A stretch of 64,000 nucleotides of DNA, taken from contig CAZSZE010000016.1 of the NCBI GenBank assembly GCA_964610645.1, positions 617-64,616 of the forward strand, written 5' to 3'. Under the pieces are notes generated by a model that saw nothing but the letters and a program-made list of their open reading frames with translations, made no database searches and had not been told where the DNA came from. The first letter of the stretch is position 1. Each line of letters opens with the position of its first letter. This document shows positions 1 to 64,000 of this stretch, piece by piece. The position numbers were made by a program, and so were the translations under genes. This stretch comes from an uncultured Enterobacterales bacterium. GTDB lineage: Bacteria; Myxococcota_A; UBA796; CAJQPC01.

Positions 1-1
1 C

Positions 2-373
2 CCGGCCCTGGAGGGGACGCCCCAGGTGGAGCTGGCGGTCGAGAAGACGCCCCTGGACACCACCTTGCTGGCAGCGCGATCCCTCTTGTACGGCGGTGTG
101 GGGGTTGCTGTCCTTGGGGGTGGGCTGGCCTACAAGGCCCGCTCAGAGGGCATGGGCATTTATGGCAAGATGGAAGATGCAGCGGACAACGACGCCTACG
201 ATGCCCTGGTGGAACCCTACCTGGCTGCCGCCACCCAGACCCGGAACATGGGGCTGGTCGCTGTGGCCGGCATCGCCCTCGCCGGGGCGGGGTTTGCACT
301 GGACAGTCCGGTTGCTGCCGCTGGTTGGATGAACAGCCAGGAAGCCGGGGTCACGCTGACCTGGCTACGGTGA
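2..373 (+). CDS. hypothetical protein, C-terminal fragment (5' end outside the window)
   Basis: The frame is open from the first bases of the window to the TGA at 371-373. Gly/Ala-rich hydrophobic stretches (GVGVAVLGGGLAY, GLVAVAGIALAGAGFAL) are present. No family motif recognised. Confidence 0.35.
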   Translation, partial: PALEGTPQVELAVEKTPLDTTLLAARSLLYGGVGVAVLGGGLAYKARSEGMGIYGKMEDAADNDAYDALVEPYLAAATQTRNMGLVAVAGIALAGAGFALDSPVAAAGWMNSQEAGVTLTWLR

Positions 374-1924
374 CACCCCATGCCGCTTCCAGGGCCGCTC
401 GATGGTCTTGTTGCGGGTCACTTCCAGGCCGCGAATCAGCTGGTTGCGGGTCTCCCGCGGATCGATGACCTCGTCCACGAGTCCCAGGCGGGCCACCTGG
501 TAGGGGGTGATGTAGGCCTTGATCATCTCCACTAACTGGGCCTTCATCGCCTCTGGGTCCTCCGCCGCGTGGAGCAGCTTGCCCCCAGCGATGCCGAGCA
601 TTCCCTCGGCGCCCATGACGGAGATCTCCGCGGTGGGCCAGGCCAGGATTAGATCCGGCTCAAACGCCCGGCCACACATGACGTAGTAGCCAGCCCCATA
701 CGCCTTGCGCAGGATGATCGTGAACTTGGGCACCGTGGCCCGGGCCACGGCGTACAGCATGCGCGACCCATGGCGGATGATGCCGCTCTTTTCGGCGTGG
801 CTGCCCACGATGAATCCGGGCACATCCTCCAGGAAGACCAGGGGGATCTGAAAGGCATCGCACAGGTTCACGAACCGGGCGGCCTTGTCGGCTGCATCGG
901 AATCCAACACGCCGCCGAGGTACCTGGGGTTGTTGGCCACAATTCCCACGGAGTAGCCGCTGATGCGGGCGAACCCGGTCACGAGCGACTTGGCCCACTT
1001 CGCCTTCATCTCAAAGAACTTCCCGTCATCCACGATGAACGGAATGACCTTGCGCACGTCGTAGGTTCGGCGGGTGTCGTCCGGCAGGACGGACAGGATC
1101 TCGTCGTCGATGAGGTAGGGCCCCGGCGCATTCTCCATGCGGGGAGGCTTCTCATCACAGCTCTGGGGGAAGTAGGACAAGTAGTCCCGCACGGCCTGCA
1201 GGCAGGCTGCATCGTCTTCCACCTCCATGTCCGCGCAACCCGATTGGGCGCAGTGCACCTGGGAGCCCCCCAGTTCGACTTCGTTGATGTCTTCTCCCAC
1301 CGCTGCTTTGACCAGGGCAGGACCGGCCAGGGCCATGGAGCTGGTGCCCTTCACCATGGGGACAAAGTCTGCGAGGCCGGGAATGTAGGCGGTTCCAGCA
1401 GCTCCGGGACCCACCATGGCGGAGATCTGCGGCACCACGCCACTCATCACCACCTGCTCACGAAAGAGGTAGCCCGAGTCGGCGAATGTCGGGATCCGCT
1501 CCATGGCACCGGGGCTCGGGTTCAAGCGGGCACCCGCCGAATCCACCAGCCAGATCATGGGAATGCGATCCCGCAGGGCGATCTCCCGCATGCGGGTGAC
1601 CTTGACCTCGCTCACCTGGCCAATGGTGCCCCCCAGGACCGTGAAGTCATAGGCGGCGATGCACACGAGGCGCCCATCGATCTTGCCCGTGCCGGTGATG
1701 ACCCCATCGGCTGCCAGCAAGGGGGCTGCGGTCTCACTGCCGTGAATGCCCAACTCCATGAAGGAGCCTTCATCACAAAGGGCATCGACGCGCTCCCGGG
1801 CGGTCAGCTTGCCGCGGCCATGTTGGCGGGCAATTCTCTTCTCGCCGCCCATCTCCAGGGCCTTCTCCCGGCGTGCGGTCAGCTCGGTGATGCGTTCCTG
1901 CATGGACACGATGCCATGGGTCAT
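365..1924 (-). CDS. acyl-CoA carboxylase carboxyltransferase (beta) subunit, PccB/MccB/AtuC-like
   Basis: 520 aa from the ATG at 1924, with an ATGA overlap onto the upstream stop. The N-terminal GKLTARERVDALCDEGSFMELG and the C-terminal PLVFLEDVPGFIVGSHAEKSGIIRHGSRMLYA...AWPTAEISVMGAEG are typical of the carboxyl transferase family. Confidence 0.9.
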   Translation of the reverse strand: MTHGIVSMQERITELTARREKALEMGGEKRIARQHGRGKLTARERVDALCDEGSFMELGIHGSETAAPLLAADGVITGTGKIDGRLVCIAAYDFTVLGGTIGQVSEVKVTRMREIALRDRIPMIWLVDSAGARLNPSPGAMERIPTFADSGYLFREQVVMSGVVPQISAMVGPGAAGTAYIPGLADFVPMVKGTSSMALAGPALVKAAVGEDINEVELGGSQVHCAQSGCADMEVEDDAACLQAVRDYLSYFPQSCDEKPPRMENAPGPYLIDDEILSVLPDDTRRTYDVRKVIPFIVDDGKFFEMKAKWAKSLVTGFARISGYSVGIVANNPRYLGGVLDSDAADKAARFVNLCDAFQIPLVFLEDVPGFIVGSHAEKSGIIRHGSRMLYAVARATVPKFTIILRKAYGAGYYVMCGRAFEPDLILAWPTAEISVMGAEGMLGIAGGKLLHAAEDPEAMKAQLVEMIKAYITPYQVARLGLVDEVIDPRETRNQLIRGLEVTRNKTIERPWKRHGVSP

Positions 1925-4359
1925 GCGGAGGTCCTCACCTCGGCGATGCCGTTTGTAATCACCGGGTCGTTGTTCTGGTTCAAGGTCAGCAGTGAAAGGG
2001 TCTGCACGCCGTTCTCCTCGCCCTGGAGCCAGCCGCGGGTGGTGAGCACGTCCCCTGGAAGCACGGGCCTCGCGAACCGGCACGCCAGGCGCTGGACACG
2101 CGTGTAGTCCCCGTCCAGGTGATCCTCGATGACCGCCTGGCCCACAAACGCCAGGGTGCACAGGCCGTGCAGGATGATGCCTGGGTGTCCCGCAGCCTTG
2201 GCCGTGGCATCGTCCATGTGGATCGGGTTCTTGTCGCCGCTGGCATTCCCATAGGCGATGGGCTGCTTCTCACCGACCGTCACGGTCCTCGTGAACAGGG
2301 GCTCGCCGGGGGGGTCCTCCCGGGGGGGCTTGGGCTTGGAGGGTCCGTCTCCCTCCTTCTTCGTGGCGCGAATGAAGTACCCACTGATGGTCTCGCAGGC
2401 GAGTTCGCCATCGATCATCAGGTTCTGCTGCACCTTGAGCAGCTCCCCCGAGGATTTCTTCTCGATGGAGTGGATGATCGCCCGCGGTGCGACCAGGTCT
2501 CCGGGTTGGATGACGCGGTGGAACCGCATGTCCTGCTCGCCATGCAACAGGCGCATCAGATCGGCGTTGAGGTCCTTGTCCAGGACAGCCTGCCCGATCA
2601 CATCCATGTAGGGCACGACCGGAAAGAGCAGGGGCACGGCTGCACCGGAGGTGAACTGCTCGTTGGGATCGCCGCTTGCCTGGGCATAGGCGATGGCGGC
2701 CTCTGTTGTGACGAACCGCGCCTGGGCCCGGGAAACCTTGCCAATGCAGGCCTCGTTCATGCCGTCGCTGGCGGGGGCGGCGGGGGTTCCACCGGCCTTT
2801 GCCTGCTCCCGCACCTTCGCTGCTTGTTTCATGTCGATACAAGCCGCGAACTTCATGAGGATCTGCATGTTGTCGGCTTTGATCTTGCCGGCCATGAACG
2901 CCTGCTGGGCATCGGTCTTGCCCTCGGCAATGGCCAGGAAGGTGTCGACCGTTTCGTAGGTGATCGTGCAGTCCGGCGACTCGGGGGCACCCTTGGCGGT
3001 GGTGCATTCCTGGTTGCGGATGGTCACCGTGTAGGAGGCCTCGCCGCCCAGGTCGAAATGGATGTCGGCATCCACGCCGCTGGCACGCTCGGCCACAAAG
3101 GCATCGGGCATCTTCTGGAAGACCGTGTCCAGCTTGTTGCCGCCGCTGGTGTCGTCTTTGGCGGCCGCCGCAGATGCAGCCTTGCTCATGTCGAACACCG
3201 TGGCGAACTTCATGAGGATGGTCATGTTGTCGGCCTTGATCTTGCCGGCCATGAACGCCTGCTGCGAATCCACGGTGCCGCCCACCATGCCCAGCCAGGT
3301 GTCGGCGGAGTCAAAGGTGATGGTGCAGTCCGGGCTGTCCTGGGCACCGTTCATGCCCTCACAGGTGCCGCTGTCGATCTTCACGCTCCAGGTACCCTCC
3401 TCCCCGATCACAAAGTGGATCATGGCGGACATGTCGCCGGCTTTTGCAGGCAGGAAGGCCTCGGGCATGCGGGCAAAGATCTCGTTCAAGGTGTCCGTCA
3501 CGGAGCCGCTGCTGCTCTCCTCGGCTGCTGCTGCACCGGGAAGGGCGGAGATCTCATCCAGGCGCTCCGAGAGAAGCTGGGGCGTCCACTTTCCGTCCAG
3601 CTTCACGCCGTCGGTGGGAATCATGTGGTACTCGAAGACCTGGGGTCCGTGGGCACCGAAGATGCGGCCGTTCAGGTCGCCTGAAAGATCGCTGCACAGC
3701 CACAGGGCCACAGGGGCGATCAAGTCTGGCGTGATGTCCTCGCTGACCATGTCGATGTCTTCGGTCATGCGGGTCTTGGCCATGGGGGCGATGCAATTCA
3801 CCCGCACGTTGTACCTGGTGAGCTCCTTGGCGCAGACCCGGGTGAAGCCGGCGATGCCAGCCTTGGCGGCCCCGTAGTTGGCCTGGCCAAAGTTGCCGAT
3901 CAGCCCGGAAAAGCTGGAGGTGTTCAGAATCACGCCCGACTGCTGGGTCTTCATGACCCGGGCTGCAGCGCGGGTGCACTGGAAGGTACCGCGCAGGTGG
4001 ACCGCCACGACCGAATCCCACATGTCGTCATCGATCTTGAGCATGGTCTTGTCCCGGAGGATGCCGGCGTTGTTGACCAGGATGTCCACCTGGCCCCACT
4101 TTTCCGTGGCGGTGGCCACGATGGCGTCTCCTTCGGTGACCACGTTGTGGTAATCGGCGATGGCTTCGCCACCTGCGGCGTTGATCTCCTTGGCGACCGC
4201 ATCGGCCATGGAGGTGCTGCCCTCGCTGCCGTGGCAGTCGCCCCCGAGGTCGTTCACGACGACCCGGGCGCCTTCGCTGGCGAAGAGCAGGGCGTATTCA
4301 CGGCCGAGACCGCCGCCGGCCCCGGTGATGATGGCGACTTTTCCGTCGAGCATTCCCAT
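1921..4359 (-). CDS. multifunctional beta-oxidation enzyme: SDR (3-hydroxyacyl-CoA dehydrogenase type) + two tandem SCP2 domains + MaoC/hydratase-2 double hot-dog
   Basis: 812 aa from the ATG at 4359. SDR motifs ITGAGGGLGREYA and NYGAAKAG (YxxxK). Two SCP2 repeats, each ending QQAFMAGKIKADNM(T/Q)ILMKFA. Hydratase-2 motif YGNASGDKNPIHMD. The gene abuts the thiolase stop. Confidence 0.9.
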   Translation of the reverse strand: MGMLDGKVAIITGAGGGLGREYALLFASEGARVVVNDLGGDCHGSEGSTSMADAVAKEINAAGGEAIADYHNVVTEGDAIVATATEKWGQVDILVNNAGILRDKTMLKIDDDMWDSVVAVHLRGTFQCTRAAARVMKTQQSGVILNTSSFSGLIGNFGQANYGAAKAGIAGFTRVCAKELTRYNVRVNCIAPMAKTRMTEDIDMVSEDITPDLIAPVALWLCSDLSGDLNGRIFGAHGPQVFEYHMIPTDGVKLDGKWTPQLLSERLDEISALPGAAAAEESSSGSVTDTLNEIFARMPEAFLPAKAGDMSAMIHFVIGEEGTWSVKIDSGTCEGMNGAQDSPDCTITFDSADTWLGMVGGTVDSQQAFMAGKIKADNMTILMKFATVFDMSKAASAAAAKDDTSGGNKLDTVFQKMPDAFVAERASGVDADIHFDLGGEASYTVTIRNQECTTAKGAPESPDCTITYETVDTFLAIAEGKTDAQQAFMAGKIKADNMQILMKFAACIDMKQAAKVREQAKAGGTPAAPASDGMNEACIGKVSRAQARFVTTEAAIAYAQASGDPNEQFTSGAAVPLLFPVVPYMDVIGQAVLDKDLNADLMRLLHGEQDMRFHRVIQPGDLVAPRAIIHSIEKKSSGELLKVQQNLMIDGELACETISGYFIRATKKEGDGPSKPKPPREDPPGEPLFTRTVTVGEKQPIAYGNASGDKNPIHMDDATAKAAGHPGIILHGLCTLAFVGQAVIEDHLDGDYTRVQRLACRFARPVLPGDVLTTRGWLQGEENGVQTLSLLTLNQNNDPVITNGIAEVRTSA
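2806..3459 (-). repeat. internal tandem duplication encoding two SCP2 sterol-carrier domains (period 357 nt)
   Basis: About 60 nt is near-identical between 2846-2907 and 3203-3264 (gcgaacttcatgaggat...catgttgtcggc.ttgatcttgccggccatgaacgcctgctg). The two protein repeats are about 119 aa apart. Confidence 0.85.
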
Positions 4360-4361
4360 GG

Positions 4362-5474
4362 TCAGACCCTCTCGATGATGGTGGCGATCGCCATGCCCCA
4401 GCCGATGCACAGGGTAGCGAGTCCGGTGTTGGCATCACGCCGCTCCATTTCATTGAGCAAGGTCGTGACGAGTCGGGCGCCCGAACATCCCAGGGGGTGG
4501 CCCAGGGCGATGGCGCCTCCGTTTACGTTGGTTTTGTCCAGGTCTCCGCCGGTTTCCCGGGACCAGACCAGGGGCACGACGCCAAAGGCCTCGTTGACCT
4601 CGAAGACATCGATGTCGTCTATGGTCATGCCAGCCTTGGCCAGCGCCCGGTTGGTGGCCTCGATGGGACCGGTCAGCATGAGGGTCGGGCAGCTGCCCAC
4701 GACCGCCATGGAGGTGATGCGGGCCCGGGGGGTCGCCCCAAGGCGCTCGATGCCGTTTGCGTTTGCAAGCATGACCGCAGCCGCACCGTCGCTGATCTGG
4801 CTGGAGCTGGCCGCTGTGATGAGGCCGTCGTCCTTGAACGCCGGGCGCAAAGTCGCAAGCTTCTCCAGGGTGGAGCCGGCCCGGGGGCCTTCATCGGTGG
4901 TCACGCCATCCACCGCGTGAATCTCCTGGGCGAATCGGCCCTCTTCCCTGGCGGCAAGGGCCCGGCGGTGGGACTCCAGGGCCAGGGTGTCCAGCTCGTT
5001 GCGGGTGATGCCCCACTTTGAGACCATCAGCTCGGCGGACAGTCCCTGGGGAATCACGTCAAAGCGGTCCAGGACCGCATCGGAGAAGGAGCCGCCGTCG
5101 GAGCCCATGGGACACCGGGACATGCTCTCCACCCCGGCTCCGATGGCCAGGTCCATGGCCCCAGAGGCCACGGCCTGGGCCGCGAAGTTCACCGCCTGCA
5201 GCGAGGAGCCGCAGAGACGGTTGACTGTCGTGCCGGGCACCGAAATCGGAAACCCGGCCGACAGCACCGCCAGTCTGGCGACGTCGAGCGCTTGCTCGCC
5301 CGTCTGGGTCACACACCCCATCACCACGTCCTCGACCTCGGAAGCTGGAACTCCCGCGCGATCCACGACGGCTTTCAGGTTCTCGGCAGCGAGAATGTCA
5401 GGCCGAATGTGGGAGAGGACCCCATCGCGCTTTCCGATGGGGGTGCGAGTGGCTGCAAGGATGTATGCGTCCAT
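4362..5474 (-). CDS. acetyl-CoA C-acyltransferase (thiolase)
   Basis: 370 aa. N-terminus AATRTPIGKRDG, active-site Cys context VNRLCGSSLQA, C-terminal NGGAIALGHPLGCSGARL. Confidence 0.9.
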   Translation of the reverse strand: MDAYILAATRTPIGKRDGVLSHIRPDILAAENLKAVVDRAGVPASEVEDVVMGCVTQTGEQALDVARLAVLSAGFPISVPGTTVNRLCGSSLQAVNFAAQAVASGAMDLAIGAGVESMSRCPMGSDGGSFSDAVLDRFDVIPQGLSAELMVSKWGITRNELDTLALESHRRALAAREEGRFAQEIHAVDGVTTDEGPRAGSTLEKLATLRPAFKDDGLITAASSSQISDGAAAVMLANANGIERLGATPRARITSMAVVGSCPTLMLTGPIEATNRALAKAGMTIDDIDVFEVNEAFGVVPLVWSRETGGDLDKTNVNGGAIALGHPLGCSGARLVTTLLNEMERRDANTGLATLCIGWGMAIATIIERV

Positions 5475-5496
5475 TTTCTGTCCTGAGAATCGCTGT

Positions 5497-5856
5497 CTAG
5501 GCGTGGGTGTCGTCCGAGGTCTTGTCGTTCGAGGTCTTGCGGAAGAGGCGGGTGTCCTGCAGCTTCATGACGTCAGCCATGTTGCCGGCAATCTTGATCT
5601 GGCCGGACATGAACGCCTGCATGGGGTTCACGGAGCCGGTGATCATGCCAATCCAGGTGTCGGCGTTGGTGTTGATGGTGGCGGTCGCGTTGTCCGCGGT
5701 GCCTTCTTCAACGGTACAGGTGCCGTCGGCCACGTTGAGGATCCAGTTCTCGTCGTCGAAGTGAAACTGGACACAGGTGGTCCAGGAGCCAGCGGCCTCG
5801 GAGTTGAATCGGCCGGGCATGGCCTCGAAGATGTCTTTGATGGTGATGTCTGCCAT
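5497..5856 (-). CDS. SCP2 sterol-carrier/lipid-transfer domain protein
   Basis: 119 aa. ADTWIGMITGSVNPMQAFMSGQIKIAGNMADVMKL matches the SCP2 signature and the two SCP2 repeats at 2806-3459. Confidence 0.85.
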   Translation of the reverse strand: MADITIKDIFEAMPGRFNSEAAGSWTTCVQFHFDDENWILNVADGTCTVEEGTADNATATINTNADTWIGMITGSVNPMQAFMSGQIKIAGNMADVMKLQDTRLFRKTSNDKTSDDTHA

Positions 5857-5914
5857 GGATTTGTCTCCAATATGGGGGGTGGGTTGAAAGAGTCCTTAGG
5901 ACTAACAGTTGAAG

Positions 5915-5933
5915 TGTGGGGTGCCACCTGATG
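5915..5933. promoter_or_regulatory. candidate operator, palindrome TGTGGGGTG-C-CACCTGATG
   Basis: One of six intergenic copies of the AGGTG-N-CACCT-core palindrome. It lies 59 nt upstream of the SCP2 operon start. Confidence 0.55.
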
Positions 5934-5949
5934 CTCGGCCAAGGGCCTG

Positions 5950-7557
5950 TCAATCAGCGGTGGGCGCGGCTCCGTCGGGGAGAAGAGCAGCGGGGTCGCT
6001 CGGGTTGGAGGACGGTTCTGCCACGGGGGAGAGGCGACCGAATCCGCGGCCGAACAAGAGCGACACGATGCGACGAATCACGGAGAATCCGCCGCGGGAG
6101 TAGGGGTACCACCAGATCTCGCGGGAAAGGGGGTTGGGAATGAGGGCGTGGTTCACGTGGTGGGTGCGACACATGTCCCGCATGGAGTCGTCCGAGTGGA
6201 TGCGGCCGAGCCCGCTGTTCTTGATGCCGGCCCACGGGGTCTCCGGCATGGAGTAGGTGCTCAAGACGTCATCCACCATGACCATCCCGGACTCGATGCG
6301 TTTTGCCACCTGGACCCCACCCGGGCCGAAGACATAGGCCATGAGCCCCAGGTGGGAGTCGTTGGCCAGGGCGATGGCCTCGTCCACGTCGTCAAAGGCA
6401 AGAATGGGCAGCAAGGGCGCGAACGACTCTTGCTGGACCACGTCCGCATCCTGGGGGACCTCGGTGATCACGGTGGGGGAAAAGAAGGTGCCGTCCAAGT
6501 CGGGGGAAGTACCGCCCGTGCGGATGGTGGCCCCCCGTGCCGTGGCATCCGCCACCTGCGCGTTGGCGTTGTCGATCTGCATGGGGTGGATGATCGCCCC
6601 CACGTCCACAGGGCCTTCGGCGGGGTTTCCCTGGCGCAGGCGCTCGGTCAACTCCACCACCCGGGTCACCAGGGGTTCATAGAGGGAGCGGTGGACATAG
6701 GCCCGCTCGACGGAAACGCAGACCTGGCCGGAGTTCACGAAGGCTCCCCAGACCATGGCCCGGGCAGTGCGCTCCACGTTGGCACCCGGGAGGACCACGA
6801 AGGGCGCTTTGCCCCCGAGCTCGAGGGCGCAGGGGATCAAGCGGCGGGCACAGGCCTCGCCGACTTTCCTTCCCGTGGCCACCGACCCGGTAAAGACGAT
6901 CTTGTCGACGCCGGCCTCAACCAAGGCGGCCCCGGTCTCTCCATACCCATTCACCACCTGCACCAGGTCCGCCGGCACACCGGCCTCCACCAGAAGCTCC
7001 CGCAGCTTCATGGCGATCAGCGGCGTGGTCTCAGAGGGCTTCAACACCACGCCGTTGCCGGCCAGGAGCGCCACCACGATGTCCCCCCCGGGAATGATCA
7101 ACGGGAAGTTCCAGGGGGAAATGACCCCGACAACCCCGCGGGGGGTGTAGTGCAGGAAGCTGCGGCGATGGAGCATCAGGTGCAGGCGGATTCCCCTGGG
7201 CTTCAAGATCCGGTGGGCCCGGCGGGCAAAGTAGGTGGTGAGGTCCAGCAGGGTGAAGACCTCGGCCATGTAGGCTTCCATGACCGGCTTGCCGCACTCC
7301 AGGGACAGCAGTTCGGTCAGTTCGCTCCCGCGCTCTCGCGTAAGGTCCCGAAACCGCATCAGCACCCGGGCCCGCTCCCGGACCGAAAGCGCTGCCCAGG
7401 CGGGCTGCGCTGCCCGAGCGCGATCCACAGCGGCTTGCACGCTGGCGGCGTCGTCTACGGGGACGTGGGCAAAGACTGCACCCGTGGCAGGGGCACGGCA
7501 GGGAATCGGGTCCATTGCCTTGTCTTGTAGTGCGGTGGTGAGTGGCTGGACAGTCAT
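5950..7557 (-). CDS. aldehyde dehydrogenase family protein
   Basis: About 535 aa. ALDH motifs are FTGSVATGRKV, ELGGKAPFVV and FVNSGQVCVSVER. The ATG at 7557 is preferred over the TTG at 7563. Confidence 0.85.
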   Translation of the reverse strand: MTVQPLTTALQDKAMDPIPCRAPATGAVFAHVPVDDAASVQAAVDRARAAQPAWAALSVRERARVLMRFRDLTRERGSELTELLSLECGKPVMEAYMAEVFTLLDLTTYFARRAHRILKPRGIRLHLMLHRRSFLHYTPRGVVGVISPWNFPLIIPGGDIVVALLAGNGVVLKPSETTPLIAMKLRELLVEAGVPADLVQVVNGYGETGAALVEAGVDKIVFTGSVATGRKVGEACARRLIPCALELGGKAPFVVLPGANVERTARAMVWGAFVNSGQVCVSVERAYVHRSLYEPLVTRVVELTERLRQGNPAEGPVDVGAIIHPMQIDNANAQVADATARGATIRTGGTSPDLDGTFFSPTVITEVPQDADVVQQESFAPLLPILAFDDVDEAIALANDSHLGLMAYVFGPGGVQVAKRIESGMVMVDDVLSTYSMPETPWAGIKNSGLGRIHSDDSMRDMCRTHHVNHALIPNPLSREIWWYPYSRGGFSVIRRIVSLLFGRGFGRLSPVAEPSSNPSDPAALLPDGAAPTAD

Positions 7558-7566
7558 TTCCAAAAG

Positions 7567-7592
7567 TGTAATGTGACAGGTGACACTTTACA
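7567..7592. promoter_or_regulatory. candidate operator (TGACAGGTG-A-CACTTTACA at 7574-7592 plus extra half-site TGTAATGTG at 7567)
   Basis: Lies in the divergent ALDH / extended-SDR intergenic region. Same palindrome family as the other five sites. Confidence 0.5.
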
Positions 7593-7630
7593 TACACCGG
7601 GCTACACCGATCATCCACTCTGGAGTTGTC

Positions 7631-8698
7631 GTGGCGGACGTTCTCATCACTGGCGCAGGCGGATTTCTGGGAACTGAGCTGACGCGGGTTTTCCTCGCAT
7701 CGGGCCACCGGGTGAAGGCGGGAGACCTCGAAGGGGTGCCGCTTGACTGGCACGGCAAACAAGGCGCACAGCCGGTGCGCTTGGATGTGCGGGACCTGGA
7801 CAGCCTCAAGGCAGCCTGTGCCGACACGGATGTGGTGGTCCATGCCAGCGGGATCTTTGATCTCACGGTGGACAAGGACGTGCTGTGGGCTGTGAACGCG
7901 GAGGGCGCCAAGAACATGGCCCAGGCGGCCGCCGAGTCTGGGACCAAGCGGTTTGTGATGGTGAGCTCCACGTCGGTGTATGGCCGGTGTGGCCTGGATG
8001 TGACCGAGGAGAGTCCCCGGAACCCGACCCATGCCTACGACCTGTCCAAGGATGCCGGCGAGCGTCTCGCAATTGCGGCCTGCGAGGAGAAGGGGCTTCC
8101 CTGGACAGCCTTGCGGCCGACCCTGATCTACGGACCCCGCGGTCGGTACGGGGTGGCCCAGGCAGCGGCCTTGTTTTCTATGCGGACGCAGTTGGGATTG
8201 AACACCCTGCGCGTCTCCGAGGGGGGGCCCATGGGCCACCATGTCCACGTGACCGATGTGGCCCGCGCGGCGGAGTACCTGGCGAGCCACCCGGATGCGG
8301 TGGGGACGGTATTCAACGTGGCCGACGATGCGCCCTTGAGTGCGGGGGATATGATCCGCGTGCTCTGCAAGAGCGTGGGAATGGAGGTCAAGTCACCGGC
8401 CCTGCCCTGGTGGATGGCAAAGCTCGCCCGCTTCTTCAAGCCCCTTGCCCGGACGTTCCTGGGGAGGGAGAACGCCAAGCTTGCCCATATCTGGGGAAAG
8501 ATCACCGAAAAACTCGGCCTGCAGAACGCGCTGGTCCCGCGCATGGACCTGGACTGGCTGGACTACATGTTCATCGACCACACCTACAAGAACGACCGGA
8601 TCAAGAGCCTGGGTTTTACCTTCAACTACCCGGACTCCTCCCTGGGCATCGATGAGACCCTTCAGTGGTACAAGCAGGAGAAGTGGTTGCCGGAGTAG
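7631..8698 (+). CDS. extended SDR, NAD-dependent epimerase/dehydratase or 3-beta-HSD family
   Basis: N-terminal Rossmann motif VLITGAGGFLG. The GTG at 7631 is preceded by GGAG. The ORF-track start at 7580 would overlap the operator. Confidence 0.8.
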   Translation: MADVLITGAGGFLGTELTRVFLASGHRVKAGDLEGVPLDWHGKQGAQPVRLDVRDLDSLKAACADTDVVVHASGIFDLTVDKDVLWAVNAEGAKNMAQAAAESGTKRFVMVSSTSVYGRCGLDVTEESPRNPTHAYDLSKDAGERLAIAACEEKGLPWTALRPTLIYGPRGRYGVAQAAALFSMRTQLGLNTLRVSEGGPMGHHVHVTDVARAAEYLASHPDAVGTVFNVADDAPLSAGDMIRVLCKSVGMEVKSPALPWWMAKLARFFKPLARTFLGRENAKLAHIWGKITEKLGLQNALVPRMDLDWLDYMFIDHTYKNDRIKSLGFTFNYPDSSLGIDETLQWYKQEKWLPE

Positions 8699-8766
8699 GG
8701 GACCTTATCGTCGGGAGAGTACCGCCTGGTACGTGGTAGAACGCCAGTGTCTTCCCCGAGGTTGTC

Positions 8767-10890
8767 ATGCGTCGCTTTCTCTTGCCTGTCGTCCTTCCCC
8801 TGGTTCTCTTTTCAACCGCCTGTCGTGACACCGACAAGGGGATCGTGCTTGAAACCGGTCAGGTGGAGGACACCAGCGCGGAGGACACCGGGGACACCGA
8901 GGACACCGGGGAGGCCGTGGATGCGGATGGGGACGGCGTGCCGGCCGAGCAGGACTGCGATGACACGAATGCGGAGATCTACCCAGGGGCCGATGAGTCC
9001 TGTGACGGTGCCGACAACGACTGCGACGGGGTGATTGACGAGGACGATGCTGTGGACGTGGTCACGTTCTACGCGGATGGGGACGGCGATGGGTTTGGCG
9101 ACAACGAAACCTCGGTGATGGCCTGCGAGGCGCCAGTGGGTTTCAGCGCCACCGGAGGGGACTGTGATGATGCGGATCCAGCGTTCCACCCGGGGGCGGG
9201 GGAGTCGGACTGCACGGACCCCGCCGACTACAACTGCGATGGATCCGTGGGGTGGGCCGATGCGGATGCCGACGGGTTTGCAGCCTGTGAGGACTGCGAC
9301 GATGCAGACGTGGACGTGAATGACAACGCCACCGAGATCTGCGACACCATCGACAACGACTGCGACGGGCTGGTGGACAGCTACGATCCGAGCGTGACGG
9401 ACGCCTCGACCTGGTATGGCGATGCGGACGGCGACGGCTACGGGGGAAGCCAGTTCCAGACGGCGGCCTGCGTGGCTCCGGCCGGGTATGTCGCCAGCTC
9501 GGATGACTGTGATGACCTGGATGCGACCAGCCATCCCGGAGGCACGGAGGTCTGTGACCTGGCCGACAACAACTGCGATGGTGTGGTCGACGAAGGGGTT
9601 GAGTTCACCTGGTATGCCGATGGGGACGGCGATGGATACGGCGATGCGGCGACCACCACGGACGCCTGCACCCAGCCCCCGGGGTACTCCGCCAACGGCG
9701 ATGACTGCGATGACAACAGCGCCTCCACGAGCCCGGCGGGGCTGGAGGTCTGCGATGGAGCCGACAACAACTGCGATGGGGTGGTTGACGAGGCTGGGGC
9801 ACTGGGGGGAAGCACCTGGTACGTGGATGCAGATGGGGATGGATGGGGTGTGACGACAGGCAGCGTGGTGTCGTGCAGTGCCCCGAGTGGCTACGCAGCG
9901 GTGGATGGTGACTGCAACGATGACCCGGCGGCGGGTGGGGCCGATCAGTACCCGGGCGCGACGGAGACCTGGTACGACGGCATCGACCAGGACTGCGATG
10001 GATTCGATGATGACCAGGACGAGGACGGAGCACTCCTTGCGGACGACTGCGATGACTTGGATGCAGCCTCGACGATCGTGTCCGAGGACGGCGACTGCGA
10101 CGGGATTCTGACGGCAGCCGATTGCGACGATGCAGATGCCACCTCCACCGCAATCGCGGACGACGCGGACTGCGACGGGATCCTCACGGCTGCGGATTGT
10201 GACGACGGCGATGCGGCCTCCACGGCGGTGGCCGACGATGCGGACTGCGATGGTGTGCTCACGGCAGTGGATTGCGACGACACCGACCCGGCCCAATCCT
10301 GGTGCCGCACCTGCAACGACATTCTCGCAGCGGGTCTCTCCGTTGGTGACGGGGACTACACCATCGATCCCGTCGGAGGTGATGCCTTTGTTGTGACCTG
10401 CGACATGACCACCGATGGCGGCGGCTGGACGGAGATCGCCTACACCCAGGACCTGGACTTCCTGGGACATGGCGGTCCAGGCGACAACTGGGAGTGGCTG
10501 TCGAGTGACTTCTCCCTGGAGCTTACCGATGCCCGGATCCAGGCGATCCAAGGGCTCTCCACCGAGGGCAAGCAGCGCTACGTGGGCATCTGCAACAATG
10601 TGATCCACTACTACTACAACGCCGGTTCCACCTACAGCTACGCCTTCGGATTCCGGTTCCTGGACGGGACGGAGACCCCGAATGGCACCTCGAACTACAG
10701 CCCACACGTGATCACGGTTCCCCAGGATGGCTGCGCCTCAAACGACTCGGCGGGCAACACCGCTGCGACAGGCACCTGGTTCGACATCGAGAGCGTGCTC
10801 GTGCCGGTCATAAATGTATACAGCCGCGACAACGAGCCCAGTGAGCCGTATGGATCCTCCCTCACCGCCAACCCTGCTTGGTTGCGGTAG
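8767..10890 (+). CDS. secreted lipoprotein with Cys-rich Asp-rich repeats and C-terminal fibrinogen-like (CDMxxDGGGWT) domain
   Basis: Lipobox LVLFSTAC. It carries about 8 modules of D.DGDG...CDD.....PGA.E.CDG.DNDCDG..DE. The C-terminal part reads CNDILAAGLSVGDGDYTIDPVGGDAFVVTCDMTTDGGGWTEI. Confidence 0.75.
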   Translation: MRRFLLPVVLPLVLFSTACRDTDKGIVLETGQVEDTSAEDTGDTEDTGEAVDADGDGVPAEQDCDDTNAEIYPGADESCDGADNDCDGVIDEDDAVDVVTFYADGDGDGFGDNETSVMACEAPVGFSATGGDCDDADPAFHPGAGESDCTDPADYNCDGSVGWADADADGFAACEDCDDADVDVNDNATEICDTIDNDCDGLVDSYDPSVTDASTWYGDADGDGYGGSQFQTAACVAPAGYVASSDDCDDLDATSHPGGTEVCDLADNNCDGVVDEGVEFTWYADGDGDGYGDAATTTDACTQPPGYSANGDDCDDNSASTSPAGLEVCDGADNNCDGVVDEAGALGGSTWYVDADGDGWGVTTGSVVSCSAPSGYAAVDGDCNDDPAAGGADQYPGATETWYDGIDQDCDGFDDDQDEDGALLADDCDDLDAASTIVSEDGDCDGILTAADCDDADATSTAIADDADCDGILTAADCDDGDAASTAVADDADCDGVLTAVDCDDTDPAQSWCRTCNDILAAGLSVGDGDYTIDPVGGDAFVVTCDMTTDGGGWTEIAYTQDLDFLGHGGPGDNWEWLSSDFSLELTDARIQAIQGLSTEGKQRYVGICNNVIHYYYNAGSTYSYAFGFRFLDGTETPNGTSNYSPHVITVPQDGCASNDSAGNTAATGTWFDIESVLVPVINVYSRDNEPSEPYGSSLTANPAWLR
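10084..10295 (+). repeat. 75-nt (25-aa) tandem repeat x ~2.8 inside the lipoprotein gene
   Basis: The peptide reads EDGDCDGILTAADCDDADATSTAIA / DDADCDGILTAADCDDGDAASTAVA / DDADCDGVLTAVDCDDTDP. Confidence 0.8.
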
Positions 10891-10925
10891 TTCCTCGTGT
10901 GACGACGCGGCGATCCCCCGGGCGG

Positions 10926-12149
10926 TCAGTACCCCCGCGGAAGCCCCAGTTCGTGCTCGCTGACGAAGTTCAGGATCATCTCGGCTGTGATCGGCGCGGT
11001 CCGCAGCAGGCGGGCGGACTCGTAGTAATGGATGATTCCGTACTCCTCTGAGAAGCCGTAGCCGCCGAGGGTCTGGATCGCCCGGTCCACGGCTTCAATC
11101 GCCATCTCCCCGGCCTTGTATTTCGCCATGTTGGCGTAGGTTCCGACCTTGCCGGGATGCTCCCCCTGGTCAAAGGCCCAGGCGGCCCGGTAGGTGAGCA
11201 GGCGCACGGCGTCTAGCTCAATGCGGACCTTCGCCAACGGATGCGAGATCGCCTGGTAGGCGCCGATGGGGCGGTCCTTGAAGACGGTGCGCTCCTTGGC
11301 ATAGCTCACGGCCTTGTCCAGGCAGTTCTGGGTCATGCCGCAGGCGGTGGCGGCCGCCAGGATCCGCTCCGGGTTCAGGGAGTTGAACAGCGCCATGCCC
11401 CCCATGTCGGCCTCGCCCACCAGCTCGGTGGCCGGCACCCGGACATCGTCCATGTAGACCGTGTACTGGGTCATGCCCTCGATGCCCCGGGTCGGGATGG
11501 GCTTGAGATCAATGCCGGGCAGCTTGGGATCGAGAATGAACAGCGCCAGGCCAAAGGCCTTGGGCAGGCCCTGTTCCTCGCATTGCTCCCGGGAGGTGGT
11601 GCGGCACACGAGCAGCAGGCGATCCGCCACATCGGCTCCGGTGATGAACACCTTCTGGCCGCTGATCAGGTAGTCATCGCCATCTTTCTTGGCGAGGGTC
11701 TGGATGCGGAAGGCGTTCGAGCCGGCGTTGGGCTCGGTGAGCGCAAAACCAAACTTCATCTCCCCGCTGGCCATCTTGGGCAGGTAGCGGCGCTTCATCT
11801 CCTCGGAGCCGTTGCGCAGGATGCACGACGCATCCATGGTGGTCAGCACGAAAAGGGCGTTTCCGAACCCCATAGTGGCCAGGGTCTCCAGGCCGATGGT
11901 GGTGGCCAGCAGTCCCATGTCGTTGCCGCCATATTCCTCGGGAATCACGCAGCCCATCAGCCCGGTGGAGCAGATGGCATCCCAGACCTCCTGGGGGAAG
12001 ATCTTGTCCTTCAACACCATCTTCACCAGCTCTTCCCGGCGGCCCTTGAACGGCTCCAGGCACTTCTTCATGGAGTCCTGGATCATGAGATGTTCTTCGG
12101 AGAATTCGAAATCGAGGGCCATGGGGCGCTCCGGTGGCAGAGGTGTCAT
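10926..12149 (-). CDS. acyl-CoA dehydrogenase
   Basis: 407 aa with typical ACAD architecture: FALTEPNAGSNAF, the middle domain ISGQKVFITGA, and C-terminal QTLGGYGFSEEYGIIHYY. Confidence 0.9.
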   Translation of the reverse strand: MTPLPPERPMALDFEFSEEHLMIQDSMKKCLEPFKGRREELVKMVLKDKIFPQEVWDAICSTGLMGCVIPEEYGGNDMGLLATTIGLETLATMGFGNALFVLTTMDASCILRNGSEEMKRRYLPKMASGEMKFGFALTEPNAGSNAFRIQTLAKKDGDDYLISGQKVFITGADVADRLLLVCRTTSREQCEEQGLPKAFGLALFILDPKLPGIDLKPIPTRGIEGMTQYTVYMDDVRVPATELVGEADMGGMALFNSLNPERILAAATACGMTQNCLDKAVSYAKERTVFKDRPIGAYQAISHPLAKVRIELDAVRLLTYRAAWAFDQGEHPGKVGTYANMAKYKAGEMAIEAVDRAIQTLGGYGFSEEYGIIHYYESARLLRTAPITAEMILNFVSEHELGLPRGY

Positions 12150-12166
12150 CCTGAGATTTCATCAAG

Positions 12167-12185
12167 TGTAAGGTGACACCTCATG
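12167..12185. promoter_or_regulatory. candidate operator TGTAAGGTG-A-CACCTCATG within promoter TTGCCG-17-TACACT
   Basis: Lies 18 nt upstream of the ACAD start. On the gene strand the palindrome sits in the spacer between -35-like and -10-like hexamers. Confidence 0.6.
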
Positions 12186-12250
12186 CTCGGCAAGGGGGGC
12201 TCGACCCTCAAGGTCTCCGAGGTTGCTGGAGGCCCTGGAAAAGCCCTCGG

Positions 12251-13855
12251 TCAGGGTCCGCCGTAGAAGAGAAAGGCCGCCCCTGGGTGCCCCAATTCGC
12301 TGCCATGGTAGGAGACGCCAATCACGAAGTCGTCGTAGGAATCGTTGTTGATGTCTCCGAGTCCCGCCAAATCAACGTTGGCGTACATTCCTGTCTCCCC
12401 CACGAACTTTGCATCCGCGTCAGACAGGTCAACGACGCCCGCCAACGGTCCATAGAGGAGATGTGCTGCTCCTGCGTCGTGTCCATCGGTTTGATTGACC
12501 CGGCCACCTACCAAGACATCGCCGAGACCATCCCCGTCAACATCGCCCGCATCCGAAACGACTCCACCCGCGTAATCTCCAGCATTCTCGCCCACCAATT
12601 TTGCAGTGGCGAGAGACAGGCTGAATTCCCCTTCAACTCTGTCTGTTACTAAGTAGGCCGCGCCGGCGTTGATTCCACCAGTCCATTCCCGTGGTGCCCC
12701 TACCAGCAGGTCCGGAGTTCCGTCTCCGTTCACGTCTCCGGTGCCTGACACGTCGTAGCCGGCATAGTCGCCGGTTTCTTCACCTGTCAGGGTGGCGTCT
12801 GCTCGTTCACTGACCGCATGGGTTCCGACGACTGGCCCCCAAAGGACAAAGGTCCTGCCCGGTCACCCGGGGGCACTCACGATGATGTCGGCAAGGCCAT
12901 CGCCGTTCAGGTCGCCGGCGGCAGAGACTGAGGTCCCCAACCGGCCGCCATACAGGTAGCCAAGGAGATGGGCGGTGGGTTTGTAGACATTTTCTGGCTC
13001 GGTCGGCGGCTCTGTATACAGGTAGACTGAGCCTCCATCAAGGGAGTCATTAACGTCGCCGTGACGATCGCTTGACCGGCCGATCAAGATGTCGGCCAGG
13101 CCATCGCCGTCCACATCTCCGGCTCCAGCTATCCCGGTACCTCCAATAATATTACCATGCTGGTTTTCAAAAAGAGCGCCTGCGTCCGAGAGGCTGCTGC
13201 TACCGCGCTTGGGACTCTTGAGGAGAACCACCCCCTGGTTGCTTCCAATCAATAAATCGTCGAAACCGTCGGCGTCGACATCCCCGACTCCAGCGACCTG
13301 GTGGCCAGTAAAACTCCTCTCTTCTGAGCCAAGGATTGTTGCGACGGCCGCCTCAGAAAGTTCGGCGATTCCTCGAACTGCGCCTGTCACTAAATAGGCT
13401 GCACCTGCATTCTCCCATGGGAGATCTTCGTAAGGAGCAACAACGATCAAATCGGGTCGACCGTCTGCATCGACGTCGCCGACCGCCGCGACTGCATCTC
13501 CAGCGCCACCGAGTGGTTGTTTTCCAATCAGGGCTGCGTCGGCGGTTTCTGGGCTGAGGAACCCTTTTGGCCTCGTGTAACAACCCTCGTCGATTCGTCC
13601 GTCGCAGTTCGTGTCGTGGCCGTCACAGACCTCCGCAGCACTGGGGTTCACTGCTGCATCCGAATCGTCACAGTCAGATTCGTTTGGGTACCCGTCGCCG
13701 TCGCCGTCGTGGTCGGGATCCCAGTTCGTGTTGGCTGCTGTGTCTACGGGCTCTTCCTGCCTTTGTACGGACCGCTTTGTCTCAGCGTCTCTCAAGTCCT
13801 CACAGGCCGCCACCAGGAGAATCGTGATCGCCAGGGAGTGGGAGTTGCGTTCCAT
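12251..13855 (-). pseudogene. FG-GAP repeat lipoprotein interrupted by a single in-frame TGA (12863-12865)
   Basis: ORFs 12863-13855 and 12251-12751 are in the same frame. The translation reads ...GDGLADIIVSAPG*PGRTFVLWGPVVGTHAV...GDVNGDGTPDLLVGAP. Lipobox LLVAAC, and GD(V/L)(D/N)GDG FG-GAP repeats occur on both sides of the stop. Confidence 0.7.
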
Positions 13856-13865
13856 CCGGAAGATC

Positions 13866-14201
13866 TCAATGCAAGAGATTCAAGGGGCGAGCCCTGTAAA
13901 CTGGAGGGCCTTCCCCTGGGAACTGGTCGTTTTTCCCGCAAGTGGTCAAGGTGTTGCCGCTTTGTTGCAGCTGAAAAGAGCTTCCTACAACCGGACACTC
14001 CAAGGCCATGAGGGTCCAATCACCCCCCGTGTTGTCTCCGTACATCTCCCAGCCCAGCATTTGGGTGGCCCCTTCGACCTGGATGACTCGGCAGAGATCG
14101 TTGAGGGAAAGGAGCCAATCGCCTGTCGAGTCGACCCCCACAATGAAAAGGACTGAAACAGGGGAGTTCAGTTTCATGGACAATCCGGATGAAATTGTCA
14201 T
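13866..14201 (-). CDS. hypothetical small protein in a lower-GC islet
   Basis: ORF of 111 aa (or 103 aa from the ATG at 14177), ending 8 nt before the FG-GAP gene start. No motif recognised and the start is uncertain. Confidence 0.3.
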   Translation of the reverse strand: MTISSGLSMKLNSPVSVLFIVGVDSTGDWLLSLNDLCRVIQVEGATQMLGWEMYGDNTGGDWTLMALECPVVGSSFQLQQSGNTLTTCGKNDQFPGEGPPVYRARPLNLLH

Positions 14202-14325
14202 ATTGCCAGCACTCGGAGCGCCGCTGCCGTCTGATTCTGAGCCTACATTGTAGATTAAGGCACGGTCAAGGACATTCGACCGCTGCCCATGGAACGCACT
14301 GTAGGGCAGAGCGGACGCCGAGTTT

Positions 14326-14799
14326 TCAGCGCAGAACCTCCCCCTCCATCGCCCTGGAAATCCGCTTCAAGTAGGCGCCGATCTGCTTTTCGGTCATGTC
14401 CCGGGCGATCTTGTTGGCCATGCGCACGATCATCCTCGGCACGGGGAGCACGACCACGAGGCGGTTCTGGAAAACCAGGCGGGTGCCGTCTCCATCGGGG
14501 GTGACCACCCACTGGCCGTCGGCGCGGGTGTTCTTGGATCCGGCGTCCGTGGACCAGGTCACTGTGCCGGCCTCCGGGTCCGGAACGTAGCGGGCGGCAT
14601 AGCTCACGGGAAAGTTGATCTTTCCCACCTTGAAACTGGAGAGGTGCCAGCGGTAGACCCCGTCGCCCAGGTCCTCCAACCGCTGCAGGCCCGGGAAGTG
14701 GGCTGCGGACCGGGGCACGTCTGCCACCATCTCAAATGCCTGCTCCGGGGACCAGTTCACACGCAGGGTGCGGCGGATGTTGACTTCGACTTCAGCCAT
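14326..14799 (-). CDS. SRPBCC (START/polyketide-cyclase/CoxG-like) ligand-binding protein
   Basis: 157 aa from MAEVEVNIRRTL. The SPEQAFEMVADVPRSAAHFPG pattern is typical of the SRPBCC fold. The longer ORF-track N-terminus has no support. Confidence 0.65.
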   Translation of the reverse strand: MAEVEVNIRRTLRVNWSPEQAFEMVADVPRSAAHFPGLQRLEDLGDGVYRWHLSSFKVGKINFPVSYAARYVPDPEAGTVTWSTDAGSKNTRADGQWVVTPDGDGTRLVFQNRLVVVLPVPRMIVRMANKIARDMTEKQIGAYLKRISRAMEGEVLR

Positions 14800-14854
14800 G
14801 GGAATGCTCCAACGTGGGATTGCAGGAGGGGACAGGTGCGTTAGCACGGGACCC

Positions 14855-15466
14855 ATGATGGACCGAATGCTGGCTTTTTTCTTGGCGCTCTTCATCGCCA
14901 CACCTGCGCAGGCCTTTGATGCGTCCAAGGTGGATGGGCCGACCCTGGAGCGCCTGGCGGGTGCCGGGCAGATTGTCGTGGTCGAGGAGGCGCCGAACGG
15001 AAAGCTGACTCTCGTGACCGCGGGCCAGAAGGTCAATGTCCCTCCGGAAACGGTCTGGGCCCTGGTGACCGACTACGGCAACTACCACAAGTGGATGCCC
15101 CAGGTGGACAAGGTCACCACCAGCAACCGAAAGGGGAACACGGTCGATGTCCACTTTGACCTGGACTTCCAGTTCTCGGTGATCTCCAAGGAGGTCACCT
15201 ACTCCATGCGCCACATCGAGACCCCCATGACCAGCATTCGCTGGTTCCTGACCAAGGGGGATTTTTCCTCTTCTCGGGGGAGCTGGCACCTCGTGCCCAC
15301 AGATGGCGGCAAGGCGACCTTGATCTTCTACTCCACCTACACGGACCTGCTGTCCATGGGGTGGATTGTGGCGTCGTTGCTGGAGGAGCAGCCCAGCATG
15401 GAGATGGCGATCCAGGCCTCCACGGCGGTGATGGTGGTCAAGTCCGTCAAGGAAGCGGTGGAGTAG
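14855..15466 (+). CDS. secreted SRPBCC-domain protein
   Basis: 203 aa from MMDRMLAFFLALFIATPAQA (signal peptide). PPETVWALVTDYGNYHKWMPQV is SRPBCC-like. Confidence 0.65.
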   Translation: MMDRMLAFFLALFIATPAQAFDASKVDGPTLERLAGAGQIVVVEEAPNGKLTLVTAGQKVNVPPETVWALVTDYGNYHKWMPQVDKVTTSNRKGNTVDVHFDLDFQFSVISKEVTYSMRHIETPMTSIRWFLTKGDFSSSRGSWHLVPTDGGKATLIFYSTYTDLLSMGWIVASLLEEQPSMEMAIQASTAVMVVKSVKEAVE

Positions 15467-15541
15467 GGCGGGTTCGCCGGCCCGAGCGGACCGGAACGAT
15501 GCCGGAAGGGCTTGACGGGCGGGGCAGGTCCACATACAAAG

Positions 15542-15560
15542 TAATAGGTAACACCTTACA
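15542..15560. promoter_or_regulatory. candidate operator TAATAGGTA-A-CACCTTACA
   Basis: Lies 17 nt upstream of the ligase ATG. The half-site runs into the -10-like TACACT and is followed by GAGGGG. Confidence 0.55.
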
Positions 15561-15576
15561 CTTTGAGGGGCGTTGC

Positions 15577-17067
15577 ATGCTGGTTCCGGACCTCCTTCGA
15601 GAGGCTGCTGCCAAACAGCCGGAACGGGTGGCTGTCCACGTGGATGGTTGCGGGGAAATGACGTACGGGCAGTGGGAATCCCGCTCGAATCGCTTGGCCC
15701 GGGCCCTGGTGGCACTGGGGGTGTGCCCGGGGGACCGGGTGGCCCTGTCCTTCACCAACTTCGATGGACTGGCGTTTCTGGTCAGCTGGTTTGCGATTCA
15801 CAAGGCCGGCGGTGTGGGGGTGCCCACCAATCCGGCGGCCCCGCCCCGGGAGTTGGCGCACATTCTGGCGCACGCCCAGGTGAAGTTGGTGCTGGGTGCC
15901 GAGGGAACGCCCGCCCGCATGGCGGAGGTTCTTCCGGAAGACGCCAGCATTCTCTCGGGGACGCAGTTGGAGGGCTGTTGGACCGACGGGGACGGGGCCT
16001 CCTTCCAGGTCCCCACGGACCCCGATGCCCTCGCGGACATTCTGTACACCTCGGGCACCACGGGGCTGCCGAAGGGCGTGGCCTGCACCCACCGGAACGT
16101 GACCTTTCAGGGCGAGTCCAAGCTGCACAAGTTCTTCAAGGGCCTGCGCTACCTCCATGCGGTTCCGCTGTTCACCTTTGCTGGCTCCCATGCCATGACG
16201 CTGCTGTGCCTGCGCGGCACCATGACCCACGTGATCCAGCCCAGGTTTGAGCCCGGGCGCTTCCTGGATCTGCTGGCCGAGAAGAAGGTCGCCATCGCCT
16301 ATGCAGTCCCAGCCATGTTGCTGCGCTGCCTGGACCACCCGCGAATCAAGGAGGGGGGGTTCGACTTCCTGCGCCTGCTCATGTACGGCACGGCCCCCAT
16401 GCCGCCCCAGGCGATTGTGGGCCTGGCCGAGCACTTCAGCGGCACCTTCCTGGTCAACCTGTATGGGCTGACGGAGGGGGGCGCGGCTGTCTGCTCCCTG
16501 CCGCCCCAGGAGGCCCTGGCCCGCCCGGACTCCATTGGAAAGCCTCTGCCTCCGACCGAGGTGAAGATCGTGGATGAATCGGGTGCGGAGCTTGGACCGG
16601 GGGAACCCGGGGAGATCTGCATCAAGGCGGTTGTCGCGGGCCGCAGCTATTTCCGGGATGAAGGCGCGACCGACAGCACCTGGCAGGACGGCTGGCTGTT
16701 GACCGGGGACATCGGAATCCTGGATGCCGACGGGTACCTGTACCTGGTGGACCGCAAGAAGGACCTGATCATCGTGGGGGGGCACAACGTCTCGGCCCCG
16801 GAGGTGGAGGCGGCCTTGCTGGAACACCCGCAAGTGCGAGAGGCAGCTGTTGTCGGCTTGCACCACCCGGTCATGGGGGAGGTTCCCCAGGCCTTTGTGG
16901 TGGGGCGGGAGGAGACTCCGGCCCCGGATGCGCTTCAGAGTTGGCTCGAGGAGCGCCTCGTGTCCTACAAGGTCCCCCGCACCTACACCTTCCTGGACGA
17001 GCTGCCTCGAAACGCCCTGGGCAAGGTGCTCAAGCGCAAGCTTCGCGCCGAGCGAGCCCCCGCATGA
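15577..17067 (+). CDS. AMP-dependent acyl-CoA synthetase/ligase
   Basis: 496 aa with the AMP-binding motif YTSGTTGLPKGV, then LTGDIG...GYLYLVDRKKDLI and the C-terminal PRNALGKVLKRKL. Confidence 0.9.
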   Translation: MLVPDLLREAAAKQPERVAVHVDGCGEMTYGQWESRSNRLARALVALGVCPGDRVALSFTNFDGLAFLVSWFAIHKAGGVGVPTNPAAPPRELAHILAHAQVKLVLGAEGTPARMAEVLPEDASILSGTQLEGCWTDGDGASFQVPTDPDALADILYTSGTTGLPKGVACTHRNVTFQGESKLHKFFKGLRYLHAVPLFTFAGSHAMTLLCLRGTMTHVIQPRFEPGRFLDLLAEKKVAIAYAVPAMLLRCLDHPRIKEGGFDFLRLLMYGTAPMPPQAIVGLAEHFSGTFLVNLYGLTEGGAAVCSLPPQEALARPDSIGKPLPPTEVKIVDESGAELGPGEPGEICIKAVVAGRSYFRDEGATDSTWQDGWLLTGDIGILDADGYLYLVDRKKDLIIVGGHNVSAPEVEAALLEHPQVREAAVVGLHHPVMGEVPQAFVVGREETPAPDALQSWLEERLVSYKVPRTYTFLDELPRNALGKVLKRKLRAERAPA

Positions 17068-17879
17068 AGACCCACCACGTAGATCTTGGCGAGTACGCCC
17101 TGGCCATACACGAAACCGGGGCAGGACCCACCCTTGTGTTCGGCCACTCCCTGACCTTTGACCACCGCATGTTCCTGGCCCAGGTGGAGGAGCTGTCCAA
17201 GACCTACCGCGTGCTGCTGGTGGACCTCCATGGACAGGGGGAGAGCAGCGCCCCGAACGACTACTTCACCCTCGATGACATGGCGGACGACGTGGAACGG
17301 GCGCTCGCCTCCCTGGACGCCGGCCGGGTCTGCTACCTGGGCCACTCCATGGGGGGCATGGTGGGCATGCGGCTGGCCATTCGACACCCGGAGCGCGTGG
17401 GGGCGCTGGTGCTGATGAACACCAGCGCGGAGGCCGAGCCGCCGCCGGTGCAGGAGCTGTACCACAGCGTCAACGAGGGCTCTCGGGGCAAGCCGTCCAA
17501 CGAGGCGACCGTGGGTTTTCTGATGAATCTCATGTTCTCCCCCGAGTTTCGAGAAGCCTGCCCGGAGCGGGTAGCCTCCTATGAGCACCAGCTGTTCAAC
17601 CCCCCTGACCCCGAGGGGGTCTACTTTGCTGCCCACGCGGTCATCTGGCGGGAGGAAATCCTGCAGGCCTTGTCGAACCTGGAGGTGCCAGCCCTGGTGG
17701 TGGGTGCACAGGAGGACAGCAGCGTGCCACTGAAGCACCAGGAGCAGATCGCTGCCCACCTGCCCGGCGCACACCTCGCCGTCATTGATGCCTGCGGCCA
17801 CATGGCCCCGGTAGAGCAGCCGGACTTGCTGATCGGCCACATGCGGGAGTTCCTCGACACCCATTGGAGTGCGGTATGA
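17064..17879 (+). CDS. alpha/beta hydrolase
   Basis: 271 aa with an ATGA start/stop overlap. HG box VFGHSL and nucleophile elbow GHSMGG. Confidence 0.85.
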   Translation: MKTHHVDLGEYALAIHETGAGPTLVFGHSLTFDHRMFLAQVEELSKTYRVLLVDLHGQGESSAPNDYFTLDDMADDVERALASLDAGRVCYLGHSMGGMVGMRLAIRHPERVGALVLMNTSAEAEPPPVQELYHSVNEGSRGKPSNEATVGFLMNLMFSPEFREACPERVASYEHQLFNPPDPEGVYFAAHAVIWREEILQALSNLEVPALVVGAQEDSSVPLKHQEQIAAHLPGAHLAVIDACGHMAPVEQPDLLIGHMREFLDTHWSAV

Positions 17880-18670
17880 GCACGGTCCTGCTGCAGATCG
17901 AGGAAGGCATCGCCCGAATCACCTTGAACCGACCGGAACGCCGCAACGCCATGGATGCGGAGATGGTGCGGGACTTCCCGGCGGTGGTGGCACAGGTTGC
18001 AGCCGATGATTCGGTGCGGGTGGTGGTGGTGACCGGGGCTGGAAAGTCGTTTTGCTCAGGCGCGGACTTCACCACCTTGCAGTCGCTTTCAAGCGAGAGC
18101 CCGTTGGAAGGCCAGCTGGCGGCCCACAAGTCCATCGAGTCGCTCTACCAGGGGTTTCTGCCGCTTGCGGAGCTGGAGGTGCCGACCATCGCGGCCATCA
18201 ATGGGGCTTGTGTGGGCGGCGGGCTGGGTGTGGCGCTTTTATGCGACATGCGCATCGTGGCGGAGCGGGCGAAGATCGGAGCGAACTTCTCGCGCCTGGG
18301 CATTCACCCGGGCATGGGCATCACCGGCCGGTTGCCGGCGGTCATCGGCTACCCGGCGGCTGCGCGGCTCCTGTTTACTGGGGAGCTGATTCGGGGAAGT
18401 GAAGCGGTGGTCCTTGGCCTGGCCATGGAGGCCGTGGACTTTGATGCGGTGCTGCCGCGAGCCATGGAGCTGGCACAGCAGATTGCCGGGAGCGCTCCTT
18501 TGGCGGTGAAGTGGATCAAGCGCACTCTCAAGAACGTGGTATCGCGGGACATGGGAGATGTCCTGGAGATCGAGGCCATGGCCCAGGCGCTGTTGGCCCA
18601 GTCGGCGGATGCAGCCGAGGGAATCGCTGCGAGCATGCAGGGCCGTCCCCCGCGGTTCAAGGGCAGCTGA
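17876..18670 (+). CDS. enoyl-CoA hydratase/isomerase (crotonase)
   Basis: 264 aa with an ATGA overlap. Motifs LNRPERRNAM, VTGAGKSFCSGADF and AAINGACVGGG. Confidence 0.9.
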   Translation: MSTVLLQIEEGIARITLNRPERRNAMDAEMVRDFPAVVAQVAADDSVRVVVVTGAGKSFCSGADFTTLQSLSSESPLEGQLAAHKSIESLYQGFLPLAELEVPTIAAINGACVGGGLGVALLCDMRIVAERAKIGANFSRLGIHPGMGITGRLPAVIGYPAAARLLFTGELIRGSEAVVLGLAMEAVDFDAVLPRAMELAQQIAGSAPLAVKWIKRTLKNVVSRDMGDVLEIEAMAQALLAQSADAAEGIAASMQGRPPRFKGS

Positions 18671-19644
18671 TGGACTTTGCGTGGACCGAAGAGGAGCAGA
18701 TGGTGCTGGAGTCGGCGGGTACCTTTGCCGAGCGCGCATTGCAGGGGGAGGCGGAGCGGGCGCACGAGGCAGCCGGTGCTCTCTCCCAGGCGGTGCGGGA
18801 CACCTTTGATGCGTCCGGCTTGGGCCAGTTGGCAGCCACGGAGATGGACCCGGATCTGCCGGTGAGTTGGGAAGCGCGGTGCGGGATCCTTCGGATGTTG
18901 GCGCGGGCCGATGGTGCGGCTGCGTTTTCCCTCTGGATGGAGGGTTGGACGGCTTCTGCACTGGCTGCGCTTGGGGCGGAGCCTCGACCGGTGGCCTTTC
19001 AACTGGTGCGGGACAAGGCTGCAATTGCCTGGCCTCTCCCCTGTCTGCCCGTGGGTGCTGCGGAGCATGTCCTGGTCCTCGATGCTGCGGGTGCGTGGGG
19101 GGTGGCCCGCGTTGCTCCCCAATCGATCCAGGCTTTGGGACTCCATGCCGCCGGGCCGGCTCGCTGTGGCTTTGTGGAGTGGGTGGAGGACGGGCAGGCC
19201 CATCCGGAGTTGGCGGATCGCCTCGTGGCCCAGGCCCGGTTGTGGGTGGCGGCGATTCTTGTGGGGTTCAGCGCGGGCGCCACGGACTACACCCACCGGT
19301 ACATCCAGGAGCGGGTGACCTTTGGCCAGCCCCTGTCCCAGCACCAGGGGGCCGCGTTCATGGCGGCCGACATGGCGATTCGGACGGAGGGGGCGGACCT
19401 GTTGTTGCAACGGGCGGCCTGGGGCCTTGAAGCAGACCCGGGCCTGTCGGCCAGCGCCTACATGGAGGCGGTGGAGTCGGCGCTTTTTGTGACCAACACC
19501 GCGGTCCAGCTCCTGGGGGGCCACGGGTACATGAAGGACCACCCGGTGGAGAAGTGGATGCGGGATGCCCGGGCGATTTCATTGATCTGGGGTGGCGTGG
19601 ATGGGGCGCTGGAGAGCGAGGTCGTGGGCGGGAGGGCTGGATGA
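18670..19644 (+). CDS. acyl-CoA dehydrogenase-like small subunit lacking the catalytic Glu
   Basis: 324 aa with a TGATG overlap. ACAD C-terminal domain TDYTHRYIQERVTFGQPLSQHQG. The position of the (Y/V/F)EGT catalytic Glu reads LIWGGVDG. Confidence 0.75.
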   Translation: MDFAWTEEEQMVLESAGTFAERALQGEAERAHEAAGALSQAVRDTFDASGLGQLAATEMDPDLPVSWEARCGILRMLARADGAAAFSLWMEGWTASALAALGAEPRPVAFQLVRDKAAIAWPLPCLPVGAAEHVLVLDAAGAWGVARVAPQSIQALGLHAAGPARCGFVEWVEDGQAHPELADRLVAQARLWVAAILVGFSAGATDYTHRYIQERVTFGQPLSQHQGAAFMAADMAIRTEGADLLLQRAAWGLEADPGLSASAYMEAVESALFVTNTAVQLLGGHGYMKDHPVEKWMRDARAISLIWGGVDGALESEVVGGRAG

Positions 19645-20843
19645 ACTTTGAGATCGACTCCAGCTTCCAGAACCTGCGACAGATGATTGGCATGCTGGGC
19701 AAGGAGCGCCTGCGCCCCCTGGGGCTGGAGGCCGATGCCCAGGGCGGGGCGCTGCCACCGGACCATCCCTTCTTCCAGGAGGTCCTGGACATGGGCCTCA
19801 CCGGAGGATTTCTCGGCAAGACCCCCACCGATCGCCCCGATGACGATGGCCGACCCCGGCGCACCATCCGCCGAGCGGTCGTGATGGCCGAGGAGGCCGC
19901 CTACTGGGACCGGGGCATGGCGACCTCGCTGCCGGGGCCGGGCCTGGGCGGCGCACCCGTGATGCTCATGGGCACGCCGGAGCAGAAGGAGCGCTGGCTG
20001 GCACCGTTCAAGGACCGAAGTCAGCCTCGGTGGAGTGCTTTCGGCATGACCGAGCCAGGGGCGGGCTCCGATGTCGCAAGAATTCGGACCCGTATTCGTG
20101 AGGATGGCGACCATTTCGTCATCGATGGGGAAAAGGTCTTCATCTCCAACGGGGCTCGGGCCTCCTTTGTCGTCTGCTGGGGGACCGTGGACCCGGAAGC
20201 CGGGAGGGACGGCCACCGGGCGGTGGTGGTGGAGGCCGGCACACCGGGGTTCGAGGTAGCCAAGGTGGAAAAGAAGATGGGGCTGTGCGCCTCGGAGACC
20301 GCATCGCTGGTCTTTTCGGAGTGCAGGGTGCCAAAGGAGAACCTGCTGCGGCCCAATACGGACGGGGGAGGGGCCAGCTTCAAGGAGGCCATGAAGACCT
20401 TCGATATGACCCGGCCCATGGTGGCTGCCATGGCGGTGGGAATCGGCCAGGCGGCCCTGGACGAGGCCACGCGGTTTGCCCAGGAGAACTTCACCGGTCC
20501 CGCGGCCTGGCGATTGTCGCGGGTGGAAGATCGCCTGGCCCGCTGTCGCAGAAAACTGGAAATGGGGCGGCTGTATGCCTGGAAGGCAGCTTGGTTGGGG
20601 GACCACAAGCAGCCAAACAGCCTGGCGGCCTCCATGGCCAAGGCGGCCACAGCCCCAATCGCCCTGGAAGTGGCGAGCCTGGGCATGGAAATCCTGGGGG
20701 AGGCCGGGGGGGCCACTGGCCACTTGATCGAGAAGCTGTTCCGGGACGTCAAGGCCCTGGACATCGTAGAAGGCACTGGCCAGATCCAGCGCATTGTCAT
20801 CGCCCGGCGCATGTTCGGGTACAAGGGGAATCGAAATGGCTGA
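19641..20843 (+). CDS. acyl-CoA dehydrogenase, large catalytic subunit
   Basis: 400 aa with an ATGA overlap. Motifs GMTEPGAGSDVA and DGEKVFISNG. The catalytic Glu context DIVEGTGQIQR is present. Confidence 0.9.
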   Translation: MNFEIDSSFQNLRQMIGMLGKERLRPLGLEADAQGGALPPDHPFFQEVLDMGLTGGFLGKTPTDRPDDDGRPRRTIRRAVVMAEEAAYWDRGMATSLPGPGLGGAPVMLMGTPEQKERWLAPFKDRSQPRWSAFGMTEPGAGSDVARIRTRIREDGDHFVIDGEKVFISNGARASFVVCWGTVDPEAGRDGHRAVVVEAGTPGFEVAKVEKKMGLCASETASLVFSECRVPKENLLRPNTDGGGASFKEAMKTFDMTRPMVAAMAVGIGQAALDEATRFAQENFTGPAAWRLSRVEDRLARCRRKLEMGRLYAWKAAWLGDHKQPNSLAASMAKAATAPIALEVASLGMEILGEAGGATGHLIEKLFRDVKALDIVEGTGQIQRIVIARRMFGYKGNRNG

Positions 20844-21960
20844 AATGGGACGAGCCGCGGTCTTTCGCGGAGTGAAGGAACCCTTTGAACTGGCGGAATA
20901 CCCGGTCCCGGATCCGGGCCCGCGGGATCTCGTCGTCAAGATCGAGCGGACCAACATCTGCGGCAGCGATCTCCACATCTGGCGGGGTGACACCAACCTC
21001 GCCAGCATGGGGCTGACCTACGGAATCGTGCTCGGGCACGAAATGACCGGAAAGGTCCACGCCCTGGGTGGCAAGGTACGCACGGATTCCCTCGGGCAGA
21101 CCCTGAAGGAGGGCGACAACGTCGTCTATGCCTACTACTGCCCGTGCTCCCGGTGCCTGCCCTGTCTGAAGGGCGATCCCCACATGTGCATGGCGAGCCT
21201 GAGCAGCCCGGTGCGGCCTTGCGAAATGCCGCCGCATTTTCTGGGTGGTTTTGCCGACTACTACTACGTGAAGGGCCGCCAGGCGGTGTTCAAGGCGCCC
21301 CAGGGCGTGGAGCCAGAGCTGGTGGCTGGCGCCAACTGTGCCTTGTCCCAGGTGATCTACGGGCTTGAGCAGGCCAACCTCCAGTTTGGGGAGTCGGTCG
21401 TGGTGCAGGGCGCAGGGGGCCTGGGGCTCTTTGCCTGTGCGGTGGCCAAGGAGATGGGGGCCGGGAAGGTCATCGCCGTTGATGGCATTGATGCCCGCCT
21501 GGAATTGGCCCGGTCCTTTGGGGCCGACGAGGTGATCTCCATCACCGAGATGACCGATCCCCGTGCCCGGGTTGGCGAGGTCATGAACCTCACCGAGAAT
21601 GCGGGCGCCGACGTGGTGGTGGAGGTGGTTGGCATTCCCGAGGTGGTGCCCGAGGGCGTTCGCATGCTGGCTCGCGGCGGCCGGTACCTGGAAATGGGCA
21701 ACATCAACCCCAAGAAGACCTACAAGGCCGACCCCTCGCTCCTGGTGGGCCAGAACCGGTCCATGATCGGCGTGTCTCTCTACCCGCCCTACACCCTGAA
21801 GCAGGCCCTGGACTTCCTGGTGCGGGCCCGCCACAAGTACCCGTTTGAAAAGCTGCTTTCCCACTCCTTTTCCCTGGACGACATCGACAGTGCGTTTCAG
21901 GAGGCGGATGCCTTTTCCCACCAGCCCGGCGCGGTGGTGCGGGCCTCGGTGGTGCCATGA
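20836..21960 (+). CDS. zinc-dependent alcohol dehydrogenase (MDR family)
   Basis: 374 aa. Motifs GHEMTGKV and GSDLH, structural-Zn cysteines CPCSRCLPCLKGDPHMC, and Rossmann VVVQGAGGLG. Confidence 0.9.
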   Translation: MAEMGRAAVFRGVKEPFELAEYPVPDPGPRDLVVKIERTNICGSDLHIWRGDTNLASMGLTYGIVLGHEMTGKVHALGGKVRTDSLGQTLKEGDNVVYAYYCPCSRCLPCLKGDPHMCMASLSSPVRPCEMPPHFLGGFADYYYVKGRQAVFKAPQGVEPELVAGANCALSQVIYGLEQANLQFGESVVVQGAGGLGLFACAVAKEMGAGKVIAVDGIDARLELARSFGADEVISITEMTDPRARVGEVMNLTENAGADVVVEVVGIPEVVPEGVRMLARGGRYLEMGNINPKKTYKADPSLLVGQNRSMIGVSLYPPYTLKQALDFLVRARHKYPFEKLLSHSFSLDDIDSAFQEADAFSHQPGAVVRASVVP

Positions 21961-23441
21961 GCATCGACCACGGCTGGGCCATTGAAAAGTGCGGCCTTGG
22001 GGGGACACTGCCCATGTGGATTGACGGAGCCCTGGGACCGGCCGATGAAGGCGGTACCCTGGGGGCCACCAACCCCACCACGGGCGAGGAGATCGCCCGC
22101 TTTCCCAACGCCCGGGCATCGGATGTGGGCCGGGCCGTGGCTTCTGCCCGATTGGCGTTCGATACGGGCCCCTGGTGGAACAAGTGGGGCACAAACAAGC
22201 GGGCCCGGTGCCTGAAGAAGCTGGCGGGCCTCGTCAAGGAGCACGAAAAGGTCCTCGCCCGCACCGAGACGATGGACGTGGGCATGCCCTACGGCATGTC
22301 CCTCCGATTTTCTGCGACAGCCCTGCGCAAGAACCTCGAGTACTTTGCGGGCCTGGGCGATGCCCTGCACGGGGAGACCATTCCCCAGGCGTCTCCGACC
22401 CAGCTGGACTACACGCGGCGAGAGCCCCTGGGGGTCGTGGCGGCGATCATTCCCTGGAACACACCGCTCTTGGCCATTGGATCCAAGATCGGCCCGGCGT
22501 TGATGGCCGGGAACACGGTGATTCTCAAGCCATCGGAGAAGGCGAGCCTGTCAGCGCTCAAGGTGGCAGCGCTTGCGGCGGAAGCCGGCTTCCCGGATGG
22601 AGTGCTCCAGGTCATCACGGGCGATGGGGAGACCGGCTCGCTGCTGGTGGGCCACGCGGGCGTGGACAAGGTGAGTTTTACCGGCGGCGGTCGCACGGCG
22701 AGCGCTATTCAGCAGGCCACGGCGGAACAACTGACGCCGCTGACCTTTGAGCTGGGCGGAAAGAGCCCGAACGTGATCTTCGCCGACGCCGACCTGGACA
22801 AGGTGTCCATGCAATCCGCCATGGGGGTCTTTGGGCTCTCGGGGCAGGCCTGCGCAGCGGGCTCCCGGGTGCTTGTCGAGCGATCGATTCATGATCAAGT
22901 CGTGGAAGACCTCGCCCGGGTGGCGGGCAGCCTGGGCCTGGGGGACCCGCTGCAGCCCTACACGATGCTGGGACCCCTCAACAGCGAATCCCATGCCGAA
23001 CACGTGCGATCCATGATCGCGGAAGCCCAGGAGGATGGTGCCACCCTGCACCACGCCACGCCGGTGCCCGAGGAGTGCGGCCCGGCGTTTGTTGGCCCCC
23101 ACCTCTTCACGAACGTCACCCCCGAGATGCGCCTGTGGAAGAACGAGGTCTTCGGTCCCGTGGCCGCGGTCACGGCATTCGACACCGAAGAAGAAGCCCT
23201 CGCCCTGGCCAACGACACGGAGTTCGGCCTCGCCGCCGGCATCTGGACCCGGGATCTCGGCAAGGCCCACCGCATGGCCCACCGCATCCGCGCCGGCGTC
23301 GTCTGGGTCAACTGCTACGGCAGCCTGCCCAACAACGTGCCGTTCGGCGGCTTCAAGAAGAGCGGTGCCGGCCGGGAAGGTGGTATCCACGCCCTGGCGG
23401 AATTCACCCAGGTGAAGAACATCTTGATCGACGTGGGGTAG
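21957..23441 (+). CDS. aldehyde dehydrogenase
   Basis: 494 aa with an ATGA overlap. Motifs FTGGGRTASAI, ELGGKSPNVIF, GLSGQACAAGSR and EVFGPV. Confidence 0.9.
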   Translation: MSIDHGWAIEKCGLGGTLPMWIDGALGPADEGGTLGATNPTTGEEIARFPNARASDVGRAVASARLAFDTGPWWNKWGTNKRARCLKKLAGLVKEHEKVLARTETMDVGMPYGMSLRFSATALRKNLEYFAGLGDALHGETIPQASPTQLDYTRREPLGVVAAIIPWNTPLLAIGSKIGPALMAGNTVILKPSEKASLSALKVAALAAEAGFPDGVLQVITGDGETGSLLVGHAGVDKVSFTGGGRTASAIQQATAEQLTPLTFELGGKSPNVIFADADLDKVSMQSAMGVFGLSGQACAAGSRVLVERSIHDQVVEDLARVAGSLGLGDPLQPYTMLGPLNSESHAEHVRSMIAEAQEDGATLHHATPVPEECGPAFVGPHLFTNVTPEMRLWKNEVFGPVAAVTAFDTEEEALALANDTEFGLAAGIWTRDLGKAHRMAHRIRAGVVWVNCYGSLPNNVPFGGFKKSGAGREGGIHALAEFTQVKNILIDVG

Positions 23442-23721
23442 GGGGGCCGCTACCGTGCGTTCGTGCAGGGTGGTTCGATCTTGGTGTTGCCGCTGGTGCG
23501 CAGGCGGACCGAGTCCGGGGCTGGGGGGGAGCAGCCCGTGGTGAACTCGTCCTGGAAGTACTCGAAGACCCCCAGCTCGTCGCAGCTGTAGTCCCCGTCC
23601 AGCTCGTTGTTCCGGAACTCGTTTCCCCAGGAGGGGCACTCGGGGGTGGGCTTGGTGCAGTCGTCCCGGGCGTCGTGGTTTGGAACGGAGTTGGTGGGGC
23701 TCCGAATGCATCTGATGTTGC

Positions 23722-24312
23722 ATGCGCCTGTTGCGATGCGGCGCAGAAACCTGTTTGTCGATGCGGGAGTGGGGGACCGTGTCTGAGCAGTTCGACCTGT
23801 CCGCAGACACCATTCGGCGGTTGTTCGACCTGTTGGATGGCGAGCTTCGTTCGATGGGGGTTGTGGGCGAGGTCCACCTGGTCGGCGGAGCGGTCATGTG
23901 CCTGGTGTTCGATGCCAGGCCCTCCACGCGGGATGTGAATGCGTGGTTTCATCCTGCCACCGAGCTGCGTGAGGCGGCCGGGCGTGTGGCGGCGGTGGCA
24001 GGGGTACCGGAAGGTTGGCTCAACGATGGAGCGAAGGGCTTTCTCGGTTCGCGGGCGGAATTCGAGCCCTATCTCGACCTGCCAAACCTGCGCCTGTTCA
24101 CGGCTGTACCCGCCTATCTCCTGGCCATGAAGTGCTTGGCAATGCGAATCGGAAAGGGATTTCGCGACGAGGAGGATGTGCGATTCCTGCTGCGGGTACT
24201 CAACATTGAGCGCTACGAGGATGCAGTGGAATTGGTGCTGTCCTACTTCGAGGAGGATCGGATTCCGCCCAAAACATGGCTGGCCCTGGAGGAGATACTG
24301 AGGGGGGATTAG
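23722..24312 (+). CDS. hypothetical protein, possible degenerate nucleotidyltransferase-fold (DUF6036/AbiEii-like)
   Basis: 196 aa. HLVGGAVMCLVFDARPSTRDVN resembles a GG...R.T.D.D minimal NTase motif with the second Asp replaced. The start could be the ATG at 23761. Confidence 0.4.
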   Translation: MRLLRCGAETCLSMREWGTVSEQFDLSADTIRRLFDLLDGELRSMGVVGEVHLVGGAVMCLVFDARPSTRDVNAWFHPATELREAAGRVAAVAGVPEGWLNDGAKGFLGSRAEFEPYLDLPNLRLFTAVPAYLLAMKCLAMRIGKGFRDEEDVRFLLRVLNIERYEDAVELVLSYFEEDRIPPKTWLALEEILRGD

Positions 24313-24322
24313 ACTTGTCGCA

Positions 24323-25513
24323 TCAATTGTCTCGCGGATAGCCGAATTTCCGTCGGGCGAGGATGACGCGCTGGATTTCCCCGGTGCCCTCGAAGATGTC
24401 GAAGACCTTGATGTCCCGGAAGCACTTTTCCACCAGCATGTCGTGGCGCACCCCGACCAGGCCCACCACGTCCATGGCCGCGGTCACCGCGCCGAGTGCT
24501 GCGGGGGGAGAGTAGACCTTGGACATGGAGGCTTCAATCGTGTTGTTCATGCGGTGGTCCATTTTCCAGGCGGCCCGCCAGCACAGGAGGCGGGCTGCAT
24601 CCAGGTGGCGACGGGATTGTGCCAGGCGATCCAGGACCCGGTGCTCCATGGGAGAGGTGGGGTGGGGGCCAAAGGCCTCCCGGGCGACCTCGGCAGCGCG
24701 GTTCCAGGCGCAGCGCCCGATTCCCACCGCCATTGCGGCCACCATGGGACGGGTGATGTCGAAGGTGGCCATGGCCGCCTTGAAGCCCGACTTGCCTGCG
24801 CCGTTGCCGAGCATGTTCTCCGCTGGCACCCGGCAATCCTCCAGGAACAGGGTGGCCGTCTCAGAGGCCGTGAGGCCCATCTTCTTTTCGATTCGCCCCA
24901 GGGTGAATCCTGGGGTGTCCTTTTCCACGATGAAGGCTCGCTGGCCCGCCCGTCCGGCATCGGGATCCACCGTCGCGAAAATCACCACCCAGGAGGCGCG
25001 GCCCCCGTTGGTGATGAACATTTTGTTCCCATCGAGAATGTAGTGGTCCCCGTCCTTGCGGGCGGTGGTGCGGATGCGGGCGATGTCGCTGCCCGCAGCG
25101 GCTTCGGTGGTGGCGTATGCCCCCCAGGCCGGCTTGAGCGGATCCTTGAAAGGGGCCTCCAGGAAGCGCTCCTTTTGTGTATCGGTGCCCAGGATGCGGA
25201 TCGGGGGTCCCCCCAGGCCGGCACCGGGCAAGGACATACAAGCACCCTGGTCCCAGAAGGCCATCTCCTCGGCAGCCAGGATTGCGGACCGGTTGATGCG
25301 GGAGGGTCCCTCTTTGGCGGAGTGTTGTCCGATTCCCACGGCGCCGAAGGTGAGCCCGGTGCGATTGAACTCCACGAACATGGGGTCATCCACAGGGATC
25401 GGTCCCCCGCGGCGTTCTGCGGCGAGCCCTGCCGGGCGGAGCATGGTCCGGCCCACGTAGCGCATCATGCGCAGGACGTTGTGAAAGCCTGCATCGAGTG
25501 TGGTGTCGATCAT
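24323..25513 (-). CDS. acyl-CoA dehydrogenase, large catalytic subunit (paralog of 19641-20843)
   Basis: 396 aa that aligns along its length with the other large subunit. The catalytic Glu context DIFEGTGEIQR is present. Confidence 0.9.
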   Translation of the reverse strand: MIDTTLDAGFHNVLRMMRYVGRTMLRPAGLAAERRGGPIPVDDPMFVEFNRTGLTFGAVGIGQHSAKEGPSRINRSAILAAEEMAFWDQGACMSLPGAGLGGPPIRILGTDTQKERFLEAPFKDPLKPAWGAYATTEAAAGSDIARIRTTARKDGDHYILDGNKMFITNGGRASWVVIFATVDPDAGRAGQRAFIVEKDTPGFTLGRIEKKMGLTASETATLFLEDCRVPAENMLGNGAGKSGFKAAMATFDITRPMVAAMAVGIGRCAWNRAAEVAREAFGPHPTSPMEHRVLDRLAQSRRHLDAARLLCWRAAWKMDHRMNNTIEASMSKVYSPPAALGAVTAAMDVVGLVGVRHDMLVEKCFRDIKVFDIFEGTGEIQRVILARRKFGYPRDN

Positions 25514-26496
25514 CCGTCCACCTCCAGCGGGTCGGAGAGGGTGAGGATGCCCAGGGCGGCATCGTGTTCACTGCGCAGGACACCGCCATAGAGGGCGGCC
25601 ACACAGCGCACATCCCGCATGCGCTTTTCCACCCGGTGGTCATAAAGGTAGCCGTGTCCGCCCAGGGCCTGGACGCTGCGTTCGCAGACCCGGTCCGCCA
25701 CTTCCACAGCCAGGGCGTGGGCATTGGCTGTCTCGATTGGGCACCCCGCGCTGGCCTCCACCAGGAGCCGGGCCGCCGTGAGGTCGGTGGCTGCATCGGC
25801 CAGTTGGAAGGCCATGCCCTGGTGGTGGGCGATGGGGCGACCAAAGACCACGCGCTCCTGGGTGTAGAGGGCTGCGGCGTTGTGGGCATCCTGTGCGGCC
25901 CCAATCAGCACGGTGGCTGCAAGTCGCCGGCACTCGGCCAGGGCATCCCTCGACGCATCCTCATCACCGATGCGCGTGCAGAGGGTGTTCTCCAGGACCA
26001 CCTCCACGCCCCCGCAGGCTTGCAGGCCGCATGGGCGGTCAGCCAGTGCCCGGCAGTCCGGCGTGTCCACGAGGTACAGCCCCTCCTGGGCGACCAGCAC
26101 CAGCCAGTCCAGGGAGTGGCGGGGAATCCAGGGCACAACTCCAGTCACAGCCCCGTCGACGATTTCCAGTCCCTCAGTGGTGCAGAAGGCACCGGTGCCG
26201 GCGGGAAGGTTGGGCACCATCGCCCCCCCAGGCCCCACGGGATCCAGACCGAAGGGGGCTGCGGGGTCTGCCTCGGCCAGGGCCGACCAGACCGCGAGCC
26301 GGTGGCAAGGCTCCAGGCCGGTTTCCGCGCGGTTGAGGTCCGCAAGGCCCAGATCCGCGTAGGCGGCCGCGATCCCGGCAGGAAAGGCCTGGGCCTTTTC
26401 ATGGTCCCGCTCGGCATCTCGCAGGTGTTCCGCGGCGAAACGTGCTGCGGTGTCCTTTAGAAGCTCTTCTTCTTCTTGAATGGCAAAGTCGATCAT
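25510..26496 (-). CDS. acyl-CoA dehydrogenase-like small subunit lacking the catalytic Glu (paralog of 18670-19644)
   Basis: 328 aa with an ATGA overlap onto the large subunit. The catalytic position reads ALYGGVLR. Confidence 0.75.
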   Translation of the reverse strand: MIDFAIQEEEELLKDTAARFAAEHLRDAERDHEKAQAFPAGIAAAYADLGLADLNRAETGLEPCHRLAVWSALAEADPAAPFGLDPVGPGGAMVPNLPAGTGAFCTTEGLEIVDGAVTGVVPWIPRHSLDWLVLVAQEGLYLVDTPDCRALADRPCGLQACGGVEVVLENTLCTRIGDEDASRDALAECRRLAATVLIGAAQDAHNAAALYTQERVVFGRPIAHHQGMAFQLADAATDLTAARLLVEASAGCPIETANAHALAVEVADRVCERSVQALGGHGYLYDHRVEKRMRDVRCVAALYGGVLRSEHDAALGILTLSDPLEVDG

Positions 26497-26507
26497 GATT
26501 TCTTGTG

Positions 26508-27365
26508 TCAGTGGGAGTGATCTTGGAGAAAGGACAGCAGCGCCTCGTTGAACACCGATTCACACTCCACAGAGATGTTGTGTCCCGCTCCCTTGAAGCT
26601 GACCCACTCGGAGCCGGTGAGTCCATCATGCAGAAGCTGTCCGGCCACGTAGGGAATGATCATGTCCCGCGTGCCATGGAGCACCAGGGAGGGGCAGTGG
26701 ATTTCGGCGAGACGTTCCCGAGTCGAGTAGCCAACCGTGGCGTGCCAGGCATAGGCCCGGGCCGGGTCGGCGGTTTGGGTCATGCGCTTGATCAACTTGA
26801 GCAGCCGCTCACCGTTCGGCAGCTCCTCGGAGATCGTGCCGTTCAGCTCCGCCCGGACCGTGGGATCCGCCAGGAAGTCCACCGCCCACTCCACCTTGGA
26901 GCGAAAGGACGTATCTTCCATGGCTTTGTCGAACCCGTGGTGGGCCAGGTGGCTCAGGGCAGCCCCATAGGCGGAACCCCGTTGGCCACTGTGGGAGGTG
27001 GTGGAGGCCAGGACCAGGGAGGTCACCCGTTCCGGATGGGCCAGGGTGTACTGCTGGGCACACATGCCCCCGAGAGAGTGACCGACCAGGTGGAATTTCT
27101 CCAGTCCCGCGGCTTTCCGAACGGCTTCCAGGTCGGCTGCCAACTGCTCGATGGTGAAGTTGCTGGTGGCGGGATCCGAGTCCCCGAATCCCCTGAGATC
27201 GCAGGCCAGAACTCGGAAACCAGCGGAAAGGAGGACATTTTGCTGGGAGGCCCAGAGCTCGCGGCCAAAGCCCAGGCCGTGGAGGAGCACCACCGCCGGG
27301 CCATCTCCGGAGCATTCCGCTGCCAACTGGAGTCCGTCCGCGCTGGTTGCAGTCAATCGGGACAA
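26508..27365 (-). CDS. alpha/beta hydrolase (paralog of 17064-17879)
   Basis: 285 aa. HG box LLHGLGF and nucleophile elbow GHSLGG. Confidence 0.85.
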   Translation of the reverse strand: MSRLTATSADGLQLAAECSGDGPAVVLLHGLGFGRELWASQQNVLLSAGFRVLACDLRGFGDSDPATSNFTIEQLAADLEAVRKAAGLEKFHLVGHSLGGMCAQQYTLAHPERVTSLVLASTTSHSGQRGSAYGAALSHLAHHGFDKAMEDTSFRSKVEWAVDFLADPTVRAELNGTISEELPNGERLLKLIKRMTQTADPARAYAWHATVGYSTRERLAEIHCPSLVLHGTRDMIIPYVAGQLLHDGLTGSEWVSFKGAGHNISVECESVFNEALLSFLQDHSH

Positions 27366-27413
27366 GCCATTGTGCCTTGACAGAAGGGTTTCAGGGTGCG
27401 AAGAAGTATAAAC

Positions 27414-27432
27414 TGTAAGGTGTCACCTTGCA
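27414..27432. promoter_or_regulatory. candidate operator TGTAAGGTG-T-CACCTTGCA (best palindrome of the six)
   Basis: Lies in the divergent region between the hydrolase-ACAD operon and the MerR-crotonase operon. On the minus strand it is followed by TATACT. Confidence 0.6.
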
Positions 27433-27574
27433 CTTTCTAAGAATGGCGATCTCATGAAGTCTGGCCCTTTCTACCTGTTTGAGACCCTGGCGGACGCGTC
27501 TACAGCGGCAGGTGCCACCCCATAGTTTGCTTGACCTGGCCGCCGGGTCGTTCTACTTGAGTCGAGGATTGTCC

Positions 27575-28327
27575 ATGCGCAAGGAAACGGCGGACCCGAT
27601 GGCAGAGGGGATCAAGATCGGCGAGTTGGTGAAGCGCACCGGGGTGACCCGGGCGACGGTGCACCATTACGTGCGGGAGGGCCTCCTTCCGGAGCCGAAG
27701 AAGACCTCGCGCAACATGGCGTTGTACGACCCGAGCTGCGTGGACCGCGTGCTGCTCATCAAGGGGCTTCAGGCCCAGACGCGGCGCTCCCTGGCCGAGG
27801 TCAAGGGCCTGCTGGAAGATGCCACCGGCAACGAGGGCATTGGCCGGCTCCAGGACCTGCTGGAGAACGAGGCCATGCGGGCCCAGGTCTCCCCGTTGAA
27901 CCCGGAAAAGAGCCGCTCCCCCCTGACGTTGAAGCAGCTGTGCGATCGCAGTGGGTTTGGCCGGACGGACATCGAGGAGTTCTGTGAGCACGACCTGATC
28001 GTGCCGACCGGCACCGGTCGGAATCGCAGGTTTGGTCCCCTGGACGTGGCGGTGGTCGATGCCCTGGCGGGACTTCGGGAAGCGGGCTTTGACGAGACCC
28101 ATGGTTTCAGGCCGGCCCATGCCGCCATCTACCTGCATGCCATGCGGGACCTTCTGCACACGGAGATCTCCAGCTTTCTGGCAACCGCGTCGAGCTACGA
28201 CGATCCCGATGAGCTTCTGCGCCTCGCGGAGATGGGCATCGAGCGGGTCACGCCGCTGATGCTGGCCTTGCGCCGGCGGGTCATGCACGAGCTGATTGCT
28301 GCAACGCCCCTTGCCAACGGCAACTGA
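27575..28327 (+). CDS. MerR-family transcriptional regulator (LiuR-like context)
   Basis: 250 aa from the ATG at 27575, with GAGG 8-9 nt upstream. MerR HTH: IKIGELVKRTGVTRATVHHYVREGLL. Confidence 0.85.
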   Translation: MRKETADPMAEGIKIGELVKRTGVTRATVHHYVREGLLPEPKKTSRNMALYDPSCVDRVLLIKGLQAQTRRSLAEVKGLLEDATGNEGIGRLQDLLENEAMRAQVSPLNPEKSRSPLTLKQLCDRSGFGRTDIEEFCEHDLIVPTGTGRNRRFGPLDVAVVDALAGLREAGFDETHGFRPAHAAIYLHAMRDLLHTEISSFLATASSYDDPDELLRLAEMGIERVTPLMLALRRRVMHELIAATPLANGN

Positions 28328-29124
28328 TGGCACAGGAGATCCCTCCGTTTGAGAGCTTGATCTACGAGCTGGAGGGGCATGTCTGCACCCTGACCCTGAA
28401 CCGGCCGGAGAAGCGAAACGCCCTGTCGGGACAGCTTGTGAATGAGTTGATCGTGGCCCTGGAAACCGCCGGGGAAGACCCGGATGTCCGGGTGGTGGTG
28501 CTGACCGGTGCTGGCAGTGCCTTTTGCGCCGGGGCGGATCTCTCCCAGATGAGCGGAGCTGCTGCCAGTGGGGACTCCCCCATCGCGTGGCGGGGTGGCT
28601 TTCAGGAGTTGAATCTCGCGTTCACCGAAATCGGCAAGCCGGTCCTCTGCAAGGTCCGTCGCTACGCCCTGGCGGGTGCCCTGGCCCTGGTGTGCAACAG
28701 CACCTTTGTGCTGGCCGAGGACAACGCCACCTTCGGTGCCCCGGAGATCGACCGGGGCATCTTTCCCATGATGGTGATGGCCAGCCTGTTCCGCACGGTG
28801 CCCAAGCGAAAGGGCCTGGAGCTGGTGCTGTCCGGCGAGCGCATCTCCGCTGCCGAGGCCGCCCAGATGGGCCTGATCACCCGGGCGGTTCCCTCCGAAG
28901 ACCTGGACGACGCTGTGGCGACCCTGGCCGCCACCCTCGCTGCCAAGCCGCCGGCCGCCGTGCGCCTGGGCCTGGAGGCCTACCACGCCCAATCCGAAAA
29001 AGACTTTGCCGAAGCCCTGCCCTACCTCCAGGAAATGCTGATGAAGTGCCTCAGCACCGAGGACGCCCAGGAAGGCGTGATGGCCTTCCTGCAAAAGCGC
29101 GAGCCGGTCTGGAAGGGGCGCTGA
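28327..29124 (+). CDS. enoyl-CoA hydratase/isomerase (crotonase)
   Basis: 265 aa with a TGATG overlap onto the MerR stop. Motifs LNRPEKRNAL and LTGAGSAFCAGADL. Confidence 0.9.
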   Translation: MAQEIPPFESLIYELEGHVCTLTLNRPEKRNALSGQLVNELIVALETAGEDPDVRVVVLTGAGSAFCAGADLSQMSGAAASGDSPIAWRGGFQELNLAFTEIGKPVLCKVRRYALAGALALVCNSTFVLAEDNATFGAPEIDRGIFPMMVMASLFRTVPKRKGLELVLSGERISAAEAAQMGLITRAVPSEDLDDAVATLAATLAAKPPAAVRLGLEAYHAQSEKDFAEALPYLQEMLMKCLSTEDAQEGVMAFLQKREPVWKGR

Positions 29125-29182
29125 CGGGCGGGCTGGTCTGGAAGGGGCGCTGACGGGCGGGCTGGTCTGGAAGGGGCGCTGA
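29106..29182 (+). repeat. 29-bp tandem repeat x2.7 duplicating the last 5 codons plus stop of the crotonase gene
   Basis: GGTCTGGAAGGGGCGCTGACGGGCGGGCT occurs at 29106 and 29135, with a partial third copy at 29164. Every copy contains ...VWKGR-TGA. Confidence 0.9.
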
Positions 29183-29191
29183 AGCGCCAGG

Positions 29192-29389
29192 TTCGCCACA
29201 ACTGCGGGGGGATACGCTATCCCCCCCCAAAGCTGGCGAGGTGGGCGACCGTTCATGGAGGCGTGTTCCACCGGGTTCGCCAGTTTGGGGAGGGTATGGA
29301 ATGACTCCCCCCAATTCTGGCGACATCGAGGGGTCGATGTTCGCCACTTTGGCGGGGGGATACGCTATCTCCCCCTCAAACTGGCGAGG
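29192..29389. repeat. three copies of a ~50-bp hairpin (REP/MITE-like) element
   Basis: Copies lie at 29192-29241, 29276-29323 and 29340-29389. Each is TTCGCCA...GGGGGGATA-CGC-TATCCCCCC...TGGCGA, with long imperfect inverted arms. Confidence 0.8.
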
Positions 29390-29522
29390 TTTGGGTGGTC
29401 TGGGTCGCCAGATCAAGGGGGGTATAAAGTGACACACCGTGAATTTGGCTGACGTACCCTTGTTTCGGGGGACAATTCTGGTGTGACATGGTCGTCATCT
29501 TGGACCTGAGGCAGAGCGGATC

Positions 29523-29888
29523 ATGAGTCGATGCGGAATCGAGTTGCTAACGTATGTGCGACAACGGTGGCCGGTAGATACGGGAACCTCCCGGGCAGCG
29601 TGGGCTTGGGAGATCTGTGCGGCGCCCGGCAAGTGTTCAATCACACTCGAGAATCCGATGTTCTACGCCTCTGATATCACCCGCGACGGTTTGCCAGACG
29701 ACGAACCGCTTTGGTCGGAGTTGATTGCTGAAGCTTGGGCGAGCATTGGCCAGTCCTTCTACGAGCAGATATTGCCGGAAGTGGACAAGGAGCAGGATGC
29801 AATTGAGGCGGCTGTAGCTGGCGGCATGGACAGGGAAAGAGCCGGGTTCTTTGTTCTCAACCCATACGACGGCCTGGTTCGAGCCTGA
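29523..29888 (+). CDS. hypothetical protein (weak resemblance to HK97-gp10-type phage head-tail proteins)
   Basis: 121 aa in a lower-GC stretch. The WPVDTGTSRAAW...NP.FYA pattern is reminiscent of phage gp10-family proteins. This is weak. Confidence 0.4.
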   Translation: MSRCGIELLTYVRQRWPVDTGTSRAAWAWEICAAPGKCSITLENPMFYASDITRDGLPDDEPLWSELIAEAWASIGQSFYEQILPEVDKEQDAIEAAVAGGMDRERAGFFVLNPYDGLVRA

Positions 29889-29910
29889 CTTTCATGTCGA
29901 GTGCGGCGCG

Positions 29911-30594
29911 TTATCCCCGAATCTCCCCCATCACCGCCGCCAGCACCTCTGGATCTCGGAGCATTTCCGTGTGGCGCAGTCCACGCATTACCTGGCACCG
30001 CACCTGGTTGTCGTCTGCGAAAGGAACCATGCCGAAGGGGTGGATGCACAGTGGGTCGCGCTTGCTCACGATGGATAAAAGTGACACGTCCTCCGGCCAG
30101 GGGGCCTGGTTCAGGCGGCGAATGGCTGGGGAGAGGGGGACCATCTGGTAGGGGGCGCTGCTGAGGACGCCCAGGCCCACGAACAGGCCGGCGATGGCGG
30201 CGGGGGTGCCCCGGTGGGGGGTGCCGATGGTGATCAGGCCGCGCACAAAGCGGCCAGCTCCTTCCTCCTGGATGGCCCAGCGGGCGATGATGCCGCCGAT
30301 GGAGTGGGCCACGAGCCAGGGGCGGTGGCCGTCGGGGAGGGTCGAGAGGTACTGCTCCAGGCGGCGGCCGCCGGTCTTGATGCCCCGGGTCTGCAGGTAG
30401 CCGAAGAGGCCGCCGAGGGGGGCGGCCGCTGCGTTCAGACCTTCTTGGGACAGGTGCTTTCGCACCGAGTTCATGGCCCGGGAGGAGTTGCCGAAGCCCT
30501 GGATCAGGATCACGTCCGGCGTGCCGCTCCCACTGCCCTTTCGCTGCGGCAGGTAGAAGCCAGGTGTGCCGAAGTTGTCTGTGAGGAACTTCAT
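29911..30594 (-). CDS. alpha/beta-fold lipase/esterase
   Basis: 227 aa from MKFLTD, with an ATGA overlap onto the upstream GH gene. Nucleophile elbow AHSIGG (the A-x-S-x-G lipase variant), then GTPHRG. Confidence 0.75.
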   Translation of the reverse strand: MKFLTDNFGTPGFYLPQRKGSGSGTPDVILIQGFGNSSRAMNSVRKHLSQEGLNAAAAPLGGLFGYLQTRGIKTGGRRLEQYLSTLPDGHRPWLVAHSIGGIIARWAIQEEGAGRFVRGLITIGTPHRGTPAAIAGLFVGLGVLSSAPYQMVPLSPAIRRLNQAPWPEDVSLLSIVSKRDPLCIHPFGMVPFADDNQVRCQVMRGLRHTEMLRDPEVLAAVMGEIRG

Positions 30595-31949
30595 CGCGCC
30601 CCCGCCACGTGAACAAACACCGGCGAGGAGGAAAGACCAAGGGCAAAGGCCCCTCTGCGGGACCGAATCGTTGTTTCGGTGCTGTTGAGGTCCCAGTGGG
30701 TGGCCTTCCCCCGCCCGGGCAGCAGCAATTCGCTGGTTTCCTCCAGGGTCCAGAAAACATGGGTCTCGCCTGTGCCCCCGGTGAGACGCAGGGCCCAGGT
30801 GTTCTCGTCCAGCCCCAGCCACTCGGAGAGGTCTTCTACAGTGTCGTGGTCCGCCAAGGCCCGAGACAACGCCGAAAAGGCGTGGGCGGCCGGCTTGGGA
30901 GAGGCTTCGTCGTTGTCCAGTGGGTCGTCGTCGTAGTCATACAGCCCAAACATGTGCTCCTGGTTCTGCGGGTCCTCGCCTGAATCCCGGAAGGTGTACC
31001 AGTCGAAGATCTCCACCCCCTGGGAGAAGGCCACGAGCGCCCCCCGGACCAGCAGCGCGGCCTGGTCCTCGGGAGATACCCCCACGGCAATGGCCTCCGG
31101 GGCCGTGTGCCAGCCCATTTCGGTGATCCACAGGGGAAGATCCGGAACGCCGATTTCCGCGACAAGCTCCCGGGCTTCGCAGGCCGTGGTCGTAAGCGAG
31201 TCCTGGGTGTCGGTCTGCGCCTCGGGTGCGGAGAACGGGTAGCGGTACGGGTGGTAGGAAAGGGCATCGATGTGGTCGGCGAGGTCCGGCACAAACCCGT
31301 GCACCTCCCGCACAAAATCGAATCCCCCGGTGTTCAACAAGAGCCGCGGCAGAAAGACCCCGCCAAAGGAGATCAGCGCGTCGGAATCCACAGCGCGGAT
31401 CCGGGCCGAGGCCTCCACCAGCAGCTCCCCGTAGCCTTGGGGGTCTTCCTCCGGGCGCCAGAACGCCAGGCCCGCGTTGGGTTCGTTCCAGATCTCGTAC
31501 ATAAGGATCTCATCGCCGTAGTCCGTGGCGATGCGCTCGACGAAGGCACCAAAATCCGCCACGTCGTCCGGGGGGCGGTGCCCATCGTCATACTCGGGGC
31601 TTGCCCACTGGTTGCCATATGCCATCAGCGCCATGAGGTCGGCGTCCACGGTGTCCAGGGCGTCGAACAGGCGATCCATGAGCGCCAGGTCCCAGGTGCC
31701 TCGCTCCGGCTCCAGGTCCCGCCACAAGACGTCCCGACGCACGTTGCCGGGACCCAGGGCCCCCCACTGGTCGACCTCGAATTCCCGGCGGGCCGTGGAG
31801 GCCTCGTCGTCCTCCCACTCCAGGTGAGAGGAGAGGCCAAGGCCCCGGGCAAGGCCATGGGGGATTGTTGCGACATCCACGCAGCCCTTGGATACGCCGT
31901 CCCCCGGGGGGGTGTAGTTGCTGCAACCCAAGAGGAGAAGGGCAAACAC
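30591..31949 (-). CDS. glycoside hydrolase, clan GH-A (GH5/GH39-like) lipoprotein
   Basis: 452 aa. Lipobox LLLLGCS, acid/base context YEIWNEPN, nucleophile context WITEMGW. Confidence 0.75.
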   Translation of the reverse strand: MFALLLLGCSNYTPPGDGVSKGCVDVATIPHGLARGLGLSSHLEWEDDEASTARREFEVDQWGALGPGNVRRDVLWRDLEPERGTWDLALMDRLFDALDTVDADLMALMAYGNQWASPEYDDGHRPPDDVADFGAFVERIATDYGDEILMYEIWNEPNAGLAFWRPEEDPQGYGELLVEASARIRAVDSDALISFGGVFLPRLLLNTGGFDFVREVHGFVPDLADHIDALSYHPYRYPFSAPEAQTDTQDSLTTTACEARELVAEIGVPDLPLWITEMGWHTAPEAIAVGVSPEDQAALLVRGALVAFSQGVEIFDWYTFRDSGEDPQNQEHMFGLYDYDDDPLDNDEASPKPAAHAFSALSRALADHDTVEDLSEWLGLDENTWALRLTGGTGETHVFWTLEETSELLLPGRGKATHWDLNSTETTIRSRRGAFALGLSSSPVFVHVAGAR

Positions 31950-31952
31950 GGA

Positions 31953-33884
31953 CTACTGCACCTGCTCCGCGAGGTGCTCGGCAGCCCGGTGGGCCCAGGC
32001 CATGATGGAAAGCTGTGGGTTGACCCCGAGGGAGGTGGGGAAGATGCCCCCATCCACCACGTACAGCCCGGGAAGCTCCCAGGACTGCAGGTTGGAGTCC
32101 ACCACGCCCCCGCGGGCCGATGTGGACATGCGGGCGGTTCCGAGGGGGTGAAACGCCATCAGCTCCAGGGCCCAGGGATCCAGGGGCTTGGCGAGCACGT
32201 CGAGGGCTTCCTCCAGCGTGTCCTGGGACTCGGCGCCTGCCAGGGGAAGAAAGATCCGCTCTGCCCCGGCAGCAAAAAAGACCCGGGCCAGGATCTTCAG
32301 ACCCTTGCCCACCTGCGCCAGGTCTTTTCGGGACATCCAGTAATAGAGAATGGCCTTTCCATCCGGCCCCCGAAAGACACGGCCGTTGGGTCCATCTGAC
32401 ACAAAAAGTCCAAACATCGCCAGGTGTTGGAATCGCTCCATGACCTCCGTGTAGGCTCGGCCCACAAAGGGCACGGCGATGCTGGAGTAGGCAGGAGGGA
32501 GAAATGCCCCTTCGAACATGAGTCCCTCGTCGGCGTACTCGGTGATGCCGTAGCCCTGGGGCGTGTCTTCCCAGCCATTGACGACTTCAGGCATGAGCGC
32601 GGCGATCTTGGCGGCGGGGTGCAGTGTCAGGTGGCGACCGAGGTGGCGGTTCTTGAGACCGACTCCCTTGAGAAAGGGCACACCTGAGATGCTGCCGCAA
32701 GCGCTTACGACTGCGTCGGCGCGGACGGTCAGGGCGGGGCCGCCCCCCTGGGGAGAGGCGATCAGACCGCCGGCCCGGCTGCCGTCTCGAATCACCGTGT
32801 GGGCCCGCAGTCCCGTGAAGAGCCGGGCACCCGCCCGCAATGCATCAGGCACGTAGGTCACATTCATGGACTGCTTGGCTTCGCGCGGGCAGCCAAAGGC
32901 ACAGACCGCACTGCCTTCGCAGCCCTTGATGTTGCGCTTCAGGGGCCCGTGCTCGAGATTCAAGGCGGCTGCTCCCCGGGCGATCACACGGCTGGAGCCT
33001 CCCAAGAGCGAGTCGGGCACTGGCTTCACGGAGAGCCTTTCTTCCACAGATCGGAAGTGGCGGGCCACCTCGTCGCGATCCACGGGCAGCCCCAGCTCCT
33101 CCCACACTTTCAGGACCCGCTCCGGCGTGCGAAAGCAGGTGCCGGAGTTGATGGTGGTGGTCCCTCCCACGGTCATGCCCAGGGGAACGGGCAGGGCGGG
33201 TCGACCCAGGGCCAGGGTGGTGCCGCCTTCCCGGTAGGTGGTGCGCAGGGCTCGCATGGGATCCCCGCCAAATTCCTCTGTGCCGTGGATGCGCCCCTCC
33301 TCCACGAGGACCACGTCGATGCCCTTTTCTGCAAGCTCCGCAGCCACCACCGCCCCTCCGGCACCAGATCCCACCACAGCGACCTGGCAGCGCACCTCCG
33401 TGTCCCGTTCCAGGACCGAGACCACGTCTTCCATGGGCAGCTTCATGGGCTCCCGGGGCTGCACGCCTTCCAAGCGATCCGGGGGATGCCCGATGGAGGC
33501 CTGCACCGCGCGGCGCCCGATGTGCACCGGCTTCACCAGGGTCAGCAGCAGGCGTGCAGCCTGTCGGATCAGGAAGATGCGGGACTCGGCCCACCTGTCC
33601 ACCCAGCGGATTTGGGCTGGCCCATCCAAGGAGGTGAACGGGCGGGCATGAAAGAGCAGACTTCCCCATTCAAAGAACCACAGGACCAGCCGCACCGCGA
33701 TGCGCCCCTCTGGGGGCATGCTGGTCAGGGTCAGGCCCAGCTTGTGAATCAGGTCGTCGCTGTCTACGGGCAGGTTCAGCACCTCCCCCGGCGGGATGGC
33801 TGCCTCGACAATTGCCTGGAACAGCCGGGCGTGGCGCCGGGAGATGGGCGTGGGTTCCAGGGTTTCTAGTGCCATGTGGGTCAC
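31953..33884 (-). CDS. GMC-family FAD oxidoreductase with ~160-aa N-terminal extension (long-chain alcohol oxidase-like layout)
   Basis: 643 aa. FAD motif VAVVGSGAGGAVVAAELAEKG and C-terminal GMC motif FHPLGTARM. The stop lies 3 nt before the GH gene start. Confidence 0.85.
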   Translation of the reverse strand: MTHMALETLEPTPISRRHARLFQAIVEAAIPPGEVLNLPVDSDDLIHKLGLTLTSMPPEGRIAVRLVLWFFEWGSLLFHARPFTSLDGPAQIRWVDRWAESRIFLIRQAARLLLTLVKPVHIGRRAVQASIGHPPDRLEGVQPREPMKLPMEDVVSVLERDTEVRCQVAVVGSGAGGAVVAAELAEKGIDVVLVEEGRIHGTEEFGGDPMRALRTTYREGGTTLALGRPALPVPLGMTVGGTTTINSGTCFRTPERVLKVWEELGLPVDRDEVARHFRSVEERLSVKPVPDSLLGGSSRVIARGAAALNLEHGPLKRNIKGCEGSAVCAFGCPREAKQSMNVTYVPDALRAGARLFTGLRAHTVIRDGSRAGGLIASPQGGGPALTVRADAVVSACGSISGVPFLKGVGLKNRHLGRHLTLHPAAKIAALMPEVVNGWEDTPQGYGITEYADEGLMFEGAFLPPAYSSIAVPFVGRAYTEVMERFQHLAMFGLFVSDGPNGRVFRGPDGKAILYYWMSRKDLAQVGKGLKILARVFFAAGAERIFLPLAGAESQDTLEEALDVLAKPLDPWALELMAFHPLGTARMSTSARGGVVDSNLQSWELPGLYVVDGGIFPTSLGVNPQLSIMAWAHRAAEHLAEQVQ

Positions 33885-33925
33885 GGGGACTTTAACCCGA
33901 TGCTGGGCAGTGGTAGCCTCGGTTC

Positions 33926-34429
33926 ATGGTTCTCTTCGATGTTGGTTTCAGCTTCGTGGCGGCAGGCGCAATGGCCTGGCGTGCCCAGGGCACCCGCCCA
34001 GACCTGCCGCTGGTCTTCACAGGCTGTGGTCTCGCTCCAATCGGATTGATCTTCCTGGAGCGCTATCCGGCCTGGGATTGGCAGTACCTCGTGGATCCAG
34101 CCACGACGCCGGACATCACGCCGACGCTGTTTGTCGGGGCCATCGGGGTCGCAGCGGTGGCGGGCCACAAGGTGGGGAGTCGCTCGGTGAAACCCATCGC
34201 CGTGGCGGCGGGTCTGCTGGGCTTGTTCTGCCTGGTGCTGATCAAACAGATGCTCTTTGTGGGTACCTATGCCCAGTACCAGGCGGGAGAGGCGGCCCTG
34301 CTGCCCATGGAGTTCCTTGTCTTTGCTGTGCCCTGGTTGTCGCTGGGCGGCGGCATGCTGGGGGCATGCTTCTGGTGGTCTGAGAAGGCGGGTCGTGCAG
34401 CCCGTGGTTCCTCGCCGGGTGGAGGCTGA
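33926..34429 (+). CDS. hypothetical polytopic membrane protein
   Basis: 167 aa with about 4 hydrophobic segments. No family recognised. Confidence 0.5.
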   Translation: MVLFDVGFSFVAAGAMAWRAQGTRPDLPLVFTGCGLAPIGLIFLERYPAWDWQYLVDPATTPDITPTLFVGAIGVAAVAGHKVGSRSVKPIAVAAGLLGLFCLVLIKQMLFVGTYAQYQAGEAALLPMEFLVFAVPWLSLGGGMLGACFWWSEKAGRAARGSSPGGG

Positions 34430-34435
34430 CCGATC

Positions 34436-35269
34436 ATGCGTGGTGCCAGCCGAACCGCTGTGCTCGTGGCGGCCCTTCGGGCTCGGGCGACCTCCCGTGA
34501 AGACCCGATCTGCGTGGATCCCTGGGCCAAGTGGTTGTGTGGCGCGGAAGGGGAGGCCATGGCGGAGCGCACCCTGGAGTTCTTCCCGCCGGCGGAGCTG
34601 TGGGTTGCCCTGCGGACCGCCTTTCTGGATGGATTCCTGCGCCGTCGGTTGAAGGAAGGGGTGGACCAGGTCGTGGTTCTCGGTGCTGGGCTCGACACCC
34701 GGGCGGTGCGGCTCCAGGCGCCGGAGGTGCGCTTCTTTGAGGTCGACCATCCGGACACGCAGGCGGCGAAGATCGAAGGGTTGAACGCCCTGGGGGACTA
34801 CCCGGTGGAGGCTGCCACCTATGTGTCCTGCGATTTCACCCACCAGACGCCCGTGGAGCGGCTGATCGCCGCGGGGATGGACCCGAACCGGCCGACGGCG
34901 GTGCTGTGGGAGGGGGTGGTGCCCTACCTGGATCGGGAAGCGGTGGTGGCCACACTGACGCAGCTGCAAACGGGATTGCACGGGGAGAGCGTGGTGGCGT
35001 TCGACCTGGTAAACAAGGCGCTGGTGGAGGGGCGCTCCTCCATGTCTTCGGATGAGCAGCTCGTCGGCATGGTGGACGAGGTGGGCGAGCCGTTTCGCTA
35101 CGGGGTGAATGACCCGATGCCGCTCTTGGTGGAGTCGGGCTACCGCCACGTGCGCACCTTGTCTTTTGATGAGATCTGCCTGGAGGTCACCGGGTCCTAC
35201 AAGCGGGAGCGTGCCTTTCGCTTCCAGTCCGTGGTGCTGGCCAGCCGGGCCCGCCGGTTGAACTTCTGA
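34436..35269 (+). CDS. class I SAM-dependent methyltransferase (leucine carboxyl methyltransferase/TIGR00027-like)
   Basis: 277 aa. Motifs SRTAVLVAALRA, VVVLGAGLDTRAVRL, FFEVDHPDTQ and VLWEGVVPYL. Confidence 0.85.
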   Translation: MRGASRTAVLVAALRARATSREDPICVDPWAKWLCGAEGEAMAERTLEFFPPAELWVALRTAFLDGFLRRRLKEGVDQVVVLGAGLDTRAVRLQAPEVRFFEVDHPDTQAAKIEGLNALGDYPVEAATYVSCDFTHQTPVERLIAAGMDPNRPTAVLWEGVVPYLDREAVVATLTQLQTGLHGESVVAFDLVNKALVEGRSSMSSDEQLVGMVDEVGEPFRYGVNDPMPLLVESGYRHVRTLSFDEICLEVTGSYKRERAFRFQSVVLASRARRLNF

Positions 35270-35273
35270 AGGA

Positions 35274-37088
35274 CTATGCCCGGGGCGTCGCGTAGAGCGC
35301 CTCGATCTGGTCCGCGTAGAGACTCGCGATCTCCTTGCGCCGAAGCTTCATGGTGGGGGTGAGGGTGGCCTCTTCGATGGAGAAGTCCCGGGGCAGAATC
35401 GCGTGGCGCTTGATCTGCTCGAACCGTGCCAGCCGGGCGTTGGTCTTCTCGATGGCGGTCTCCATGCGGGCCAGCACGTTCGGGTGGGAGGGGAGGTCGT
35501 CCTCGGTACAACCCAGCTCCTCGGCCACCCGGGGCGCTTCCCGCTCATCCAGGGTCAAGAGCGCCACCACATAGGGTTTCCGGTCTCCATGCACGTACAC
35601 CTGGCTCACCAGGGGCTCCTCTTTCACCAGGGCCTCCAGGCGGGCCGGCACCACATACTTGCCGCCAGCGCTCTTGATCAGGCTCTTCTTGCGATCCGTG
35701 ATGCGCAGGAATCCGTCCGCATCGATCTCCCCGATGTCCCCGGTGCGGAGGTAGCCGTCCTCATCGAACAAGGCAGCATTCTCGTCAGGCAGGTTGTGGT
35801 AGCCCGCAAAGACCGTCGGCCCCTTGAGCAGAATCTCCCCGTCCTCGGCCACCTTGACGTCGACCCCCGGAATGGCCTGTCCCACGGTGCCCAGCCGGGT
35901 GTTGTCCAGTCGGTTCGCAAAGGAAATGGCGGTGGCTTCAGACAGTCCGTAGACCTCGATGATCTGCAGCCCCATGCCGTAGAAGAACTCCAGGATCTCC
36001 AGTTGGATCGGTGCGGATCCCGTGACGAAGACCTTCACCCTCCCGCCAAAGACCGCGCGAATCCGAGTGTAGACGAGCTTGTCGGCGAGGTTCCACTGCA
36101 GGCGCCGACCCAGGGGCATGGGTGCGCCGCCCATTGCGCTGTGGGTCTTCTCGAGGGACAGGCTCTTGGCCCAGTTGAAAATCGCCTGGCGTCGGGGGTT
36201 GGCCTTGGCCACCTCCTCGTGGATTCGGCCGTACATCTTTTCAAAGATGCGGGGAACTGCACCAAAATAGGTGGGGCGAATCTCCCCCATTTCCTCCAGG
36301 AGCGTGTCGTAGCTGGTGGCGTAGGCGGTCGCGAGACCGATGTTGATGCGTCCGAAGAACCCGGGCACGTGCTCCGCCACGTGGGCCATGGGCAGAAAGG
36401 AGATCGTGATGTCGTCGGCGGTAATGTCCTCCACCATTCCCTCGCCGGCGCGAAGGCTGGAGAGGATGTTCTGGTGGGTCAGGGGCACGCCCTTCGGTCG
36501 GCCGGTGGTTCCCGAGGTGTAGACGGTCAGGGCGGGACTTGTGGGGTCCACGTGCTCGCTGGCCCGGCGGATTCGGTCCCCATCTTCCTCGAGGGCGCTG
36601 GTGCCGCGGGCCACCAGGTCCTCCATCTGCACGACGCCGGGCTGCGCATCGGGCGCGTGGTCCCAGACGACGATGTGCTCCAGGCAGCCGACTTCCGCAA
36701 GGAGCGGTGCAACGCGCTCGAAATACTCCTGTCCCTGGACAAAGAGCACCCGGGTGCCGGAGTCCGCAAGGATGAACGAGACCTGGTCTGGCAAGAGGGT
36801 CTGATAGATGCCCAGATTCATGGCCCCCAGCATCATGGTGGCCAGGTCAATGCAGCACCACGCGGGCACCGTGTCCGCCAGGATCGCCACCGTGTCCCCG
36901 TTGCCGACGCCCAGCTCCTGCAGCCCTGCGGCCAGGGTCTGTACCTCGTCCGAGAACTCTCCCCACGTGGTGGAGGTCCATTCTCCGCGCTCGTTTCGCA
37001 CCCGGTAGGTTTCCACGTCCCGGGAGACATCCACCCGGCGCCAGAAGAGATCGCAGAGGGTGGTGGATTCGGGGGCGAGCATCTTCAT
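35274..37088 (-). CDS. long-chain-fatty-acid--CoA ligase (AMP-forming)
   Basis: 604 aa from MKMLAPE, with an ATGA overlap onto the DUF35 stop. Motifs YTSGTTGRPKGV, TGDIGEIDADGFLRITDRKKSLIK and PTMKLRRK. Confidence 0.9.
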   Translation of the reverse strand: MKMLAPESTTLCDLFWRRVDVSRDVETYRVRNERGEWTSTTWGEFSDEVQTLAAGLQELGVGNGDTVAILADTVPAWCCIDLATMMLGAMNLGIYQTLLPDQVSFILADSGTRVLFVQGQEYFERVAPLLAEVGCLEHIVVWDHAPDAQPGVVQMEDLVARGTSALEEDGDRIRRASEHVDPTSPALTVYTSGTTGRPKGVPLTHQNILSSLRAGEGMVEDITADDITISFLPMAHVAEHVPGFFGRINIGLATAYATSYDTLLEEMGEIRPTYFGAVPRIFEKMYGRIHEEVAKANPRRQAIFNWAKSLSLEKTHSAMGGAPMPLGRRLQWNLADKLVYTRIRAVFGGRVKVFVTGSAPIQLEILEFFYGMGLQIIEVYGLSEATAISFANRLDNTRLGTVGQAIPGVDVKVAEDGEILLKGPTVFAGYHNLPDENAALFDEDGYLRTGDIGEIDADGFLRITDRKKSLIKSAGGKYVVPARLEALVKEEPLVSQVYVHGDRKPYVVALLTLDEREAPRVAEELGCTEDDLPSHPNVLARMETAIEKTNARLARFEQIKRHAILPRDFSIEEATLTPTMKLRRKEIASLYADQIEALYATPRA

Positions 37089-37513
37089 GTTGCAGCTCCT
37101 GCCGGGCGAAACCGCCAGGCGCACAGGCCTTCGTGGATGTCGAGGACTTCCGGCTCCAGGGCATCCCCGATGGAGAGGGACTCCTGGGTGCCAGCAATCG
37201 GACTCATGACCAGGCCCACGCCGGGAATCTCGACCACGCCGATCACGTCCGGGTAGGTAAAGCGCAGGCCGCGGTTCTGGGTGGTGAAGGCGTACAGGGT
37301 GGCGCCGGACCCGATCTCCCGCCAGCTGACCGTGTCGGAAAAGCAGGTGGGGCAGAACTCCCGGGGGGGGAAGGTGGTCAAATCGCAGGCGTCGCAGTGG
37401 GTGGCGCACAGGGTGCGGTCCGTTGCGAGGCGTCGTTGCAGCTCCTTGGAGGCCCGGGTTCCATACTGGTCCAGGGCCTGGAGGGCGAATTCCTGGAGGG
37501 GATTGCCGCCCAT
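37085..37513 (-). CDS. DUF35 Zn-ribbon/OB-fold protein (thiolase-like partner)
   Basis: 142 aa. Cys4 ribbon C.THC..C....FPPREFCPTC followed by an OB-fold region. Confidence 0.85.
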   Translation of the reverse strand: MGGNPLQEFALQALDQYGTRASKELQRRLATDRTLCATHCDACDLTTFPPREFCPTCFSDTVSWREIGSGATLYAFTTQNRGLRFTYPDVIGVVEIPGVGLVMSPIAGTQESLSIGDALEPEVLDIHEGLCAWRFRPAGAAT

Positions 37514-37514
37514 G

Positions 37515-38702
37515 TCAGCTCCTGTTCTCGAAGGCCATGACCACCGAGCCGTTCATCATGCCGTGTTCCGCGTGGACCAGTCCTACCCGGGCGTTCTCCA
37601 CCTGGCGGCCCGGGGCCTGGCCCCAGAGCTGTCGGACCACCTCGGCCACCTCGTAGAGGGGAGTTGCGCCCGCTGGATGCCCAAAGCTCATGCGGCCGCC
37701 GGTGGGGTTGATCACCACGTCGCCCCCCCAGGTACTCCCGCCATCCGCCAGGAAGTGGGCGGCTTCGCCTTTCGGACAGAACCCCAGGTCCTCGTAGAGG
37801 ATCAGCTCCGTGGCGCCGAAGACCCCGTAGACCTCGGCGACATCGACGTCGTCGGGGGTGATGCCAGCCTCCTCGCAGGCCTGTTTTCCGGCCTCCACCA
37901 CGGACTCGAAGCGGGTGATGCTGCCCTTTCGGGGAATGAAGTGGCTGGGGTGGTGGTGCTCGCCGTAGCCGGTGATTCGGACCACATCTCGCCCGTTGTC
38001 GCACCGATCCGCAGAGGTCACCACGACGGCCACAGCCCCGGAGGAAATGCTGGCAGCTTGCAGCAGGTGAATCGGCGGGGAGAGCCACTTGGAGGACAGG
38101 ACGTCGTCGACGGTGATCGGGTCTCGGAACTGCGCCAGGGGGTGGTTCGCCGCGTGTTCCCGCAGGCGGACGCTGGAGAGTGCGACCTGGGCCTCGTCGA
38201 CCCCGAACTCGTGCATGTAGCGCTGGTGGGACAGGGCGTAGAGCGGAATGGGCGGGCCGTGGCCCAAGATGGAGTTTACGCCGCCGTAGAGGGCAGCCGT
38301 GGTGAAGGCCACGTGGCGCACAAAGGACTCGAAGTGGTTGGTGTCGAGCGTGGGCCGCGTGTCGGAGGCCACCACCAGGGCGGCTTTGCAGCGGCCCAGC
38401 GCGACGGCATCCATGGCGGACCGGAGGGCCAACAGCGCTGAGGCTCCGCCGTTCTCCACCAGCACGAGTCCCTTGGTTGTCAGGCCCAGGTGCTCTGCAA
38501 AATTGGCAGCGAACATGAGCCAGGGTTCACCGGACAACGCGGCTGGGGTCAGAAAGAGGCCGTCGATGTCAGCGGGCTTCAGTCCAGCATCCAGCACGGC
38601 CTCGCGGGCGACGGTGGAGCAGGTGTCCAGCACCGTTTCGTCCAGATCCCTTTGCACGGGGGTGGTGGAAAGACCTGCGATGGCAAGGGGGGAGCCGGTC
38701 AC
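37515..38702 (-). CDS. thiolase-like protein (SCP-x/lipid-transfer-protein Ltp type)
   Basis: About 396 aa from the GTG at 38702, with GAGG upstream. The longer ORF-track start would swallow the operator. Thiolase-fold C-terminus NPTGGRMSFGHPAGATP. It ends 1 nt before the DUF35 gene. Confidence 0.85.
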   Translation of the reverse strand: MTGSPLAIAGLSTTPVQRDLDETVLDTCSTVAREAVLDAGLKPADIDGLFLTPAALSGEPWLMFAANFAEHLGLTTKGLVLVENGGASALLALRSAMDAVALGRCKAALVVASDTRPTLDTNHFESFVRHVAFTTAALYGGVNSILGHGPPIPLYALSHQRYMHEFGVDEAQVALSSVRLREHAANHPLAQFRDPITVDDVLSSKWLSPPIHLLQAASISSGAVAVVVTSADRCDNGRDVVRITGYGEHHHPSHFIPRKGSITRFESVVEAGKQACEEAGITPDDVDVAEVYGVFGATELILYEDLGFCPKGEAAHFLADGGSTWGGDVVINPTGGRMSFGHPAGATPLYEVAEVVRQLWGQAPGRQVENARVGLVHAEHGMMNGSVVMAFENRS

Positions 38703-38718
38703 GGGCGCCTCACAAAAG

Positions 38719-38737
38719 TATAAGGTGGCACCTGATA
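38719..38737. promoter_or_regulatory. candidate operator TATAAGGTG-G-CACCTGATA
   Basis: Lies 17 nt upstream of the thiolase-like GTG. On the gene strand the half-site merges with TATACT. Confidence 0.55.
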
Positions 38738-38855
38738 CATACTGCTTGTACCGTGAGAGGGCAACCCGCAGGGGTTTAGTGGAACATCTCTCCATCCGAC
38801 CCTTGGGGTGCTGCTGGCAGGCGCATGCCCGGGGGGGTGCGACACCAATGGGACA

Positions 38856-38888
38856 GGAAGTTTTTCCTAGAGGTAGGAAATAACTTCC
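38856..38888. promoter_or_regulatory. AT-rich 33-bp imperfect palindrome GGAAGTTTTTCCTA-GAGG-TAGGAAATAACTTCC
   Basis: Inverted arms with one bulge. It is conspicuously AT-rich against the GC-rich background and lies about 40-70 nt upstream of the sigma-54-type promoter. Confidence 0.5.
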
Positions 38889-38928
38889 AAATTGGGGGTG
38901 TTTCACCATCCCGAACCTGGGGAATCCC

Positions 38929-38944
38929 TGGCACGGTAAATGCA
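38929..38944 (+). promoter_or_regulatory. sigma-54-type (-24/-12) promoter TGGCACGGTAAATGCA
   Basis: Matches TGGCACG-N4-TTGCW with one mismatch and correct GG-N10-GC spacing. It lies 40 nt upstream of the sigma-factor ATG. Confidence 0.6.
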
Positions 38945-38983
38945 AGAACAAGACAGTGGTCCCGTACGGCTTCCGGAGGATTG

Positions 38984-39865
38984 ATGCTTTCCACTTCCAG
39001 CGCTTCTACCCGTAGAGCGCGAGATTCCCAAGATGCTCCTGTCCGCTCCTACCTGCAGCGGATGGGGTCTATTCCGCTTCTGACGCGAGAAGAAGAGGTT
39101 GCCCTGGCCAACATGATTCGGCGCGGTGGGCCCGATGCAGACCTGGCACGCATGAGCTTCATCAAGGCCAATCTCCGCCTGGTGGTCTCCATTGCCAAGC
39201 AGCACACCTACCGTGGACTTCCGCTCTCGGACCTGATTCAGGAAGGAAACATCGGGCTGATGACCGCTGTGGAGAAGTTCGACCCGGACAAGGGCTTCAA
39301 GTTCTCGACCTATGCCTCCTGGTGGATTCGCCAGTCCATCACCCGGGCCATTGAGTCGAAGATCCGGACCATTCGCATCCCGGTCTACAAACTGGAGATG
39401 ATCAACCGCGTTCGCCAGTCCCAGCGGGCTCTGTACCAGTCGCTCGGGCGTGAGCCGACACTCGACGAGATCTCCGCCCAGGTGGACATCGAGCCAGAGA
39501 AGATCGAGGGCCTCATGCGCCTCAACAAGGAGCCCATGAGCTTGGATGCCCCGCGGGCAGATGACCCCACCTCCACCATTGGTGACTTCATCGAGAACCC
39601 CGACGCGGTGCTTCCCAATGAGTCGCTGGAGGCGCGCTCCCTGGCCGGCGAGATTCCGGAGGTGCTCGGGACCCTGACGCCGCGAGAGGAAAAGGTCATT
39701 CGCATGCGGTTCGGCATCGGCGAACCCACGACCTACTCTCTGGAGCAGGTGGGATCCGAGTTCAACCTGACCCGGGAACGCATCCGCCAGATCGAGATCA
39801 AGGCGCTGCGCAAGCTTCGCAGGGCGGCCCGCCGTCGTGGGCTGGCGGAAGAGCGCGTCGCGTAG
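38984..39865 (+). CDS. RNA polymerase sigma-70 family factor (group 1/2-like, RpoD/RpoS type, short)
   Basis: 293 aa from the ATG at 38984 (GGAGGA RBS). Region 2 DLIQEGNIGLMTAVEKFDPDKGFKFSTYASWWIRQSITRAI and region 4 SLEQVGSEFNLTRERIRQIEIKALRKLR. Confidence 0.9.
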   Translation: MLSTSSASTRRARDSQDAPVRSYLQRMGSIPLLTREEEVALANMIRRGGPDADLARMSFIKANLRLVVSIAKQHTYRGLPLSDLIQEGNIGLMTAVEKFDPDKGFKFSTYASWWIRQSITRAIESKIRTIRIPVYKLEMINRVRQSQRALYQSLGREPTLDEISAQVDIEPEKIEGLMRLNKEPMSLDAPRADDPTSTIGDFIENPDAVLPNESLEARSLAGEIPEVLGTLTPREEKVIRMRFGIGEPTTYSLEQVGSEFNLTRERIRQIEIKALRKLRRAARRRGLAEERVA

Positions 39866-40849
39866 CTACGCCTGGGAGCGGTAGATTCCCTCGGCTGCGG
39901 TCCAGTCGGGATGGGGGTGGCAGTTCTCCCCCAACGGCATGCGGCTGTCCAGGAATTCCAGTTCCCCCTCGTCCGATGTGTGGACGTGGCCCCGGTGTTT
40001 GACCCGGACCTGGGCAAACTTGGTACAGCGGCAGAGGACCCGCCCCCCCTGGGGCTGCCGGTAGATGAGGTGCACAAAGTCCTCGGGCTCGGCGCGTGCA
40101 GAGACTTGCATCAGGGGGAATCTCATCTTCACCTGGCAGGCGCCGGGATCCCCGCCGGACCAGAACCCCACGCCGATGCGCCGGTGGTCACCGTCGGAGT
40201 CCCGCAGGGTGACCCGTCGAAAGGTGGGCATCCAGAGGCGGGGTTGGGCAACGAATCCCTCCAGGGCGCGTCCAGGGCCATCGGACCACTTGTTTACCGC
40301 CAACCACGTGTAGCGAAAGGCATGCTCGTGGCTCCAGTTGTGGCCGCGCAGGCCCACCCATCGCTCCAGGTCCCAGGTGCGGGCACCGCACTGGAGAATG
40401 CCATCGAACACGAGGTTGGTGGCGGGGGTGAGGGCCTTGGCAGTGGGGGACTTGGCGCTGTACAGCCACCGCCATGGAAGGTGAATCAGTGGTCCGAGGC
40501 CGCCGCTCAAGGTGAGCTCCCAGCGCACGTCTGACATGGATCCCCACGCACTGTCCGATTCCAGGCGAGCGTGCTTGCTGTTGATGTAGGGACCGGGGCC
40601 GACCTCGATCTCCGTCCAGGGGATCTCCATCTTGGCGACCACCGGGCGGTATCCCCGCTCGAAGATCATGGCCCACAGCTCAAGAATTCGTTGCTCCGGC
40701 GCCGGGCCAAAGCACAACAGGGTGTGCTTGAACCAAAAAGCCCGGCTTCCATCGGGACTGTTGCCCTTCAGGTAGTGGGACTCGTAGAGGGGCCGCCGCC
40801 AATGGACCGCCACCACCTCCTCATGGTTTTTCACTGTCTTGTTCGACAC
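39866..40849 (-). CDS. hypothetical protein (possible tocopherol-cyclase/CrtC-like fold, weak)
   Basis: 327 aa with a GTG start. The N-terminal ESHYLKGNSPDGSRAFWFKHTLL weakly recalls E.WY..G......fwf motifs of those families. Not secure. Confidence 0.5.
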   Translation of the reverse strand: MSNKTVKNHEEVVAVHWRRPLYESHYLKGNSPDGSRAFWFKHTLLCFGPAPEQRILELWAMIFERGYRPVVAKMEIPWTEIEVGPGPYINSKHARLESDSAWGSMSDVRWELTLSGGLGPLIHLPWRWLYSAKSPTAKALTPATNLVFDGILQCGARTWDLERWVGLRGHNWSHEHAFRYTWLAVNKWSDGPGRALEGFVAQPRLWMPTFRRVTLRDSDGDHRRIGVGFWSGGDPGACQVKMRFPLMQVSARAEPEDFVHLIYRQPQGGRVLCRCTKFAQVRVKHRGHVHTSDEGELEFLDSRMPLGENCHPHPDWTAAEGIYRSQA

Positions 40850-40891
40850 GCTGTGATTCTACGATGGACGCGCCAGGGATATCATGGGGAC

Positions 40892-42319
40892 ATGCGCTCC
40901 TACGCCTTTGTGGCCTTTCTGTTGGGCTACATGCTGCTTGTAGGGGCTCGCACTGCTGGGTTTGCGTGGGTGTGGGATGACCGCCCCCTGGTGCAGGAAG
41001 CGGCGCTTTCCCCGGTGGGGGAGGCCCTGGGCACCGCATGGACGGAGGACTTCTGGGCCTTGGCACCGGAGGGGGACCGGTTTTCTTCGGGCATGTACCG
41101 TCCGGTTGTGACCAGCACCTACGTGTTGGAGCGGGCCCTGGGAGTGGGGCCGGGCGGTGCACACGTAATGAACCTCGGGTTGCACGTGGCCGTGGCGCTC
41201 GCCGCCGGATGGCTGGCAGTGGGGATCGGTTTCTCGGGTCCGTGGACCGCGGCACTGGTGCTGTTGCATCCCCATGCGGCGGGCTTGTTGGGGAACGTGG
41301 CAGGTCGCACGGATCTGCTGGCCACCCTGGGCGTGGTGTTGGCCCTGGGGTGCCAGGTGCGGGGCCGGTTGGCCTGGGGCGCGCTGGCGTTGTTGCTCGC
41401 GTGCCTGTCCAAGGAGACCGCACTTGCAGGCGCGCTGCTGTGGTGCATCTGGGCGATTCCAAAGGAGGGGCTGCGAGGCGCACGCGTGCCGGGTGCAATT
41501 GCGTTGGGGGTGCTTGTCTGGCGCACGGTGTGCGTGGGCGCCCCGCCCCCCTCCCAACTGGAAGGTGCCGGGGGGATTCTGACCGGCCTCTCCTCGACTG
41601 GTTGGGCGTTTTTCGACCTGGTGGTGCCCCTGGATGCCGGGCCCTGGCCGGCGCCCCATGCGCTTGTTCCCGGCCTGTTCTGGATGCTGTTGGCGGCGGT
41701 GGCGGTTCGCTGGGCCCACACGGGACTGATCTGGGTGTTGGTGACCTGGGCACTCATGGCCGGCTGGGTGGGGCTGGACGTGCGGCATGCTCGGGCCCTG
41801 TTGTACCTGCCGGCCATTGGGCTGGCCCTGGTGGTGGGCCAGGCGATGCTGAACAGGAGTCGCCGAGTGCAGGGAGTTGCCTCGGCGCTTGGGCTTCTTC
41901 TCCTGGGCATGCAGATGCAGGCGCTCTCCCACTGGAAGAATCCCGAGACCCTGTGGATGTTTGGGGTGGAAAAGAACCCGACGTCGCCCTTGCCCCAGGT
42001 CAACCTGGGCCGGGTACACGCGGAGTCGGGCCGCTACGATGCCGCCCGGGTGCACTACACAAACGCTGCCTCCCTGGCCATGGCACAGGAGGACGCTACT
42101 TTCTTTGTGAAGGCAGCCCATTCTCTGGGGGAACTTGCCCTGCTCGACGGCGACACCGAGGAGGCGCTCCTCTACTTTCAGGATGCCGTCAGCGTGGCGG
42201 GACCTGGGAGCGCTCCTGAGACGGAGCGCGCCCTTCGGGCGCTGCCGTCAGACCCTACGCCGCCGGAGCCCGATTCCAAGCAGCAGGAGCCAGCCGATCC
42301 TGGGGGCGATGGGGACTGA
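40892..42319 (+). CDS. polytopic membrane protein with C-terminal TPR repeats
   Basis: 475 aa from MRSYAFVAFLLGY. About 9-10 hydrophobic segments are followed by TPR-like LGRVHAESGRYDAARVHYTNA...LGELALLDGDTEEALLYFQDA. The 3' end overlaps the convergent gene by 72 nt. Confidence 0.65.
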   Translation: MRSYAFVAFLLGYMLLVGARTAGFAWVWDDRPLVQEAALSPVGEALGTAWTEDFWALAPEGDRFSSGMYRPVVTSTYVLERALGVGPGGAHVMNLGLHVAVALAAGWLAVGIGFSGPWTAALVLLHPHAAGLLGNVAGRTDLLATLGVVLALGCQVRGRLAWGALALLLACLSKETALAGALLWCIWAIPKEGLRGARVPGAIALGVLVWRTVCVGAPPPSQLEGAGGILTGLSSTGWAFFDLVVPLDAGPWPAPHALVPGLFWMLLAAVAVRWAHTGLIWVLVTWALMAGWVGLDVRHARALLYLPAIGLALVVGQAMLNRSRRVQGVASALGLLLLGMQMQALSHWKNPETLWMFGVEKNPTSPLPQVNLGRVHAESGRYDAARVHYTNAASLAMAQEDATFFVKAAHSLGELALLDGDTEEALLYFQDAVSVAGPGSAPETERALRALPSDPTPPEPDSKQQEPADPGGDGD

Positions 42320-43261
42320 ACTGCAGCCCACCAGGGTGAGTTCCTCTCGCATCACATCCGGTGCAAGGTCGTCCTGCCCGGAAATGCCCAGCTGGCGATC
42401 CACCCAGTAGAACGGCGTCTCGCAGGCCCCGGTCTGGTAGCTGCCCTCCTCGGGGAAGCGGCTGGTTCGCTGGGAATCCACGGCGATGAAAAAGTACTCG
42501 TGGCACTCCCGGTCCTCTGGGAGGTTCATCGAGGTGCGCCAGACCCCCTCGTTTTGATCGCCCCACTCGAGGTCCAGTGCGTGGGGAACCCCGTTGACCA
42601 CGACTCGAAAGGACTCGGGGCCAGGTCCTTGGTAGTCCGCCATGAACCGAACGCCCCACCCGGCGCCAGCTGCCGCAGGGGTGTGGACGCCCATGGCAAT
42701 GGCGGACTGGCTGTCCTGAGTGCCGGCTCCAAAGTCCTGGGTGTAGTAGCGATACCAGTCGGTGACGCCTTCGAAGTTGGTGCCGGTACCGAGCTCTGTC
42801 CAGTCCGCTTGCATGATGTTGGATCGGTGGCCGGGAGAACACATCCAACCGTGCATGACCGTGTCGAATCCATCCACGTAGCCATAGGCAATGTTCTCGC
42901 CAATGTAGGAGGTCTCCGTGTAGTAGCGGGCCGTGCGATCGGAAAAGGAGGTGCCATCCGAGCTGTCATGGTCGAACCACTGGTTCTCCTGCATGTCGTC
43001 CGAGTGAAACCGGGCGGCTTCATTCAACGTGCGGCTGTAGTAGATCGGGGACTTGGGTTCCTTCTCCGAGGGTTCGAAATCCGCCAGGGTGCAGGGATCC
43101 GGTCCGCTGTCGTACTCCTCTTCAAAGGCTGCTGGATCCACCCGCACAGCGTTGGTCCAGAGATGCAGATCCCGCTCGCCGTGGCTTGGATAGCCGTCCT
43201 CATCCACGTCGCCATAGCCGGCGATGAGTGCGAGGAGCACAGCGGTGGTCATTGCTTCCAT
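42248..43261 (-). CDS. CAP/SCP (PR-1-like) domain protein with MYXO-CTERM-like tail
   Basis: 337 aa from MEAMTTAVLLALIAG. CAP motifs LNEAARFHSDDM, GENIAYG and HGWMCSPGHRSNIM. C-terminus GCSSVPIAPRIGWLLLLGIGLRRRRV. Confidence 0.75.
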   Translation of the reverse strand: MEAMTTAVLLALIAGYGDVDEDGYPSHGERDLHLWTNAVRVDPAAFEEEYDSGPDPCTLADFEPSEKEPKSPIYYSRTLNEAARFHSDDMQENQWFDHDSSDGTSFSDRTARYYTETSYIGENIAYGYVDGFDTVMHGWMCSPGHRSNIMQADWTELGTGTNFEGVTDWYRYYTQDFGAGTQDSQSAIAMGVHTPAAAGAGWGVRFMADYQGPGPESFRVVVNGVPHALDLEWGDQNEGVWRTSMNLPEDRECHEYFFIAVDSQRTSRFPEEGSYQTGACETPFYWVDRQLGISGQDDLAPDVMREELTLVGCSSVPIAPRIGWLLLLGIGLRRRRV

Positions 43262-43392
43262 GGGGCCCGCCCGATGCGTGCAGTTTGGCAGATCCGGGGC
43301 GGACTGTCGAAAGAGTGCGAGGCAATGGGCAAAACACCTTCTGTGCTGTGCTCCGGGGGATATGTTGTCGTCCGCGCTGACGGGAGCCCGCC

Positions 43393-46300
43393 ATGTCACT
43401 CTCCATCTTGTCCTTGCTCGCCTTTCCCCTGGCACATGGGGAAGTGCCCCTGCCCCTCTACCCGGAGTGCGGGGAGGCGTACCGACCTGACCTCTGCCCG
43501 CCGGATCTCGGAGATCGTTGGTGGATGATTTCCTACATCCCGGAGCATGCTCTGGAGAGCGTTCGCGCGGCGGAAATCCCCCTGGGCAGCGGCGCCTCGG
43601 TGGATCGTGCCCTTCGCACCACCACAGGCAACTGGAATGTGATCGTGGCGGTGGGGGATTCGGGGATTCAGTGGAAGGAGGAGGACCTGGCCAACAAGAT
43701 CCACCTGAACGTGCAGGAGCTGCCCGCGCCCTGGTGGGTAGACGGAGACGGGGCGGTCGTGGAGACCGCTTGCGACGCCGGCCAGTCCCGGGAGGATTGC
43801 TACGATCTGGATGGCAACGGGCTGGTGAACCTGGCGGACTACGCGCAGGACCCGCGGGTCCTCGTGGATGCGGGAGTGGCGGAGTCCGACCACATGTTGG
43901 ACCCGTCGGATCTCATCTACACGTTCTCGGATGGTCTAGACGACGATGCCAATGGCTACATGGATGACATCGCCGGCTGGGACTTCTTTGCCGACGACAA
44001 CGACCCCTACACCACCCTGAACAGCGGCCATGGAACCCATGGCACTGGTGTTTTGGAGGACATTGGGGCCGAGGGAGGCAACGGGCACGGGATCGGAGTC
44101 TGTCCGGGGTGCTCTCTTTTGCCTGTTCGCGTGGGGGACACCTTTGTGGTGGACGGCACGCGGGTTGCCCAGGGCATCGCCTTTGCGGCGGACTCCGGGG
44201 CGCGGGTCATGAACCTCTCGGTTGGGGCCTTGTCGGATCCGGACCTGGCCCGGCAAGCCGTGGACTATGCCCGGGTCAAGGGCATGGTCCTGGTGGGGGC
44301 CGCCGGCGATGAAAACGCCTACCACCACAACATGCCGGCGATGCACGCGGACTTTCTCTATGTCCACTCGGTGCACTACGACACCGCGGACCGGGACGGC
44401 GACGTCTACAGCTACCTGAACTTCTTCAACTGCAACAACTACGGTCCGCGCATGGATATCGTGGCGGGGTCCGATGCCTGCGCCACGGGGGCTGCTGCCA
44501 TCACCTCGGCCGCTGCGGGCATGATCTTCTCGGTTTCCGAGGAGCTGGGGCTGGATCTTGATGCGGATGAAGTGCGGCAGATTCTCATCTCCAATCTCGA
44601 CGACATCTGGCTGACCGCGTCCGAGACCGAGGAAGCCAAGACCTACCCCTCCTCTGAGGGGTGGGACCCATTCTATGGATATGGACGAGTCAACGTAGCC
44701 AAGATGGTGGAGGCCACAGCGGCCGAGGAGATCCCACCGGTGGGCCGGATTCTGAGCCCCCGTTGGTTTGAACTTGTCGACCCGGGTCAGGGGGGCACCC
44801 TTGAGGTGGCCTTTGAAGCCCGGGCGCAGCGGGCCAACAGCTTTACGTGGGAGATGTCGTGGGGGCAGGGATGGGAACCGTCGGACTGGACGGTCCTGGA
44901 GACCGGTTCGGGGACCTCCCCCCTGGAAGACGTTCGGGTCACCCTGGACCTCTCTGACGTGGACCTTTCCCAGCTTCTTGAGCCAGATGTCTTCGAGGGT
45001 GTGGTGGAGCGGGTGGAGCGGGTCCACGGCCCGGCCGTGAACTTTCGGCTTCGGGTCACGGACGACTCTGGGCGGGTCGGGGAGTCTCGTCGCACTGTGT
45101 TTGTCTATGAAGACCCGGATCTGCTCTCCGGGTTCCCGCTGGACCTGGGGGGATCCGGTGAGTCGAGCCCGGTGCTCGCGGACTTGGATGGGGATGGGGT
45201 GTTTGAAATCCTGTTGGCCACCGCCAGCGGCGAGGTGTTGGCCCTCAAGGGAGATGGCAGCTTTCTGCCCGGCTGGCCGGTCACCGTGCCCACCCAGGCC
45301 TCGATCCTCGCCCATGCGGAGGCACCAGCCTTTGCCGACGGGTACCTGGACTCCGACCAACCCCCCGGCATCATCGCCACGGTGGCCGTGGGGGACCTGG
45401 ATGGAGATGGAAGCCCGGAGGTGGTGGCAGCAGATGGCACGGGCGGGCTGCATGTCTTTTCCGCAGAGGGTGCTGTGGTGGAGGGTTTTCCGGTGGCCAT
45501 CCTGGACCGGGGGCCGGAGGAATTCGATGGGAACCACTCCTACGACAACGGTTTTGCAGGCGCCCCCACCCTCTACGATCTGGACAGCGATGGGGACCTG
45601 GAAATCCTCGTGCCAGGGCTGGATTCGCGCCTGTATGTCTGGCACCACGATGGCTCGGAATTTGACGGCTACCCCATGGAAATCTGCCACCCGGAGAACT
45701 GTGGCACCCGGGGTCACCGCATCATCACGTCGGTCACGGTCGGAGACGTGGATGGCGACGGGGATCCGGACATTGGCTTTGGCTCCAACGAGACGGTGCG
45801 GGATGACTCCTACTCCGTGACCCACCTGTTCGATGCGCTGTCCGGCGTGCCCCTGGAGGGATGGCCCCGAGAGGAAAACGGGCTGGTCAACGAGGCCGCG
45901 CTTCTGCCCATCATCGGGGAGGGGCATCCGGCGTCCTTGGCTTTTGGGGACATGGATGGGGATGGGGACCTGGAGATCATCGATGCGGTCATGCTGGGCC
46001 AGGCCGATGTGTTGGATCACCGGGGGGAGGTGGCCCTGGAGCTGCACTACGCGGCGGATCAGTTCGGCCTGGAGACCAACTCCGACGAGCCCTCCTTTGT
46101 GGCCATGTCCAACAACCCGGCCTTTGGGGACCTGGACTGCGATGGAGTCCTGGACCCGCTCATGGGTGGTGCCGGGACCTTTGCCCTCGTGGGATTGGCC
46201 CTGACCACGGCTGTGGACTTCCAGCACGTGCTGGGGGGGTGGCGCGGGGCGACAGGGGAGTTTTTCGAAGGATGGCCCCGGCAGGTGGAGGACTTCCAGT

Positions 46301-46740
46301 TCCTGGTTGCGCCGGCGGTAGCGGATGTCAGCGGGGATGGCGTGCCGGAAGTGGTCTACACCTCGGCGGGGGGGGTGCTGCATGCGTGGGACAAGGACGG
46401 CGACGCCCCGGACCGATGGCCCAAGTTCACGGGCCAGTGGTTCCTGGGTTCCCCGGCGCTTGGGGACATTGATGGGGATGGCTGGTTGGATGTGGTGGCC
46501 ACGACCCGGGAGGGATGGCTCTATGCCTGGACCACCCGGGGGCGTGCGGACCAGAAGGTTCAGTGGGCTGGTCTGCACCACGATCCCCAGAACACGGGAA
46601 ACTACGAGACCCCGCTGGTGCGCCAGGAAGGACCGGAGGAAGTGGCCGGCGGGTGCTGCAAGAAGCGCAAGAATGCCGACAAGGCATGGCTCCTGGTGCC
46701 CGTCTTGCTTCTTTCTACTTTGCGCCGAAGGCGGTTCTAG
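43393..46740 (+). CDS. subtilisin-like (S8) peptidase fused to FG-GAP/VCBS beta-propeller repeats, MYXO-CTERM-like tail
   Basis: 1115 aa with signal peptide MSLSILSLLAFPLAHG. Asp box VAVGDSGI, His box GHGTHGTG, Asn box MNLSVG, and at least 8 GD(L/V/M/I)DGDG repeats. C-terminus GGCCKKRKNADKAWLLVPVLLLSTLRRRRF. Confidence 0.85.
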   Translation: MSLSILSLLAFPLAHGEVPLPLYPECGEAYRPDLCPPDLGDRWWMISYIPEHALESVRAAEIPLGSGASVDRALRTTTGNWNVIVAVGDSGIQWKEEDLANKIHLNVQELPAPWWVDGDGAVVETACDAGQSREDCYDLDGNGLVNLADYAQDPRVLVDAGVAESDHMLDPSDLIYTFSDGLDDDANGYMDDIAGWDFFADDNDPYTTLNSGHGTHGTGVLEDIGAEGGNGHGIGVCPGCSLLPVRVGDTFVVDGTRVAQGIAFAADSGARVMNLSVGALSDPDLARQAVDYARVKGMVLVGAAGDENAYHHNMPAMHADFLYVHSVHYDTADRDGDVYSYLNFFNCNNYGPRMDIVAGSDACATGAAAITSAAAGMIFSVSEELGLDLDADEVRQILISNLDDIWLTASETEEAKTYPSSEGWDPFYGYGRVNVAKMVEATAAEEIPPVGRILSPRWFELVDPGQGGTLEVAFEARAQRANSFTWEMSWGQGWEPSDWTVLETGSGTSPLEDVRVTLDLSDVDLSQLLEPDVFEGVVERVERVHGPAVNFRLRVTDDSGRVGESRRTVFVYEDPDLLSGFPLDLGGSGESSPVLADLDGDGVFEILLATASGEVLALKGDGSFLPGWPVTVPTQASILAHAEAPAFADGYLDSDQPPGIIATVAVGDLDGDGSPEVVAADGTGGLHVFSAEGAVVEGFPVAILDRGPEEFDGNHSYDNGFAGAPTLYDLDSDGDLEILVPGLDSRLYVWHHDGSEFDGYPMEICHPENCGTRGHRIITSVTVGDVDGDGDPDIGFGSNETVRDDSYSVTHLFDALSGVPLEGWPREENGLVNEAALLPIIGEGHPASLAFGDMDGDGDLEIIDAVMLGQADVLDHRGEVALELHYAADQFGLETNSDEPSFVAMSNNPAFGDLDCDGVLDPLMGGAGTFALVGLALTTAVDFQHVLGGWRGATGEFFEGWPRQVEDFQFLVAPAVADVSGDGVPEVVYTSAGGVLHAWDKDGDAPDRWPKFTGQWFLGSPALGDIDGDGWLDVVATTREGWLYAWTTRGRADQKVQWAGLHHDPQNTGNYETPLVRQEGPEEVAGGCCKKRKNADKAWLLVPVLLLSTLRRRRF

Positions 46741-47153
46741 GCTTCGAGGACGGCGTCCAGAGCGCCGATCTCGCGGAGGGTGTCCTCCTCGTCTTCCGTA
46801 AAGAAGTCCTCGGGTCCCACGCGGGCGAGGATCTGCGGCTCGTCGGTCTTGCGGTTCAAGGTGCGTCGCCGCTCCTCGAAGTCCCGGAGGCGCCGTTCCA
46901 CCTTGTCCACCAACAGGTCGATGGCCGCGTAGGCATCTTCATGGTGGGCGGAGGCGGTAAGGGTGGGGCCACTTGCGCTGACGACGCGGGCACGTATCTC
47001 GACTTCTTCTCCTTCCTGCCGGCCGTCTACATCCACGGTGGTGGTGTCGTCATCGAGCTGGTGCCGTCGCAGGGGGCGCGTGAGCTTTTCCTCGCAGTAT
47101 TCGCGCAGAGCATTTGTGAACAGGTCGTTTTGTGTATGGATCGTGAGCTGCAA
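46737..47153 (-). CDS. hpf: ribosome hibernation promoting factor (HPF/RaiA family)
   Basis: 138 aa from the TTG at 47153, which lies 6 nt after AAGGAG. LQLTIHTQNDLFTNALREYCEEKLTRPL and DAYAAIDLLVDKVERRLRDFEERR match the family pattern. Confidence 0.75.
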   Translation of the reverse strand: MQLTIHTQNDLFTNALREYCEEKLTRPLRRHQLDDDTTTVDVDGRQEGEEVEIRARVVSASGPTLTASAHHEDAYAAIDLLVDKVERRLRDFEERRRTLNRKTDEPQILARVGPEDFFTEDEEDTLREIGALDAVLEA

Positions 47154-47287
47154 TCCAGTCTCCTTGGTACGGGGAAGGGCGTCTGGGGAAAGGCCAGGGA
47201 CTTCGCGTGCCGTGAAGGCCCAGCCCTCCAAGTCTACAACAGAAGTCGGATTCTGCAGAGAAACTCGTTGGCGGCCTCTACCGCATT

Positions 47288-47680
47288 GTGGGAGGGCCGC
47301 TTATACTTCGGGCCATGTTGATCATGATTTTCTTGTTGGGCGGATGTGGAAACGGTGACGGCACGGGGGACTGCTTTCGTCCTGATGAGTGGCGCGATGC
47401 CGTGGTCATGGACGAAATGGTACACACCGTGGTGATTGCCGAGGATTGTGGCAATGATCTGGAGATCACGGAGGCTGCCCTGCTGGGGACCGGCTTTACA
47501 GCGGATCTTCCAGAGGTCGGGGACATAATCGACGCGGGAGACTTCTCCATTGACGTGGAGTGGCTCGACCAGGTGGACACGTCGGGTTCCTACTCGGCCA
47601 CCTTGAAGATCAGCGCCGTGGGGTTGAACGACCAGCCTCCCAAGGATCTGTCCTATACGGTCGAAGGGGATTCGGAGTAG
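47288..47680 (+). CDS. hypothetical lipoprotein
   Basis: Lipobox IFLLGGCG. The start is ambiguous (GTG 47288 or ATG 47315/47324). The gene ends 3 nt before tyrS. Confidence 0.5.
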   Translation: MGGPLILRAMLIMIFLLGGCGNGDGTGDCFRPDEWRDAVVMDEMVHTVVIAEDCGNDLEITEAALLGTGFTADLPEVGDIIDAGDFSIDVEWLDQVDTSGSYSATLKISAVGLNDQPPKDLSYTVEGDSE

Positions 47681-47683
47681 GTC

Positions 47684-48886
47684 TTGGACGCTTTTGAGGT
47701 CCTGGCGGGCCGCGGATTCGTTCAGCAGCAGACCGATGGGGCGCCCGCCCTTCTTCGGGAGTCCGCTGTGTTCTACGTGGGCTTCGATCCCACAGCCGAT
47801 TGCCTGCACGTGGGGCACCTTCTGCCGATCATGGGCATGGCGCACCTGCAGAGCGCCGGGCACACCCCCATCGTCCTGGTGGGGGGAGGCACGGCGATGG
47901 TCGGCGATCCTTCGGGCAAGGACGAAGCCCGACAGCTGCTGACAAACGAGCAGATCCAACACAACAAGGAAGCCCAGAAGAAGCTGCTGGCCCGGTTTCT
48001 GGACTTTGGCCCCGGGGGAGCCACCCTGGTGGACAACGCCGACTGGCTGCTCGACCTCAACTACATCGGGTTTCTGCGGGACATGGGGCGGCACTTTTCC
48101 GTGAACACCATGCTGTCCAAGGCATCGGTCAAGCTCCGCCTGGAACGGGGACTTTCCTTCCTGGAGTTCAACTACCAGCTGCTCCAGGCCTATGACTTCC
48201 TGGAGCTGTTTCGACGCCACGGGTGTCGCCTCCAGCTGGGGGGGGATGACCAGTGGGGGAACATCACGGCGGGCATTGACCTGGTGCGCCGGGTGGAGGG
48301 TGCGGACGCCCATGGACTGACTTTTCCCCTGCTCACCACGGCCAGTGGCGCCAAGATGGGCAAGACTGCGGCCGGAGCGGTGTGGATCGATGCGGACCGG
48401 CTACCCGTGTACGACTACTACCAGTTCTGGGTCAACGTGGAGGATGCCGACGTGGGGCGCTTCCTGAAGCTATTTACGTTCCTGTCCCTGGAGGAAATCG
48501 CCGATCTTGAGGCCCTGGAGGGCGCAGACATTCGGCAAGCCAAGGAGCGCCTGGCTCTGGAAGCGACGACCATCGCCCATGGCCGCACCGAAGCCTTGCG
48601 TGCGCAGGCAGGTGCCAAGGCGGCTTTTGGGGGCGGTGGCGATGTGGATGCAATCCCCCAGCACGCCGTCGCCCTGCCGGTGCCGCTGATCACCCTCCTG
48701 GCGGACAGCGGCCTGTGCCAGTCCAAGTCGGATGCCCGGCGACAGATTCGTGGGGGGGCCGTGAAAGTGGCGGGAGAAAAGGTGGAGTCCGAGGACTTTG
48801 AGCTGAGCGCGGATCACCTGGATGCCGAGGGGTTTGTCCTCGTCTCCCGGGGAAAGAAGAAGAAGCTGCGGGTGTGCGCGGGGTGA
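47684..48886 (+). CDS. tyrS: tyrosine--tRNA ligase
   Basis: 400 aa with a TTG start. HIGH motif HVGHLLPI, then GGGTAMVGDPSGK, KMSKS variant KMGKT, and a C-terminal S4 domain SKSDARRQIRGGAVKV. Confidence 0.92.
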   Translation: MDAFEVLAGRGFVQQQTDGAPALLRESAVFYVGFDPTADCLHVGHLLPIMGMAHLQSAGHTPIVLVGGGTAMVGDPSGKDEARQLLTNEQIQHNKEAQKKLLARFLDFGPGGATLVDNADWLLDLNYIGFLRDMGRHFSVNTMLSKASVKLRLERGLSFLEFNYQLLQAYDFLELFRRHGCRLQLGGDDQWGNITAGIDLVRRVEGADAHGLTFPLLTTASGAKMGKTAAGAVWIDADRLPVYDYYQFWVNVEDADVGRFLKLFTFLSLEEIADLEALEGADIRQAKERLALEATTIAHGRTEALRAQAGAKAAFGGGGDVDAIPQHAVALPVPLITLLADSGLCQSKSDARRQIRGGAVKVAGEKVESEDFELSADHLDAEGFVLVSRGKKKKLRVCAG

Positions 48887-48901
48887 CCTGCGCCGCGAGG
48901 G

Positions 48902-49726
48902 TCAGTACTCCGGTGGCACCACGATCACGCCGGACATCCAGTCCCACTCGTTGAGGGGCTCGGCTGTAATGACTCCCGTGCTGTCGGCTGGCGTGCTCCA
49001 GTGGAATTCGTACACCTCGCCGTGCACCACCAGGGCCATGTGCATGCCACCGCGGGCAGCAAGCACGCCGAAGGGAATGTCCTTCAAGGACTCAAACCCC
49101 GTGTTGTCCAGGGCCGTGGGGGTCTTTCCTTCCTCCGCGCCCGTCGGCTTGTAGTTCACGATGGATCGGTCGGTATCCACGGGCAGGCCGTAGTAGGTGC
49201 CCTTCTTGTTCACGATGTAGTTGGTGTAGGGGTGCTCGCCGTCTCCATCCCCCGGATTCTTGGTGTCGGGGTTCCAATAGAGCCCGGTCCAGCCCGCCTT
49301 TTCCAGGGCCTTCAGCAACTCCAGCCCCTTGAAGAGTCCGTTGCTGGTCCTGATGGACTCGCGAAAGATCTCCTGCCATTCGTCGGGCAGTCCGGCCTCA
49401 CCGAATGCGGACTTCAGTACCTCCAGAATGAAGGTGGTGCAGTCCTCGGGCGTGGCCCCGGGCCACTTGTCGCCGGGGGACAGGCGGTTTCCATAGTAGA
49501 GGCCGTAGCCGCGGTCCTTGATGGCTGCGTCGTGCCCCGCCTTCATGGACATGGCCTTGTTCGCAGCTGCTTCCCCCAGCACTTTTCCCGAGTTCAGCTC
49601 ATCTGAAACGCTTCGCAGATCCTCGACGCAGTCTTCCACGTCGCCACAGTGGTTTGTGGCCAGAGCCGGTGACGAACCGAGAATCAGTCCGCACAGGATT
49701 GCGAAGCAGGGGGTGTGCCCTCTCAT
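48902..49726 (-). CDS. hypothetical secreted protein
   Basis: 274 aa from MRGHTPCFAILCGLILGSSPALA (signal peptide), with GGAG 8 nt upstream. No family recognised. Confidence 0.55.
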   Translation of the reverse strand: MRGHTPCFAILCGLILGSSPALATNHCGDVEDCVEDLRSVSDELNSGKVLGEAAANKAMSMKAGHDAAIKDRGYGLYYGNRLSPGDKWPGATPEDCTTFILEVLKSAFGEAGLPDEWQEIFRESIRTSNGLFKGLELLKALEKAGWTGLYWNPDTKNPGDGDGEHPYTNYIVNKKGTYYGLPVDTDRSIVNYKPTGAEEGKTPTALDNTGFESLKDIPFGVLAARGGMHMALVVHGEVYEFHWSTPADSTGVITAEPLNEWDWMSGVIVVPPEY

Positions 49727-49849
49727 GGGGAAGGCTCCGTTGGTGCCGAACACGCCCGGAGAATGGTCTGTAGAAGAGGCACTGTCAACAAGTGAATTGG
49801 GAATGGGAGAAAAGGTGTGCGTGCCTTAGAATATCGGATGGGAGCGTTC

Positions 49850-50359
49850 ATGATCTGGTTGATTGTATTTGCCTGTGCAGGACCCGGCGCCTCGCCCGAT
49901 GTTGCGGAGGCTGCACCGGTGGAGGCAGGCGACCGCGCGCTGCTGGCCACTCGACCGTTCCAGGGGGGAGAAGCGCTCTTCTTTGGGGAGCGACTTCCCA
50001 AGGGTTTGAACGCCTGGTTTGGCGTGCGGGAGGTGCAATTCCGCCTGGGAAAGGCAACGCCCCGGGCGTTTGTGCCCAAGGGCCGGGTGGAGGACACGGA
50101 CTGGCGGTTTGAAATCGTCTCGCCCGATGGCGGGTGGGTGGTGCTTCCCCAGGATCACTACGGGCCGTACCACGTGGTCGCTACCCAGCGGCTGGGTGCC
50201 TATCTCTCCGGGGGAAAGGCGGATCACGTGCTGCACCAGAAGCCCACTGCGGAAAATGCCGGGGCGTGGGTCCATGCGGATGCCCGTTGGGACGGACAGG
50301 CTGTGACTTACAAGGCTGGCCTCACAGACATGATGGACTTCCGCTTCGAGCTTCCCTGA
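49850..50359 (+). CDS. hypothetical lipoprotein
   Basis: Lipobox LIVFACAG. The ATG at 49850 lies 5 nt after GGGAG. No family recognised. Confidence 0.5.
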   Translation: MIWLIVFACAGPGASPDVAEAAPVEAGDRALLATRPFQGGEALFFGERLPKGLNAWFGVREVQFRLGKATPRAFVPKGRVEDTDWRFEIVSPDGGWVVLPQDHYGPYHVVATQRLGAYLSGGKADHVLHQKPTAENAGAWVHADARWDGQAVTYKAGLTDMMDFRFELP

Positions 50360-50366
50360 CGGGGGC

Positions 50367-51185
50367 CTACCTGGTGTAGCGAGCCTGCAGTGCCACGAAG
50401 GGACGGGTGGCATCGAAGACCCGATCCTGCAGGTACGGCTGTATGAGAAGCACGTAGGAGAGGGGGTTGTCCGGCTGGCTGGCCTTGACCAGGGGCCCGG
50501 TGCGGAGGAGGGAGTCGCCTGATACGGCCGCCTGGCGCCAGGTGGTCAGGACCCCGGCAAGCACATGCCAGGAACCCAGGTCCCCATCCCAGGCCAGGAG
50601 ATTTGTGCCCTGGGTCACCTGGTCCTGGTGGGCCAGCAACAGCTGGGACTCGGGTTCAAAGTAGTAGGGCTCCGTGACCTGGTCAGCGGAGAGGTTGATC
50701 CACTGCTGCCCGGCGGCAAATACCACCACCACCGGTCCGGCCTTGGCCTTGAGCACGGGCGTGGCGCTCAGTCGGGTGGATCGTCCACTCTGCTTTTCCA
50801 GGGGTTTGCGATCCGCGGGCCCGTAGATGTCCCCTGGGTCATCAAACCCCACCAGGGTGTGCACGTTGCCGAAATAATTGGCCATGGAACCGTGAATCTT
50901 CAAGTCCAGGATCGCCAGAGGCGCCAGGGTCAGCTCGCCCCCCACGCGCAGAAAGTCGGGGGTGATCTGGACCAGAGCGCCCGTCAAAATGTGTGTGTCC
51001 CGGAGCAGCACACTGCCTTCAGAGTCACTGCCCTCAGAGTCGCTGTCTTCCGCATCCCAGAGAGGCTGTCGCCAGCCCGGCCGGACAAAGAGCGCCAGGC
51101 CCGTGTCGAAGACCGTGGCTGCAGCATCCACCTGGAGCACGGGCTCCCCGGCTACAGCCAGTCCGAGAAGCAAGGGGACAAGCAT
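50367..51185 (-). CDS. hypothetical secreted protein (possibly beta-rich/outer-membrane)
   Basis: 272 aa with signal-like MLVPLLLGLAVAG. It contains a short DSDSEGSDSEGS repeat and lies 45 nt downstream of the VWA gene. Confidence 0.5.
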   Translation of the reverse strand: MLVPLLLGLAVAGEPVLQVDAAATVFDTGLALFVRPGWRQPLWDAEDSDSEGSDSEGSVLLRDTHILTGALVQITPDFLRVGGELTLAPLAILDLKIHGSMANYFGNVHTLVGFDDPGDIYGPADRKPLEKQSGRSTRLSATPVLKAKAGPVVVVFAAGQQWINLSADQVTEPYYFEPESQLLLAHQDQVTQGTNLLAWDGDLGSWHVLAGVLTTWRQAAVSGDSLLRTGPLVKASQPDNPLSYVLLIQPYLQDRVFDATRPFVALQARYTR

Positions 51186-51230
51186 GGAATCCTCCTGGGC
51201 GAAGCCAGGGGGAACCCTACCACCGACGAT

Positions 51231-52394
51231 CTACAGGATGGCTTCGCGGATGACGCGTTCCAGCAAGTCGTTCAGGAACTCCACCTGGAAGTCCCCAACG
51301 GTGGGCTCCAGGTGGTCGTTGCCGATGCCAGAGTCATCCGTGAGGAAGATGTAGGTACCGCCGGTCATGATGTCCAGGGAGCGCAGCAGGAACTCCGTGG
51401 AGGCATCCACGCCGCTTGCCCCAATCGGGAGAATCCGGATGCCGTCCTTGGCCGCCTGGGCGGTCACCTCCTGCAGCAAGGCAATGTTGGATTCTGTCTG
51501 GTGGGGAGGGGCATCCAGCAGGGGGAAGAGCAGGCGGGCCCGGGCGTTCTCGCTCCACTGGTGGTTGTGCACGGCATCGTCCAGTGCTGCTGCAAGTGCC
51601 TCGGGGTAGTCCCCGCCACCGCCAGCGGACTGGTCGCTCAACTGGGACTGCACCTGGCTCATGTTGCGGGTGAAGGGGAAGGAGCGGACCTCGTAGGCAT
51701 CTCCCTCGTCCCGGTAGAAGTTCACGCTCAAGCGGAGATCGATTCCAATTCCCTTGACCCGCTGGACGACATCCGTCAGCTCGGCCTCCAGATAGGTCAA
51801 CTCGTCGGACATGGAGCCGGTGGTGTCGATGACGAACATGAGGTCGAGCAGTGCCTGTGGGGACTGCACGTCTTCCACCTGGATCTCAATGCGCTCCTGG
51901 CTCCCGACGACCACGTCTGTCTCGCTCACCAGGAATCCACCATCGTCGACCTCCACTCGGAGGAGCAGGTCCGCGCCGGAAGGAGCAAACAGTTCTGCGT
52001 GGCCCTTGTTGTCGGTGCGGGCGGTCCACAGCACGGTGTCGGAGTCGTCCACAAGACGAACCTCGACGTCCACGGCCCGTTCCTGTCCCCAGTTCAACTG
52101 CACCGGCACCCGGTGTGCGGTGTCGAATCCCCATCCCGTCTCGATCTCTCCCCAGGGCTGGCTGGAGTCGTCCATGAGGCCGCGCCAGAAGTCCCAGTTT
52201 TCCAGGTCACTCCATTCGCCGGCCGTCAGTTGCCCGGACTGGACTTCCCCGCCCGTGTCGGCATCGTCTTCCGAGCCTCCGAGGCTCATGGGTGCGGACT
52301 CGCCGCCCCCTCTCGAGGAGCCGTTCGACTTGTCCATGGCGATTCCGCCCGAGGAACAGCCTGTCAGGAGTGTGGAAACCAGTAGCGCACGCAT
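51231..52394 (-). CDS. von Willebrand factor A domain lipoprotein
   Basis: 387 aa. Lipobox LLTGCSS. A beta-sandwich-like region (VDVEVRLVDDSDTVLWTARTDNKGHAELF) precedes the MIDAS motif VIDTTGSMSDEL. Confidence 0.8.
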   Translation of the reverse strand: MRALLVSTLLTGCSSGGIAMDKSNGSSRGGGESAPMSLGGSEDDADTGGEVQSGQLTAGEWSDLENWDFWRGLMDDSSQPWGEIETGWGFDTAHRVPVQLNWGQERAVDVEVRLVDDSDTVLWTARTDNKGHAELFAPSGADLLLRVEVDDGGFLVSETDVVVGSQERIEIQVEDVQSPQALLDLMFVIDTTGSMSDELTYLEAELTDVVQRVKGIGIDLRLSVNFYRDEGDAYEVRSFPFTRNMSQVQSQLSDQSAGGGGDYPEALAAALDDAVHNHQWSENARARLLFPLLDAPPHQTESNIALLQEVTAQAAKDGIRILPIGASGVDASTEFLLRSLDIMTGGTYIFLTDDSGIGNDHLEPTVGDFQVEFLNDLLERVIREAIL

Positions 52395-52419
52395 GGGACC
52401 TCCGTGTGCATGAGGTCAT

Positions 52420-52435
52420 CGCACGCATCGTGCCA
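52420..52435 (-). promoter_or_regulatory. sigma-54-type promoter TGGCACGATGCGTGCG (minus strand)
   Basis: GG-N10-GC spacing is correct and the -24 element TGGCACG is perfect. It lies 25 nt upstream of the VWA ATG, with GGAGG between them. Confidence 0.55.
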
Positions 52436-52527
52436 AGAGCAGTGGCCCGTGATTTCAGTGGTTTGCTTGGATCGGGTCGCCCAATGAACTCCCGGACCAC
52501 GACATCAATGTCCGGACTGGAACCAGG

Positions 52528-55068
52528 CTACAGGGACTCCAGCCGCTGGATCATGGACTTCTTCTGGTCTGGAAGGCTGGCTGTTTCCGCAGCGGTGATG
52601 CCTTCGTTCAGCAACTCTCGGGCCCGCTCCGTTTCCCCGGCCTTGGCGCAGATGGTGGCCAGCTGGTCACAGGTGGCAGCCAACTTTGCGTGGTCCTTGG
52701 CATGGCGTGCGGCAGGCAGGGCAGCATCGAAAGCCTCCCGGGCAGCCTCGTCCTCGCCGCTTCGGCTCGCGGCCAGCCCCGTGTTGAACAGCAGCTCCTT
52801 GGCGAAGTGCACGTCTTGCTGCAGGTTGGCTCCGGATCGGGATGCGCGGAAGTTCTCCAGGGCATCCGAGGGCTTCCCGGACATCAACTGGAAAAAGCCC
52901 AGGTTGTAGAGGTCGACCGGCTCCAGCTGGGCCAGCTTCAATTCCCGGGTGAGGCGCAGGGTGTTCTGGGCGGTTTCCATGGCCTCGGTGTAGCGCTTGA
53001 GGCCCCCCTGGGCCTGGCCCAGCAGGGCAGAGGCAGCCCGCTCGCGCATTGGGTTGCGCAAGGAGCGGGCGATGACCTGGACACGTCCCAGGACCTCCAC
53101 CGCCTTGGTGGCCTGGCCGGACATCAGCAGCGCTTCGCCATAGCCAAGGCCCGACTCCAGGGCGACCCCGGCCTGGCCCGTGCTCCCAGCGATTTCATTG
53201 GCCTTTTGAAAGTGCTCCGCGGCCTTGGCAGGCTCGTTGTCCTGCTTGGCAGCCAGTCCGCGAATGAACTCGCCCTGGGCAGCCACCTGGGGCAATGCCC
53301 GGTCTCCTTCGGGCGTCTCAATGCGTCCGAGTTTTAGGGCCTCCTCCACGTGTTGCAGGGCGACGTCCGGTTGGCCATCGGACAAGGCGATCAGGCCCAG
53401 GTGGTTCTCCACCTCGGCGACCTTGCGTTCGTCCTCGCCTGCCCGGAACAGGGTGCGGGCATCCTGTGCCCGGTCCTTCGCCCGGTAGAAGTCCTGGCGG
53501 CGGTAGTCCAGGCGAGAACCTGCAAAGAGCAGCCACGCCTTCATGGGGCGGTCCTCCCGCTCATCGGCCCATGCCATGGCCTCGTCGCAAAGGGGCTCGG
53601 CCCGCTGAAAATCGCCGGCCTGAACCATGCGATCCAGCAGGTTCATGTAGATCGTGCGCCGCATGGCATCGGGCCAGTCCAACTCCAGGCTGCGAATCAT
53701 GTCCTGGGCCATGGCCCAGACCTCGGGCCGGTCCCCGCCCAGGGCCATGGAGCGGAGCATGCGGGCCCGGTTGGGGTCCCCCATGGCCGCGTAAAGGCGG
53801 GCGGTACGCACCACGAAGTCGTAGCTCTGGGGGACCAGAAACCGCTCCAGGAAAAACGCAGTGCGCCGGCCCATCTCCCGGCCTTCCTCTGCGCGGGCAG
53901 CGTCGGCCAGGTACAGATCGCGGGCGCCCTGGAACCAGATGGCATGGGAAAACTGGTACAGCCAGGTCTGCAGTGGCTTGGAAAACTGGAGCTCCTTGAA
54001 CAGCGGAGCGGTGGCATCCAGGACATCATCCACGCTGTCCCGATCATATCCACCGATGTCGGCCAGCAGGCCCGAGGGAAAGGCGCGACCCAACAGGGCA
54101 GCTCGAAAGATAATCTCCTCCAGGTTGTTGGGTTCGGCGATCTTCCGCTTGGTGTCTGGATACCCGTCCGAGTCGAACTCGTCGTGGTCGAAGTCCTTTG
54201 GAAACAAGGTGGCGAGGCTTTCGCCGGAGAGGTCGTTCTGGAGACGGCCCTCAGAGGCCAGTACCTCGACCAGCTCGGCAACAAACCCTGGCCGTCCCTG
54301 GGCGATGCGGGCCACGTCTGCGGCGTTGGCCTCGATCTCCTTGGAGGACAGGTAGAGCTCCACTTCCTCCTCGCCCCACGGGGCCAACTCCCAGCGCTCG
54401 ATGGAGTCTCCCTTTCTCTCCAACAGGTCCAGCCAAGGAGAGGGGTGGGTGGCCTTCTGGGTTTCGGTTTGGGTTTCGGAGCCCAGGATCAGCAGGAGCT
54501 GCCCGTCGGCGCATTCCTCTTGCAGGGCCTCAAGCAATCCGTGAATGGCCAGGGAATGGCACAGGTGTGTGTTCTGGACTTCCAACACCACGGGAATCTT
54601 GCGAGCGATGCCCGCCGTGATGTGGACCAGTCCCAGGAGTGGGTTGTCCCGGGGGAGGCGCACCTGGATCGACTCGGGGGTCTTTCCGGCGGGCGCGGCC
54701 TTCAGGGTCTCCACAAAGCCCTGGTACCAGCCCTGCACCCGCTTGGTCTGTTGCGGAATCTGGGCATTGAGGATCATCTCCACCCGGCCCTTGAGGAGCG
54801 GGTCTTTCTGGAGGGTGGTCAGCAGTCCCGCATACAAGCGCAGGAGCGCCCGCATGCCGTCTTCTTCGTCGAGCAGGTTGTTCCGCCAGACAAGGACACC
54901 CTGCTCGGTCCCTTCTAGGGTCTTGGCGAAGGAGCCCACCAGCGCCCGCTTGCCACCGCCAAGCGGGGACTCCAACAAAACGGTCTGGGCCGTGCCGCCG
55001 TTGGCAGCATCGAAATGGCCCCGGAGCCGCTTGAGATCGGCAGGACGAGCAACGAAGAGATTGGCCAC
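52528..55068 (-). CDS. P-loop NTPase (AAA_16/STAND-like) with long TPR array
   Basis: 846 aa with a GTG start. N-terminal Walker A-like LLESPLGGGKRALVG. The C-terminal ~450 aa are TPR-like repeats. No DNA-binding or effector domain recognised. Confidence 0.75.
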   Translation of the reverse strand: MANLFVARPADLKRLRGHFDAANGGTAQTVLLESPLGGGKRALVGSFAKTLEGTEQGVLVWRNNLLDEEDGMRALLRLYAGLLTTLQKDPLLKGRVEMILNAQIPQQTKRVQGWYQGFVETLKAAPAGKTPESIQVRLPRDNPLLGLVHITAGIARKIPVVLEVQNTHLCHSLAIHGLLEALQEECADGQLLLILGSETQTETQKATHPSPWLDLLERKGDSIERWELAPWGEEEVELYLSSKEIEANAADVARIAQGRPGFVAELVEVLASEGRLQNDLSGESLATLFPKDFDHDEFDSDGYPDTKRKIAEPNNLEEIIFRAALLGRAFPSGLLADIGGYDRDSVDDVLDATAPLFKELQFSKPLQTWLYQFSHAIWFQGARDLYLADAARAEEGREMGRRTAFFLERFLVPQSYDFVVRTARLYAAMGDPNRARMLRSMALGGDRPEVWAMAQDMIRSLELDWPDAMRRTIYMNLLDRMVQAGDFQRAEPLCDEAMAWADEREDRPMKAWLLFAGSRLDYRRQDFYRAKDRAQDARTLFRAGEDERKVAEVENHLGLIALSDGQPDVALQHVEEALKLGRIETPEGDRALPQVAAQGEFIRGLAAKQDNEPAKAAEHFQKANEIAGSTGQAGVALESGLGYGEALLMSGQATKAVEVLGRVQVIARSLRNPMRERAASALLGQAQGGLKRYTEAMETAQNTLRLTRELKLAQLEPVDLYNLGFFQLMSGKPSDALENFRASRSGANLQQDVHFAKELLFNTGLAASRSGEDEAAREAFDAALPAARHAKDHAKLAATCDQLATICAKAGETERARELLNEGITAAETASLPDQKKSMIQRLESL

Positions 55069-55167
55069 TGAAAACTCCTGAATCTGCGCACAGAAAGGAC
55101 CACGGGAATAACGCGGCGAGACCCCCCGCGGGTGGGTGTTATGGTTTCGGACCGAGGAGGGTGCAAC

Positions 55168-55740
55168 GTGATCCTGGGAGCCATCAGCCTGCTGGGCTTT
55201 TCAATGGGGTGCGGAGGGGAGGATCTGGATCCTCTGGGTGCCCACTACAACATGCACCTCGTGGGGGTGAAGGACGATTGCCATTCCGGGGACGATGAGC
55301 AGACATTCGAGGAGACGGACTTTGTCTACTCCGTGACCTTTCCCGGGGGAAGCGATGCCGTGATCTCCCTGGGGGGGCATTCCTTTGCCCGATCCTCCAC
55401 CCTCGCCGGTTGTTCTATCGACAGCTACTACTCGCCGGTCTTCAAGGAAGAGGCCCCCGGCAACGATGAGGAACACTGGGTGCAGTGGGAGCTGGAGGGG
55501 ACTGCTTCCTTCCAGCAGGGAGGGGGCGGCTGTGGCATTGAGGCCGAGGCCTTCGAGTTGATGTCGGAGTACGAGTTCACGGATTGGGGGAAAACCAACG
55601 TGGAAGTGGAACCCAAGAACCTGGACTGGATCGGCATCGAGATCTTCCGAATCGTGGGAATGGGCGAGTCGGTCACCGACCTGGAGATCAACTGCGAGTA
55701 CCACGTGATGACAACGGGAGTCGAACTCTCCGAGGAGTAA
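55168..55740 (+). CDS. hypothetical lipoprotein
   Basis: Lipobox LLGFSMGCG. The GTG at 55168 lies 6 nt after GAGGAGGG. The ORF-track start is 55132. Confidence 0.5.
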   Translation: MILGAISLLGFSMGCGGEDLDPLGAHYNMHLVGVKDDCHSGDDEQTFEETDFVYSVTFPGGSDAVISLGGHSFARSSTLAGCSIDSYYSPVFKEEAPGNDEEHWVQWELEGTASFQQGGGGCGIEAEAFELMSEYEFTDWGKTNVEVEPKNLDWIGIEIFRIVGMGESVTDLEINCEYHVMTTGVELSEE

Positions 55741-55749
55741 ACGTCACTG

Positions 55750-57291
55750 GTGGAGAACCTCTCCCATCTGACCCTTGGTGGGGTCCTGAAACACCAGGCA
55801 GCCCGCTGTGCCGACAGGCCGGCTCTGCTCTCTCATGCGCGCTCGCTGACCTGGGCCGAACTCGATGACGAGGTGGATCGCCTGGTCTCCTTGCTGCATG
55901 GGCTTGGGGTGCGGGCAAACGATGCGGTGGGGATTCTGCTGAACAAGCGCCCGGAAGTGGTGACCGGATTTCTTGCCTGTGCCCGCTTGGGAGCGATTGT
56001 GGCCCCCGTGAACTTCAAGCTGGGCATCGACGACGTGCGACGCACCCTTGAGCTTGCCCAGGTCCGCACCGTGCTGGTGGAGCGGGAATTCGACCCGCTG
56101 CTCCACGGGCTCCTGGGCCAGCTTCCGGATCCCGCCCGCATTCTCTACGTGGGAGGAAAGGGAAGCTACGGGGAGTCGGTCTACGAGGCCATCGAGGATG
56201 TAGAGATTCTCGCGGTGGACATGCCGGACCCGAACAGCCCCGTCTACTACAACTTCACGTCGGGCACGACCGGCCGCCCCAAGGGAGCGGTGACTACCCA
56301 CCGGCAGATTCTCGCCAACGCGCTGACCGCTTTTGATCGAGACGGGGCCGATGGCCTCGGTTTCACGGAAGACGACACTTTTCTGTGCCTCTTTTCCGTG
56401 TTTTCCCATCCCCATGAGATCTTCCACCGATCTCTGTTGTGTGGAGGTGCGTTTCTGGTGTTGGACACCCTCTCCCCCCGGGTGGTGGCCCAGGCCGTGG
56501 AGAAGTTCGGCGTGTCCTGGATGATGGCGGTGCCCAGCTTCTACGAGATGCTTCTGGACCATGTGGGGGACCTTGGATGCGACCTGAGCTCGCTGCGTCG
56601 CCTGGAGGCGGGGGGGGCAGCCCTGTCCGCGGGTCGGTTGGAGCACCTGGAGGCAGCCTTTGGGGCGGATCTGCTGCCGGTCTGGGGATCCACAGAGACC
56701 ACCGGGGTGGCGTTGGCCCTTCGACCGGATCGGCCGCGGGAACCGGGCACCACGGGCCGCCCCCTGTCCGGCTACGAGGTGCGGGTAGTGGACCACCGGG
56801 GGCGTGACTGTGCGCCGGGCGTGGTGGGGGAGATGTGGGTGCGCGGGGAGGGGGTCTGTAGCGGCTACGTGGACAACCCGGATGAAACGGCGGCCTTGTT
56901 CGAGGCGGGTTGGTATGCCACCCGGGACCTGGTGCGTTGGACCGACGGGGGTTTCGTGGAGTTTGTCGGGCGGCGATCGGAAATGCTGAAAATCGGTGGG
57001 ATCCGGGTCTATCCGCTGGAGATCGAGCAGGTTCTGCGGCAACATCCTGGAGTGCGGAACGTGGTGGTGGTCCGGGCCGAGGAGCGGGTGCGCGGAGAGA
57101 TTGCCCGGGCGGTGGTGCAGGCCCGCACAGGGGAGCAGCTGGAGCCCAAGAAGCTGGCTCGCTACTGCCGGGACCGCATGCCGGTGTTCAAGGTGCCGCG
57201 GATCATTGAGGTCTGGGAGGAGATCCCACGGCTGCCCAATGGCAAGGTGGACAAGAAACAGATCCTTGCGTTGGCGGGGGCGGGCGGGTGA
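55750..57291 (+). CDS. AMP-dependent acyl-CoA/acyl-carrier ligase
   Basis: 513 aa with a GTG start. Motifs FTSGTTGRPKGAV, WYATRDLV and PRLPNGKVDKKQI. Confidence 0.9.
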   Translation: MENLSHLTLGGVLKHQAARCADRPALLSHARSLTWAELDDEVDRLVSLLHGLGVRANDAVGILLNKRPEVVTGFLACARLGAIVAPVNFKLGIDDVRRTLELAQVRTVLVEREFDPLLHGLLGQLPDPARILYVGGKGSYGESVYEAIEDVEILAVDMPDPNSPVYYNFTSGTTGRPKGAVTTHRQILANALTAFDRDGADGLGFTEDDTFLCLFSVFSHPHEIFHRSLLCGGAFLVLDTLSPRVVAQAVEKFGVSWMMAVPSFYEMLLDHVGDLGCDLSSLRRLEAGGAALSAGRLEHLEAAFGADLLPVWGSTETTGVALALRPDRPREPGTTGRPLSGYEVRVVDHRGRDCAPGVVGEMWVRGEGVCSGYVDNPDETAALFEAGWYATRDLVRWTDGGFVEFVGRRSEMLKIGGIRVYPLEIEQVLRQHPGVRNVVVVRAEERVRGEIARAVVQARTGEQLEPKKLARYCRDRMPVFKVPRIIEVWEEIPRLPNGKVDKKQILALAGAGG

Positions 57292-58331
57292 GCGGTTCGG
57301 TGGGACGACACCTGAAGGACCTGGTGTCACTTGGCTTCTTTGGTCCTGGCCGACCTCTGCTCTCCCGCCTGTCGAGGAAGCAGTTGGACCAGTTGGCGGC
57401 GACTTTGGCGGGGGTGGGAACCCGCATGGACAAGGAGCGCACCGTCCTGGCCCGGGAAGAGCTCCGGCGCTGCTTCCCCGAGGGGGGTCTTCCCCGAGGG
57501 GAGGACGACATCTTGAGGGATGCGTGGCACCTGGCCTCTTTCAATGAACTGGAAGTGCTGCGGTACCCGGCCATGAATCCGGACAACGTGGGGGAGGTCT
57601 GCACTGTGGAGGGGATGGCCCACCTGGAGGAAGCCCGGGCAGCCGGGCGCGGGGCCATTCTGGCGATCGGCCACCTGGGGGCAAACCAGATGATCATGCC
57701 GGCACTGGGCCACAGGGGGTTTGCCATGAACCAACTCTCCGCTCCGCCCACTGTTTGGGCGGAGATTCACCGGGATGGGCGGACCACGCCGGCCTATCGA
57801 CGCGTCCTCGCCCATCGTTGGAGCCTGGAGCAAGCCCTGCCCGTGCGACACATCAATGTGTTTCGCTTTCTGCGACCGGCGCTTGAGTGCCTTGCAGCCG
57901 GCGAGGTGCTGGGGCTGGCGTTTGATGGCGGCGGCGGCAAGCGCTGGGCACGGGTGGAGTTCCTCGGCCGACAGGCCAATGTCTCGGTCCAGTCTGTGCA
58001 ATTGGCGAAGAAGACGGGGGCAGCGCTGCTACCGACCCGTGTGGGACGGGTTCCCGGGGAGCCGAAACACCGCATTGAAATCCACGCCCCCATCGACCTG
58101 GGGGACGAGCAAGCCACGCTGCAGGCGGTGGCCGACCAGTTCACATCCTGGATTCGCGACCAGCCTGAGCAGTACGTGCCCTTTCTCGTGGTGCGGCGGC
58201 AGATGGCATCCATGGATGTGCAGCCGTTTTTTGCGGATTACCCGGAGCAGCCCGACGCGGGAGGGGCGGAGGCAGCGGTCGCCCGTTTGCGGGCTGCAGC
58301 GGAGCGGGCAGGCGTGGCGGGGCCGACATGA
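57288..58331 (+). CDS. lysophospholipid/lipid A biosynthesis acyltransferase family protein (LpxL/HtrB-like)
   Basis: 347 aa with a GTGA overlap. RGAILAIGHLGANQM sits at the position of the H(F/L)GNWE box, followed by GLAFDGGGG...VEFLGRQA. Confidence 0.65.
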   Translation: MSGSVGRHLKDLVSLGFFGPGRPLLSRLSRKQLDQLAATLAGVGTRMDKERTVLAREELRRCFPEGGLPRGEDDILRDAWHLASFNELEVLRYPAMNPDNVGEVCTVEGMAHLEEARAAGRGAILAIGHLGANQMIMPALGHRGFAMNQLSAPPTVWAEIHRDGRTTPAYRRVLAHRWSLEQALPVRHINVFRFLRPALECLAAGEVLGLAFDGGGGKRWARVEFLGRQANVSVQSVQLAKKTGAALLPTRVGRVPGEPKHRIEIHAPIDLGDEQATLQAVADQFTSWIRDQPEQYVPFLVVRRQMASMDVQPFFADYPEQPDAGGAEAAVARLRAAAERAGVAGPT

Positions 58332-59677
58332 GTCTGCTGGCGTTTGGGTGGTTGTGGTGGGGGTGCGGATCCCCCGCCCCCGAGGAAGTGCCCGGCTCCA
58401 GAGAGGCACCCCCGTGCCAGGGTGCGGCTTGCTTGGAGGCGACGGTGCCGGATGGCTCCCCCCCGGGCCTGGTGGTCTTTGCGGTGCTGGACACGGTCCG
58501 GGCCAGCAGCACGTCCATCTGCGGGCACGACCGGCCCACGACGCCTTTTCTGCAGTCCCTGGTGGAAGCCGGCGCCTCGCACTCCTGCCGAGCAGAAACT
58601 CCCTCCAGTTGGACCATTCCAAGCCATGCGAGCTTCTTCACCGGGGCCAATGTGCCGACACATGGCACCCACCGGGTCGGGGAAACCGTCCGCCCGCTGG
58701 ATGCACAGTGGGAGACCCTGGCCGAGAGGTACCAGGCGCGGGGCTACGACACCCTGTGCATTTCTGCGAACTCTTTTGTCTCGGACGTGACCGGGCTTAC
58801 CCAGGGGTGTGATTTTGTGCGACCCGGACGGCGAAACCTCACCGGTTCGGAGGTGGTTCAGACTCTGAAGGAGCAGATGGCCGGGCGCACCCCCGGGGAG
58901 CGCGGGTTGTTTGTGTTCCTCAACTTCTACGAGGCCCATGATCCCTGGCAGCCAATCCCCAAAGGAGTGGAGTGGGTGGAGGCGCGGCAGCTCCCACAGG
59001 AGGATGCTTCCAAGCGCTGGGCATTCGTCCGGGGGGAGATGAAGGAGGCTGAAGCCTCCCGCTACCTGGCCCACGTGACGGATCTCTATGACCACGGCAT
59101 TTTCCTTGCCGACCAGTTCCTGGGAGAGTCCTTTGAAGTGTTGCGCCTGGCCGGCTGGATGGACGGCGGTACCCGCTGGGTGATCACGTCGGACCACGGG
59201 GAGTTCCTGGGGGAGCACGGCCTGTTGAACCATGGAAAGACGCTGTTTGAGCCGGTCACGCGGGTGCCTGTGGTGGCGTTTTCCTGGCCCCGGGTGGCCG
59301 TCGACTTTGGGACCGCTCCGTTTTCGGCCACGTCGGTGTTCCAACTTGCCCTGGATGGAACCCTGGGCACGGTGCCCGCTGTCGCGGTGGACCTTCCCTC
59401 TCCCCATTGGAACGAGAACACACAGGGCCGATGGGGAGGTGGTTCGTACGTGGCCGCCTGGGAGGGCGCCCGAAAGCTCCTTTGGCAGGACGGCCAGATG
59501 ACCGAGACACACCTCGACGCGGATCCCCGGGAGGAGAGCTGGACCCCGGTGGAGGCAGGCATTCCCGACTCGCTGTCCTCTGCTGTGGAGGCCGTCCTGG
59601 GAAGAGTGGGGGAGTCCGATGCCCAGATTGATCCCCAGATGCTGGAAATGCTCCAGGCCCTGGGCTACGCGAACTGA
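58328..59677 (+). CDS. sulfatase-like hydrolase/transferase (alkaline-phosphatase superfamily), lipoprotein
   Basis: 449 aa with an ATGA overlap. Lipobox-like WLWWGCGS, then VFAVLDTVRA. The nucleophile region reads SSWTIPSHASFFTG, that is Thr-x-Pro-x-His instead of Cys/Ser-x-Pro-x-Arg. Confidence 0.8.
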   Translation: MSLLAFGWLWWGCGSPAPEEVPGSREAPPCQGAACLEATVPDGSPPGLVVFAVLDTVRASSTSICGHDRPTTPFLQSLVEAGASHSCRAETPSSWTIPSHASFFTGANVPTHGTHRVGETVRPLDAQWETLAERYQARGYDTLCISANSFVSDVTGLTQGCDFVRPGRRNLTGSEVVQTLKEQMAGRTPGERGLFVFLNFYEAHDPWQPIPKGVEWVEARQLPQEDASKRWAFVRGEMKEAEASRYLAHVTDLYDHGIFLADQFLGESFEVLRLAGWMDGGTRWVITSDHGEFLGEHGLLNHGKTLFEPVTRVPVVAFSWPRVAVDFGTAPFSATSVFQLALDGTLGTVPAVAVDLPSPHWNENTQGRWGGGSYVAAWEGARKLLWQDGQMTETHLDADPREESWTPVEAGIPDSLSSAVEAVLGRVGESDAQIDPQMLEMLQALGYAN

Positions 59678-59728
59678 CGGGCCCCAACGCTGGGGCGTTT
59701 GACTAACGGGCCCCAACGCCGGGGCGTT
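59676..59728 (+). repeat. two tandem copies of a 24-nt GC hairpin (ACGGGCCCCAACGC(T/C)GGGGCGTT)
   Basis: Copies lie at 59676-59699 and 59705-59728, directly after the sulfatase-like stop. Stem GCCCCA/TGGGGC. Terminator-like, but without a U-tract. Confidence 0.6.
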
Positions 59729-59741
59729 AGAGTGCAGTGCC

Positions 59742-60224
59742 ATGCGGTTGTTGCTTCCAGTCCTGACCTTCCCGTATCTCGCGGGGTGCATTCCCCAGCC
59801 CACCGAGGAGAGGACCCCGGAAGACACCGGGGTCGAGGACACGGGGGATCCCGTTTCCTGTGGCGAGGAGGACCTGGTCTTCGGCGCACTGGTGGAGGAT
59901 GCCGCGGGCCCTTGCGACAGCTGTCCCCATGGATTGGACCTGACTTTCTACGGCACAGTGGCCAATCCCTGTGAACACGAGGTGACATTCACCACCTCCG
60001 CAGCGTGGATCGTAGGGACCTACACCCTGGAGCCGCTGGGGTGGGAGTCGATCCAGCCGGATCGCGACGAACTCCACCCGTGGGTCATGCAACCAGGGGA
60101 GGTCATGCGGGAGGAACTCCTGGAGACGACACTTTCCCAGGGGAGCTACTTGTTGGGGGTGCAATTCACCGACCTGCCCGCGCCCCACTCTGTGACGGCC
60201 GCCTTTGATGTCGTGACCCAGTGA
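59742..60224 (+). CDS. hypothetical lipoprotein
   Basis: 160 aa. Lipobox FPYLAGC. No family recognised. Confidence 0.55.
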   Translation: MRLLLPVLTFPYLAGCIPQPTEERTPEDTGVEDTGDPVSCGEEDLVFGALVEDAAGPCDSCPHGLDLTFYGTVANPCEHEVTFTTSAAWIVGTYTLEPLGWESIQPDRDELHPWVMQPGEVMREELLETTLSQGSYLLGVQFTDLPAPHSVTAAFDVVTQ

Positions 60225-60235
60225 ACTGACGAACC

Positions 60236-61972
60236 ATGCAGAGAAGCTTGGGATTCGCCCTTTCCCTGGGGGTATTTGCCACCGGCCTGGAGCTCTGGGT
60301 GCGGGACCCTGGCCACGGTGCCCTCGGTGCAATGGACTGGGCTGTGCTGGTGGTTGTTGGGATTCTGCTCACCACTGGGCTTGCCCTTATCGGTGGCCTT
60401 GTGGAAGGGGGACTGAACAGACTCCGGCTTCCCTTTCCCGCCCAGGGCCTGGTCTTAGGGCTTCCCGTGGCGGCCCATGGAGCCGTCTGGGTCCGATTTG
60501 AGTGGTTGCGCACCTGGTCTGCCTCCGAGCCCAGGCTCCTGGCTGCGTTGGCGGGATCCATCGGCGTGGCGATGCTTGGCTCCATCTTGTTGGCCCGGTG
60601 GTTGTCGGGACATCGCCCGGTCTGGGTGGGGCTGGGCTTGTTGGGGTTGGCCGGGGCCGGATGGCAAGCACGATTGCCCTCCCTGGAAGCCCCGCCGGAG
60701 AGTGGAACTCCCGTCCTGCTCGTGACGCTGGACACGGTCCGCATGGATCGGCTGGGGGTGTACGGCGGGCCGGTTCCCACGCCCCATCTCGACGCTTTGG
60801 CCAGGGAGGGGGTGGTCTTTGAGCAGGCCATTGCCCCGGCGCCTCTGACCCAGTCCTCGCACCTGGCGATGATGACTGGAGTGCCCGCCCACGAATCGGG
60901 CGTGGTGTCCAATGGCACCCATATCGGGAATCGTCCCGCCATGGTGCAGCATGCGTTTTCAGCGGCGGGCTGGGACACGGCCGCCTTTGTCTCGGGATTT
61001 CCGCTGCACTCCCGGTTTGGCTGGGCCCAGGGATTCCGGCGCTATGACGATGACTTCGGCAGGATTCCCGGATTGGAGCAACTGGGGCTCGCCCGGGCTG
61101 TGATCTCGCTTGGGGGGAGCGCACCCATCCCGCAGCGGGCGGGCGATGTGACCGTTTCCCGGTTCCGAAAGCATGTCCAGCGCACAGGAGAGAGACCCTG
61201 GTTTGCCTGGGTACACCTCTTTGATGCCCATGCGCCGTACGAGGCGGTGGATCCGGGGCCCGCGGACACGTCCGGCCCCCCCTTGTTGTTGCCCGACTAC
61301 TGGCCAGCCTCCCACAGGGCCATCACGGACACCGCGGTGTTTGAAGCTGCCTACGATGCAGGCCTCGCCTATCTGGACTCCCTCCTGGGGGAGATGCTGG
61401 AGGCAGTGGGGAAGGACGTGGCGGTGGTGGTGGTGGGGGACCACGGGGAGTCACTGACCGAGCACGGGTACCTGTTTGATCACGGGGATCACCTGTACGA
61501 CGCTTCGCTGCGAGTGCCGCTCCTGGTGCGTGCTCCCATCGCTGCGGCGGGTACCCGGGTGCCTTGTCAGTTCCCCGGGGTGGACCTGGCTGCAATGCTG
61601 CTGGAAATCGGTGGGCTGCCGGGGGCTTCCTCGGGTTGGAAAGAGGCGCTTGGGGGAGGGGACTGTGCGGACCGGCCTGCTCTTTCCACCACCGTGGGGG
61701 CCCGGTACCAGCACAATCCGCCCATCGACCATGCGCTGCGCCACCCGGGAGAAAAGGTCATTCGGGGGGAGGAAGGCTGGGTCGAGCGCTACGACCTCCT
61801 GGCCGATCCGGGGGAGACGGTGGACCTCGCCGTGACGGATCCCGCTGCAACCCGGGCTGCCGTCGCGCGCCTGCAGGCGGGCCTGGCCGGGGAAGTCATC
61901 CCTCTGGCCCCCGAGCGCGACCCGGACATCGAGGCCGCCCTTGGGGCCTTGGGGTATGTCGAAGGCAACTAG
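60236..61972 (+). CDS. membrane-anchored sulfatase-like phosphotransferase (LtaS/EptA/OpgB-type architecture)
   Basis: 578 aa. About 5 N-terminal TM segments are followed by VLLVTLDTVRMDRLG and the nucleophile region PLTQSSHLAMMTG (Thr). Confidence 0.8.
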   Translation: MQRSLGFALSLGVFATGLELWVRDPGHGALGAMDWAVLVVVGILLTTGLALIGGLVEGGLNRLRLPFPAQGLVLGLPVAAHGAVWVRFEWLRTWSASEPRLLAALAGSIGVAMLGSILLARWLSGHRPVWVGLGLLGLAGAGWQARLPSLEAPPESGTPVLLVTLDTVRMDRLGVYGGPVPTPHLDALAREGVVFEQAIAPAPLTQSSHLAMMTGVPAHESGVVSNGTHIGNRPAMVQHAFSAAGWDTAAFVSGFPLHSRFGWAQGFRRYDDDFGRIPGLEQLGLARAVISLGGSAPIPQRAGDVTVSRFRKHVQRTGERPWFAWVHLFDAHAPYEAVDPGPADTSGPPLLLPDYWPASHRAITDTAVFEAAYDAGLAYLDSLLGEMLEAVGKDVAVVVVGDHGESLTEHGYLFDHGDHLYDASLRVPLLVRAPIAAAGTRVPCQFPGVDLAAMLLEIGGLPGASSGWKEALGGGDCADRPALSTTVGARYQHNPPIDHALRHPGEKVIRGEEGWVERYDLLADPGETVDLAVTDPAATRAAVARLQAGLAGEVIPLAPERDPDIEAALGALGYVEGN

Positions 61973-61978
61973 GCCGGG

Positions 61979-62425
61979 CTAATCGGTGCGGCCGAAGGGC
62001 ACGTTGATGTCGTCTCCCGCCTTGAGCCAGAGCTTGTCCACGGTGCCGGGGAGGCACAGCGGCAGGGGGTCGAGGGTGGCGGTGTTCCAGCCAAGTTCCT
62101 CTCCCGCAAGCGTGATTTCAGCGCCCTCGGCCTCGGAAGCATGGGAGAAGTTGGTGGGACAGCCAAGAGACCATTCCTCCCGCTCCCAGCGCTCCATCGT
62201 GAAGGGAAGGGCGACCCCTTCCACCTCGAGCTCCCCGTCGTCCTCGTCCAGGATCAGCGTGGCATCCTGCAGCGCCTCGGGCACCTCCGCCAGAATGTCG
62301 TCGGCGTCCGGGACACCGTCCAGGAAGGCCTCGACGGTGAAGGTGCCGGGATCCAGCGTCTCTTCCGGGGTGCCGCAGCCGGTGAATGCGAGGAATGAGG
62401 CAAGTGGAAACAGTACTCGGGTCAT
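61979..62425 (-). CDS. hypothetical lipoprotein
   Basis: 148 aa from MTRVLFPLASFLAFTGCG, with GGAGGGA upstream of the ATG at 62425. Confidence 0.55.
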   Translation of the reverse strand: MTRVLFPLASFLAFTGCGTPEETLDPGTFTVEAFLDGVPDADDILAEVPEALQDATLILDEDDGELEVEGVALPFTMERWEREEWSLGCPTNFSHASEAEGAEITLAGEELGWNTATLDPLPLCLPGTVDKLWLKAGDDINVPFGRTD

Positions 62426-62644
62426 GATCCCTCCAGATCTTCCTGACCTTGCCATTGTTGCGATCAGAATTGAAGCTGTGCAATTCCCCAAGTACAAAGG
62501 CAAGAAGCCGCGAGCAGTCCCATCACGAAGAGCGCGGTGGTCTTTCGGCTCGCGGATTGGACCAGGGCCAGCAGTTGCACATCGATCTTCTGTCCCAGGC
62601 GATCCTACTATGGTTTGGCCCAACCCCCCGACATGAAGGGGGCG

Positions 62645-64000
62645 CTAACTTCCCCCCAGAAACAGCGTCGTCTCTCCCCGGATTTCGTCCGCCTGGTAGG
62701 CGCCGACCCAGAAATCTGTGACACCGTCGCCGTTTGTGTCCCCCGCCGAGCTGGATGAGTAGCCAAAGGCCGTGCCGGCGCTCTCACCGTACAGGCTGGC
62801 GGTGGCCTGAGAGAACAGCAAGGTACCGCTCGGCTCGCTGAACAGGTGAACCGCGCCGTAGCGCTCTGTGTCCGAGCCTTCCGGACTCGCCGCCCCGTAC
62901 TCCCCCACGAGAAGGTCGGGTTTGCCGTTTCCCGTGGCATCGTCCAGCCAGGACAGGGAGATCCCGCCATAGCCGTACTGGGTTTCTCCATCGAGGAGGG
63001 TGAGAGAATCCTCCAGTCCGCCCACCCCGTTGGCCGTCCCGGGCAGCACGTAGACCCGCCCCCCGCGGTCCGTGTGGGTGCTCACCCAGTAGGCGGACAC
63101 CGCTAAATCCGGGAGTCCGTCGCCGTCCAGGTCGGCACCGGCCGCCATGGCCCGGCCCAGGTGGTCCGCGGGACTGGCTTCCCCATGGCGGGAGTCCGCA
63201 TCGGCAATGGAAGTGTTGCCTGCCAGTGGCCCAAGCTTCACTGCCACCACGGCGTTGCCATCCCCGGCGGGTCCCTCGCCGCCGCCTCCAATCGCCAGGT
63301 CGAACATCCCGTCCCCATTGAAATCCGACAGGGCCTGGGACGTGCCCAGGTGTTGACCCGTGGCATCGCCGAGAATGACAGCGGAAGAGATGTCCGTCGC
63401 CCAGGAACCGGTGGGGGGATTGTGGTAGACCCAGATGGCGCCAGCATCCTCGTGGGTGGTGGTCCAGTAGGGGGATCCCAAGGTCACGGTGCCGCCCTCG
63501 GCTGGGCAGGCAATCGAACCCCCGAGGGCTGCATCGGATCCAGGGCCGATGATCTTCCAGGTTGTGTTGCTGGCGGGCAGGGTGCCGGTGGCGGGCAGGT
63601 TCACGCCATAGGCGGCGCCGGCCCCGCTTCCTCCTGCCGGGTGGGCGCTGGCACCGGCCCAGAGTTCGGGCTGCCCATCGCCGTTTGCATCGCAAATCGC
63701 CAGCCCGGTCCCCAGGTAGTCAAAGGGCCCCTCGGAAACCAGCGTCAGCACCGCATCGGCAACAAATCGCGGCTCTCCATCCGTGGTGCCGTAGAGCAGG
63801 TGCACAGCCCCCCCCATGGGTTCCAGGCTGCTGTCCTGCTGCGCGGCCAGGGCCACCTCGGGCAGCCCATCTCCATTGAGGTCGGGCACGGCCCGTACCT
63901 TGAACCCCGTCATACTGCCTGCGTGCACGCCGAGGATGGTCTGGGCGATCTCCCCAAGATCGGGGAGCGGGGTGTCGGTGTCCGCGTCTGCGTCTGCGTC
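62645..64000 (-). CDS. FG-GAP repeat protein, N-terminus outside the window
   Basis: The frame is open to the window end. There are at least 6 repeats of the type D(L/F/A)NGDG.P(E/D)L. The track start at 63928 is an internal GTG. Confidence 0.75.
   Translation of the reverse strand, partial: DADADADTDTPLPDLGEIAQTILGVHAGSMTGFKVRAVPDLNGDGLPEVALAAQQDSSLEPMGGAVHLLYGTTDGEPRFVADAVLTLVSEGPFDYLGTGLAICDANGDGQPELWAGASAHPAGGSGAGAAYGVNLPATGTLPASNTTWKIIGPGSDAALGGSIACPAEGGTVTLGSPYWTTTHEDAGAIWVYHNPPTGSWATDISSAVILGDATGQHLGTSQALSDFNGDGMFDLAIGGGGEGPAGDGNAVVAVKLGPLAGNTSIADADSRHGEASPADHLGRAMAAGADLDGDGLPDLAVSAYWVSTHTDRGGRVYVLPGTANGVGGLEDSLTLLDGETQYGYGGISLSWLDDATGNGKPDLLVGEYGAASPEGSDTERYGAVHLFSEPSGTLLFSQATASLYGESAGTAFGYSSSSAGDTNGDGVTDFWVGAYQADEIRGETTLFLGGS

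Follow-up and report, generated by a model that had tools for sequence, protein, structure and literature searches.

Within the window, by which we mean the whole 64-kb stretch of DNA analysed here, the lipid genes at 365–38702 behave as a co-regulated and co-conserved catabolic unit, a reading that our analyses support over a chance juxtaposition. One conserved DNA switch is common to the lipid operons, and we therefore regard them as a co-regulated pathway. From the sequence, we consider it somewhat probable that this chromosomal regulon, which comes from an uncultured and probably myxococcotal bacterium, couples D-specific β-oxidation with an aldolase-type chain shortening and acts on methyl-branched or bulky lipids, the substrate and the catalytic roles being deduced. 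The pathway is assembled from known enzyme families.

Gene prediction relied on codon-position GC, and annotation on Pfam and NCBIfam; about 27 of the 34 genes at 365–38702 are acyl-CoA or lipid genes. The remaining 25 kb of the window contains one AMP-binding enzyme among its annotated genes (55750–57291), which belongs to an unrelated cluster of lipid A acyltransferase and sulfatase genes. The inventory drawn up in an earlier note is mostly there: the region encodes one Zn-dependent alcohol dehydrogenase (ADH), two aldehyde dehydrogenases (ALDHs), two SRPBCC proteins, three SCP2 domains (two in a fusion protein, one stand-alone), two crotonases, two α/β hydrolases, a MaoC hydratase-2 domain, a thiolase-like/DUF35 pair and five acyl-CoA dehydrogenases (ACADs), namely two small–large pairs and a fifth enzyme. 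The exceptions concern the count of three acyl-CoA ligases, as two lie in the region and the third is the distant AMP-binding enzyme, the hydrolase type and the role of the carboxyltransferase. No protein of the region reached an NCBIfam equivalog cut-off, and all activities are therefore assigned at the family level only. Genes within operons overlap by 1–8 nt, mostly as 4-nt ATGA. Unrelated secreted MopE/FG-GAP repeat genes (8767–10890 and 12251–13855) break up the lipid region and are missing from a relative with 76% identity.

The common switch is a 19-bp palindrome, TGTAAGGTGnCACCTTACA, found upstream of six lipid transcription units between 5.9 and 38.7 kb; the promoters that bear it head about 23 genes. 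Four matches have at most three mismatches, against 0.02 expected, and two further copies are weaker, yet kept in relatives. The best copy, TGTAAGGTGTCACCTTGCA (27414–27432, one mismatch), occupies the divergent promoter region between hydrolase 2 and a MerR-family gene, and its orthologous site in locus L088 (at 9063) also has one mismatch. Copies with three mismatches lie upstream of ACAD3 (TGTAAGGTGACACCTCATG, 12167–12185; kept in L004 at 3186–3204 with one mismatch, and in L102 at 15) and of the thiolase-like gene, 14 nt before its GTG start (TATAAGGTGGCACCTGATA, 38719–38737; orthologous sites in L091 at 9961, L095 at 9960 and L107 at 2332). The copy upstream of the ligase 1 operon, TAATAGGTAACACCTTACA (15541–15560), belongs to a promoter nearly identical to that of L004 (1905–1925). 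ALDH A is separated from the extended SDR by an intergenic sequence that holds a double overlapping operator (7567–7592; matches at 7567 with four mismatches and at 7574 with three) and is nearly identical in L004 (6804–6835). Finally, a degenerate copy, CATCAGGTGGCACCCCACA in the minus-strand reading (5916–5934), precedes the SCP2–thiolase–MFE-2–carboxyltransferase genes; it is kept in L004 at 8458–8476, and L102 has a perfect palindrome at the corresponding site (3856).

All six copies stand upstream of lipid operons, and the window has no further copy, its 39–64 kb part included. In a scan of 90 loci (1.5 Mb in total), no operator with at most three mismatches occurred in the 80 loci fetched with SDR patterns (L005–L084). 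Orthologous promoters in L004, L088, L089, L090, L091, L095, L098, L102 and L136, at 45–90% protein identity, carry the same palindrome. In L089 and L090 it lies directly upstream of the small ACAD subunit gene, and in several relatives it stands ahead of a MerR–Ltp–DUF35–ligase operon. The earlier note had proposed one regulon and had made it depend on co-regulation and co-conservation; both were found, the operator being common to the six promoters and retained at orthologous promoters in relatives.

The presumed operator-binding protein is the MerR-family regulator (27575–28327, plus strand, 250 aa; Pfam MerR_1, 73.6 bits; NCBIfam FtsR, E 5e-10), the C-terminal part of which is Rv1828/FtsR-like; its orthologs give weak or faint Rv1828_C matches. 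The MerR ortholog is immediately ahead of Ltp–DUF35 in L098, L099 and L136, with an operator upstream of it in L098 and L136 and none found in L099. MerR would be the protein that binds TGTAAGGTGnCACCTTACA at the six promoters, and we infer both this binding and the direction of regulation.

The gene groupings are kept as well. Operons G and D are fused in L091, in the order Ltp-like, DUF35, ligase, hydrolase, small ACAD, large ACAD, Zn-ADH and ALDH, while L090 has small ACAD, large ACAD, MerR, hydrolase, Ltp-like and DUF35 adjoining carboxyltransferase–ACAD–MaoC, and L102 holds 13 of the region's genes within 17 kb. In the closest relative (L088/L173) synteny runs on into the housekeeping flanks and therefore reflects relatedness as well as selection. 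These syntenic flanks, together with a homogeneous composition and the lack of any tRNA or integrase, do not support the "island" of the earlier note in its mobile sense.

The first gene of operon G encodes a candidate retro-aldolase, a Cys-less SCP2-thiolase-like protein (37515–38702, minus strand, 395 aa; Pfam Thiolase_C_1). Alignments with PDB structures place ENGGAS, which has no Cys, where thiolases carry their nucleophile, the Tyr of YGVF at the position of Ltp2 Tyr294/Sal Tyr302, and the His of GHP at that of Ltp2 Tyr344. Among 112 homologs the GG is invariant, and the Tyr and the His are found in 107 and 108, respectively. In the aldolases TcLtp2 and CtSal, the equivalent Tyr acts as the catalytic base (PMC12329534). 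However, the protein has neither the YDHF plus Tyr344 pattern of Ltp2 nor the YDCY pattern of Sal, and aldolase activity is therefore an extrapolation. Its partner is a stand-alone DUF35 protein (37085–37513, minus strand, 142 aa; Pfam zf-ChsH2 and OB_ChsH2_C) with a C4 zinc ribbon (CDAC-x10-CPTC) and an OB fold. The two genes are paired in 29 of 32 loci of at least 8 kb; below about 49% identity, the pair usually has other neighbors. The last gene, acyl-CoA ligase 2 (35274–37088, minus strand, 604 aa; Pfam AMP-binding and AMP-binding_C_3), is of the FadD11/long-chain type (FadD11 430 bits, below cut-off) and comes after Ltp–DUF35 in L095, L098, L102 and L123.

Operon D comprises seven genes on the plus strand. 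Acyl-CoA ligase 1 (15577–17067, 496 aa; Pfam AMP-binding and AMP-binding_C), nearest to long-chain/FadD3-type NCBIfam models below cut-off, is followed by α/β hydrolase 1 (17064–17879, 271 aa; Pfam Abhydrolase_1), crotonase 1 (17876–18670, 264 aa; ECH_1, 185 bits), which overlaps the hydrolase stop by 4 nt, small ACAD subunit 1 (18670–19644), large ACAD subunit 1 (19641–20843, 400 aa), the Zn-ADH (20836–21960, 374 aa; ADH_N and ADH_zinc_N) and ALDH D (21957–23441, 494 aa; Aldedh, 515 bits). L091 keeps ligase 1 (61%) in the same operon order, the Zn-ADH (61%) in the same position and ALDH D (54%) as the final gene. Operon E, on the minus strand, begins with α/β hydrolase 2 (26508–27365, start uncertain; Abhydrolase_1, 126 bits; orthologs in L088, 92%, 261 aa, and L089, 59%) and continues with small ACAD subunit 2 (25510–26496, 328 aa) and large subunit 2 (24323–25513, 396 aa; orthologs at 79% in L089, 67% in L090 and 72% in L102).

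In both pairs the small subunit appears non-catalytic. Small subunit 1, which matches only the ACAD C-terminal domain and, weakly, the N-terminal domain, lacks a middle-domain segment and has IWGGVDG instead of xEGT, so that the catalytic Glu is replaced; in small subunit 2 the middle domain is deleted and the Glu is lost (ALYGGV). The large subunits retain the Glu (VEGT and FEGT, respectively), and large subunit 1, with Pfam middle and C-terminal domains, best matches MCAD-like structures (236 bits). The first pair is maintained in L088 and L091. Small subunit 2 belongs to a narrow family: 85 proteins match it at E ≤1e-10, of which about 60 lack the middle domain, and all come from MAGs or metagenomes. 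Both hydrolases had been described as meta-cleavage-type, a label that their scores do not support: hydrolase 1 is esterase/enol-lactonase-like, with PcaD at 164 bits versus 71 for HsaD and 43 for BphD, and best PDB matches to esterases (4uhc) and one enol-lactonase, and hydrolase 2 is PcaD-like at 118–124 bits versus 61 for both HsaD and BphD. Hydrolase 1 is linked with ACAD pairs in L088–L091. Crotonase 2 (28327–29124, plus strand, 265 aa; ECH_1, 193 bits) shares the first nucleotide of its start with the MerR stop codon, and its L091 ortholog (65%) adjoins an operator copy.

Operon A, on the minus strand, opens with ALDH A (5950–7515, 521 aa; Aldedh, 456 bits), nearest to the succinic-semialdehyde-type PRK09407 (451 bits, below cut-off). 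Its orthologs in L004, L102 and L123 each lie divergent to the extended SDR (7631–8698, plus strand, 355 aa), which is of the epimerase/3β-HSD family as previously noted (Epimerase 128 bits, 3Beta_HSD 91 bits) and has only weak, sugar epimerase-like PDB relatives (≤64 bits). A stand-alone SCP2 lipid carrier (5497–5856, 119 aa; 59.8 bits; orthologs in L004, L091 and L102) and a canonical degradative thiolase (4362–5474, 370 aa; Thiolase_N and Thiolase_C; TIGR01930 423 bits, above cut-off) precede an 812-aa MFE-2-like fusion (1921–4359), of which an identical protein is on record. The fusion has the order (3R)-hydroxyacyl-CoA dehydrogenase SDR, SCP2, SCP2 and hydratase-2 (hot-dog plus MaoC; Pfam adh_short, SCP2 in two stretches, FAS1_DH_region/MFE-2_hydrat-2_N and MaoC), and residues Y162/K166 of the SDR and Y703, S707, D709, N711 and H714 of the hydratase-2 are invariant in 21 homologs. 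Its best PDB matches are the MFE-2 dehydrogenase domains of Candida, Drosophila and human, and the term "peroxisome-like" is thus apt.

The thiolase and MFE-2 genes are kept together in L004 and L085–L087. In more distant relatives of 48–54% identity the pair stands alone beside housekeeping genes; by itself it is a general module, and part of the regulon may therefore be simply general β-oxidation. The ACAD pairs with a dead subunit and the Cys-less thiolase-like protein with its DUF35 partner have the hallmarks of enzymes for substrates beyond ordinary β-oxidation, in line with the earlier note.

The last gene of operon A, a carboxyltransferase of the PccB/12S/MmdA type (365–1924, 519 aa; Carboxyl_trans, 520 bits), overlaps the MFE-2 stop by 4 nt. 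It is indeed a lone gene, with no biotin carboxylase partner in the window, which also contains no α-methylacyl-CoA racemase and no oxygenase. The Atu/Liu-type role once suggested for it is not supported, given closer matches to propionyl-CoA carboxylase β (1vrg, 449 bits) and 12S (1on3, 439) than to the MCC and GCC β subunits (314 and 278). Its orthologs adjoin orthologs of the region's genes in L004, L090 and L102. ACAD3 (10926–12122, minus strand, 398 aa) has all three Pfam ACAD domains and no adjacent small-subunit partner; its orthologs show 89% identity in L004, 71% in L091, where it adjoins SCP2, and 77% in L102.

A specific link to sterols is not supported: steroid ring-degradation genes are absent, the ChsE4–ChsE5 match reaches only E 7e-4, and the Ltp2 and Sal motifs are unmet.

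No operator was detected at the GMC operon, the SRPBCC genes or the methyltransferase. The GMC operon (29911–33875, minus strand; Pfam assignments), a possible member of the regulon, encodes the GMC oxidoreductase (31953–33875), a GH5-like protein (30591–31949) and a PGAP1/DUF676 lipase-like protein (29911–30594). The N-terminal extension reported for the oxidase is present (about 160 aa ahead of the GMC domain), matches no Pfam family, and is reached by the closest PDB matches only in its last 60 or so residues. The operon is syntenic in L088/L173, the GMC ortholog adjoins ALDH A in L123, and GH5 orthologs occur in L099 and L102. Two SRPBCC genes have orthologs in L004: one (14326–14799, minus strand, 157 aa; weak Polyketide_cyc2 and COXG matches), whose regulon membership is uncertain because no operator was found, and a secreted lipid-binding protein (14855–15466, plus strand, 203 aa; Polyketide_cyc, 58.9 bits) with the signal peptide MMDRMLAFFLALFIATPAQA. 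Completing the set at 33926–35269 (plus strand) are a hydrophobic protein of 167 aa and a SAM methyltransferase of the TIGR00027/LCM type (Pfam LCM; TIGR00027 178.6 bits, cut-off 93.55); the methyltransferase adjoins ligase 2 in L088, L095, L098 and L102 and lies nearby in L099, where no ligase 2 match is present.

To conclude, the conserved core consists of the Cys-less thiolase-like protein with its stand-alone DUF35 partner, the heteromeric ACADs with one dead subunit each, the esterase-type hydrolase, the ligases, Zn-ADH, ALDHs, the thiolase with the MFE-2 fusion, and the PccB-type carboxyltransferase. In the pathway that we propose, esters and alcohols would be converted to acids by the two esterase-like hydrolases, the Zn-ADH, possibly the GMC oxidase, and the two ALDHs, and the two ligases would form the CoA esters. 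The two heteromeric ACADs and one ordinary ACAD would introduce the 2-enoyl bond, to be hydrated by the two crotonases and the hydratase-2. An oxidizable 3-hydroxyacyl-CoA would pass to the MFE-2-like fusion and the thiolase in a D-specific cycle assisted by the SCP2 domains, whereas a non-oxidizable one, with a tertiary or hindered alcohol, may undergo retro-aldol cleavage by the thiolase-like/DUF35 complex, its carbonyl product re-entering through an ALDH and a ligase. Propionyl-CoA from methyl branches would be taken up by the carboxyltransferase. The substrates of this regulon are most likely methyl-branched or otherwise bulky acyl chains.

A catabolic island for bulky or branched lipid side chains had been proposed between 365 and 38702 in an earlier note, and most of the gene content listed there is present by Pfam annotation, apart from exceptions that we note singly where they arise. 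Because the window has a G+C content of about 65%, it contains many shadow ORFs. Reading frames were picked by third-position GC, starts were adjusted to the called genes of relatives, and domains were assigned with Pfam. On the reverse strand, operon A (7515 to 365) encodes an ALDH, an SCP2 protein, a thiolase, an 812-aa SDR-SCP2-SCP2-hydratase-2 fusion (1921-4359) and a carboxyltransferase (365-1924), and divergent from it lies an extended SDR gene of the epimerase/3-beta-HSD family. The forward-strand operon D (15577 to 23441) encodes a ligase, an alpha/beta hydrolase, a crotonase, small and large ACADs, a Zn-ADH and an ALDH. It converges on operon E (27365 to 24323, reverse strand), with a hydrolase and a second small and large ACAD, and the forward-strand operon F encodes a MerR regulator (27575-28327) and a crotonase. 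Operon G (38702 to 35274, reverse strand) consists of a thiolase-like gene (37515-38702), a DUF35 gene (37085-37513) and a ligase gene. The region further holds a lone ACAD gene (10926-12122), two SRPBCC genes, one with a signal peptide, a GMC/GH5-like/PGAP1-like operon, and a membrane protein gene with a TIGR00027 methyltransferase gene (Pfam and NCBIfam). Within operons, genes overlap by 1-8 nt, mostly through a 4-nt ATGA, or are separated by gaps of a few bases. The genes from 39 to 64 kb are unrelated (sigma factor, TPR, CAP, S8 protease, HPF, TyrRS and an AMP-ligase/acyltransferase/sulfatase cluster). Rfam and tRNA scans gave no matches, and no catabolic enzyme reached an equivalog cut-off in NCBIfam naming.

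Two acyl-CoA ligases, and not three as had been claimed, lie within 365-38702. The third is probably the AMP-binding enzyme of a forward-strand cluster at 55750-61972, which also encodes a lipid A biosynthesis acyltransferase-like protein and two sulfatase/phosphodiesterase-family proteins, and which looks like a cluster for envelope lipid modification. For the GMC oxidase and the extended SDR the PDB search returned only remote matches, which lend no support to the likeness to long-chain alcohol oxidase and 3-beta-HSD suggested in the earlier note.

Secreted MopE (Cu-binding motif) and FG-GAP repeat proteins are encoded within the lipid cluster at 8767-10890 and 12251-13855. L004, a locus with 76% identity on the fusion protein, lacks both blocks, with another gene of 377 aa replacing the first and nothing replacing the second, and the segment at 12-14 kb has a G+C content of 0.587 compared to about 0.65; this suggests that the blocks are recent insertions. 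The stretch at 23442-24322, where operons D and E converge, is also variable: the window has a 196-aa ORF without a family match, and L088, from the closest relative, has three other genes (an 89-aa ORF, a BNR/Sortilin-like gene and a beta-helix gene). At the 3' end of the crotonase gene of operon F (29108-29420), a 29-nt tandem repeat, GGTCTGGAAGGGGCGCTGACGGGCGGGCT, in about 2.6 copies, duplicates the stop region, and is followed by two REP-like palindromes with similar flanks, GGGGGGATACGCTATCCCCCC at 29206 and a near copy at about 29356. The 786-bp spacer behind this gene is missing in L088, where the gap to the PGAP1-like gene is 10 bp. The TIGR00027/LCM-type SAM-dependent methyltransferase (34436-35269) scores 178.6 bits, above the cut-off. 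It adjoins the ligase gene of operon G in the window's relatives L088, L095, L098 and L102 and lies near the thiolase-like/DUF35 pair in L099, and it has neither an operator of its own nor an obvious catabolic role.

A k-mer comparison of the intergenic regions led to a shared 19-bp palindrome, TGTAAGGTGnCACCTTACA, which at up to three mismatches occurs four times in the window (7574, 12167, 27414 and 38719) against 0.02 expected. Two weaker copies are found at 15541 and 5916. All six lie directly upstream of lipid genes, namely operon A (two sites), the lone ACAD, and operons D, E/F and G, and there is none between 39 and 64 kb. The same threshold returned no site in 80 loci (L005-L084) of the 90 scanned, which total 1.5 Mb. 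These 80 are mostly unrelated SDR loci, collected by a contig scan with an MFE-2 alignment keyed on generic SDR motifs, and were used as a negative control for the operator. Among relatives, L004 has four operators at orthologous promoters, L088 has one, L089 and L090 have one each, immediately upstream of the small ACAD gene, and L091 has three, one of them before a luciferase-like oxidoreductase gene; further copies are present in L095, L098, L102 (a perfect palindrome), L107 and L136. The earlier proposal that the genes form one regulon thus gains support from a palindrome that precedes six lipid units and is kept at the orthologous promoters of relatives, as judged from sequence.

The luciferase-like (LLM-class) gene is absent from the window. 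In L088 (7890-9041) it is inserted between the MerR gene and the operator-bearing promoter of the operon E hydrolase, and in L091 (3882-4967) it stands directly behind an operator copy. Family comparison assigned these proteins of relatives neither to the FMN monooxygenases nor to the F420-dependent oxidoreductases, and a Baeyer-Villiger role for them would be speculative.

The best available evidence points to the 250-aa MerR protein (MerR_1, 73.6 bits in Pfam; weak Rv1828/FtsR-like signature in the C-terminal part) as the putative cognate regulator. Its gene shares an operator-bearing intergenic region with the operon E hydrolase, and the operator recurs at five other promoters. The assignment is drawn from relatives, since the MerR gene directly precedes the thiolase-like/DUF35 pair in L098, L099 and L136, and the operator lies upstream of this MerR operon in L098 and L136; it was not found upstream of MerR in L099. 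Consensus promoter scans for -35/-10 spacing around the operators gave no clear promoters; an operator inside an over-long spacer of 19-20 bp would have been typical of an activator. Judged by eye, the operator of the operon D ligase is located just downstream of a conserved TTGACG-17-TACAAA, a placement that would suit repression. Separately, a perfect 7-bp inverted repeat, TTTCCTAGAGGTAGGAAA, occupies 38863-38880, between the operator of the thiolase-like gene and a divergent sigma-70 gene (ORF 38825-39865), whose true start is probably downstream.

The MerR-family repressor LiuR, which controls branched acyl-CoA catabolism in Proteobacteria, is a published precedent for such a regulator (PMC3223726). 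As in the LiuR regulon, a MerR-family factor would here govern acyl-CoA catabolic operons with ACAD, crotonase and carboxyltransferase genes, the MerR gene adjoins a crotonase gene, and that crotonase weakly matches gamma-carboxygeranoyl-CoA hydratase (134 bits against a cut-off of 426). It is nevertheless most improbable that the window carries a Liu/Atu regulon for leucine or acyclic terpenes, with a LiuR-like MerR protein over catabolism that depends on isovaleryl-CoA or geranyl-CoA carboxylase. The window regulator is about twice as long as the short LiuR and has the Rv1828/FtsR-like C-terminal part, and isovaleryl-CoA dehydrogenase models score poorly. The carboxyltransferase is of the propionyl-CoA type: it is closest to propionyl-CoA carboxylase beta (449 bits) and transcarboxylase 12S (439 bits), compared to 314 bits for MCC beta and 278 bits for GCC beta. 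Neither a biotin carboxylase nor an HMGL-like gene occurs in the annotations of the 64-kb window, so that the set lacks both an MCCase and an HMG-CoA lyase.

Linkage across relatives defines the conserved core of the system. The source is a metagenomic contig that probably belongs to Myxococcota, as homologues at 66-76% identity carry Myxococcota MAG labels. The closest relative, L088/L173 (77-98%), is syntenic over the island, in part owing to relatedness, because the synteny runs into the housekeeping flanks. In L102/L103 (64% on the thiolase-like protein), genes of the cluster are packed into 17 kb: the lone ACAD, SDR, first ALDH, SCP2, a shorter MFE-2, the carboxyltransferase, an ACAD pair, the thiolase-like and DUF35 genes, the operon G ligase, the methyltransferase and GH5. 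In L091/L107 (59%), operons G and D form a single operon (thiolase-like, DUF35, ligase, hydrolase, small ACAD, large ACAD, Zn-ADH and ALDH). L090 (44-46%) has small ACAD, large ACAD, MerR, hydrolase, thiolase-like and DUF35 genes adjoining carboxyltransferase-ACAD-MaoC, and in L123 (49%) the genes for GMC and the operon A ALDH are divergent from those for SDR, thiolase-like protein, DUF35 and the operon G ligase, with MerR near. Since these genes remain linked across relatives, the conserved functional core is the specialised gene set; co-conservation, which the earlier note had proposed to check, is thus seen for this set, with window operons fused in L091 and L090. Below about 49% identity, the neighbours of the thiolase-like/DUF35 pair are usually different. 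The 3.4-Mb Deltaproteobacteria MAG CP070770.1 (L092) has the pair at 46% identity in another beta-oxidation cluster (crotonase, 3HCDH, two ACADs, an NMO-type oxidoreductase, ligase and thiolase) that lacks the palindrome, and the pair is therefore reused in other contexts.

These results bear on the view that unrelated lipid paralogues only happen to lie near one another in the region and share neither function nor control. The MopE/FG-GAP genes, the GH5-like gene, the methyltransferase and variable filler genes do interrupt the region, and high-GC soil and marine bacteria have many beta-oxidation paralogues. However, the operator occurs far above chance and is kept at orthologous promoters, which excludes chance clustering, and the fusion of separate window operons in L091 and L090 also contradicts this view, leaving it hardly credible.

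Within the specialised set, the thiolase-like protein aligns with SCP2-type thiolases, BbsB and TcLtp2, but the segment at the position of the thiolase nucleophile, ENGGAS, has no Cys, the nucleophile aligning to the second Gly or the Ala depending on the aligner. Among 112 full-length homologues (at least 44% identity) the GG is invariant, and the residue that follows is mostly A, I, T, M or L, with no Cys among the five commonest. Like Sal, the aldolase of bile-acid side-chain degradation, the protein thus lacks the thiolase nucleophile and keeps a Tyr, here in 107 of the 112 homologues, at the position of the catalytic bases of the aldolases TcLtp2 (Tyr294) and CtSal (Tyr302) (PMC12329534). 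The catalytic motifs of Ltp2 and Sal were looked for and not found. The window protein has YGVF in place of YDHF (Ltp2) or YDCY with Cys304 (Sal), so that the Tyr is retained and the Asp and His/Cys are substituted, and a retained GHP motif places a His (108 of 112) at the position of the Ltp2 acid Tyr344, where Sal has Gln. A canonical relative encoded nearby in L089 keeps both the Cys and HDCF. By these residue patterns, the thiolase-like proteins are a conserved, distinct family predicted to be unable to use the acyl-enzyme mechanism of thiolases, and the most economical inference is that the window protein is a candidate retro-aldolase. The adjacent DUF35 gene (zf-ChsH2 and OB_ChsH2_C) is paired with it in 29 of 32 loci. 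Its product stands alone with a canonical C4 ribbon, whereas the DUF35 of the bile-acid pathway is the C-terminal domain of a MaoC hydratase and has a C3H1 ribbon.

Each of the two ACAD pairs is encoded by adjacent genes, for a catalytic and a predicted non-catalytic subunit. In the small subunits a middle-domain segment is missing and Gly replaces the catalytic Glu of xEGT (WGG, YGG), and the large subunits retain xEGT; the two genes overlap by 4 nt, and the pairing is kept in L088-L091 and L102. Judged from the alignments, alpha2-beta2 ACADs such as ChsE show the same arrangement. The family of the small subunit is narrow: at E values up to 1e-10 it comprises 85 proteins, and in about 60 of these the middle domain is missing. 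Close kinship to the characterised steroid ACADs was not found: the small subunit matches ChsE4-ChsE5 (4x28) only marginally (E 7e-4), MCAD-like enzymes are the nearest PDB relatives of the large subunits, and the IpdE2 model of NCBIfam reaches 35-38 bits, where the cut-off is 450.

The best solved relatives of the fusion protein are dehydrogenase domains of eukaryotic MFE-2 (392, 298 and 227 bits), and 2et6, 3oml, 1zbq and 1gz6 are its top PDB entries. Its SDR domain has the Tyr-x3-Lys motif, with Y162 and K166 invariant, and its hydratase-2 part (FAS1_DH_region, MFE-2_hydrat-2_N and MaoC in Pfam) has the GDxNPxH motif, with S707, D709, N711 and H714 invariant. As in the peroxisomal beta-oxidation of 2-methyl-branched acids and bile-acid intermediates by MFE-2 (D-bifunctional protein) and SCPx/SCP2, the SCP2 is attached, and D-specific chemistry would suit 2-methyl-branched substrates that yield propionyl-CoA. 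In contrast to the peroxisomal order dehydrogenase-hydratase-SCP2, two SCP2 domains separate the dehydrogenase from the hydratase. A FadA-type thiolase takes the place of SCPx as the partner, dehydrogenases replace the oxidases, and a racemase is missing from the window, as is an oxygenase. Relatives of the fusion differ in how many SCP2-type domains they have, and their lengths accordingly lie between about 680 and 1180 aa.

The properties of this fusion and its partner enter into the reading that the genes form an ordinary fad-type regulon, for general beta-oxidation of membrane fatty acids, both straight-chain and iso-branched, and that the additional paralogues have no special chemistry. 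In relatives at 48-54% identity, the thiolase and MFE-2 genes form a stand-alone two-gene module beside mraZ/mur or other housekeeping genes, and the fusion family is large (2974 matches), with MAG labels from Myxococcota, Planctomycetota, Bradymonadales, Nitrospinae, Schekmanbacteria and even an Asgard archaeon. The ligases, the lone ACAD, the crotonases and the thiolase are generic by NCBIfam, and a PccB-type carboxyltransferase would fit odd-chain and iso-branched fatty acids equally. However, straight chains need neither ACAD pairs with a dead subunit, of a family as narrow as this one, nor a thiolase-like protein that could not form an acyl-Cys intermediate, nor esterases and ADH/ALDH enzymes encoded inside the same translationally coupled operons. 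Moreover, the specialised genes, and not the general pair, keep their linkage to the operator and MerR in distant relatives. The thiolase/MFE-2 pair looks like a general module that was recruited to the regulon in this lineage. An ordinary fad or liu regulon had been named in the earlier note as the case that would speak against a special pathway. The general parts agree with the fad form of it and the dead-subunit ACADs, the Cys-less protein and the embedded esterase/ADH/ALDH genes do not, and the Liu form falls away. We consider the fad reading possible, if rather unlikely.

Degradation of sterol or bile-acid side chains was the other obvious comparison. The bile-acid side-chain pathway, as in Pseudomonas sp. 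Chol1, employs the heteromeric ACAD Scd and the aldehyde dehydrogenase Sad. In Comamonas testosteroni, the aldolytic pathway includes the hydratase Shy, the aldolase Sal and CoA ligases (PMC12329534, PMC11321319). The window parallels the succession of ligase, heteromeric ACAD, hydratase, DUF35-bound thiolase-fold aldolase, aldehyde, ALDH and re-activation. It differs in that the operon includes esterases and a Zn-ADH, that control is by a putative MerR-type regulator and a palindrome, and that no steroid-nucleus pathway is nearby. With the actinobacterial cholesterol genes (ChsE1-E2, ChsE4-E5, ChsH1-H2, Ltp2, Hsd4A/Hsd4B and FadA5), the window shares ACAD pairs in which one subunit is non-catalytic, a thiolase-fold protein that has no nucleophilic Cys and depends on DUF35, and MFE-2-type dehydrogenase and hydratase-2 chemistry, although here the dehydrogenase and hydratase are fused. 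Like the KstR regulon, it would be under a transcription factor of its own whose palindromic operator recurs at many promoters, but this factor would be of the MerR family rather than TetR.

A myxobacterial counterpart of Chs/Ltp2 or of Scd/Shy/Sal/Sad would account for these kinds of parts, including the aldehyde dehydrogenase, ligases and SCP2 domains, for the 3Beta_HSD Pfam match of the extended SDR (91 bits), and for sub-threshold NCBIfam matches of the crotonases to EchA19 and of the thiolase to a FadA5-type enzyme. Several results argue against it. KstD, KshAB, HsaA-D and IpdAB are absent from the Pfam and NCBIfam annotations of the scanned window genes and from the Pfam lists of the relatives' flanks. 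The solved relatives of the extended SDR are weak and sugar-epimerase-like. The hydrolases of operons D and E, formerly described as meta-cleavage-type, are esterase/PcaD-like: in NCBIfam they score 164 and 118 bits for the PcaD type, 71 and 61 for HsaD, and 43 and 61 for BphD, all below cut-off (400 for HsaD), and the best solved relatives of the operon D enzyme, the sole hydrolase searched in the PDB, are esterases and an enol-lactonase. The scores also rule out the HsaD/BphD meta-cleavage hydrolase subfamily. Together with the marginal ACAD similarity, the different YGVF and His motif and the unfused DUF35, these results make a steroid pathway highly unlikely; the steroid-side-chain likeness does not hold as a specific link, as motifs, similarity and ring-degradation genes all fail it.

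The specialised regulon can be arranged into a pathway. Esters and alcohols would be oxidised to acids, which would be activated by the ligases, desaturated by the ACADs and then hydrated. The resulting 3-hydroxyacyl-CoA would be oxidised and thiolysed through MFE-2 and the thiolase; where oxidation is blocked, the thiolase-like/DUF35 pair may instead cleave it aldolytically, and the carbonyl product would re-enter via an ALDH and a ligase, as in the proteobacterial Scd/Shy/Sal/Sad route. Since the PccB-type carboxyltransferase shares an operon with the thiolase, the arrangement points to propionyl-CoA as an output, and therefore to methyl-branched chains.

One specific version of this pathway is that the regulon serves to degrade isoprenoid lipids, for instance phytol from chlorophyll together with the ketones and acids formed from it, by an undescribed bacterial route that is independent of carboxylation and based on an aldolase. 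Phytol degradation via the C18 methyl ketone and 4,8,12-trimethyltridecanoate is known from marine geochemistry. In such a route, a 3-methyl-branched 2-enoyl-CoA would be hydrated to a tertiary 3-hydroxyacyl-CoA, which the thiolase-like/DUF35 pair would split by retro-aldol cleavage, replacing oxidation and thiolysis. The carbonyl product would pass to an oxygenase, for which the luciferase-like oxidoreductases of L091 and L088 may be candidates, and to an esterase, ADH, ALDH and ligase, the 2-methyl-branched acids would be broken down by the peroxisome-like MFE-2, thiolase and SCP2 set, and propionyl-CoA would go to the PccB-type carboxyltransferase. We regard this version as unlikely and put it forward tentatively; if true, it would be an alternative to Atu/Liu carboxylation and to alpha-oxidation for beta-methyl branches. 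The parts all come from known families, and there are precedents for the overall logic, while the organisation itself is undescribed in the literature that we searched, on bacterial MFE-2/SCP2 fusions, myxobacterial steroid degradation and bacterial phytol catabolic genes.

To conclude, our work delimits a testable unit of one regulator, one operator and about 23 genes in a lineage known from metagenomes only, with enzyme chemistry otherwise documented for the most part in organisms that degrade steroids. More than 110 proteins make up the conserved Cys-less thiolase-like family, which combines Tyr-Gly-Val-Phe and Gly-His-Pro motifs with a stand-alone DUF35 partner; should they be aldolases, thiolase-fold aldolases would extend beyond steroids and would provide a carboxylation-free bypass of blocked beta-carbons. 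Judging by the SDR-SCP2-SCP2-hydratase fusion, D-specific beta-oxidation of the peroxisome type, with the lipid carriers built in, is common among several phyla of uncultured bacteria. Should the substrate be isoprenoid (phytol-type) or derived from hopanoids or sterols, the regulon would be a useful marker for the turnover of those lipids in environmental metagenomes.

Follow-up and report, generated by a model that had tools for sequence, protein, structure and literature searches.

A bacterial SDR-SCP2-SCP2-hydratase-2 protein, a putative type-2 beta-oxidation enzyme with internal SCP2 domains

An 812-residue protein encoded in the window, as we call the whole 64-kb stretch of DNA that was analysed, combines an SDR dehydrogenase, two SCP2 domains and a double hot-dog hydratase-2, in this order (Table 1). 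Judged from its sequence, it is a typical n = 2 member of an unnamed prokaryotic SDR-(SCP2)n-hydratase-2 family. The most probable reading (about 70%) is that the gene product is a cytoplasmic bacterial bifunctional enzyme of type-2 (D-specific) beta-oxidation, in which tethered SCP2 domains would hold the hydrophobic acyl-CoA. The four-module layout had been proposed in an earlier note on this DNA, and is borne out by the open reading frame, the sequence motifs and Pfam searches, which recovered the SDR, both SCP2 domains and the double hot-dog hydratase.

Table 1. Features of the gene, its modules and its neighbourhood (window coordinates).
Feature	Position	Strand	Evidence or remark
Whole gene, SDR-SCP2-SCP2-hydratase-2, 812 aa	1921..4359	-	stop codon 1921-1923
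MFE-2-type (3R)-hydroxyacyl-CoA dehydrogenase SDR domain (predicted), aa 1-276	3532..4359	-	Pfam, NF005861 aa 1-272, PDB
SCP2 domain a, aa 287-396	3172..3501	-	Pfam SCP2, own HMM, pLDDT about 90-96
SCP2 domain b, aa 406-515	2815..3144	-	Pfam best stretch aa 419-507; PDB 1qnd/2c0l
DNA repeat copy in SCP2a	3186..3351		includes island 3203-3264
DNA repeat copy in SCP2b	2829..2994		includes near-identical island 2846-2907
N-terminal non-catalytic hot-dog of hydratase-2, aa 530-664	2368..2772	-	PF13452, PF22622; 1s9c fold match
C-terminal MaoC hot-dog, aa 684-812	1924..2310	-	Pfam, motif, alignment
PccB-like acyl-CoA carboxyltransferase	365..1924	-	domain matches; kept in L086, L089
FadA/FadA5-type 3-ketoacyl-CoA thiolase	4362..5474	-	PF00108+PF02803, TIGR01930
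Free-standing SCP2 protein, 119 aa	5497..5856	-	SCP2 E=3.5e-16
Aldehyde dehydrogenase, first operon gene	5950..7515	-	domain and family profile matches
Extended SDR (epimerase / 3-beta-HSD / thioester-reductase-like), divergent	7631..8698	+	kept in L086, L089
Acyl-CoA dehydrogenase, conserved beside cluster	10926..12149	-	domain matches

The protein lies in an open reading frame spanning 1921-4410 on the reverse strand. The ATG at 4359 is taken as the start because M1 and G2 hardly vary in an alignment of 57 sequences. AF2 modelling gave four well-folded modules (mean pLDDT 89.7) joined by low-confidence linkers at aa 277-284, about 400-410 and 522-529; the pTM is only 0.51 and the inter-domain geometry is not fixed by the model. 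Purifying selection acts on all four modules, dN/dS against a 76%-identical ortholog being 0.09 for the SDR, 0.16 for SCP2a, 0.14 for SCP2b and 0.15 for the hydratase, with 0.4-0.7 in the linkers.

The SDR module matches Pfam adh_short (aa 7-202, E=5.8e-46) and carries the motifs TGAGGGLG (aa 12-19) and YGAAK (aa 162-166) from which it had been recognised earlier, along with D37, NNAGILRD and the S149/Y162/K166 triad. S149, Y162, K166, N96-D103 and D37 are invariant in 57 homologues. D37 stands at the end of beta-2 ('VVVNDLG'), a residue that marks NAD preference in classical SDRs, which favours the oxidative direction. The best matches among solved structures are MFE-2 dehydrogenases (2et6, 3oml, 1zbq and 1gz6), and the comparison by fold with the rat enzyme (1gz6) gave 45% identity, an rmsd of 1.9 and a target-normalised TM of 0.85. 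The top NCBIfam model is PRK07791 (NF005861), an Hsd4A/ChsB1-like subfamily, to which the module is related without being a member by the NCBI threshold (272.6 vs a curated cutoff of 373 bits).

The hydratase-2 spans aa 530-812 as a double hot-dog, with Pfam matches to FAS1_DH_region / MFE-2_hydrat-2_N (aa 538-664) and MaoC_dehydratas (aa 684-787, E=2.2e-28). The translation reads YGNASGDKNPIH at aa 703-714, and nt 2200-2253 encode the hydratase-2 motif YGNASGDKNPIHMDDATA. Human hydratase-2 (1s9c) is a match to this half, and the catalytic GDxNPxH lines up between the two; in the 57 homologues, D709, N711, H714 and G732 never vary; the hydratase-2 motif with its catalytic Asp, His and Gly has been described (PMC5294872). 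The MaoC double hot-dog and motif reported from the DNA were confirmed by Pfam, the translation and the 1s9c match. Homology and the invariant Asp37 together suggest that the protein has (3R)-specific hydratase and dehydrogenase activities, the latter with NAD+.

Between these catalytic halves, Pfam SCP2 is matched in two stretches (E=4.6e-22). Both domains match human SCP2, rabbit SCP2 and the SCP2-like domain of MFE-2 (1ikt, 1qnd). They share 49% amino acid identity, and across the 57-sequence alignment a QAFMAGKIK motif and the hydrophobic positions hardly vary in either copy. At the DNA level, a repeat with a spacing of 357 nt is 76% identical over 166 nt and contains an island in which 58 of 62 nt are identical, in agreement with the tandem, nearly identical stretches of about 60 nt pointed out before. 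This repeat is not due to chance, because each copy independently matches an SCP2 domain.

The same order recurs well beyond this genome. Among the 120 best database relatives, all 119 complete proteins have the order SDR-(SCP2)n-hydratase, the SCP2 array invariably lying between SDR and hydratase; n varies from 1 to 5, with n = 2 the commonest. The lineages represented are Myxococcota, Planctomycetota, Bradymonadales and further uncultivated ones, and the architecture is retained in orthologs that share 76%, 66% and about 50% identity. A junction-segment search (E<=1e-30) retrieved the SCP2-hydratase junction in about 46 clusters at 50% identity. In the family, the median start of the first SCP2 is aa 297, and the stretch after the last one has a median length of 299 aa; linkers have a median length of 35 aa and contain 31% Ala and 9.5% Pro. 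Copies inside a single protein are 80-100% identical in many members, which suggests recurrent duplication or homogenisation; because of these near-identical copies and the Ala/Pro-rich linkers, the array appears to evolve dynamically. Other domain permutations occur in bacteria, and in these metagenomes SCP2 is also found attached to an acyl-CoA ligase, a thiolase-like protein or an FMN reductase, or in SCP2-only arrays. Source annotations are generic ('SDR family NAD(P)-dependent oxidoreductase' at NCBI; dehydrogenase / acyl dehydratase / putative sterol carrier at JGI), and our literature search found no publication on the SDR-(SCP2)n-hydratase architecture. The domain order, earlier called unusual, is so relative to characterised eukaryotic MFE-2 but not among its own relatives; the architecture is common in metagenomes, although no characterisation of it was found in the literature.

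The supposed kinship with MFE-2 (HSD17B4), whose domain content is given in PMC12276699, is upheld by the structure matches of SDR, hydratase and SCP2. Both proteins have the same three module types and would presumably share their chemistry, from enoyl-CoA through (3R)-hydroxyacyl-CoA to 3-ketoacyl-CoA. However, the mammalian order is SDR-hydratase-SCP2 with a single C-terminal SCP2, whereas the window protein has two SCP2 copies, both internal (aa 287-515). MFE-2 is peroxisomal; the window protein is prokaryotic and operon-encoded, and lacks a PTS1, its C-terminus being ...AEVRTSA. Among other eukaryotic homologues, SCP2 is missing both from yeast Fox2, which has two SDRs, and from Drosophila MFE-2. 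In bacteria, an MFE-2-like SDR and a MaoC-like hydratase are known from M. tuberculosis as ChsB1 (Rv3502c, Hsd4A) and ChsH3 (Rv3538, Hsd4B), which catalyze consecutive steps of beta-oxidation (PMC8204306). ChsB1 is a close fold match to the window SDR (7lgb, 7lg9; 37-40% identity), but ChsB1 and ChsH3 are separate polypeptides from separate loci and lack SCP2, while the window protein is a fusion with SCP2. With the unnamed family, the window protein shares domain order, array position and an adjacent thiolase; its two SCP2 copies are relatively diverged, in contrast to the near-identical ones of many members.

The gene belongs to a tight, conserved operon composed of an aldehyde dehydrogenase, a free SCP2, a FadA-type thiolase, the SDR-SCP2-SCP2-hydratase gene and a PccB-like carboxyltransferase. 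The thiolase ends 2 nt upstream of the fusion gene, whose stop codon is overlapped by the carboxyltransferase ATG (ATGA). The whole operon is also present at locus L089 and nearly so at L086, and both keep the free SCP2. A 3-ketoacyl-CoA thiolase is conserved as a neighbour at L084, L087, L088 and L089; at L086 the neighbouring thiolase is of a different type and at L085 there is none. Homologue P0009 has no lipid-catabolic neighbours. The carboxyltransferase is nearest to propionyl-CoA carboxylase beta subunits and methylmalonyl-CoA carboxyltransferases, MCC and GCC being much further. No gene of the cluster reaches an NCBIfam equivalog cutoff. The window also has four further acyl-CoA dehydrogenase genes and encodes three acyl-CoA ligases, a crotonase and an ADH/ALDH pair. 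As the earlier note had stated, a diverged SCP2 is encoded two genes upstream, beside the thiolase; with the internal copies it shares 38% and 27% identity. The pairing of adjacent thiolase and SCP2 genes recalls SCPx loosely, but the thiolase is of the classical FadA/FadA5 (thiolase-I) type and unfused, whereas in SCPx the thiolase is fused to a C-terminal SCP2. An SCPx-type thiolase is encoded at 37515-38951, 32 kb from the operon.

Under the bifunctional-enzyme reading, the C-terminal hydratase-2 would convert 2E-enoyl-CoA into (3R)-hydroxyacyl-CoA, which the N-terminal NAD+-dependent SDR would oxidise to 3-ketoacyl-CoA for cleavage by the co-transcribed FadA-type thiolase. The two SCP2 domains, which link the catalytic halves and are carried on flexible Ala/Pro-rich tethers, may bind the hydrophobic acyl tail non-covalently. 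They would concentrate locally those acyl-CoAs that are long, branched or bulky and dissolve poorly, and hand them on among the active sites of hydratase, dehydrogenase and thiolase. A like role in trans could fall to the free upstream SCP2. Substrates releasing propionyl-CoA are weakly suggested by the translationally coupled PccB-like gene, by the aldehyde dehydrogenase and by the acyl-CoA dehydrogenases and ligases close by; candidates would be 2-methyl-branched or isoprenoid acids, odd-chain lipids or sterol side chains. This suggestion stays weak since neither a PCC alpha/biotin subunit nor an AMACR-type racemase was found in the window, and since the more distant loci L084, L085 and L087 lack the carboxyltransferase.

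Alternatively, the SCP2 domains might serve as a membrane or lipid-body anchor, or as a mere spacer or oligomerisation element, instead of shuttling substrates. Their presence on many unrelated enzymes would fit a generic targeting or solubility tag, and the open inter-domain geometry of the AF2 model is compatible with it. We nevertheless regard this role as unlikely: purifying selection constrains both copies as strongly as it does the hydratase, their QAFMAGKIK motif and hydrophobic positions are conserved, and a pure spacer needs neither one to five conserved folded domains nor an extra free SCP2. Membrane targeting, moreover, can coexist with substrate hand-off. The same enzymology might also be dedicated to sterol or steroid side chains, the protein being a fused equivalent of ChsB1/ChsH3 with SCP2 as literal sterol carriers. 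The PRK07791 match, the fold of ChsB1, the resemblance of the thiolase to FadA5, a steroid 3-ketoacyl-CoA thiolase, and the divergent neighbour of the 3-beta-HSD family all point this way. So do an overlapping acyl-CoA dehydrogenase gene pair and the SCPx/Ltp-type thiolase in the window, a window GMC oxidoreductase weakly similar to the C-terminus of cholesterol oxidase, and the propionyl-CoA yielded by sterol side-chain oxidation, which would suit the PccB-like gene; sterols are made by Myxococcota, according to PMC12004948. Yet steroid-specific NCBIfam equivalogs all score far below their cutoffs, KstD, Ksh and Hsa-type ring-degradation genes were not seen in the window, the neighbouring SDR gets higher scores from generic epimerase or thioester-reductase models than from those for 3-beta-HSD, and the SDR module is nearer eukaryotic MFE-2 (227 bits) than ChsB1 (150 bits), making a sterol-dedicated enzyme quite improbable.

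That the pathway runs in the reductive direction, as reverse beta-oxidation or to supply (R)-3-hydroxyacyl-CoA for PHA or lipid synthesis, the thiolase condensing and the SDR reducing, appears very improbable. Thiolase reactions do run both ways, and PHA synthesis uses R-specific MaoC hydratases (PhaJ) and FabG/PhaB-like SDRs (PMC3823801); against this stand the invariant Asp37 of NAD type, the catabolic neighbours (acyl-CoA dehydrogenases, acyl-CoA ligases, aldehyde dehydrogenase and hydrolases) and the lack of PHA synthase and phasin genes in the window. An assembly or annotation artefact, whether a chimeric contig or a fusion created by sequencing error, is refuted by the identical 812-aa protein found in a public collection on three independent contigs from different samples and by the orthologs of like architecture. 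GC3 is even at 0.85 along the whole ORF, every module is under purifying selection, and nothing was found in favour of such an artefact.

Tandem carriers are familiar from the ACPs of PUFA synthases and PKSs and from the lipoyl domains of 2-oxoacid dehydrogenases. By analogy, the SCP2 array may be likened to them in its variable copy number (1-5), its Ala/Pro-rich linkers and its near-identical copies, but SCP2 would differ in binding its ligand non-covalently, with no prosthetic group.

The SDR-SCP2-SCP2-hydratase protein is encoded within a minus-strand open reading frame spanning 1921-4410, in which the 812-aa frame starts with an ATG at 4359. The public collection contains the identical 812-aa protein three times, on independent contigs of different samples, and residues M1 and G2 are nearly invariant in an alignment of 57 full-length homologues. 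Together, these observations support 4359 as the correct start and exclude an assembly artefact; the chance that the four-module reading frame is itself artefactual is thus negligible. The composition claimed in the earlier note, i.e., an SDR, two SCP2 domains and a double hot-dog, agrees with the Pfam calls (see table), and all the motifs it quoted are found in the translated protein. The DNA repeat was likewise recovered (2829-2994 versus 3186-3351, with a spacing of 357 nt or 119 codons and 76% identity), as was the near-identical island (58 of 62 nt matching), and Pfam identified both the free SCP2 protein (119 aa) and the thiolase beside it.

Genes of the operon and Pfam modules of the 812-aa protein
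Feature	Position	Strand	Remark
Aldehyde dehydrogenase	5950-7515	-	93-nt gap to free SCP2
Free SCP2	5497-5856	-	22-nt gap to thiolase
FadA/FadA5-type thiolase	4362-5474	-	2-nt gap to SDR-SCP2-SCP2-hydratase gene
SDR-SCP2-SCP2-hydratase gene	1921-4359	-	ATGA overlap with carboxyltransferase
PccB-like carboxyltransferase	365-1924	-	translationally coupled
adh_short	aa 7-202		Pfam, E=5.8e-46
SCP2	two stretches		Pfam, E=4.6e-22
FAS1_DH_region / MFE-2_hydrat-2_N	aa 538-664		Pfam
MaoC_dehydratas	aa 684-787		Pfam, E=2.2e-28

An AlphaFold2 model built from the 57-sequence alignment (mean pLDDT 89.7) contains four well-folded modules joined by low-confidence linkers (277-284, about 400-410 and 522-529), the relative placement of the domains being unreliable since pTM is 0.51. 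The best solved relatives of the SDR by sequence are MFE-2 dehydrogenases (2et6, 3oml, 1zbq and 1gz6), and its model superposes on the rat MFE-2 (3R)-hydroxyacyl-CoA dehydrogenase (1gz6; 45% identity, rmsd 1.9) as well as on human HSD17B4 (1zbq), Drosophila MFE-2 (3oml) and M. tuberculosis ChsB1 (7lgb). The hydratase half aligns with human hydratase-2 (1s9c), with SGDKNPIH set against SGDWNPLH, and the SCP2 pair matches SCP2 from human and rabbit as well as the SCP2-like domain of MFE-2. Across the 57 homologues, the glycine motif, D37, N96-D103, S149, Y162 and K166 of the SDR and D709, N711, H714 and G732 of the hydratase are invariant, and the SCP2 motif QAFMAGKIK is nearly so in both the first (SCP2a) and second (SCP2b) copies. 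Relative to the 76%-identical ortholog of the closest locus (L089), dN/dS is 0.09 for the SDR, 0.16 for SCP2a, 0.14 for SCP2b and 0.15 for the hydratase versus 0.4-0.7 for the linkers, values which are approximate as dS is near saturation. Selection maintains all four modules.

The best-supported function is that of a bacterial D-specific beta-oxidation bifunctional enzyme, a proposal based on its homology with MFE-2 and with ChsH3/ChsB1, a mycobacterial pair of unfused enzymes that act sequentially (PMC8204306). The hydratase-2 would form a (3R)-hydroxyacyl-CoA, which the NAD+-dependent SDR would then oxidize, the resulting product being cleaved by the operon thiolase. The invariant Asp37 points to NAD+ as cofactor; this cofactor and the neighboring genes argue in turn for the catabolic direction, so that an enzyme working in the biosynthetic direction appears highly improbable. 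For the SCP2 domains, the most plausible role is that of non-covalent binders of the acyl tail, which would keep hydrophobic substrates near the active sites. This role is supported by their conservation and variable copy number, by the Ala/Pro-rich tethers and by the additional free SCP2 in the operon; we consider it unlikely that the domains serve instead as a membrane tether or spacer.

Regarding the substrate, the PccB-like gene is not only translationally coupled but also kept in the three closest loci, which suggests, as the weakest step of the proposal, substrates yielding propionyl-CoA, with 2-methyl-branched or isoprenoid acids, sterol side chains and lipids of odd chain length as candidates. 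Despite this gene, no PCC alpha (biotin carboxylase/BCCP) subunit was found anywhere in the 64-kb window, nor was AMACR, sought in the rest of the window as a co-factor of branched-chain oxidation. A specialist of sterol side chains would fit within this range of substrates and be akin to the ChsH3/ChsB1 pair; the window SDR scores, however, below the NCBIfam cutoff of the ChsB1/Hsd4A subfamily, and this narrower assignment is rather improbable. No protein of the cluster and its neighbors reached an NCBIfam equivalog cutoff, and a specific substrate is therefore not assignable.

The operon is tightly packed on the minus strand. Divergent from it lies an extended SDR (epimerase / 3-beta-HSD / thioester-reductase-like), with an acyl-CoA dehydrogenase beyond. 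The gene arrangement is identical in L089, from a Myxococcota MAG, and recurs without the thiolase in L086, a sister lineage sampled in the same series. Among loci encoding homologues of 44-54% identity (L084, L087 and L088), only the adjacent thiolase is kept, together with acyl-CoA dehydrogenase or ligase genes, and a further locus, L085, has no lipid-related neighbors. In the window, lipid-catabolism genes are dense up to about 39 kb. Outside the operon region, they encode four further acyl-CoA dehydrogenases and three acyl-CoA ligases (the third at 55.7 kb), and also alpha/beta-hydrolases, a GMC oxidoreductase, an SCPx-type thiolase, a paired ADH and ALDH, and a crotonase accompanied by a MerR regulator. 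An Rfam scan of the window gave zero matches.

A search over 5.8 billion proteins returned 4841 matches at E<=1e-20, the best 120 of which were scanned with an SCP2 HMM made from the three SCP2 copies of the window. The SCP2 array separates SDR and hydratase in every one of these 120 but P0004, an N-terminally truncated fragment retaining only the SCP2-hydratase part. A single SCP2 was detected in 25 of the 120 proteins, two in 60, three in 26, four in eight and five in one, with P0016, P0103 and P0024 as examples of one, three and four copies, respectively. The median start of the first SCP2 is residue 297, and the stretch after the last has a median length of 299 residues. An exhaustive HMMER search of the SCP2-SCP2-hot-dog segment against 1.84 billion 50%-identity representatives retrieved 46 of these at E<=1e-30, rising to 225 at E<=1e-10. 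The SDR-(SCP2)n-hydratase family, prokaryotic and uncharacterized, is thus real, recurrent and modest in size, and the window protein, with the modal copy number (n=2), is an ordinary example of it. The domain order, which the earlier note regarded as unusual, is so in comparison with characterized enzymes but recurs within the prokaryotic family; the architecture search it called for found it to be recurrent among the best 120 matches. No description of a bacterial SDR-SCP2-hydratase fusion was found in the literature covered, largely outside the subscription journals, and public annotations of family members are generic ("SDR family oxidoreductase").

Family members originate from MAGs of Myxococcota, Planctomycetota, Bradymonadales, Nitrospinae and Schekmanbacteria, and one lies on a short contig binned as Hodarchaeota. 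An archaeal origin of this protein (P0114) was rejected as evidence, the binning being unverifiable on a MAG contig of 4.6 kb (L088). On this contig, from an Asgard-archaeal MAG (GCA_048886485.1), the two-SCP2 member has an ACAD-SCP2 fusion and a thiolase as neighbors. Since the patterns of the genome scan were taken from the SDR (NNAGILRD and GQxNYxxAKA), most of its 80 loci are SDR-only relatives; two Promethearchaeota loci (L042 and L071) also matched the SDR.

Prokaryotic domain order varies. Three Desulfobacterales MAG loci (L005, L011 and L017) have the order hydratase-2-SDR-SCP2, and two others, from Desulfobacterales/Desulfobacteraceae MAGs (L009 and L028), encode a thiolase-like/HMG-CoA-synthase-like part with a DUF35 zinc-ribbon/OB module followed by SDR-SCP2. 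Among the representatives, P0207 (SDR-hydratase-SCP2x3) has the mammalian order with a triple carrier, and SCP2 pairs follow an acyl-CoA ligase (P0204), a thiolase-like + DUF35 part (P0242) or an FMN-reductase (P0226). Two proteins (P0184 and P0245) are arrays of SCP2 only, and an ACAD-SCP2 fusion (L088, 1-844) precedes the homologue of that locus. From these architectures, SCP2, often in tandem, emerges as an accessory module attached promiscuously to the CoA-ester enzymes of these organisms.

Within the window protein, SCP2a and SCP2b are 49% identical and each most resembles its positional counterpart in orthologs, which places their duplication before the lineage split from the 66-76%-identity orthologs. 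Conversely, in 29 of 94 multi-copy proteins, some copies are >80% and up to 100% identical to each other, whereas identity to the window protein over the full length is only about 45-50%, implying that the arrays undergo recurrent duplication or homogenization. In five proteins (P0024, P0103, P0015, P0066 and P0039), the SCP2 copies are 94-100% identical at the amino-acid level, compared with about 45-50% between orthologs, a pattern indicating that these arrays have very recently undergone tandem duplication or gene conversion. Over the 62-nt island, SCP2b of the window shares 18 of 20 codons with its own SCP2a versus 13 of 18 with the orthologous SCP2b of L089, whose own two copies share 12 of 19. 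Codon bias on a conserved motif partly explains this island, and these small numbers hint at a possible short gene-conversion tract over the strongly conserved motif. The inter-SCP2 linkers (n=139; median 35 aa) contain 31% Ala and 9.5% Pro versus 14% and 4.6% overall, a composition typical of flexible tethers.

Such SCP2 arrays appear on many beta-oxidation enzymes from uncultivated Myxococcota, Planctomycetota and relatives. A tentative reading, possible rather than probable, is that they act as a copy-number-tunable, non-covalent "swinging arm" shuttling hydrophobic acyl-CoA intermediates among the hydratase, dehydrogenase and thiolase sites, i.e., a lipid-carrier analogue of tandem ACP arrays homogenized by duplication and gene conversion. 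As a corollary, the prokaryotic family could be closely related to, or the donor lineage of, the MFE-2/SCP2 combination of eukaryotes. The best solved-structure matches of its three module types are all in peroxisomal proteins. Fox2 has been assigned an alpha-proteobacterial origin, the origin of SCP2 being left unresolved (Gabaldón et al., PMC1472686).

The window protein has the catalytic domains expected of an MFE-2 but differs in domain order and lacks the C-terminal SCP2 and PTS1; it is thus MFE-2-like in mechanism and outside the eukaryotic family in architecture. The analogy drawn with SCPx does not hold, failing on both thiolase type and fusion. In the beta-oxidation by which peroxisomes degrade bile-acid precursors and branched and very-long-chain fatty acids, MFE-2 is the central enzyme, and what its SCP2-like domain does is still under debate. 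The main interest lies at the family level, in dynamic arrays of SCP2 on flexible linkers, borne also by other beta-oxidation enzymes. This natural prokaryotic series, with 1, 2, 3, 4 or 5 SCP2 at a position differing from that in MFE-2, and the arrays on ligases, thiolases and other enzymes constitute a ready-made system for studying what SCP2 contributes to CoA-ester enzymology, be it solubilization, channeling or targeting. In addition, the family is a marker of a lipid-catabolic module in uncultivated but abundant bacteria of marine and sediment habitats and adds data on where the peroxisomal MFE-2/SCP2 toolkit originated.

Elsewhere in the window, two minus-strand acyl-CoA dehydrogenase genes (24323-25513 and 25510-26496) overlap by 4 nt, the second without detectable middle domain, a pairing also present in L086. 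The pair resembles the heteromeric (alpha2beta2) ACADs of steroid catabolism, which act on bulky substrates. The SCPx/"lipid-transfer protein"-type thiolase (Thiolase_C_1; 37515-38951, minus strand) has an N-terminal extension of about 90 aa and adjoins a long-chain acyl-CoA ligase (35274-37409). The GMC oxidoreductase (31953-33884, minus strand), with a long N-terminal extension, is weakly similar to the cholesterol oxidase C-terminus (67 bits versus a cutoff of 850). Several secreted-looking proteins are encoded on the plus (8767-10890 and 43393-46740) and minus strands (12251-12751, 12863-13855 and 62645-63928), some with many Cys/Asp-rich MopE-type putative metal-binding repeats and others with FG-GAP repeats, which the 43393-46740 protein combines with a subtilase domain. 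The GC content dips to 0.587 at 12001-14000, where FG-GAP/MopE genes are located, versus about 0.64-0.66 elsewhere.

Follow-up and report, generated by a model that had tools for sequence, protein, structure and literature searches.

A 64-kb stretch of DNA from an uncultured member of the Myxococcota (the window) probably carries a single regulon of lipid-catabolic genes controlled by a MerR-family protein, a gene-control circuit that is previously undescribed. Six copies of a 19-bp palindrome lie ahead of lipid and acyl-CoA transcription units and, judged from their sequences, they are almost certainly, together with a weak seventh copy, operators of one transcription-factor regulon. An earlier sequence-only reading proposed one operator common to these units with the adjacent MerR protein as regulator, and co-occurrence across genomes supports this proposal. 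The predicted regulon comprises genes of beta-oxidation type that would act on a bulky or branched lipid. They encode SCP2, MFE-2 and SCPx-thiolase-DUF35 proteins, heteromeric acyl-CoA dehydrogenases (ACADs), acyl-CoA ligases, crotonases, ALDH/ADH enzymes, a 3beta-HSD-like SDR and a carboxyltransferase; the regulator's own gene belongs to the regulon as well.

The six palindromes match the letters and coordinates first reported exactly, and all are intergenic. Site 1 (5915-5933), the weakest and most degenerate, lies between the stop of an ALDH gene (5950) and the SCP2 start (5856) of a unit encoding SCP2, thiolase, SDR-SCP2-MaoC (MFE-2 type) and carboxyltransferase (365-5856, minus strand; Pfam). 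Site 2 (7567-7592) occupies the divergent region between this ALDH gene (5950-7557, minus) and a 3beta-HSD/epimerase-type SDR gene (7631-8698, plus; Pfam, starts refined); the ALDH start is uncertain (7557 or 7515). Site 3 (12167-12185) is upstream of an ACAD gene (10926-12149, minus; Pfam), for which 12122 is an alternative conserved start. Site 4 (15542-15560) ends 16 nt ahead of the ATG (15577) of a 7-gene unit for acyl-CoA ligase, alpha/beta hydrolase, enoyl-CoA hydratase, an ACAD beta/alpha pair, Zn-ADH and ALDH (15577-23441, plus; Pfam, L081 gene calls). Site 5 (27414-27432), the strongest, is upstream of an alpha/beta hydrolase and ACAD-pair unit (24323-27365, minus; Pfam), its centre 152 nt from the ATG of the MerR gene. 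Site 6 (38719-38737) ends 16 nt ahead of the GTG (38702) of a unit encoding an SCPx-type thiolase-like protein, zf-ChsH2/OB (DUF35) and AMP-ligase (35274-38702, minus; Pfam). The gene contexts originally described thus stand, with two corrections at site 6: the thiolase-like gene begins downstream of the site, with the GTG at 38702, and the site lies in a divergent region common to a sigma-70-family gene (38825-39865, plus).

The palindrome core shows 0 or 1 mismatch to AGGTGNCACCT in all six sites, as had been claimed. With up to one mismatch allowed, AGGTGNCACCT occurs 9 times in the window vs 2.67 ± 1.79 times in dinucleotide-preserving shuffles (n = 100, none of which attains 9); the matches at 10134 and 15281 fall within genes and have poor flanks, and are therefore put down to chance. 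A non-circular position weight matrix (PWM), trained solely on sites that precede the MerR orthologues of other genomes, gives 28.2 bits at 27414, 26.3 at 38719, 25.2/22.7 at 7567/7574, 20.9 at 15542, 19.3 at 12167 and 12.0 at 5915. The top 11 positions in the window are the six sites and 7-bp-shifted overlaps of them. At 13 bits or more there are 7 positions, at five of the six sites (5915 falling below), vs 0.11 expected per 64 kb from random sequence of the same composition, in which the maximum is 16.4 bits. The scan finds no match above ~6 bits between 39 and 64 kb, and none upstream of the MopE/FG-GAP, peptidase and tRNA-synthetase genes, in agreement with the report that non-lipid genes have no copies. 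As to whether the motif might be equally dense in coding or unrelated regions, it is absent there in the PWM scans. Site 1 ranges from 12 to 19 bits across scans and is supported by its equivalent in the related contig L002 (3683), which is a perfect palindrome, TGTAAGGTGACACCTTACA. The flank that sites 1 and 3 have in common, ATGCTCGGC(C)AAGGG, is real, but spans only ~16 nt, and the suggestion of duplicated promoters is not supported.

A 27-bp site, AAAG-TGTAAGGTG-N-CACCTTACA-CTTT, has the 19-bp palindrome as its core, and its AAAG/CTTT flanks contribute 0.7-1.1 bits each (32 sites). Another way to describe this site is as a set of four GTG/CAC triplets, GTG-N4-GTG-N-CAC-N4-CAC. The extra half-site noticed at 7567 is real; site 2 is a 26-bp composite, TGTAATG TGACAGG TGACACT TTACA, of two registers 7 bp apart. 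Sequence similarity among the sites ends at ~27 bp, which argues against a dispersed repeat, and the shuffles of AGGTGNCACCT together with the non-circular scan exclude chance. Short hairpins could form at the sites, which are 16-60 nt away from start codons, as expected if the palindrome acted in the 5'-UTR on translation or stability; their folding energies are no better than those of shuffles (z from -1.0 to +0.5), no Rfam match is obtained, the arms are conserved in sequence yet often mutually mismatched (e.g., TGTGGGGTG/CACCTGATG) rather than co-varying, and sites serve divergent genes on both strands. A hairpin, a repeat or a chance origin is accordingly highly implausible.

The MerR-family regulator (27575-28327, plus strand, 250 aa; Pfam MerR wHTH) is encoded by a gene that is predicted to share its transcript with a crotonase gene (28327-29124). 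An N-terminal wHTH is followed by an Rv1828_C-like half that, in an AlphaFold model (pLDDT 84), resembles a degenerate second copy of the MerR wHTH with two long helices added; hhalign of the two halves gives E = 6.5e-5. Matches to PF28507 (Rv1828_C) are "faint" or "weak" in Pfam, and Foldseek finds weak similarity to 5ydc_A (E = 1e-2, TM 0.58). The HTH signature GVTRATIHHYVxEGLLPEP, used as a query, retrieves only this MerR subfamily. Closer to the gene than site 5 lies the weak seventh site, CGGCAGGTGCCACCCCATA (27506-27524; core match at 27510), which abuts a TTGACC -35-like hexamer, has its centre 60 nt before the MerR ATG and is kept in L001, a relative of 85-92% nucleotide identity. Tentatively, since it scores only 5-14 bits, this is the probable autoregulatory site of the MerR gene in this genome.

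Orthologues of the regulator at 49-66% identity occur in 11 related Myxococcota-type contigs, and the site heads the MerR-bearing transcription unit in 11 of the 11 distinct relatives examined. In L002-L009 and L084-L088 it either precedes the MerR gene by ~30-110 nt or heads the operon of that gene, and in most relatives the thiolase-like/DUF35/AMP-ligase trio is directly 3' of that gene. Site-headed families in the relatives include ACAD, ALDH/3β-HSD-like SDR and SCP2-MFE2-carboxyltransferase (SCP2-SDR-MaoC-CT), the last of which, in L086 and L088, shares a site-headed operon with the MerR gene; further units are MerR-SCPx-thiolase-ChsH2 (DUF35)-ligase, GMC oxidoreductase-BKACE-SRPBCC, hydrolase/luciferase-like and MCM-LCM. 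Lack of conservation in orthologous promoters, named at the outset as a way to refute the motif, is not what L002 shows: four such promoters retain the site although the intergenic DNA around it has diverged. One of these precedes the ACAD gene orthologous to that at site 3 (7524); L087 (2421) and L088 (1754) have sites upstream of an ACAD gene that is a possible orthologue. The ALDH/SDR divergent regions orthologous to site 2 also bear sites in L002 (5209) and L088 (4763-4788). L001 has site 5 unchanged, with a gene for a luciferase-like monooxygenase between it and the MerR gene; in strains L081 and L082 the site shows an A>G SNP.

Homologues of the regulator with ~33% identity are found in another phylum, in Solirubrobacterales. 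A cognate variant of the site, AAAGTGGACAGTAGCACTTCCYACTTT, is present once at the head of the MerR-homologue operon in 52 of 56 eligible loci, the median distance to the MerR homologue downstream being 4.9 kb, with only 3 other matches in 1.24 Mb of Solirubrobacterales DNA; the Myxococcota-type PWM has 0 matches of at least 17 bits in the same DNA. In the one locus annotated (L024), AAAGTGGACAGTAGCACTTCCYACTTT separates a divergently oriented ACAD gene from an operon for carboxyltransferase, BKACE, OsmC, CoA-transferase and MerR. The recognition-helix region reads TRATIHHY in the Myxococcota-type proteins vs PAPTIKHY in Solirubrobacterales, a difference in accord with that between the site variants. 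This co-variation and the co-occurrence across genomes suggest that the MerR protein is probably the cognate factor of the sites. Co-localisation is indirect evidence, and a different, unlinked factor might bind the operator with the MerR protein as a mere regulon member; some relatives do have another regulator nearby (in L084, for example, one of the TetR family). Among regulator genes, only that for MerR is consistently present, and it is site-headed in every relative, and a cognate variant of the 27-bp architecture accompanies distant homologues in a second phylum. In addition, TGTNA...TNACA ends are known for MerR-family wHTH proteins such as GlnR and TnrA (PMC6191146), with a matching fold. 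An unlinked factor is thus quite improbable.

A dimer of the regulator would bind the site via the N-terminal wHTH. Site centres are 26-70 nt from start codons (five at 26-27 nt), which favours ligand-relieved repression; operators this near would overlap the -10/transcription-start region, so that repression by occlusion appears most likely. On balance we lean towards a repressor. The overlap is read from start-codon distances, some starts being uncertain, because scans of the site regions for E. coli-type consensus promoters return almost nothing and promoters cannot be placed by them. Release or switching may follow binding of a lipid-like ligand to the Rv1828_C-like C-terminal half; a fatty acid or acyl-CoA is our guess at its class. 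The ligand of Rv1828 is listed as fatty acids (PMC9909328).

Canonical MerR control, in which a palindrome in the -35/-10 spacer gives weak repression without ligand and activation by DNA distortion with it, would be compatible with the MerR wHTH. The proximal arm and flank read TACACT or TATACT, -10-like hexamers, with TTGCCG 17 nt upstream at 12167, and the constant 26-27 nt from centre to start at several sites fits a very short leader with the -10 inside the arm. The defining feature of MerR-type promoters is a 19-20-bp spacer that has the dyad at its centre (PMC9909328), whereas the only pair proposed has a 17-bp spacer, optimal as such, and an off-centre dyad. This promoter also falls below the sigma-70 scan threshold, and no -35-like hexamer recurs at a constant distance (in 32 sites, the information at positions -19 to -14 does not exceed 0.5 bit). 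Moreover, a -10 in the arm would cut off the mRNA the Shine-Dalgarno-like GAGG found between site and start codon at 15542 and 38719, and in divergent regions one site would need to occupy the spacers of two promoters. The spacer placement earlier proposed for 12167 is not upheld, and canonical control is unlikely. Proteins of the classical MerR type both activate and repress, and the regulator may have a dual role beside the repression favoured here.

The operator and protein resemble parts of several known systems. As with GlnR and TnrA, short MerR-family proteins of Firmicutes nitrogen metabolism, the operator ends in TGTNA...TNACA, and promoter regions would simply be occupied, with no spacer distortion; the model wHTH superposes on GlnR-DNA structures (TM 0.76-0.81, normalised to target). 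In contrast, the spacing is N9 here vs N7 in TGTNAN7TNACA (PMC6191146), the site adds inner GGTG/CACC and outer AAAG/CTTT determinants, and the regulator is much larger, with another C-terminal part and an unrelated regulon. The actinobacterial FtsR/Rv1828 proteins have the same two-part layout of MerR wHTH and Rv1828_C-like domain (PF28507, Foldseek 5ydc_A) and an operator that is likewise a long inverted repeat (about 25-27 bp). The FtsR motif, AACCCTAAAGTAAAGGTTGAGGGTA (PMC6683498), is unrelated to the site described here, and the targets of FtsR are ftsZ, which it activates from -73 in C. glutamicum, and cell division rather than lipid catabolism. Assignment as an FtsR equivalog is rejected, the NCBIfam FtsR model giving a partial match of 39 bits against a cut-off of 150.

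LiuR regulates branched-chain acyl-CoA catabolism in Proteobacteria, and its proteins are short (about 130-140 aa). Kazakov et al. in 2009 reportedly predicted control of fatty-acid degradation by alphaproteobacterial LiuR orthologues. LiuR is described as a repressor (PMC3223726). Like LiuR, the regulator is a MerR-family factor, encoded within the cluster it would control and probably autoregulated, with a palindromic operator ahead of ACAD, carboxyltransferase and enoyl-CoA hydratase genes. Equivalence with LiuR, raised in the sequence-only reading, is not supported: the 250-aa regulator with its Rv1828_C-like half is unlike the short LiuR and is therefore a functional analogue at most. The targets differ too, being mostly SCP2/MFE-2/SCPx proteins, heteromeric ACADs and oxidoreductases, with no biotin-carboxylase or HMG-CoA-lyase genes seen among them. 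The arrangement in L086, L088 and Solirubrobacterales, with MerR and carboxyltransferase in one operon and ACAD in or beside it, resembles a liu cluster.

All six 19-mers proposed by the sequence-only reading as shared operators (sites 5915, 7574, 12167, 15542, 27414 and 38719, named by first base) are present in the window, with the letters exactly as quoted. Their core, AGGTGNCACCT, occurs nine times in the window at no more than one mismatch, against 2.67 ± 1.79 in shuffled sequence, and none of 100 shuffles reaches nine. A PWM built from the six sites scores them at 19-29 bits and sets them apart from all else. This test is circular, and the PWM was therefore rebuilt only from sites upstream of orthologues of the MerR-family regulator gene in other genomes. 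With the independent PWM, the top 11 positions in the window are the six sites and their own 7-bp-shifted overlaps; site 5915 is the weakest copy (12 bits), and random sequence of the same composition yields 0.11 matches of at least 13 bits. All PWM matches in the 64-kb window are intergenic. None falls within 39-64 kb, a region of peptidase, FG-GAP, TPR, tRNA-synthetase and other genes. The crotonase gene is followed by a 530-bp gap, and in it, ahead of a 76-aa ORF, lies a half-site-like sequence, TATAAAGTGACACACCGTG (29423-29441), that scores 5.5-12 bits depending on the PWM.

The gene map is based on Pfam scans and on the publicly available gene calls of contig L081, which is 99.98% identical; GC3-based gene calling assigned wrong strands to several genes and was dropped in favor of these two sources. 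Both uphold the earlier annotation except at one locus, where the thiolase-like gene starts at GTG 38702 and a sigma-70-family gene is its divergent neighbor. Because of this start, site 38719 lies in a divergent region common to both genes. The target units on the minus strand are SCP2, thiolase, SDR-SCP2-MaoC (MFE-2 type) and carboxyltransferase (365-5856), ALDH (5950-7557), ACAD (10926-12149), a hydrolase followed by an ACAD pair (24323-27365), and an SCPx-type thiolase-like gene with zf-ChsH2/OB (DUF35) and ligase genes (35274-38702). Those on the plus strand are a 3β-HSD-type SDR (7631-8698), an operon of ligase, hydrolase, crotonase, ACAD β/α pair, Zn-ADH and ALDH (15577-23441), and MerR followed by crotonase (27575-29124). 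The window holds two adjacent ACAD gene pairs (18511-20843 and 24323-26496), in each of which one partner lacks a match to the middle (catalytic) domain. This arrangement is that of the heteromeric α2β2 ACADs known from steroid side-chain degradation. Together with the SCPx-thiolase/DUF35, MFE-2 and SCP2 genes, the pairs hint at a bulky or methyl-branched lipid as substrate.

Across 32 non-redundant sites the consensus is AAAGTGTAAGGTG-N-CACCTTACACTTT. Each position of the AAAG/CTTT flanks contributes 0.7-1.1 bits, which extends the element to 27 bp. The consensus is self-similar when shifted by 7 bp, and about one third of the sites consist of two overlapping PWM matches exactly 7 bp apart (window 7567-7592; in loci of other genomes, L085 9934-9959, L088 4763-4788 and L087 1867-1892). 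Such double-register sites are arrays of TGWMASS-like 7-mers with heptad periodicity, the L085 copy reading TGTCATC TGTCACG TGACACC TGACACT, and their inversion point (GTG-N-CAC) is displaced one heptad with respect to the AAAGTG/CACTTT ends. It is tempting to speculate that this register shift mirrors two wHTH-like modules in the regulator. The strongest operator (27414-27432) carries an A>G change, GTGTCACC to GTGTCGCC, in L081 (8413-8431) and L082, contigs from other samples that are 99.97-99.98% identical to the window. Since the change also removes an in-frame stop, gene callers run the hydrolase ORF on through the site.

The operator is retained in Myxococcota-type relatives. These comprise MAGs encoding proteins 52-92% identical to the regulator (L001-L009) and four further contigs from exact-protein look-ups, taken with public gene calls and Pfam tags. 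A high-scoring site heads the MerR-containing transcription unit in 11 of 11 distinct relatives at 49-66% identity. Elsewhere in these contigs, sites are placed ahead of ACAD, ALDH/3β-HSD-SDR (with the divergent layout of the window) and SCP2-SDR-MaoC-carboxyltransferase units, as well as units encoding a hydrolase/luciferase-like monooxygenase, methylmalonyl-CoA mutase-LCM, ABHD18-PGAP1-acyltransferase and GMC oxidoreductase-BKACE-SRPBCC. Intergenic regions of the close relative L001 are too similar for footprinting (92-95% identity), and the more diverged L002 was used instead (MerR 66%, ACAD 76% identical). Clear L002 orthologues exist for four window promoters (SCP2/MFE2, ALDH/SDR, ACAD and MerR-crotonase), and all four keep the site within otherwise unalignable intergenic sequence. 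Conservation in orthologous promoters, a test set by the earlier reading, comes out in its favor. The reading was right in seeing a real, conserved operator with a regulon. Dispersal of the sites as a mobile repeat is excluded, because similarity stops at the site edges. A role for the palindrome at the RNA level is likewise unsupported: no Rfam match is found, folding is no better than in shuffles, and the arms keep their sequence instead of co-varying. In L001, which is 85-92% identical, a luciferase-like monooxygenase gene (8850-9928, against 27494-27504 in the window) stands between site 27414 and the MerR promoter, recreating the divergent hydrolase/luciferase layout of L085; this gene was apparently lost from the window genome.

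The 250-aa regulator is encoded by an ORF with its start at ATG 27575. Residues 13-80 form a MerR wHTH (PF13411, E = 1.3e-20; PF00376, E = 2.8e-10), and PDB profiles match MerR, CadR and PbrR, in agreement with the fold search. The AlphaFold model (pLDDT 84) has the wHTH joined by a helical linker to a second β-helix-helix-wing-helix unit (117-169), and contains two long helices as well. By Foldseek, CadR/PbrR/GlnR match the N-terminal part, and the C-terminal domain of Rv1828 matches the C-terminal part (5ydc_A, E = 1.1e-2, TM 0.58, 128 columns); PF28507 (Rv1828_C) is listed for most homologues as faint or weak matches. The C-terminal half also has a weak MerR_1 match (E = 0.014). Because profile-profile comparison aligns the two halves at E = 6.5e-5 over 53 columns, the protein is probably an internal tandem of MerR-type modules. 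A conserved HTH peptide scan finds at least 578 relatives among species-representative genomes, and the closest taxon-named homologues are from Myxococcota MAGs.

Homologues with about 33% identity occur in Solirubrobacterales/Thermoleophilia (L010-L080), where MerR is the last gene of a conserved operon. In one such locus, L024, an ACAD gene (minus strand) and the site (5008-5026) are followed by genes for a carboxyltransferase with an N-terminal extension, BKACE, an OsmC-like protein, CoA-transferase III and MerR (9971-10678). The Myxococcota PWM has no matches in these loci, and a search of Solirubrobacterales for strict 9-1-9 palindromes returns nothing. A motif emerged only on seeding with GTA-N-TAC: the element aAAGTGGACAGTAGCACTTCCyACTTTca, with variants TGTAGAGTAaTACTTTCTAC, whose 27-bp form at the operon head is AAAGTGGACAGTAGCACTTCCYACTTT. 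Of the 56 loci with enough upstream sequence, 52 have a single copy, placed 3.8-5.9 kb ahead of the MerR gene; only three other matches are found in 1.24 Mb. Both phyla share the architecture AAAGTG-N4-GTR-N-YAC-N4-CACTTT, and the recognition-helix region differs in step with the motif (TRATIHHY in Myxococcota-type proteins, PAPTIKHY in Solirubrobacterales). Such co-variation of motif family and regulator family across phyla is the strongest computational evidence available that the regulator binds the sites. Binding by a different transcription factor conflicts with it and seems very improbable. The earlier proposal that the MerR protein encoded beside one site is the regulator is, as far as sequence comparison can tell, well supported by this co-variation and by the site at the MerR unit in the 11 relatives. 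More distant full-length homologues (25-30% identity) are found on sphingomonad megaplasmids (L089 9001-9705, L090 7001-7744), next to cytochrome P450 genes (in Sphingobium, a P450 gene together with one for a ferredoxin). The one intergenic region inspected holds no evident related palindrome, and these homologues were left out of the motif comparison as too distant.

Site centers lie 26-70 nt from start codons, five of them at 26-27 nt, and at 15542 and 38719 a Shine-Dalgarno-like GAGG stands between the site and the start codon. Scans for E. coli-type promoters in these regions are nearly empty; the sole match has a -35 that falls within the proximal arm of site 7574. Across the 32 sites, no -35-like signal recurs at a constant offset. 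Activation of the MerR type needs a 19-20-bp spacer with the operator inside (PMC9909328). The layout suggested earlier for site 12167, TTGCCG-17-TACACT, has a normal 17-bp spacer and an off-center dyad, and fails the promoter scan; canonical dyad-in-long-spacer activation is, judged from these features, not supported. On the simplest reading, the protein would act as a repressor that occludes the -10/transcription-start region. A ligand may then relieve repression, as described for LiuR (PMC3223726), with the Rv1828_C-like half as the probable sensor; the ligand of Rv1828 is listed as fatty acids (PMC9909328). Both repressor mode and ligand are what we infer for this protein. Two promoter types were also considered for the palindrome. 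A sigma-54 promoter (TGGCAC-N5-TTGC) was rejected on inspection for its wrong element spacing, and an alternative sigma promoter because the sigma-70-family gene adjoins a site only in the window and L001 and the palindrome is not promoter-like.

LiuR is the nearest functional analogue, and FtsR/Rv1828 is the nearest in architecture. LiuR is a short, single-domain MerR protein of about 130-140 aa, whereas the regulator has 250 aa and an Rv1828_C-like second half. This difference argues against orthology, and a LiuR identity is not supported. Genes for ACAD, carboxyltransferase and crotonase are found among the targets or neighbors of the regulator; liu/ivd-type clusters encode isovaleryl-CoA dehydrogenase, methylcrotonyl-CoA carboxylase α and β, a hydratase and HMG-CoA lyase, and no biotin-carboxylase or HMG-CoA-lyase domain is found among the scanned part of the window ORFs. 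In a plasmid search for a LiuR locus, short MerR matches were metal regulators and ACAD matches generic ACADs. The regulator scores 39 bits against the FtsR equivalog model (NCBIfam NF050798), for which the cut-off is 150, and so does not count as an FtsR equivalog. The 25-bp FtsR motif of the ftsZ promoter, AACCCTAAAGTAAAGGTTGAGGGTA (PMC6683498), is unrelated to the motif here, and the targets are lipid-catabolic, with no ftsZ among them. The ends are shared with the 17-bp GlnR/TnrA operator TGTNAN7TNACA (PMC6191146), but the spacing is N9 in 32 of 32 sites. A literature search found no description of this subfamily, motif or regulon, and a search on half-site strings returned primers only.

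Taken jointly, these features permit a reading that is rather doubtful in its entirety. An undescribed cross-phylum MerR subfamily with two tandem MerR-type wHTH modules would recognize a 27-bp operator of four heptad-phased GTG/CAC triplets, the 7-bp shifts reflecting alternative or cooperative docking of the modules, and would sense a lipid through its Rv1828_C-like half. In uncultured Myxococcota, a multi-operon regulon would have grown out of one ancestral operon (ACAD, carboxyltransferase-BKACE-CoA-transferase-MerR) of the kind seen in Thermoleophilia, and would encode a peroxisome-like (MFE-2/SCPx/SCP2) route acting on methyl-branched lipids or the side chains of sterols. Comparative genomics commonly predicts regulons of this kind, and no concept is changed here. 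The operator offers a testable regulatory handle on a conserved, uncharacterized lipid-catabolic gene set of uncultured Myxococcota (SCP2/MFE-2/SCPx-DUF35, heteromeric ACADs, a 3β-HSD-like SDR, GMC oxidoreductase and BKACE), and, applied to complete MAGs, may show the full extent of the regulon and thereby help to infer the substrate. It also defines a MerR subfamily whose members accompany acyl-CoA genes in two phyla. The coupling of an Rv1828_C-like domain to lipid metabolism is in line with fatty acids as the reported Rv1828 ligand and may aid understanding of this essential mycobacterial regulator, and the regulator-operator pair could act as a lipid-responsive switch.

Two further features of the window are recorded. 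The G+C content falls to 0.59 at 12200-14300, against a window mean of about 0.65; here, some 650 bp to the right of site 12167 without a Pfam-matching ORF precede a MopE/FG-GAP repeat gene (12863-13855, minus strand). Secreted-type repeat proteins are encoded there and at 8767-10890 and 43393-46740, and include six Cu-binding MopE repeats, FG-GAP repeats and a 1115-aa subtilase-FG-GAP fusion.
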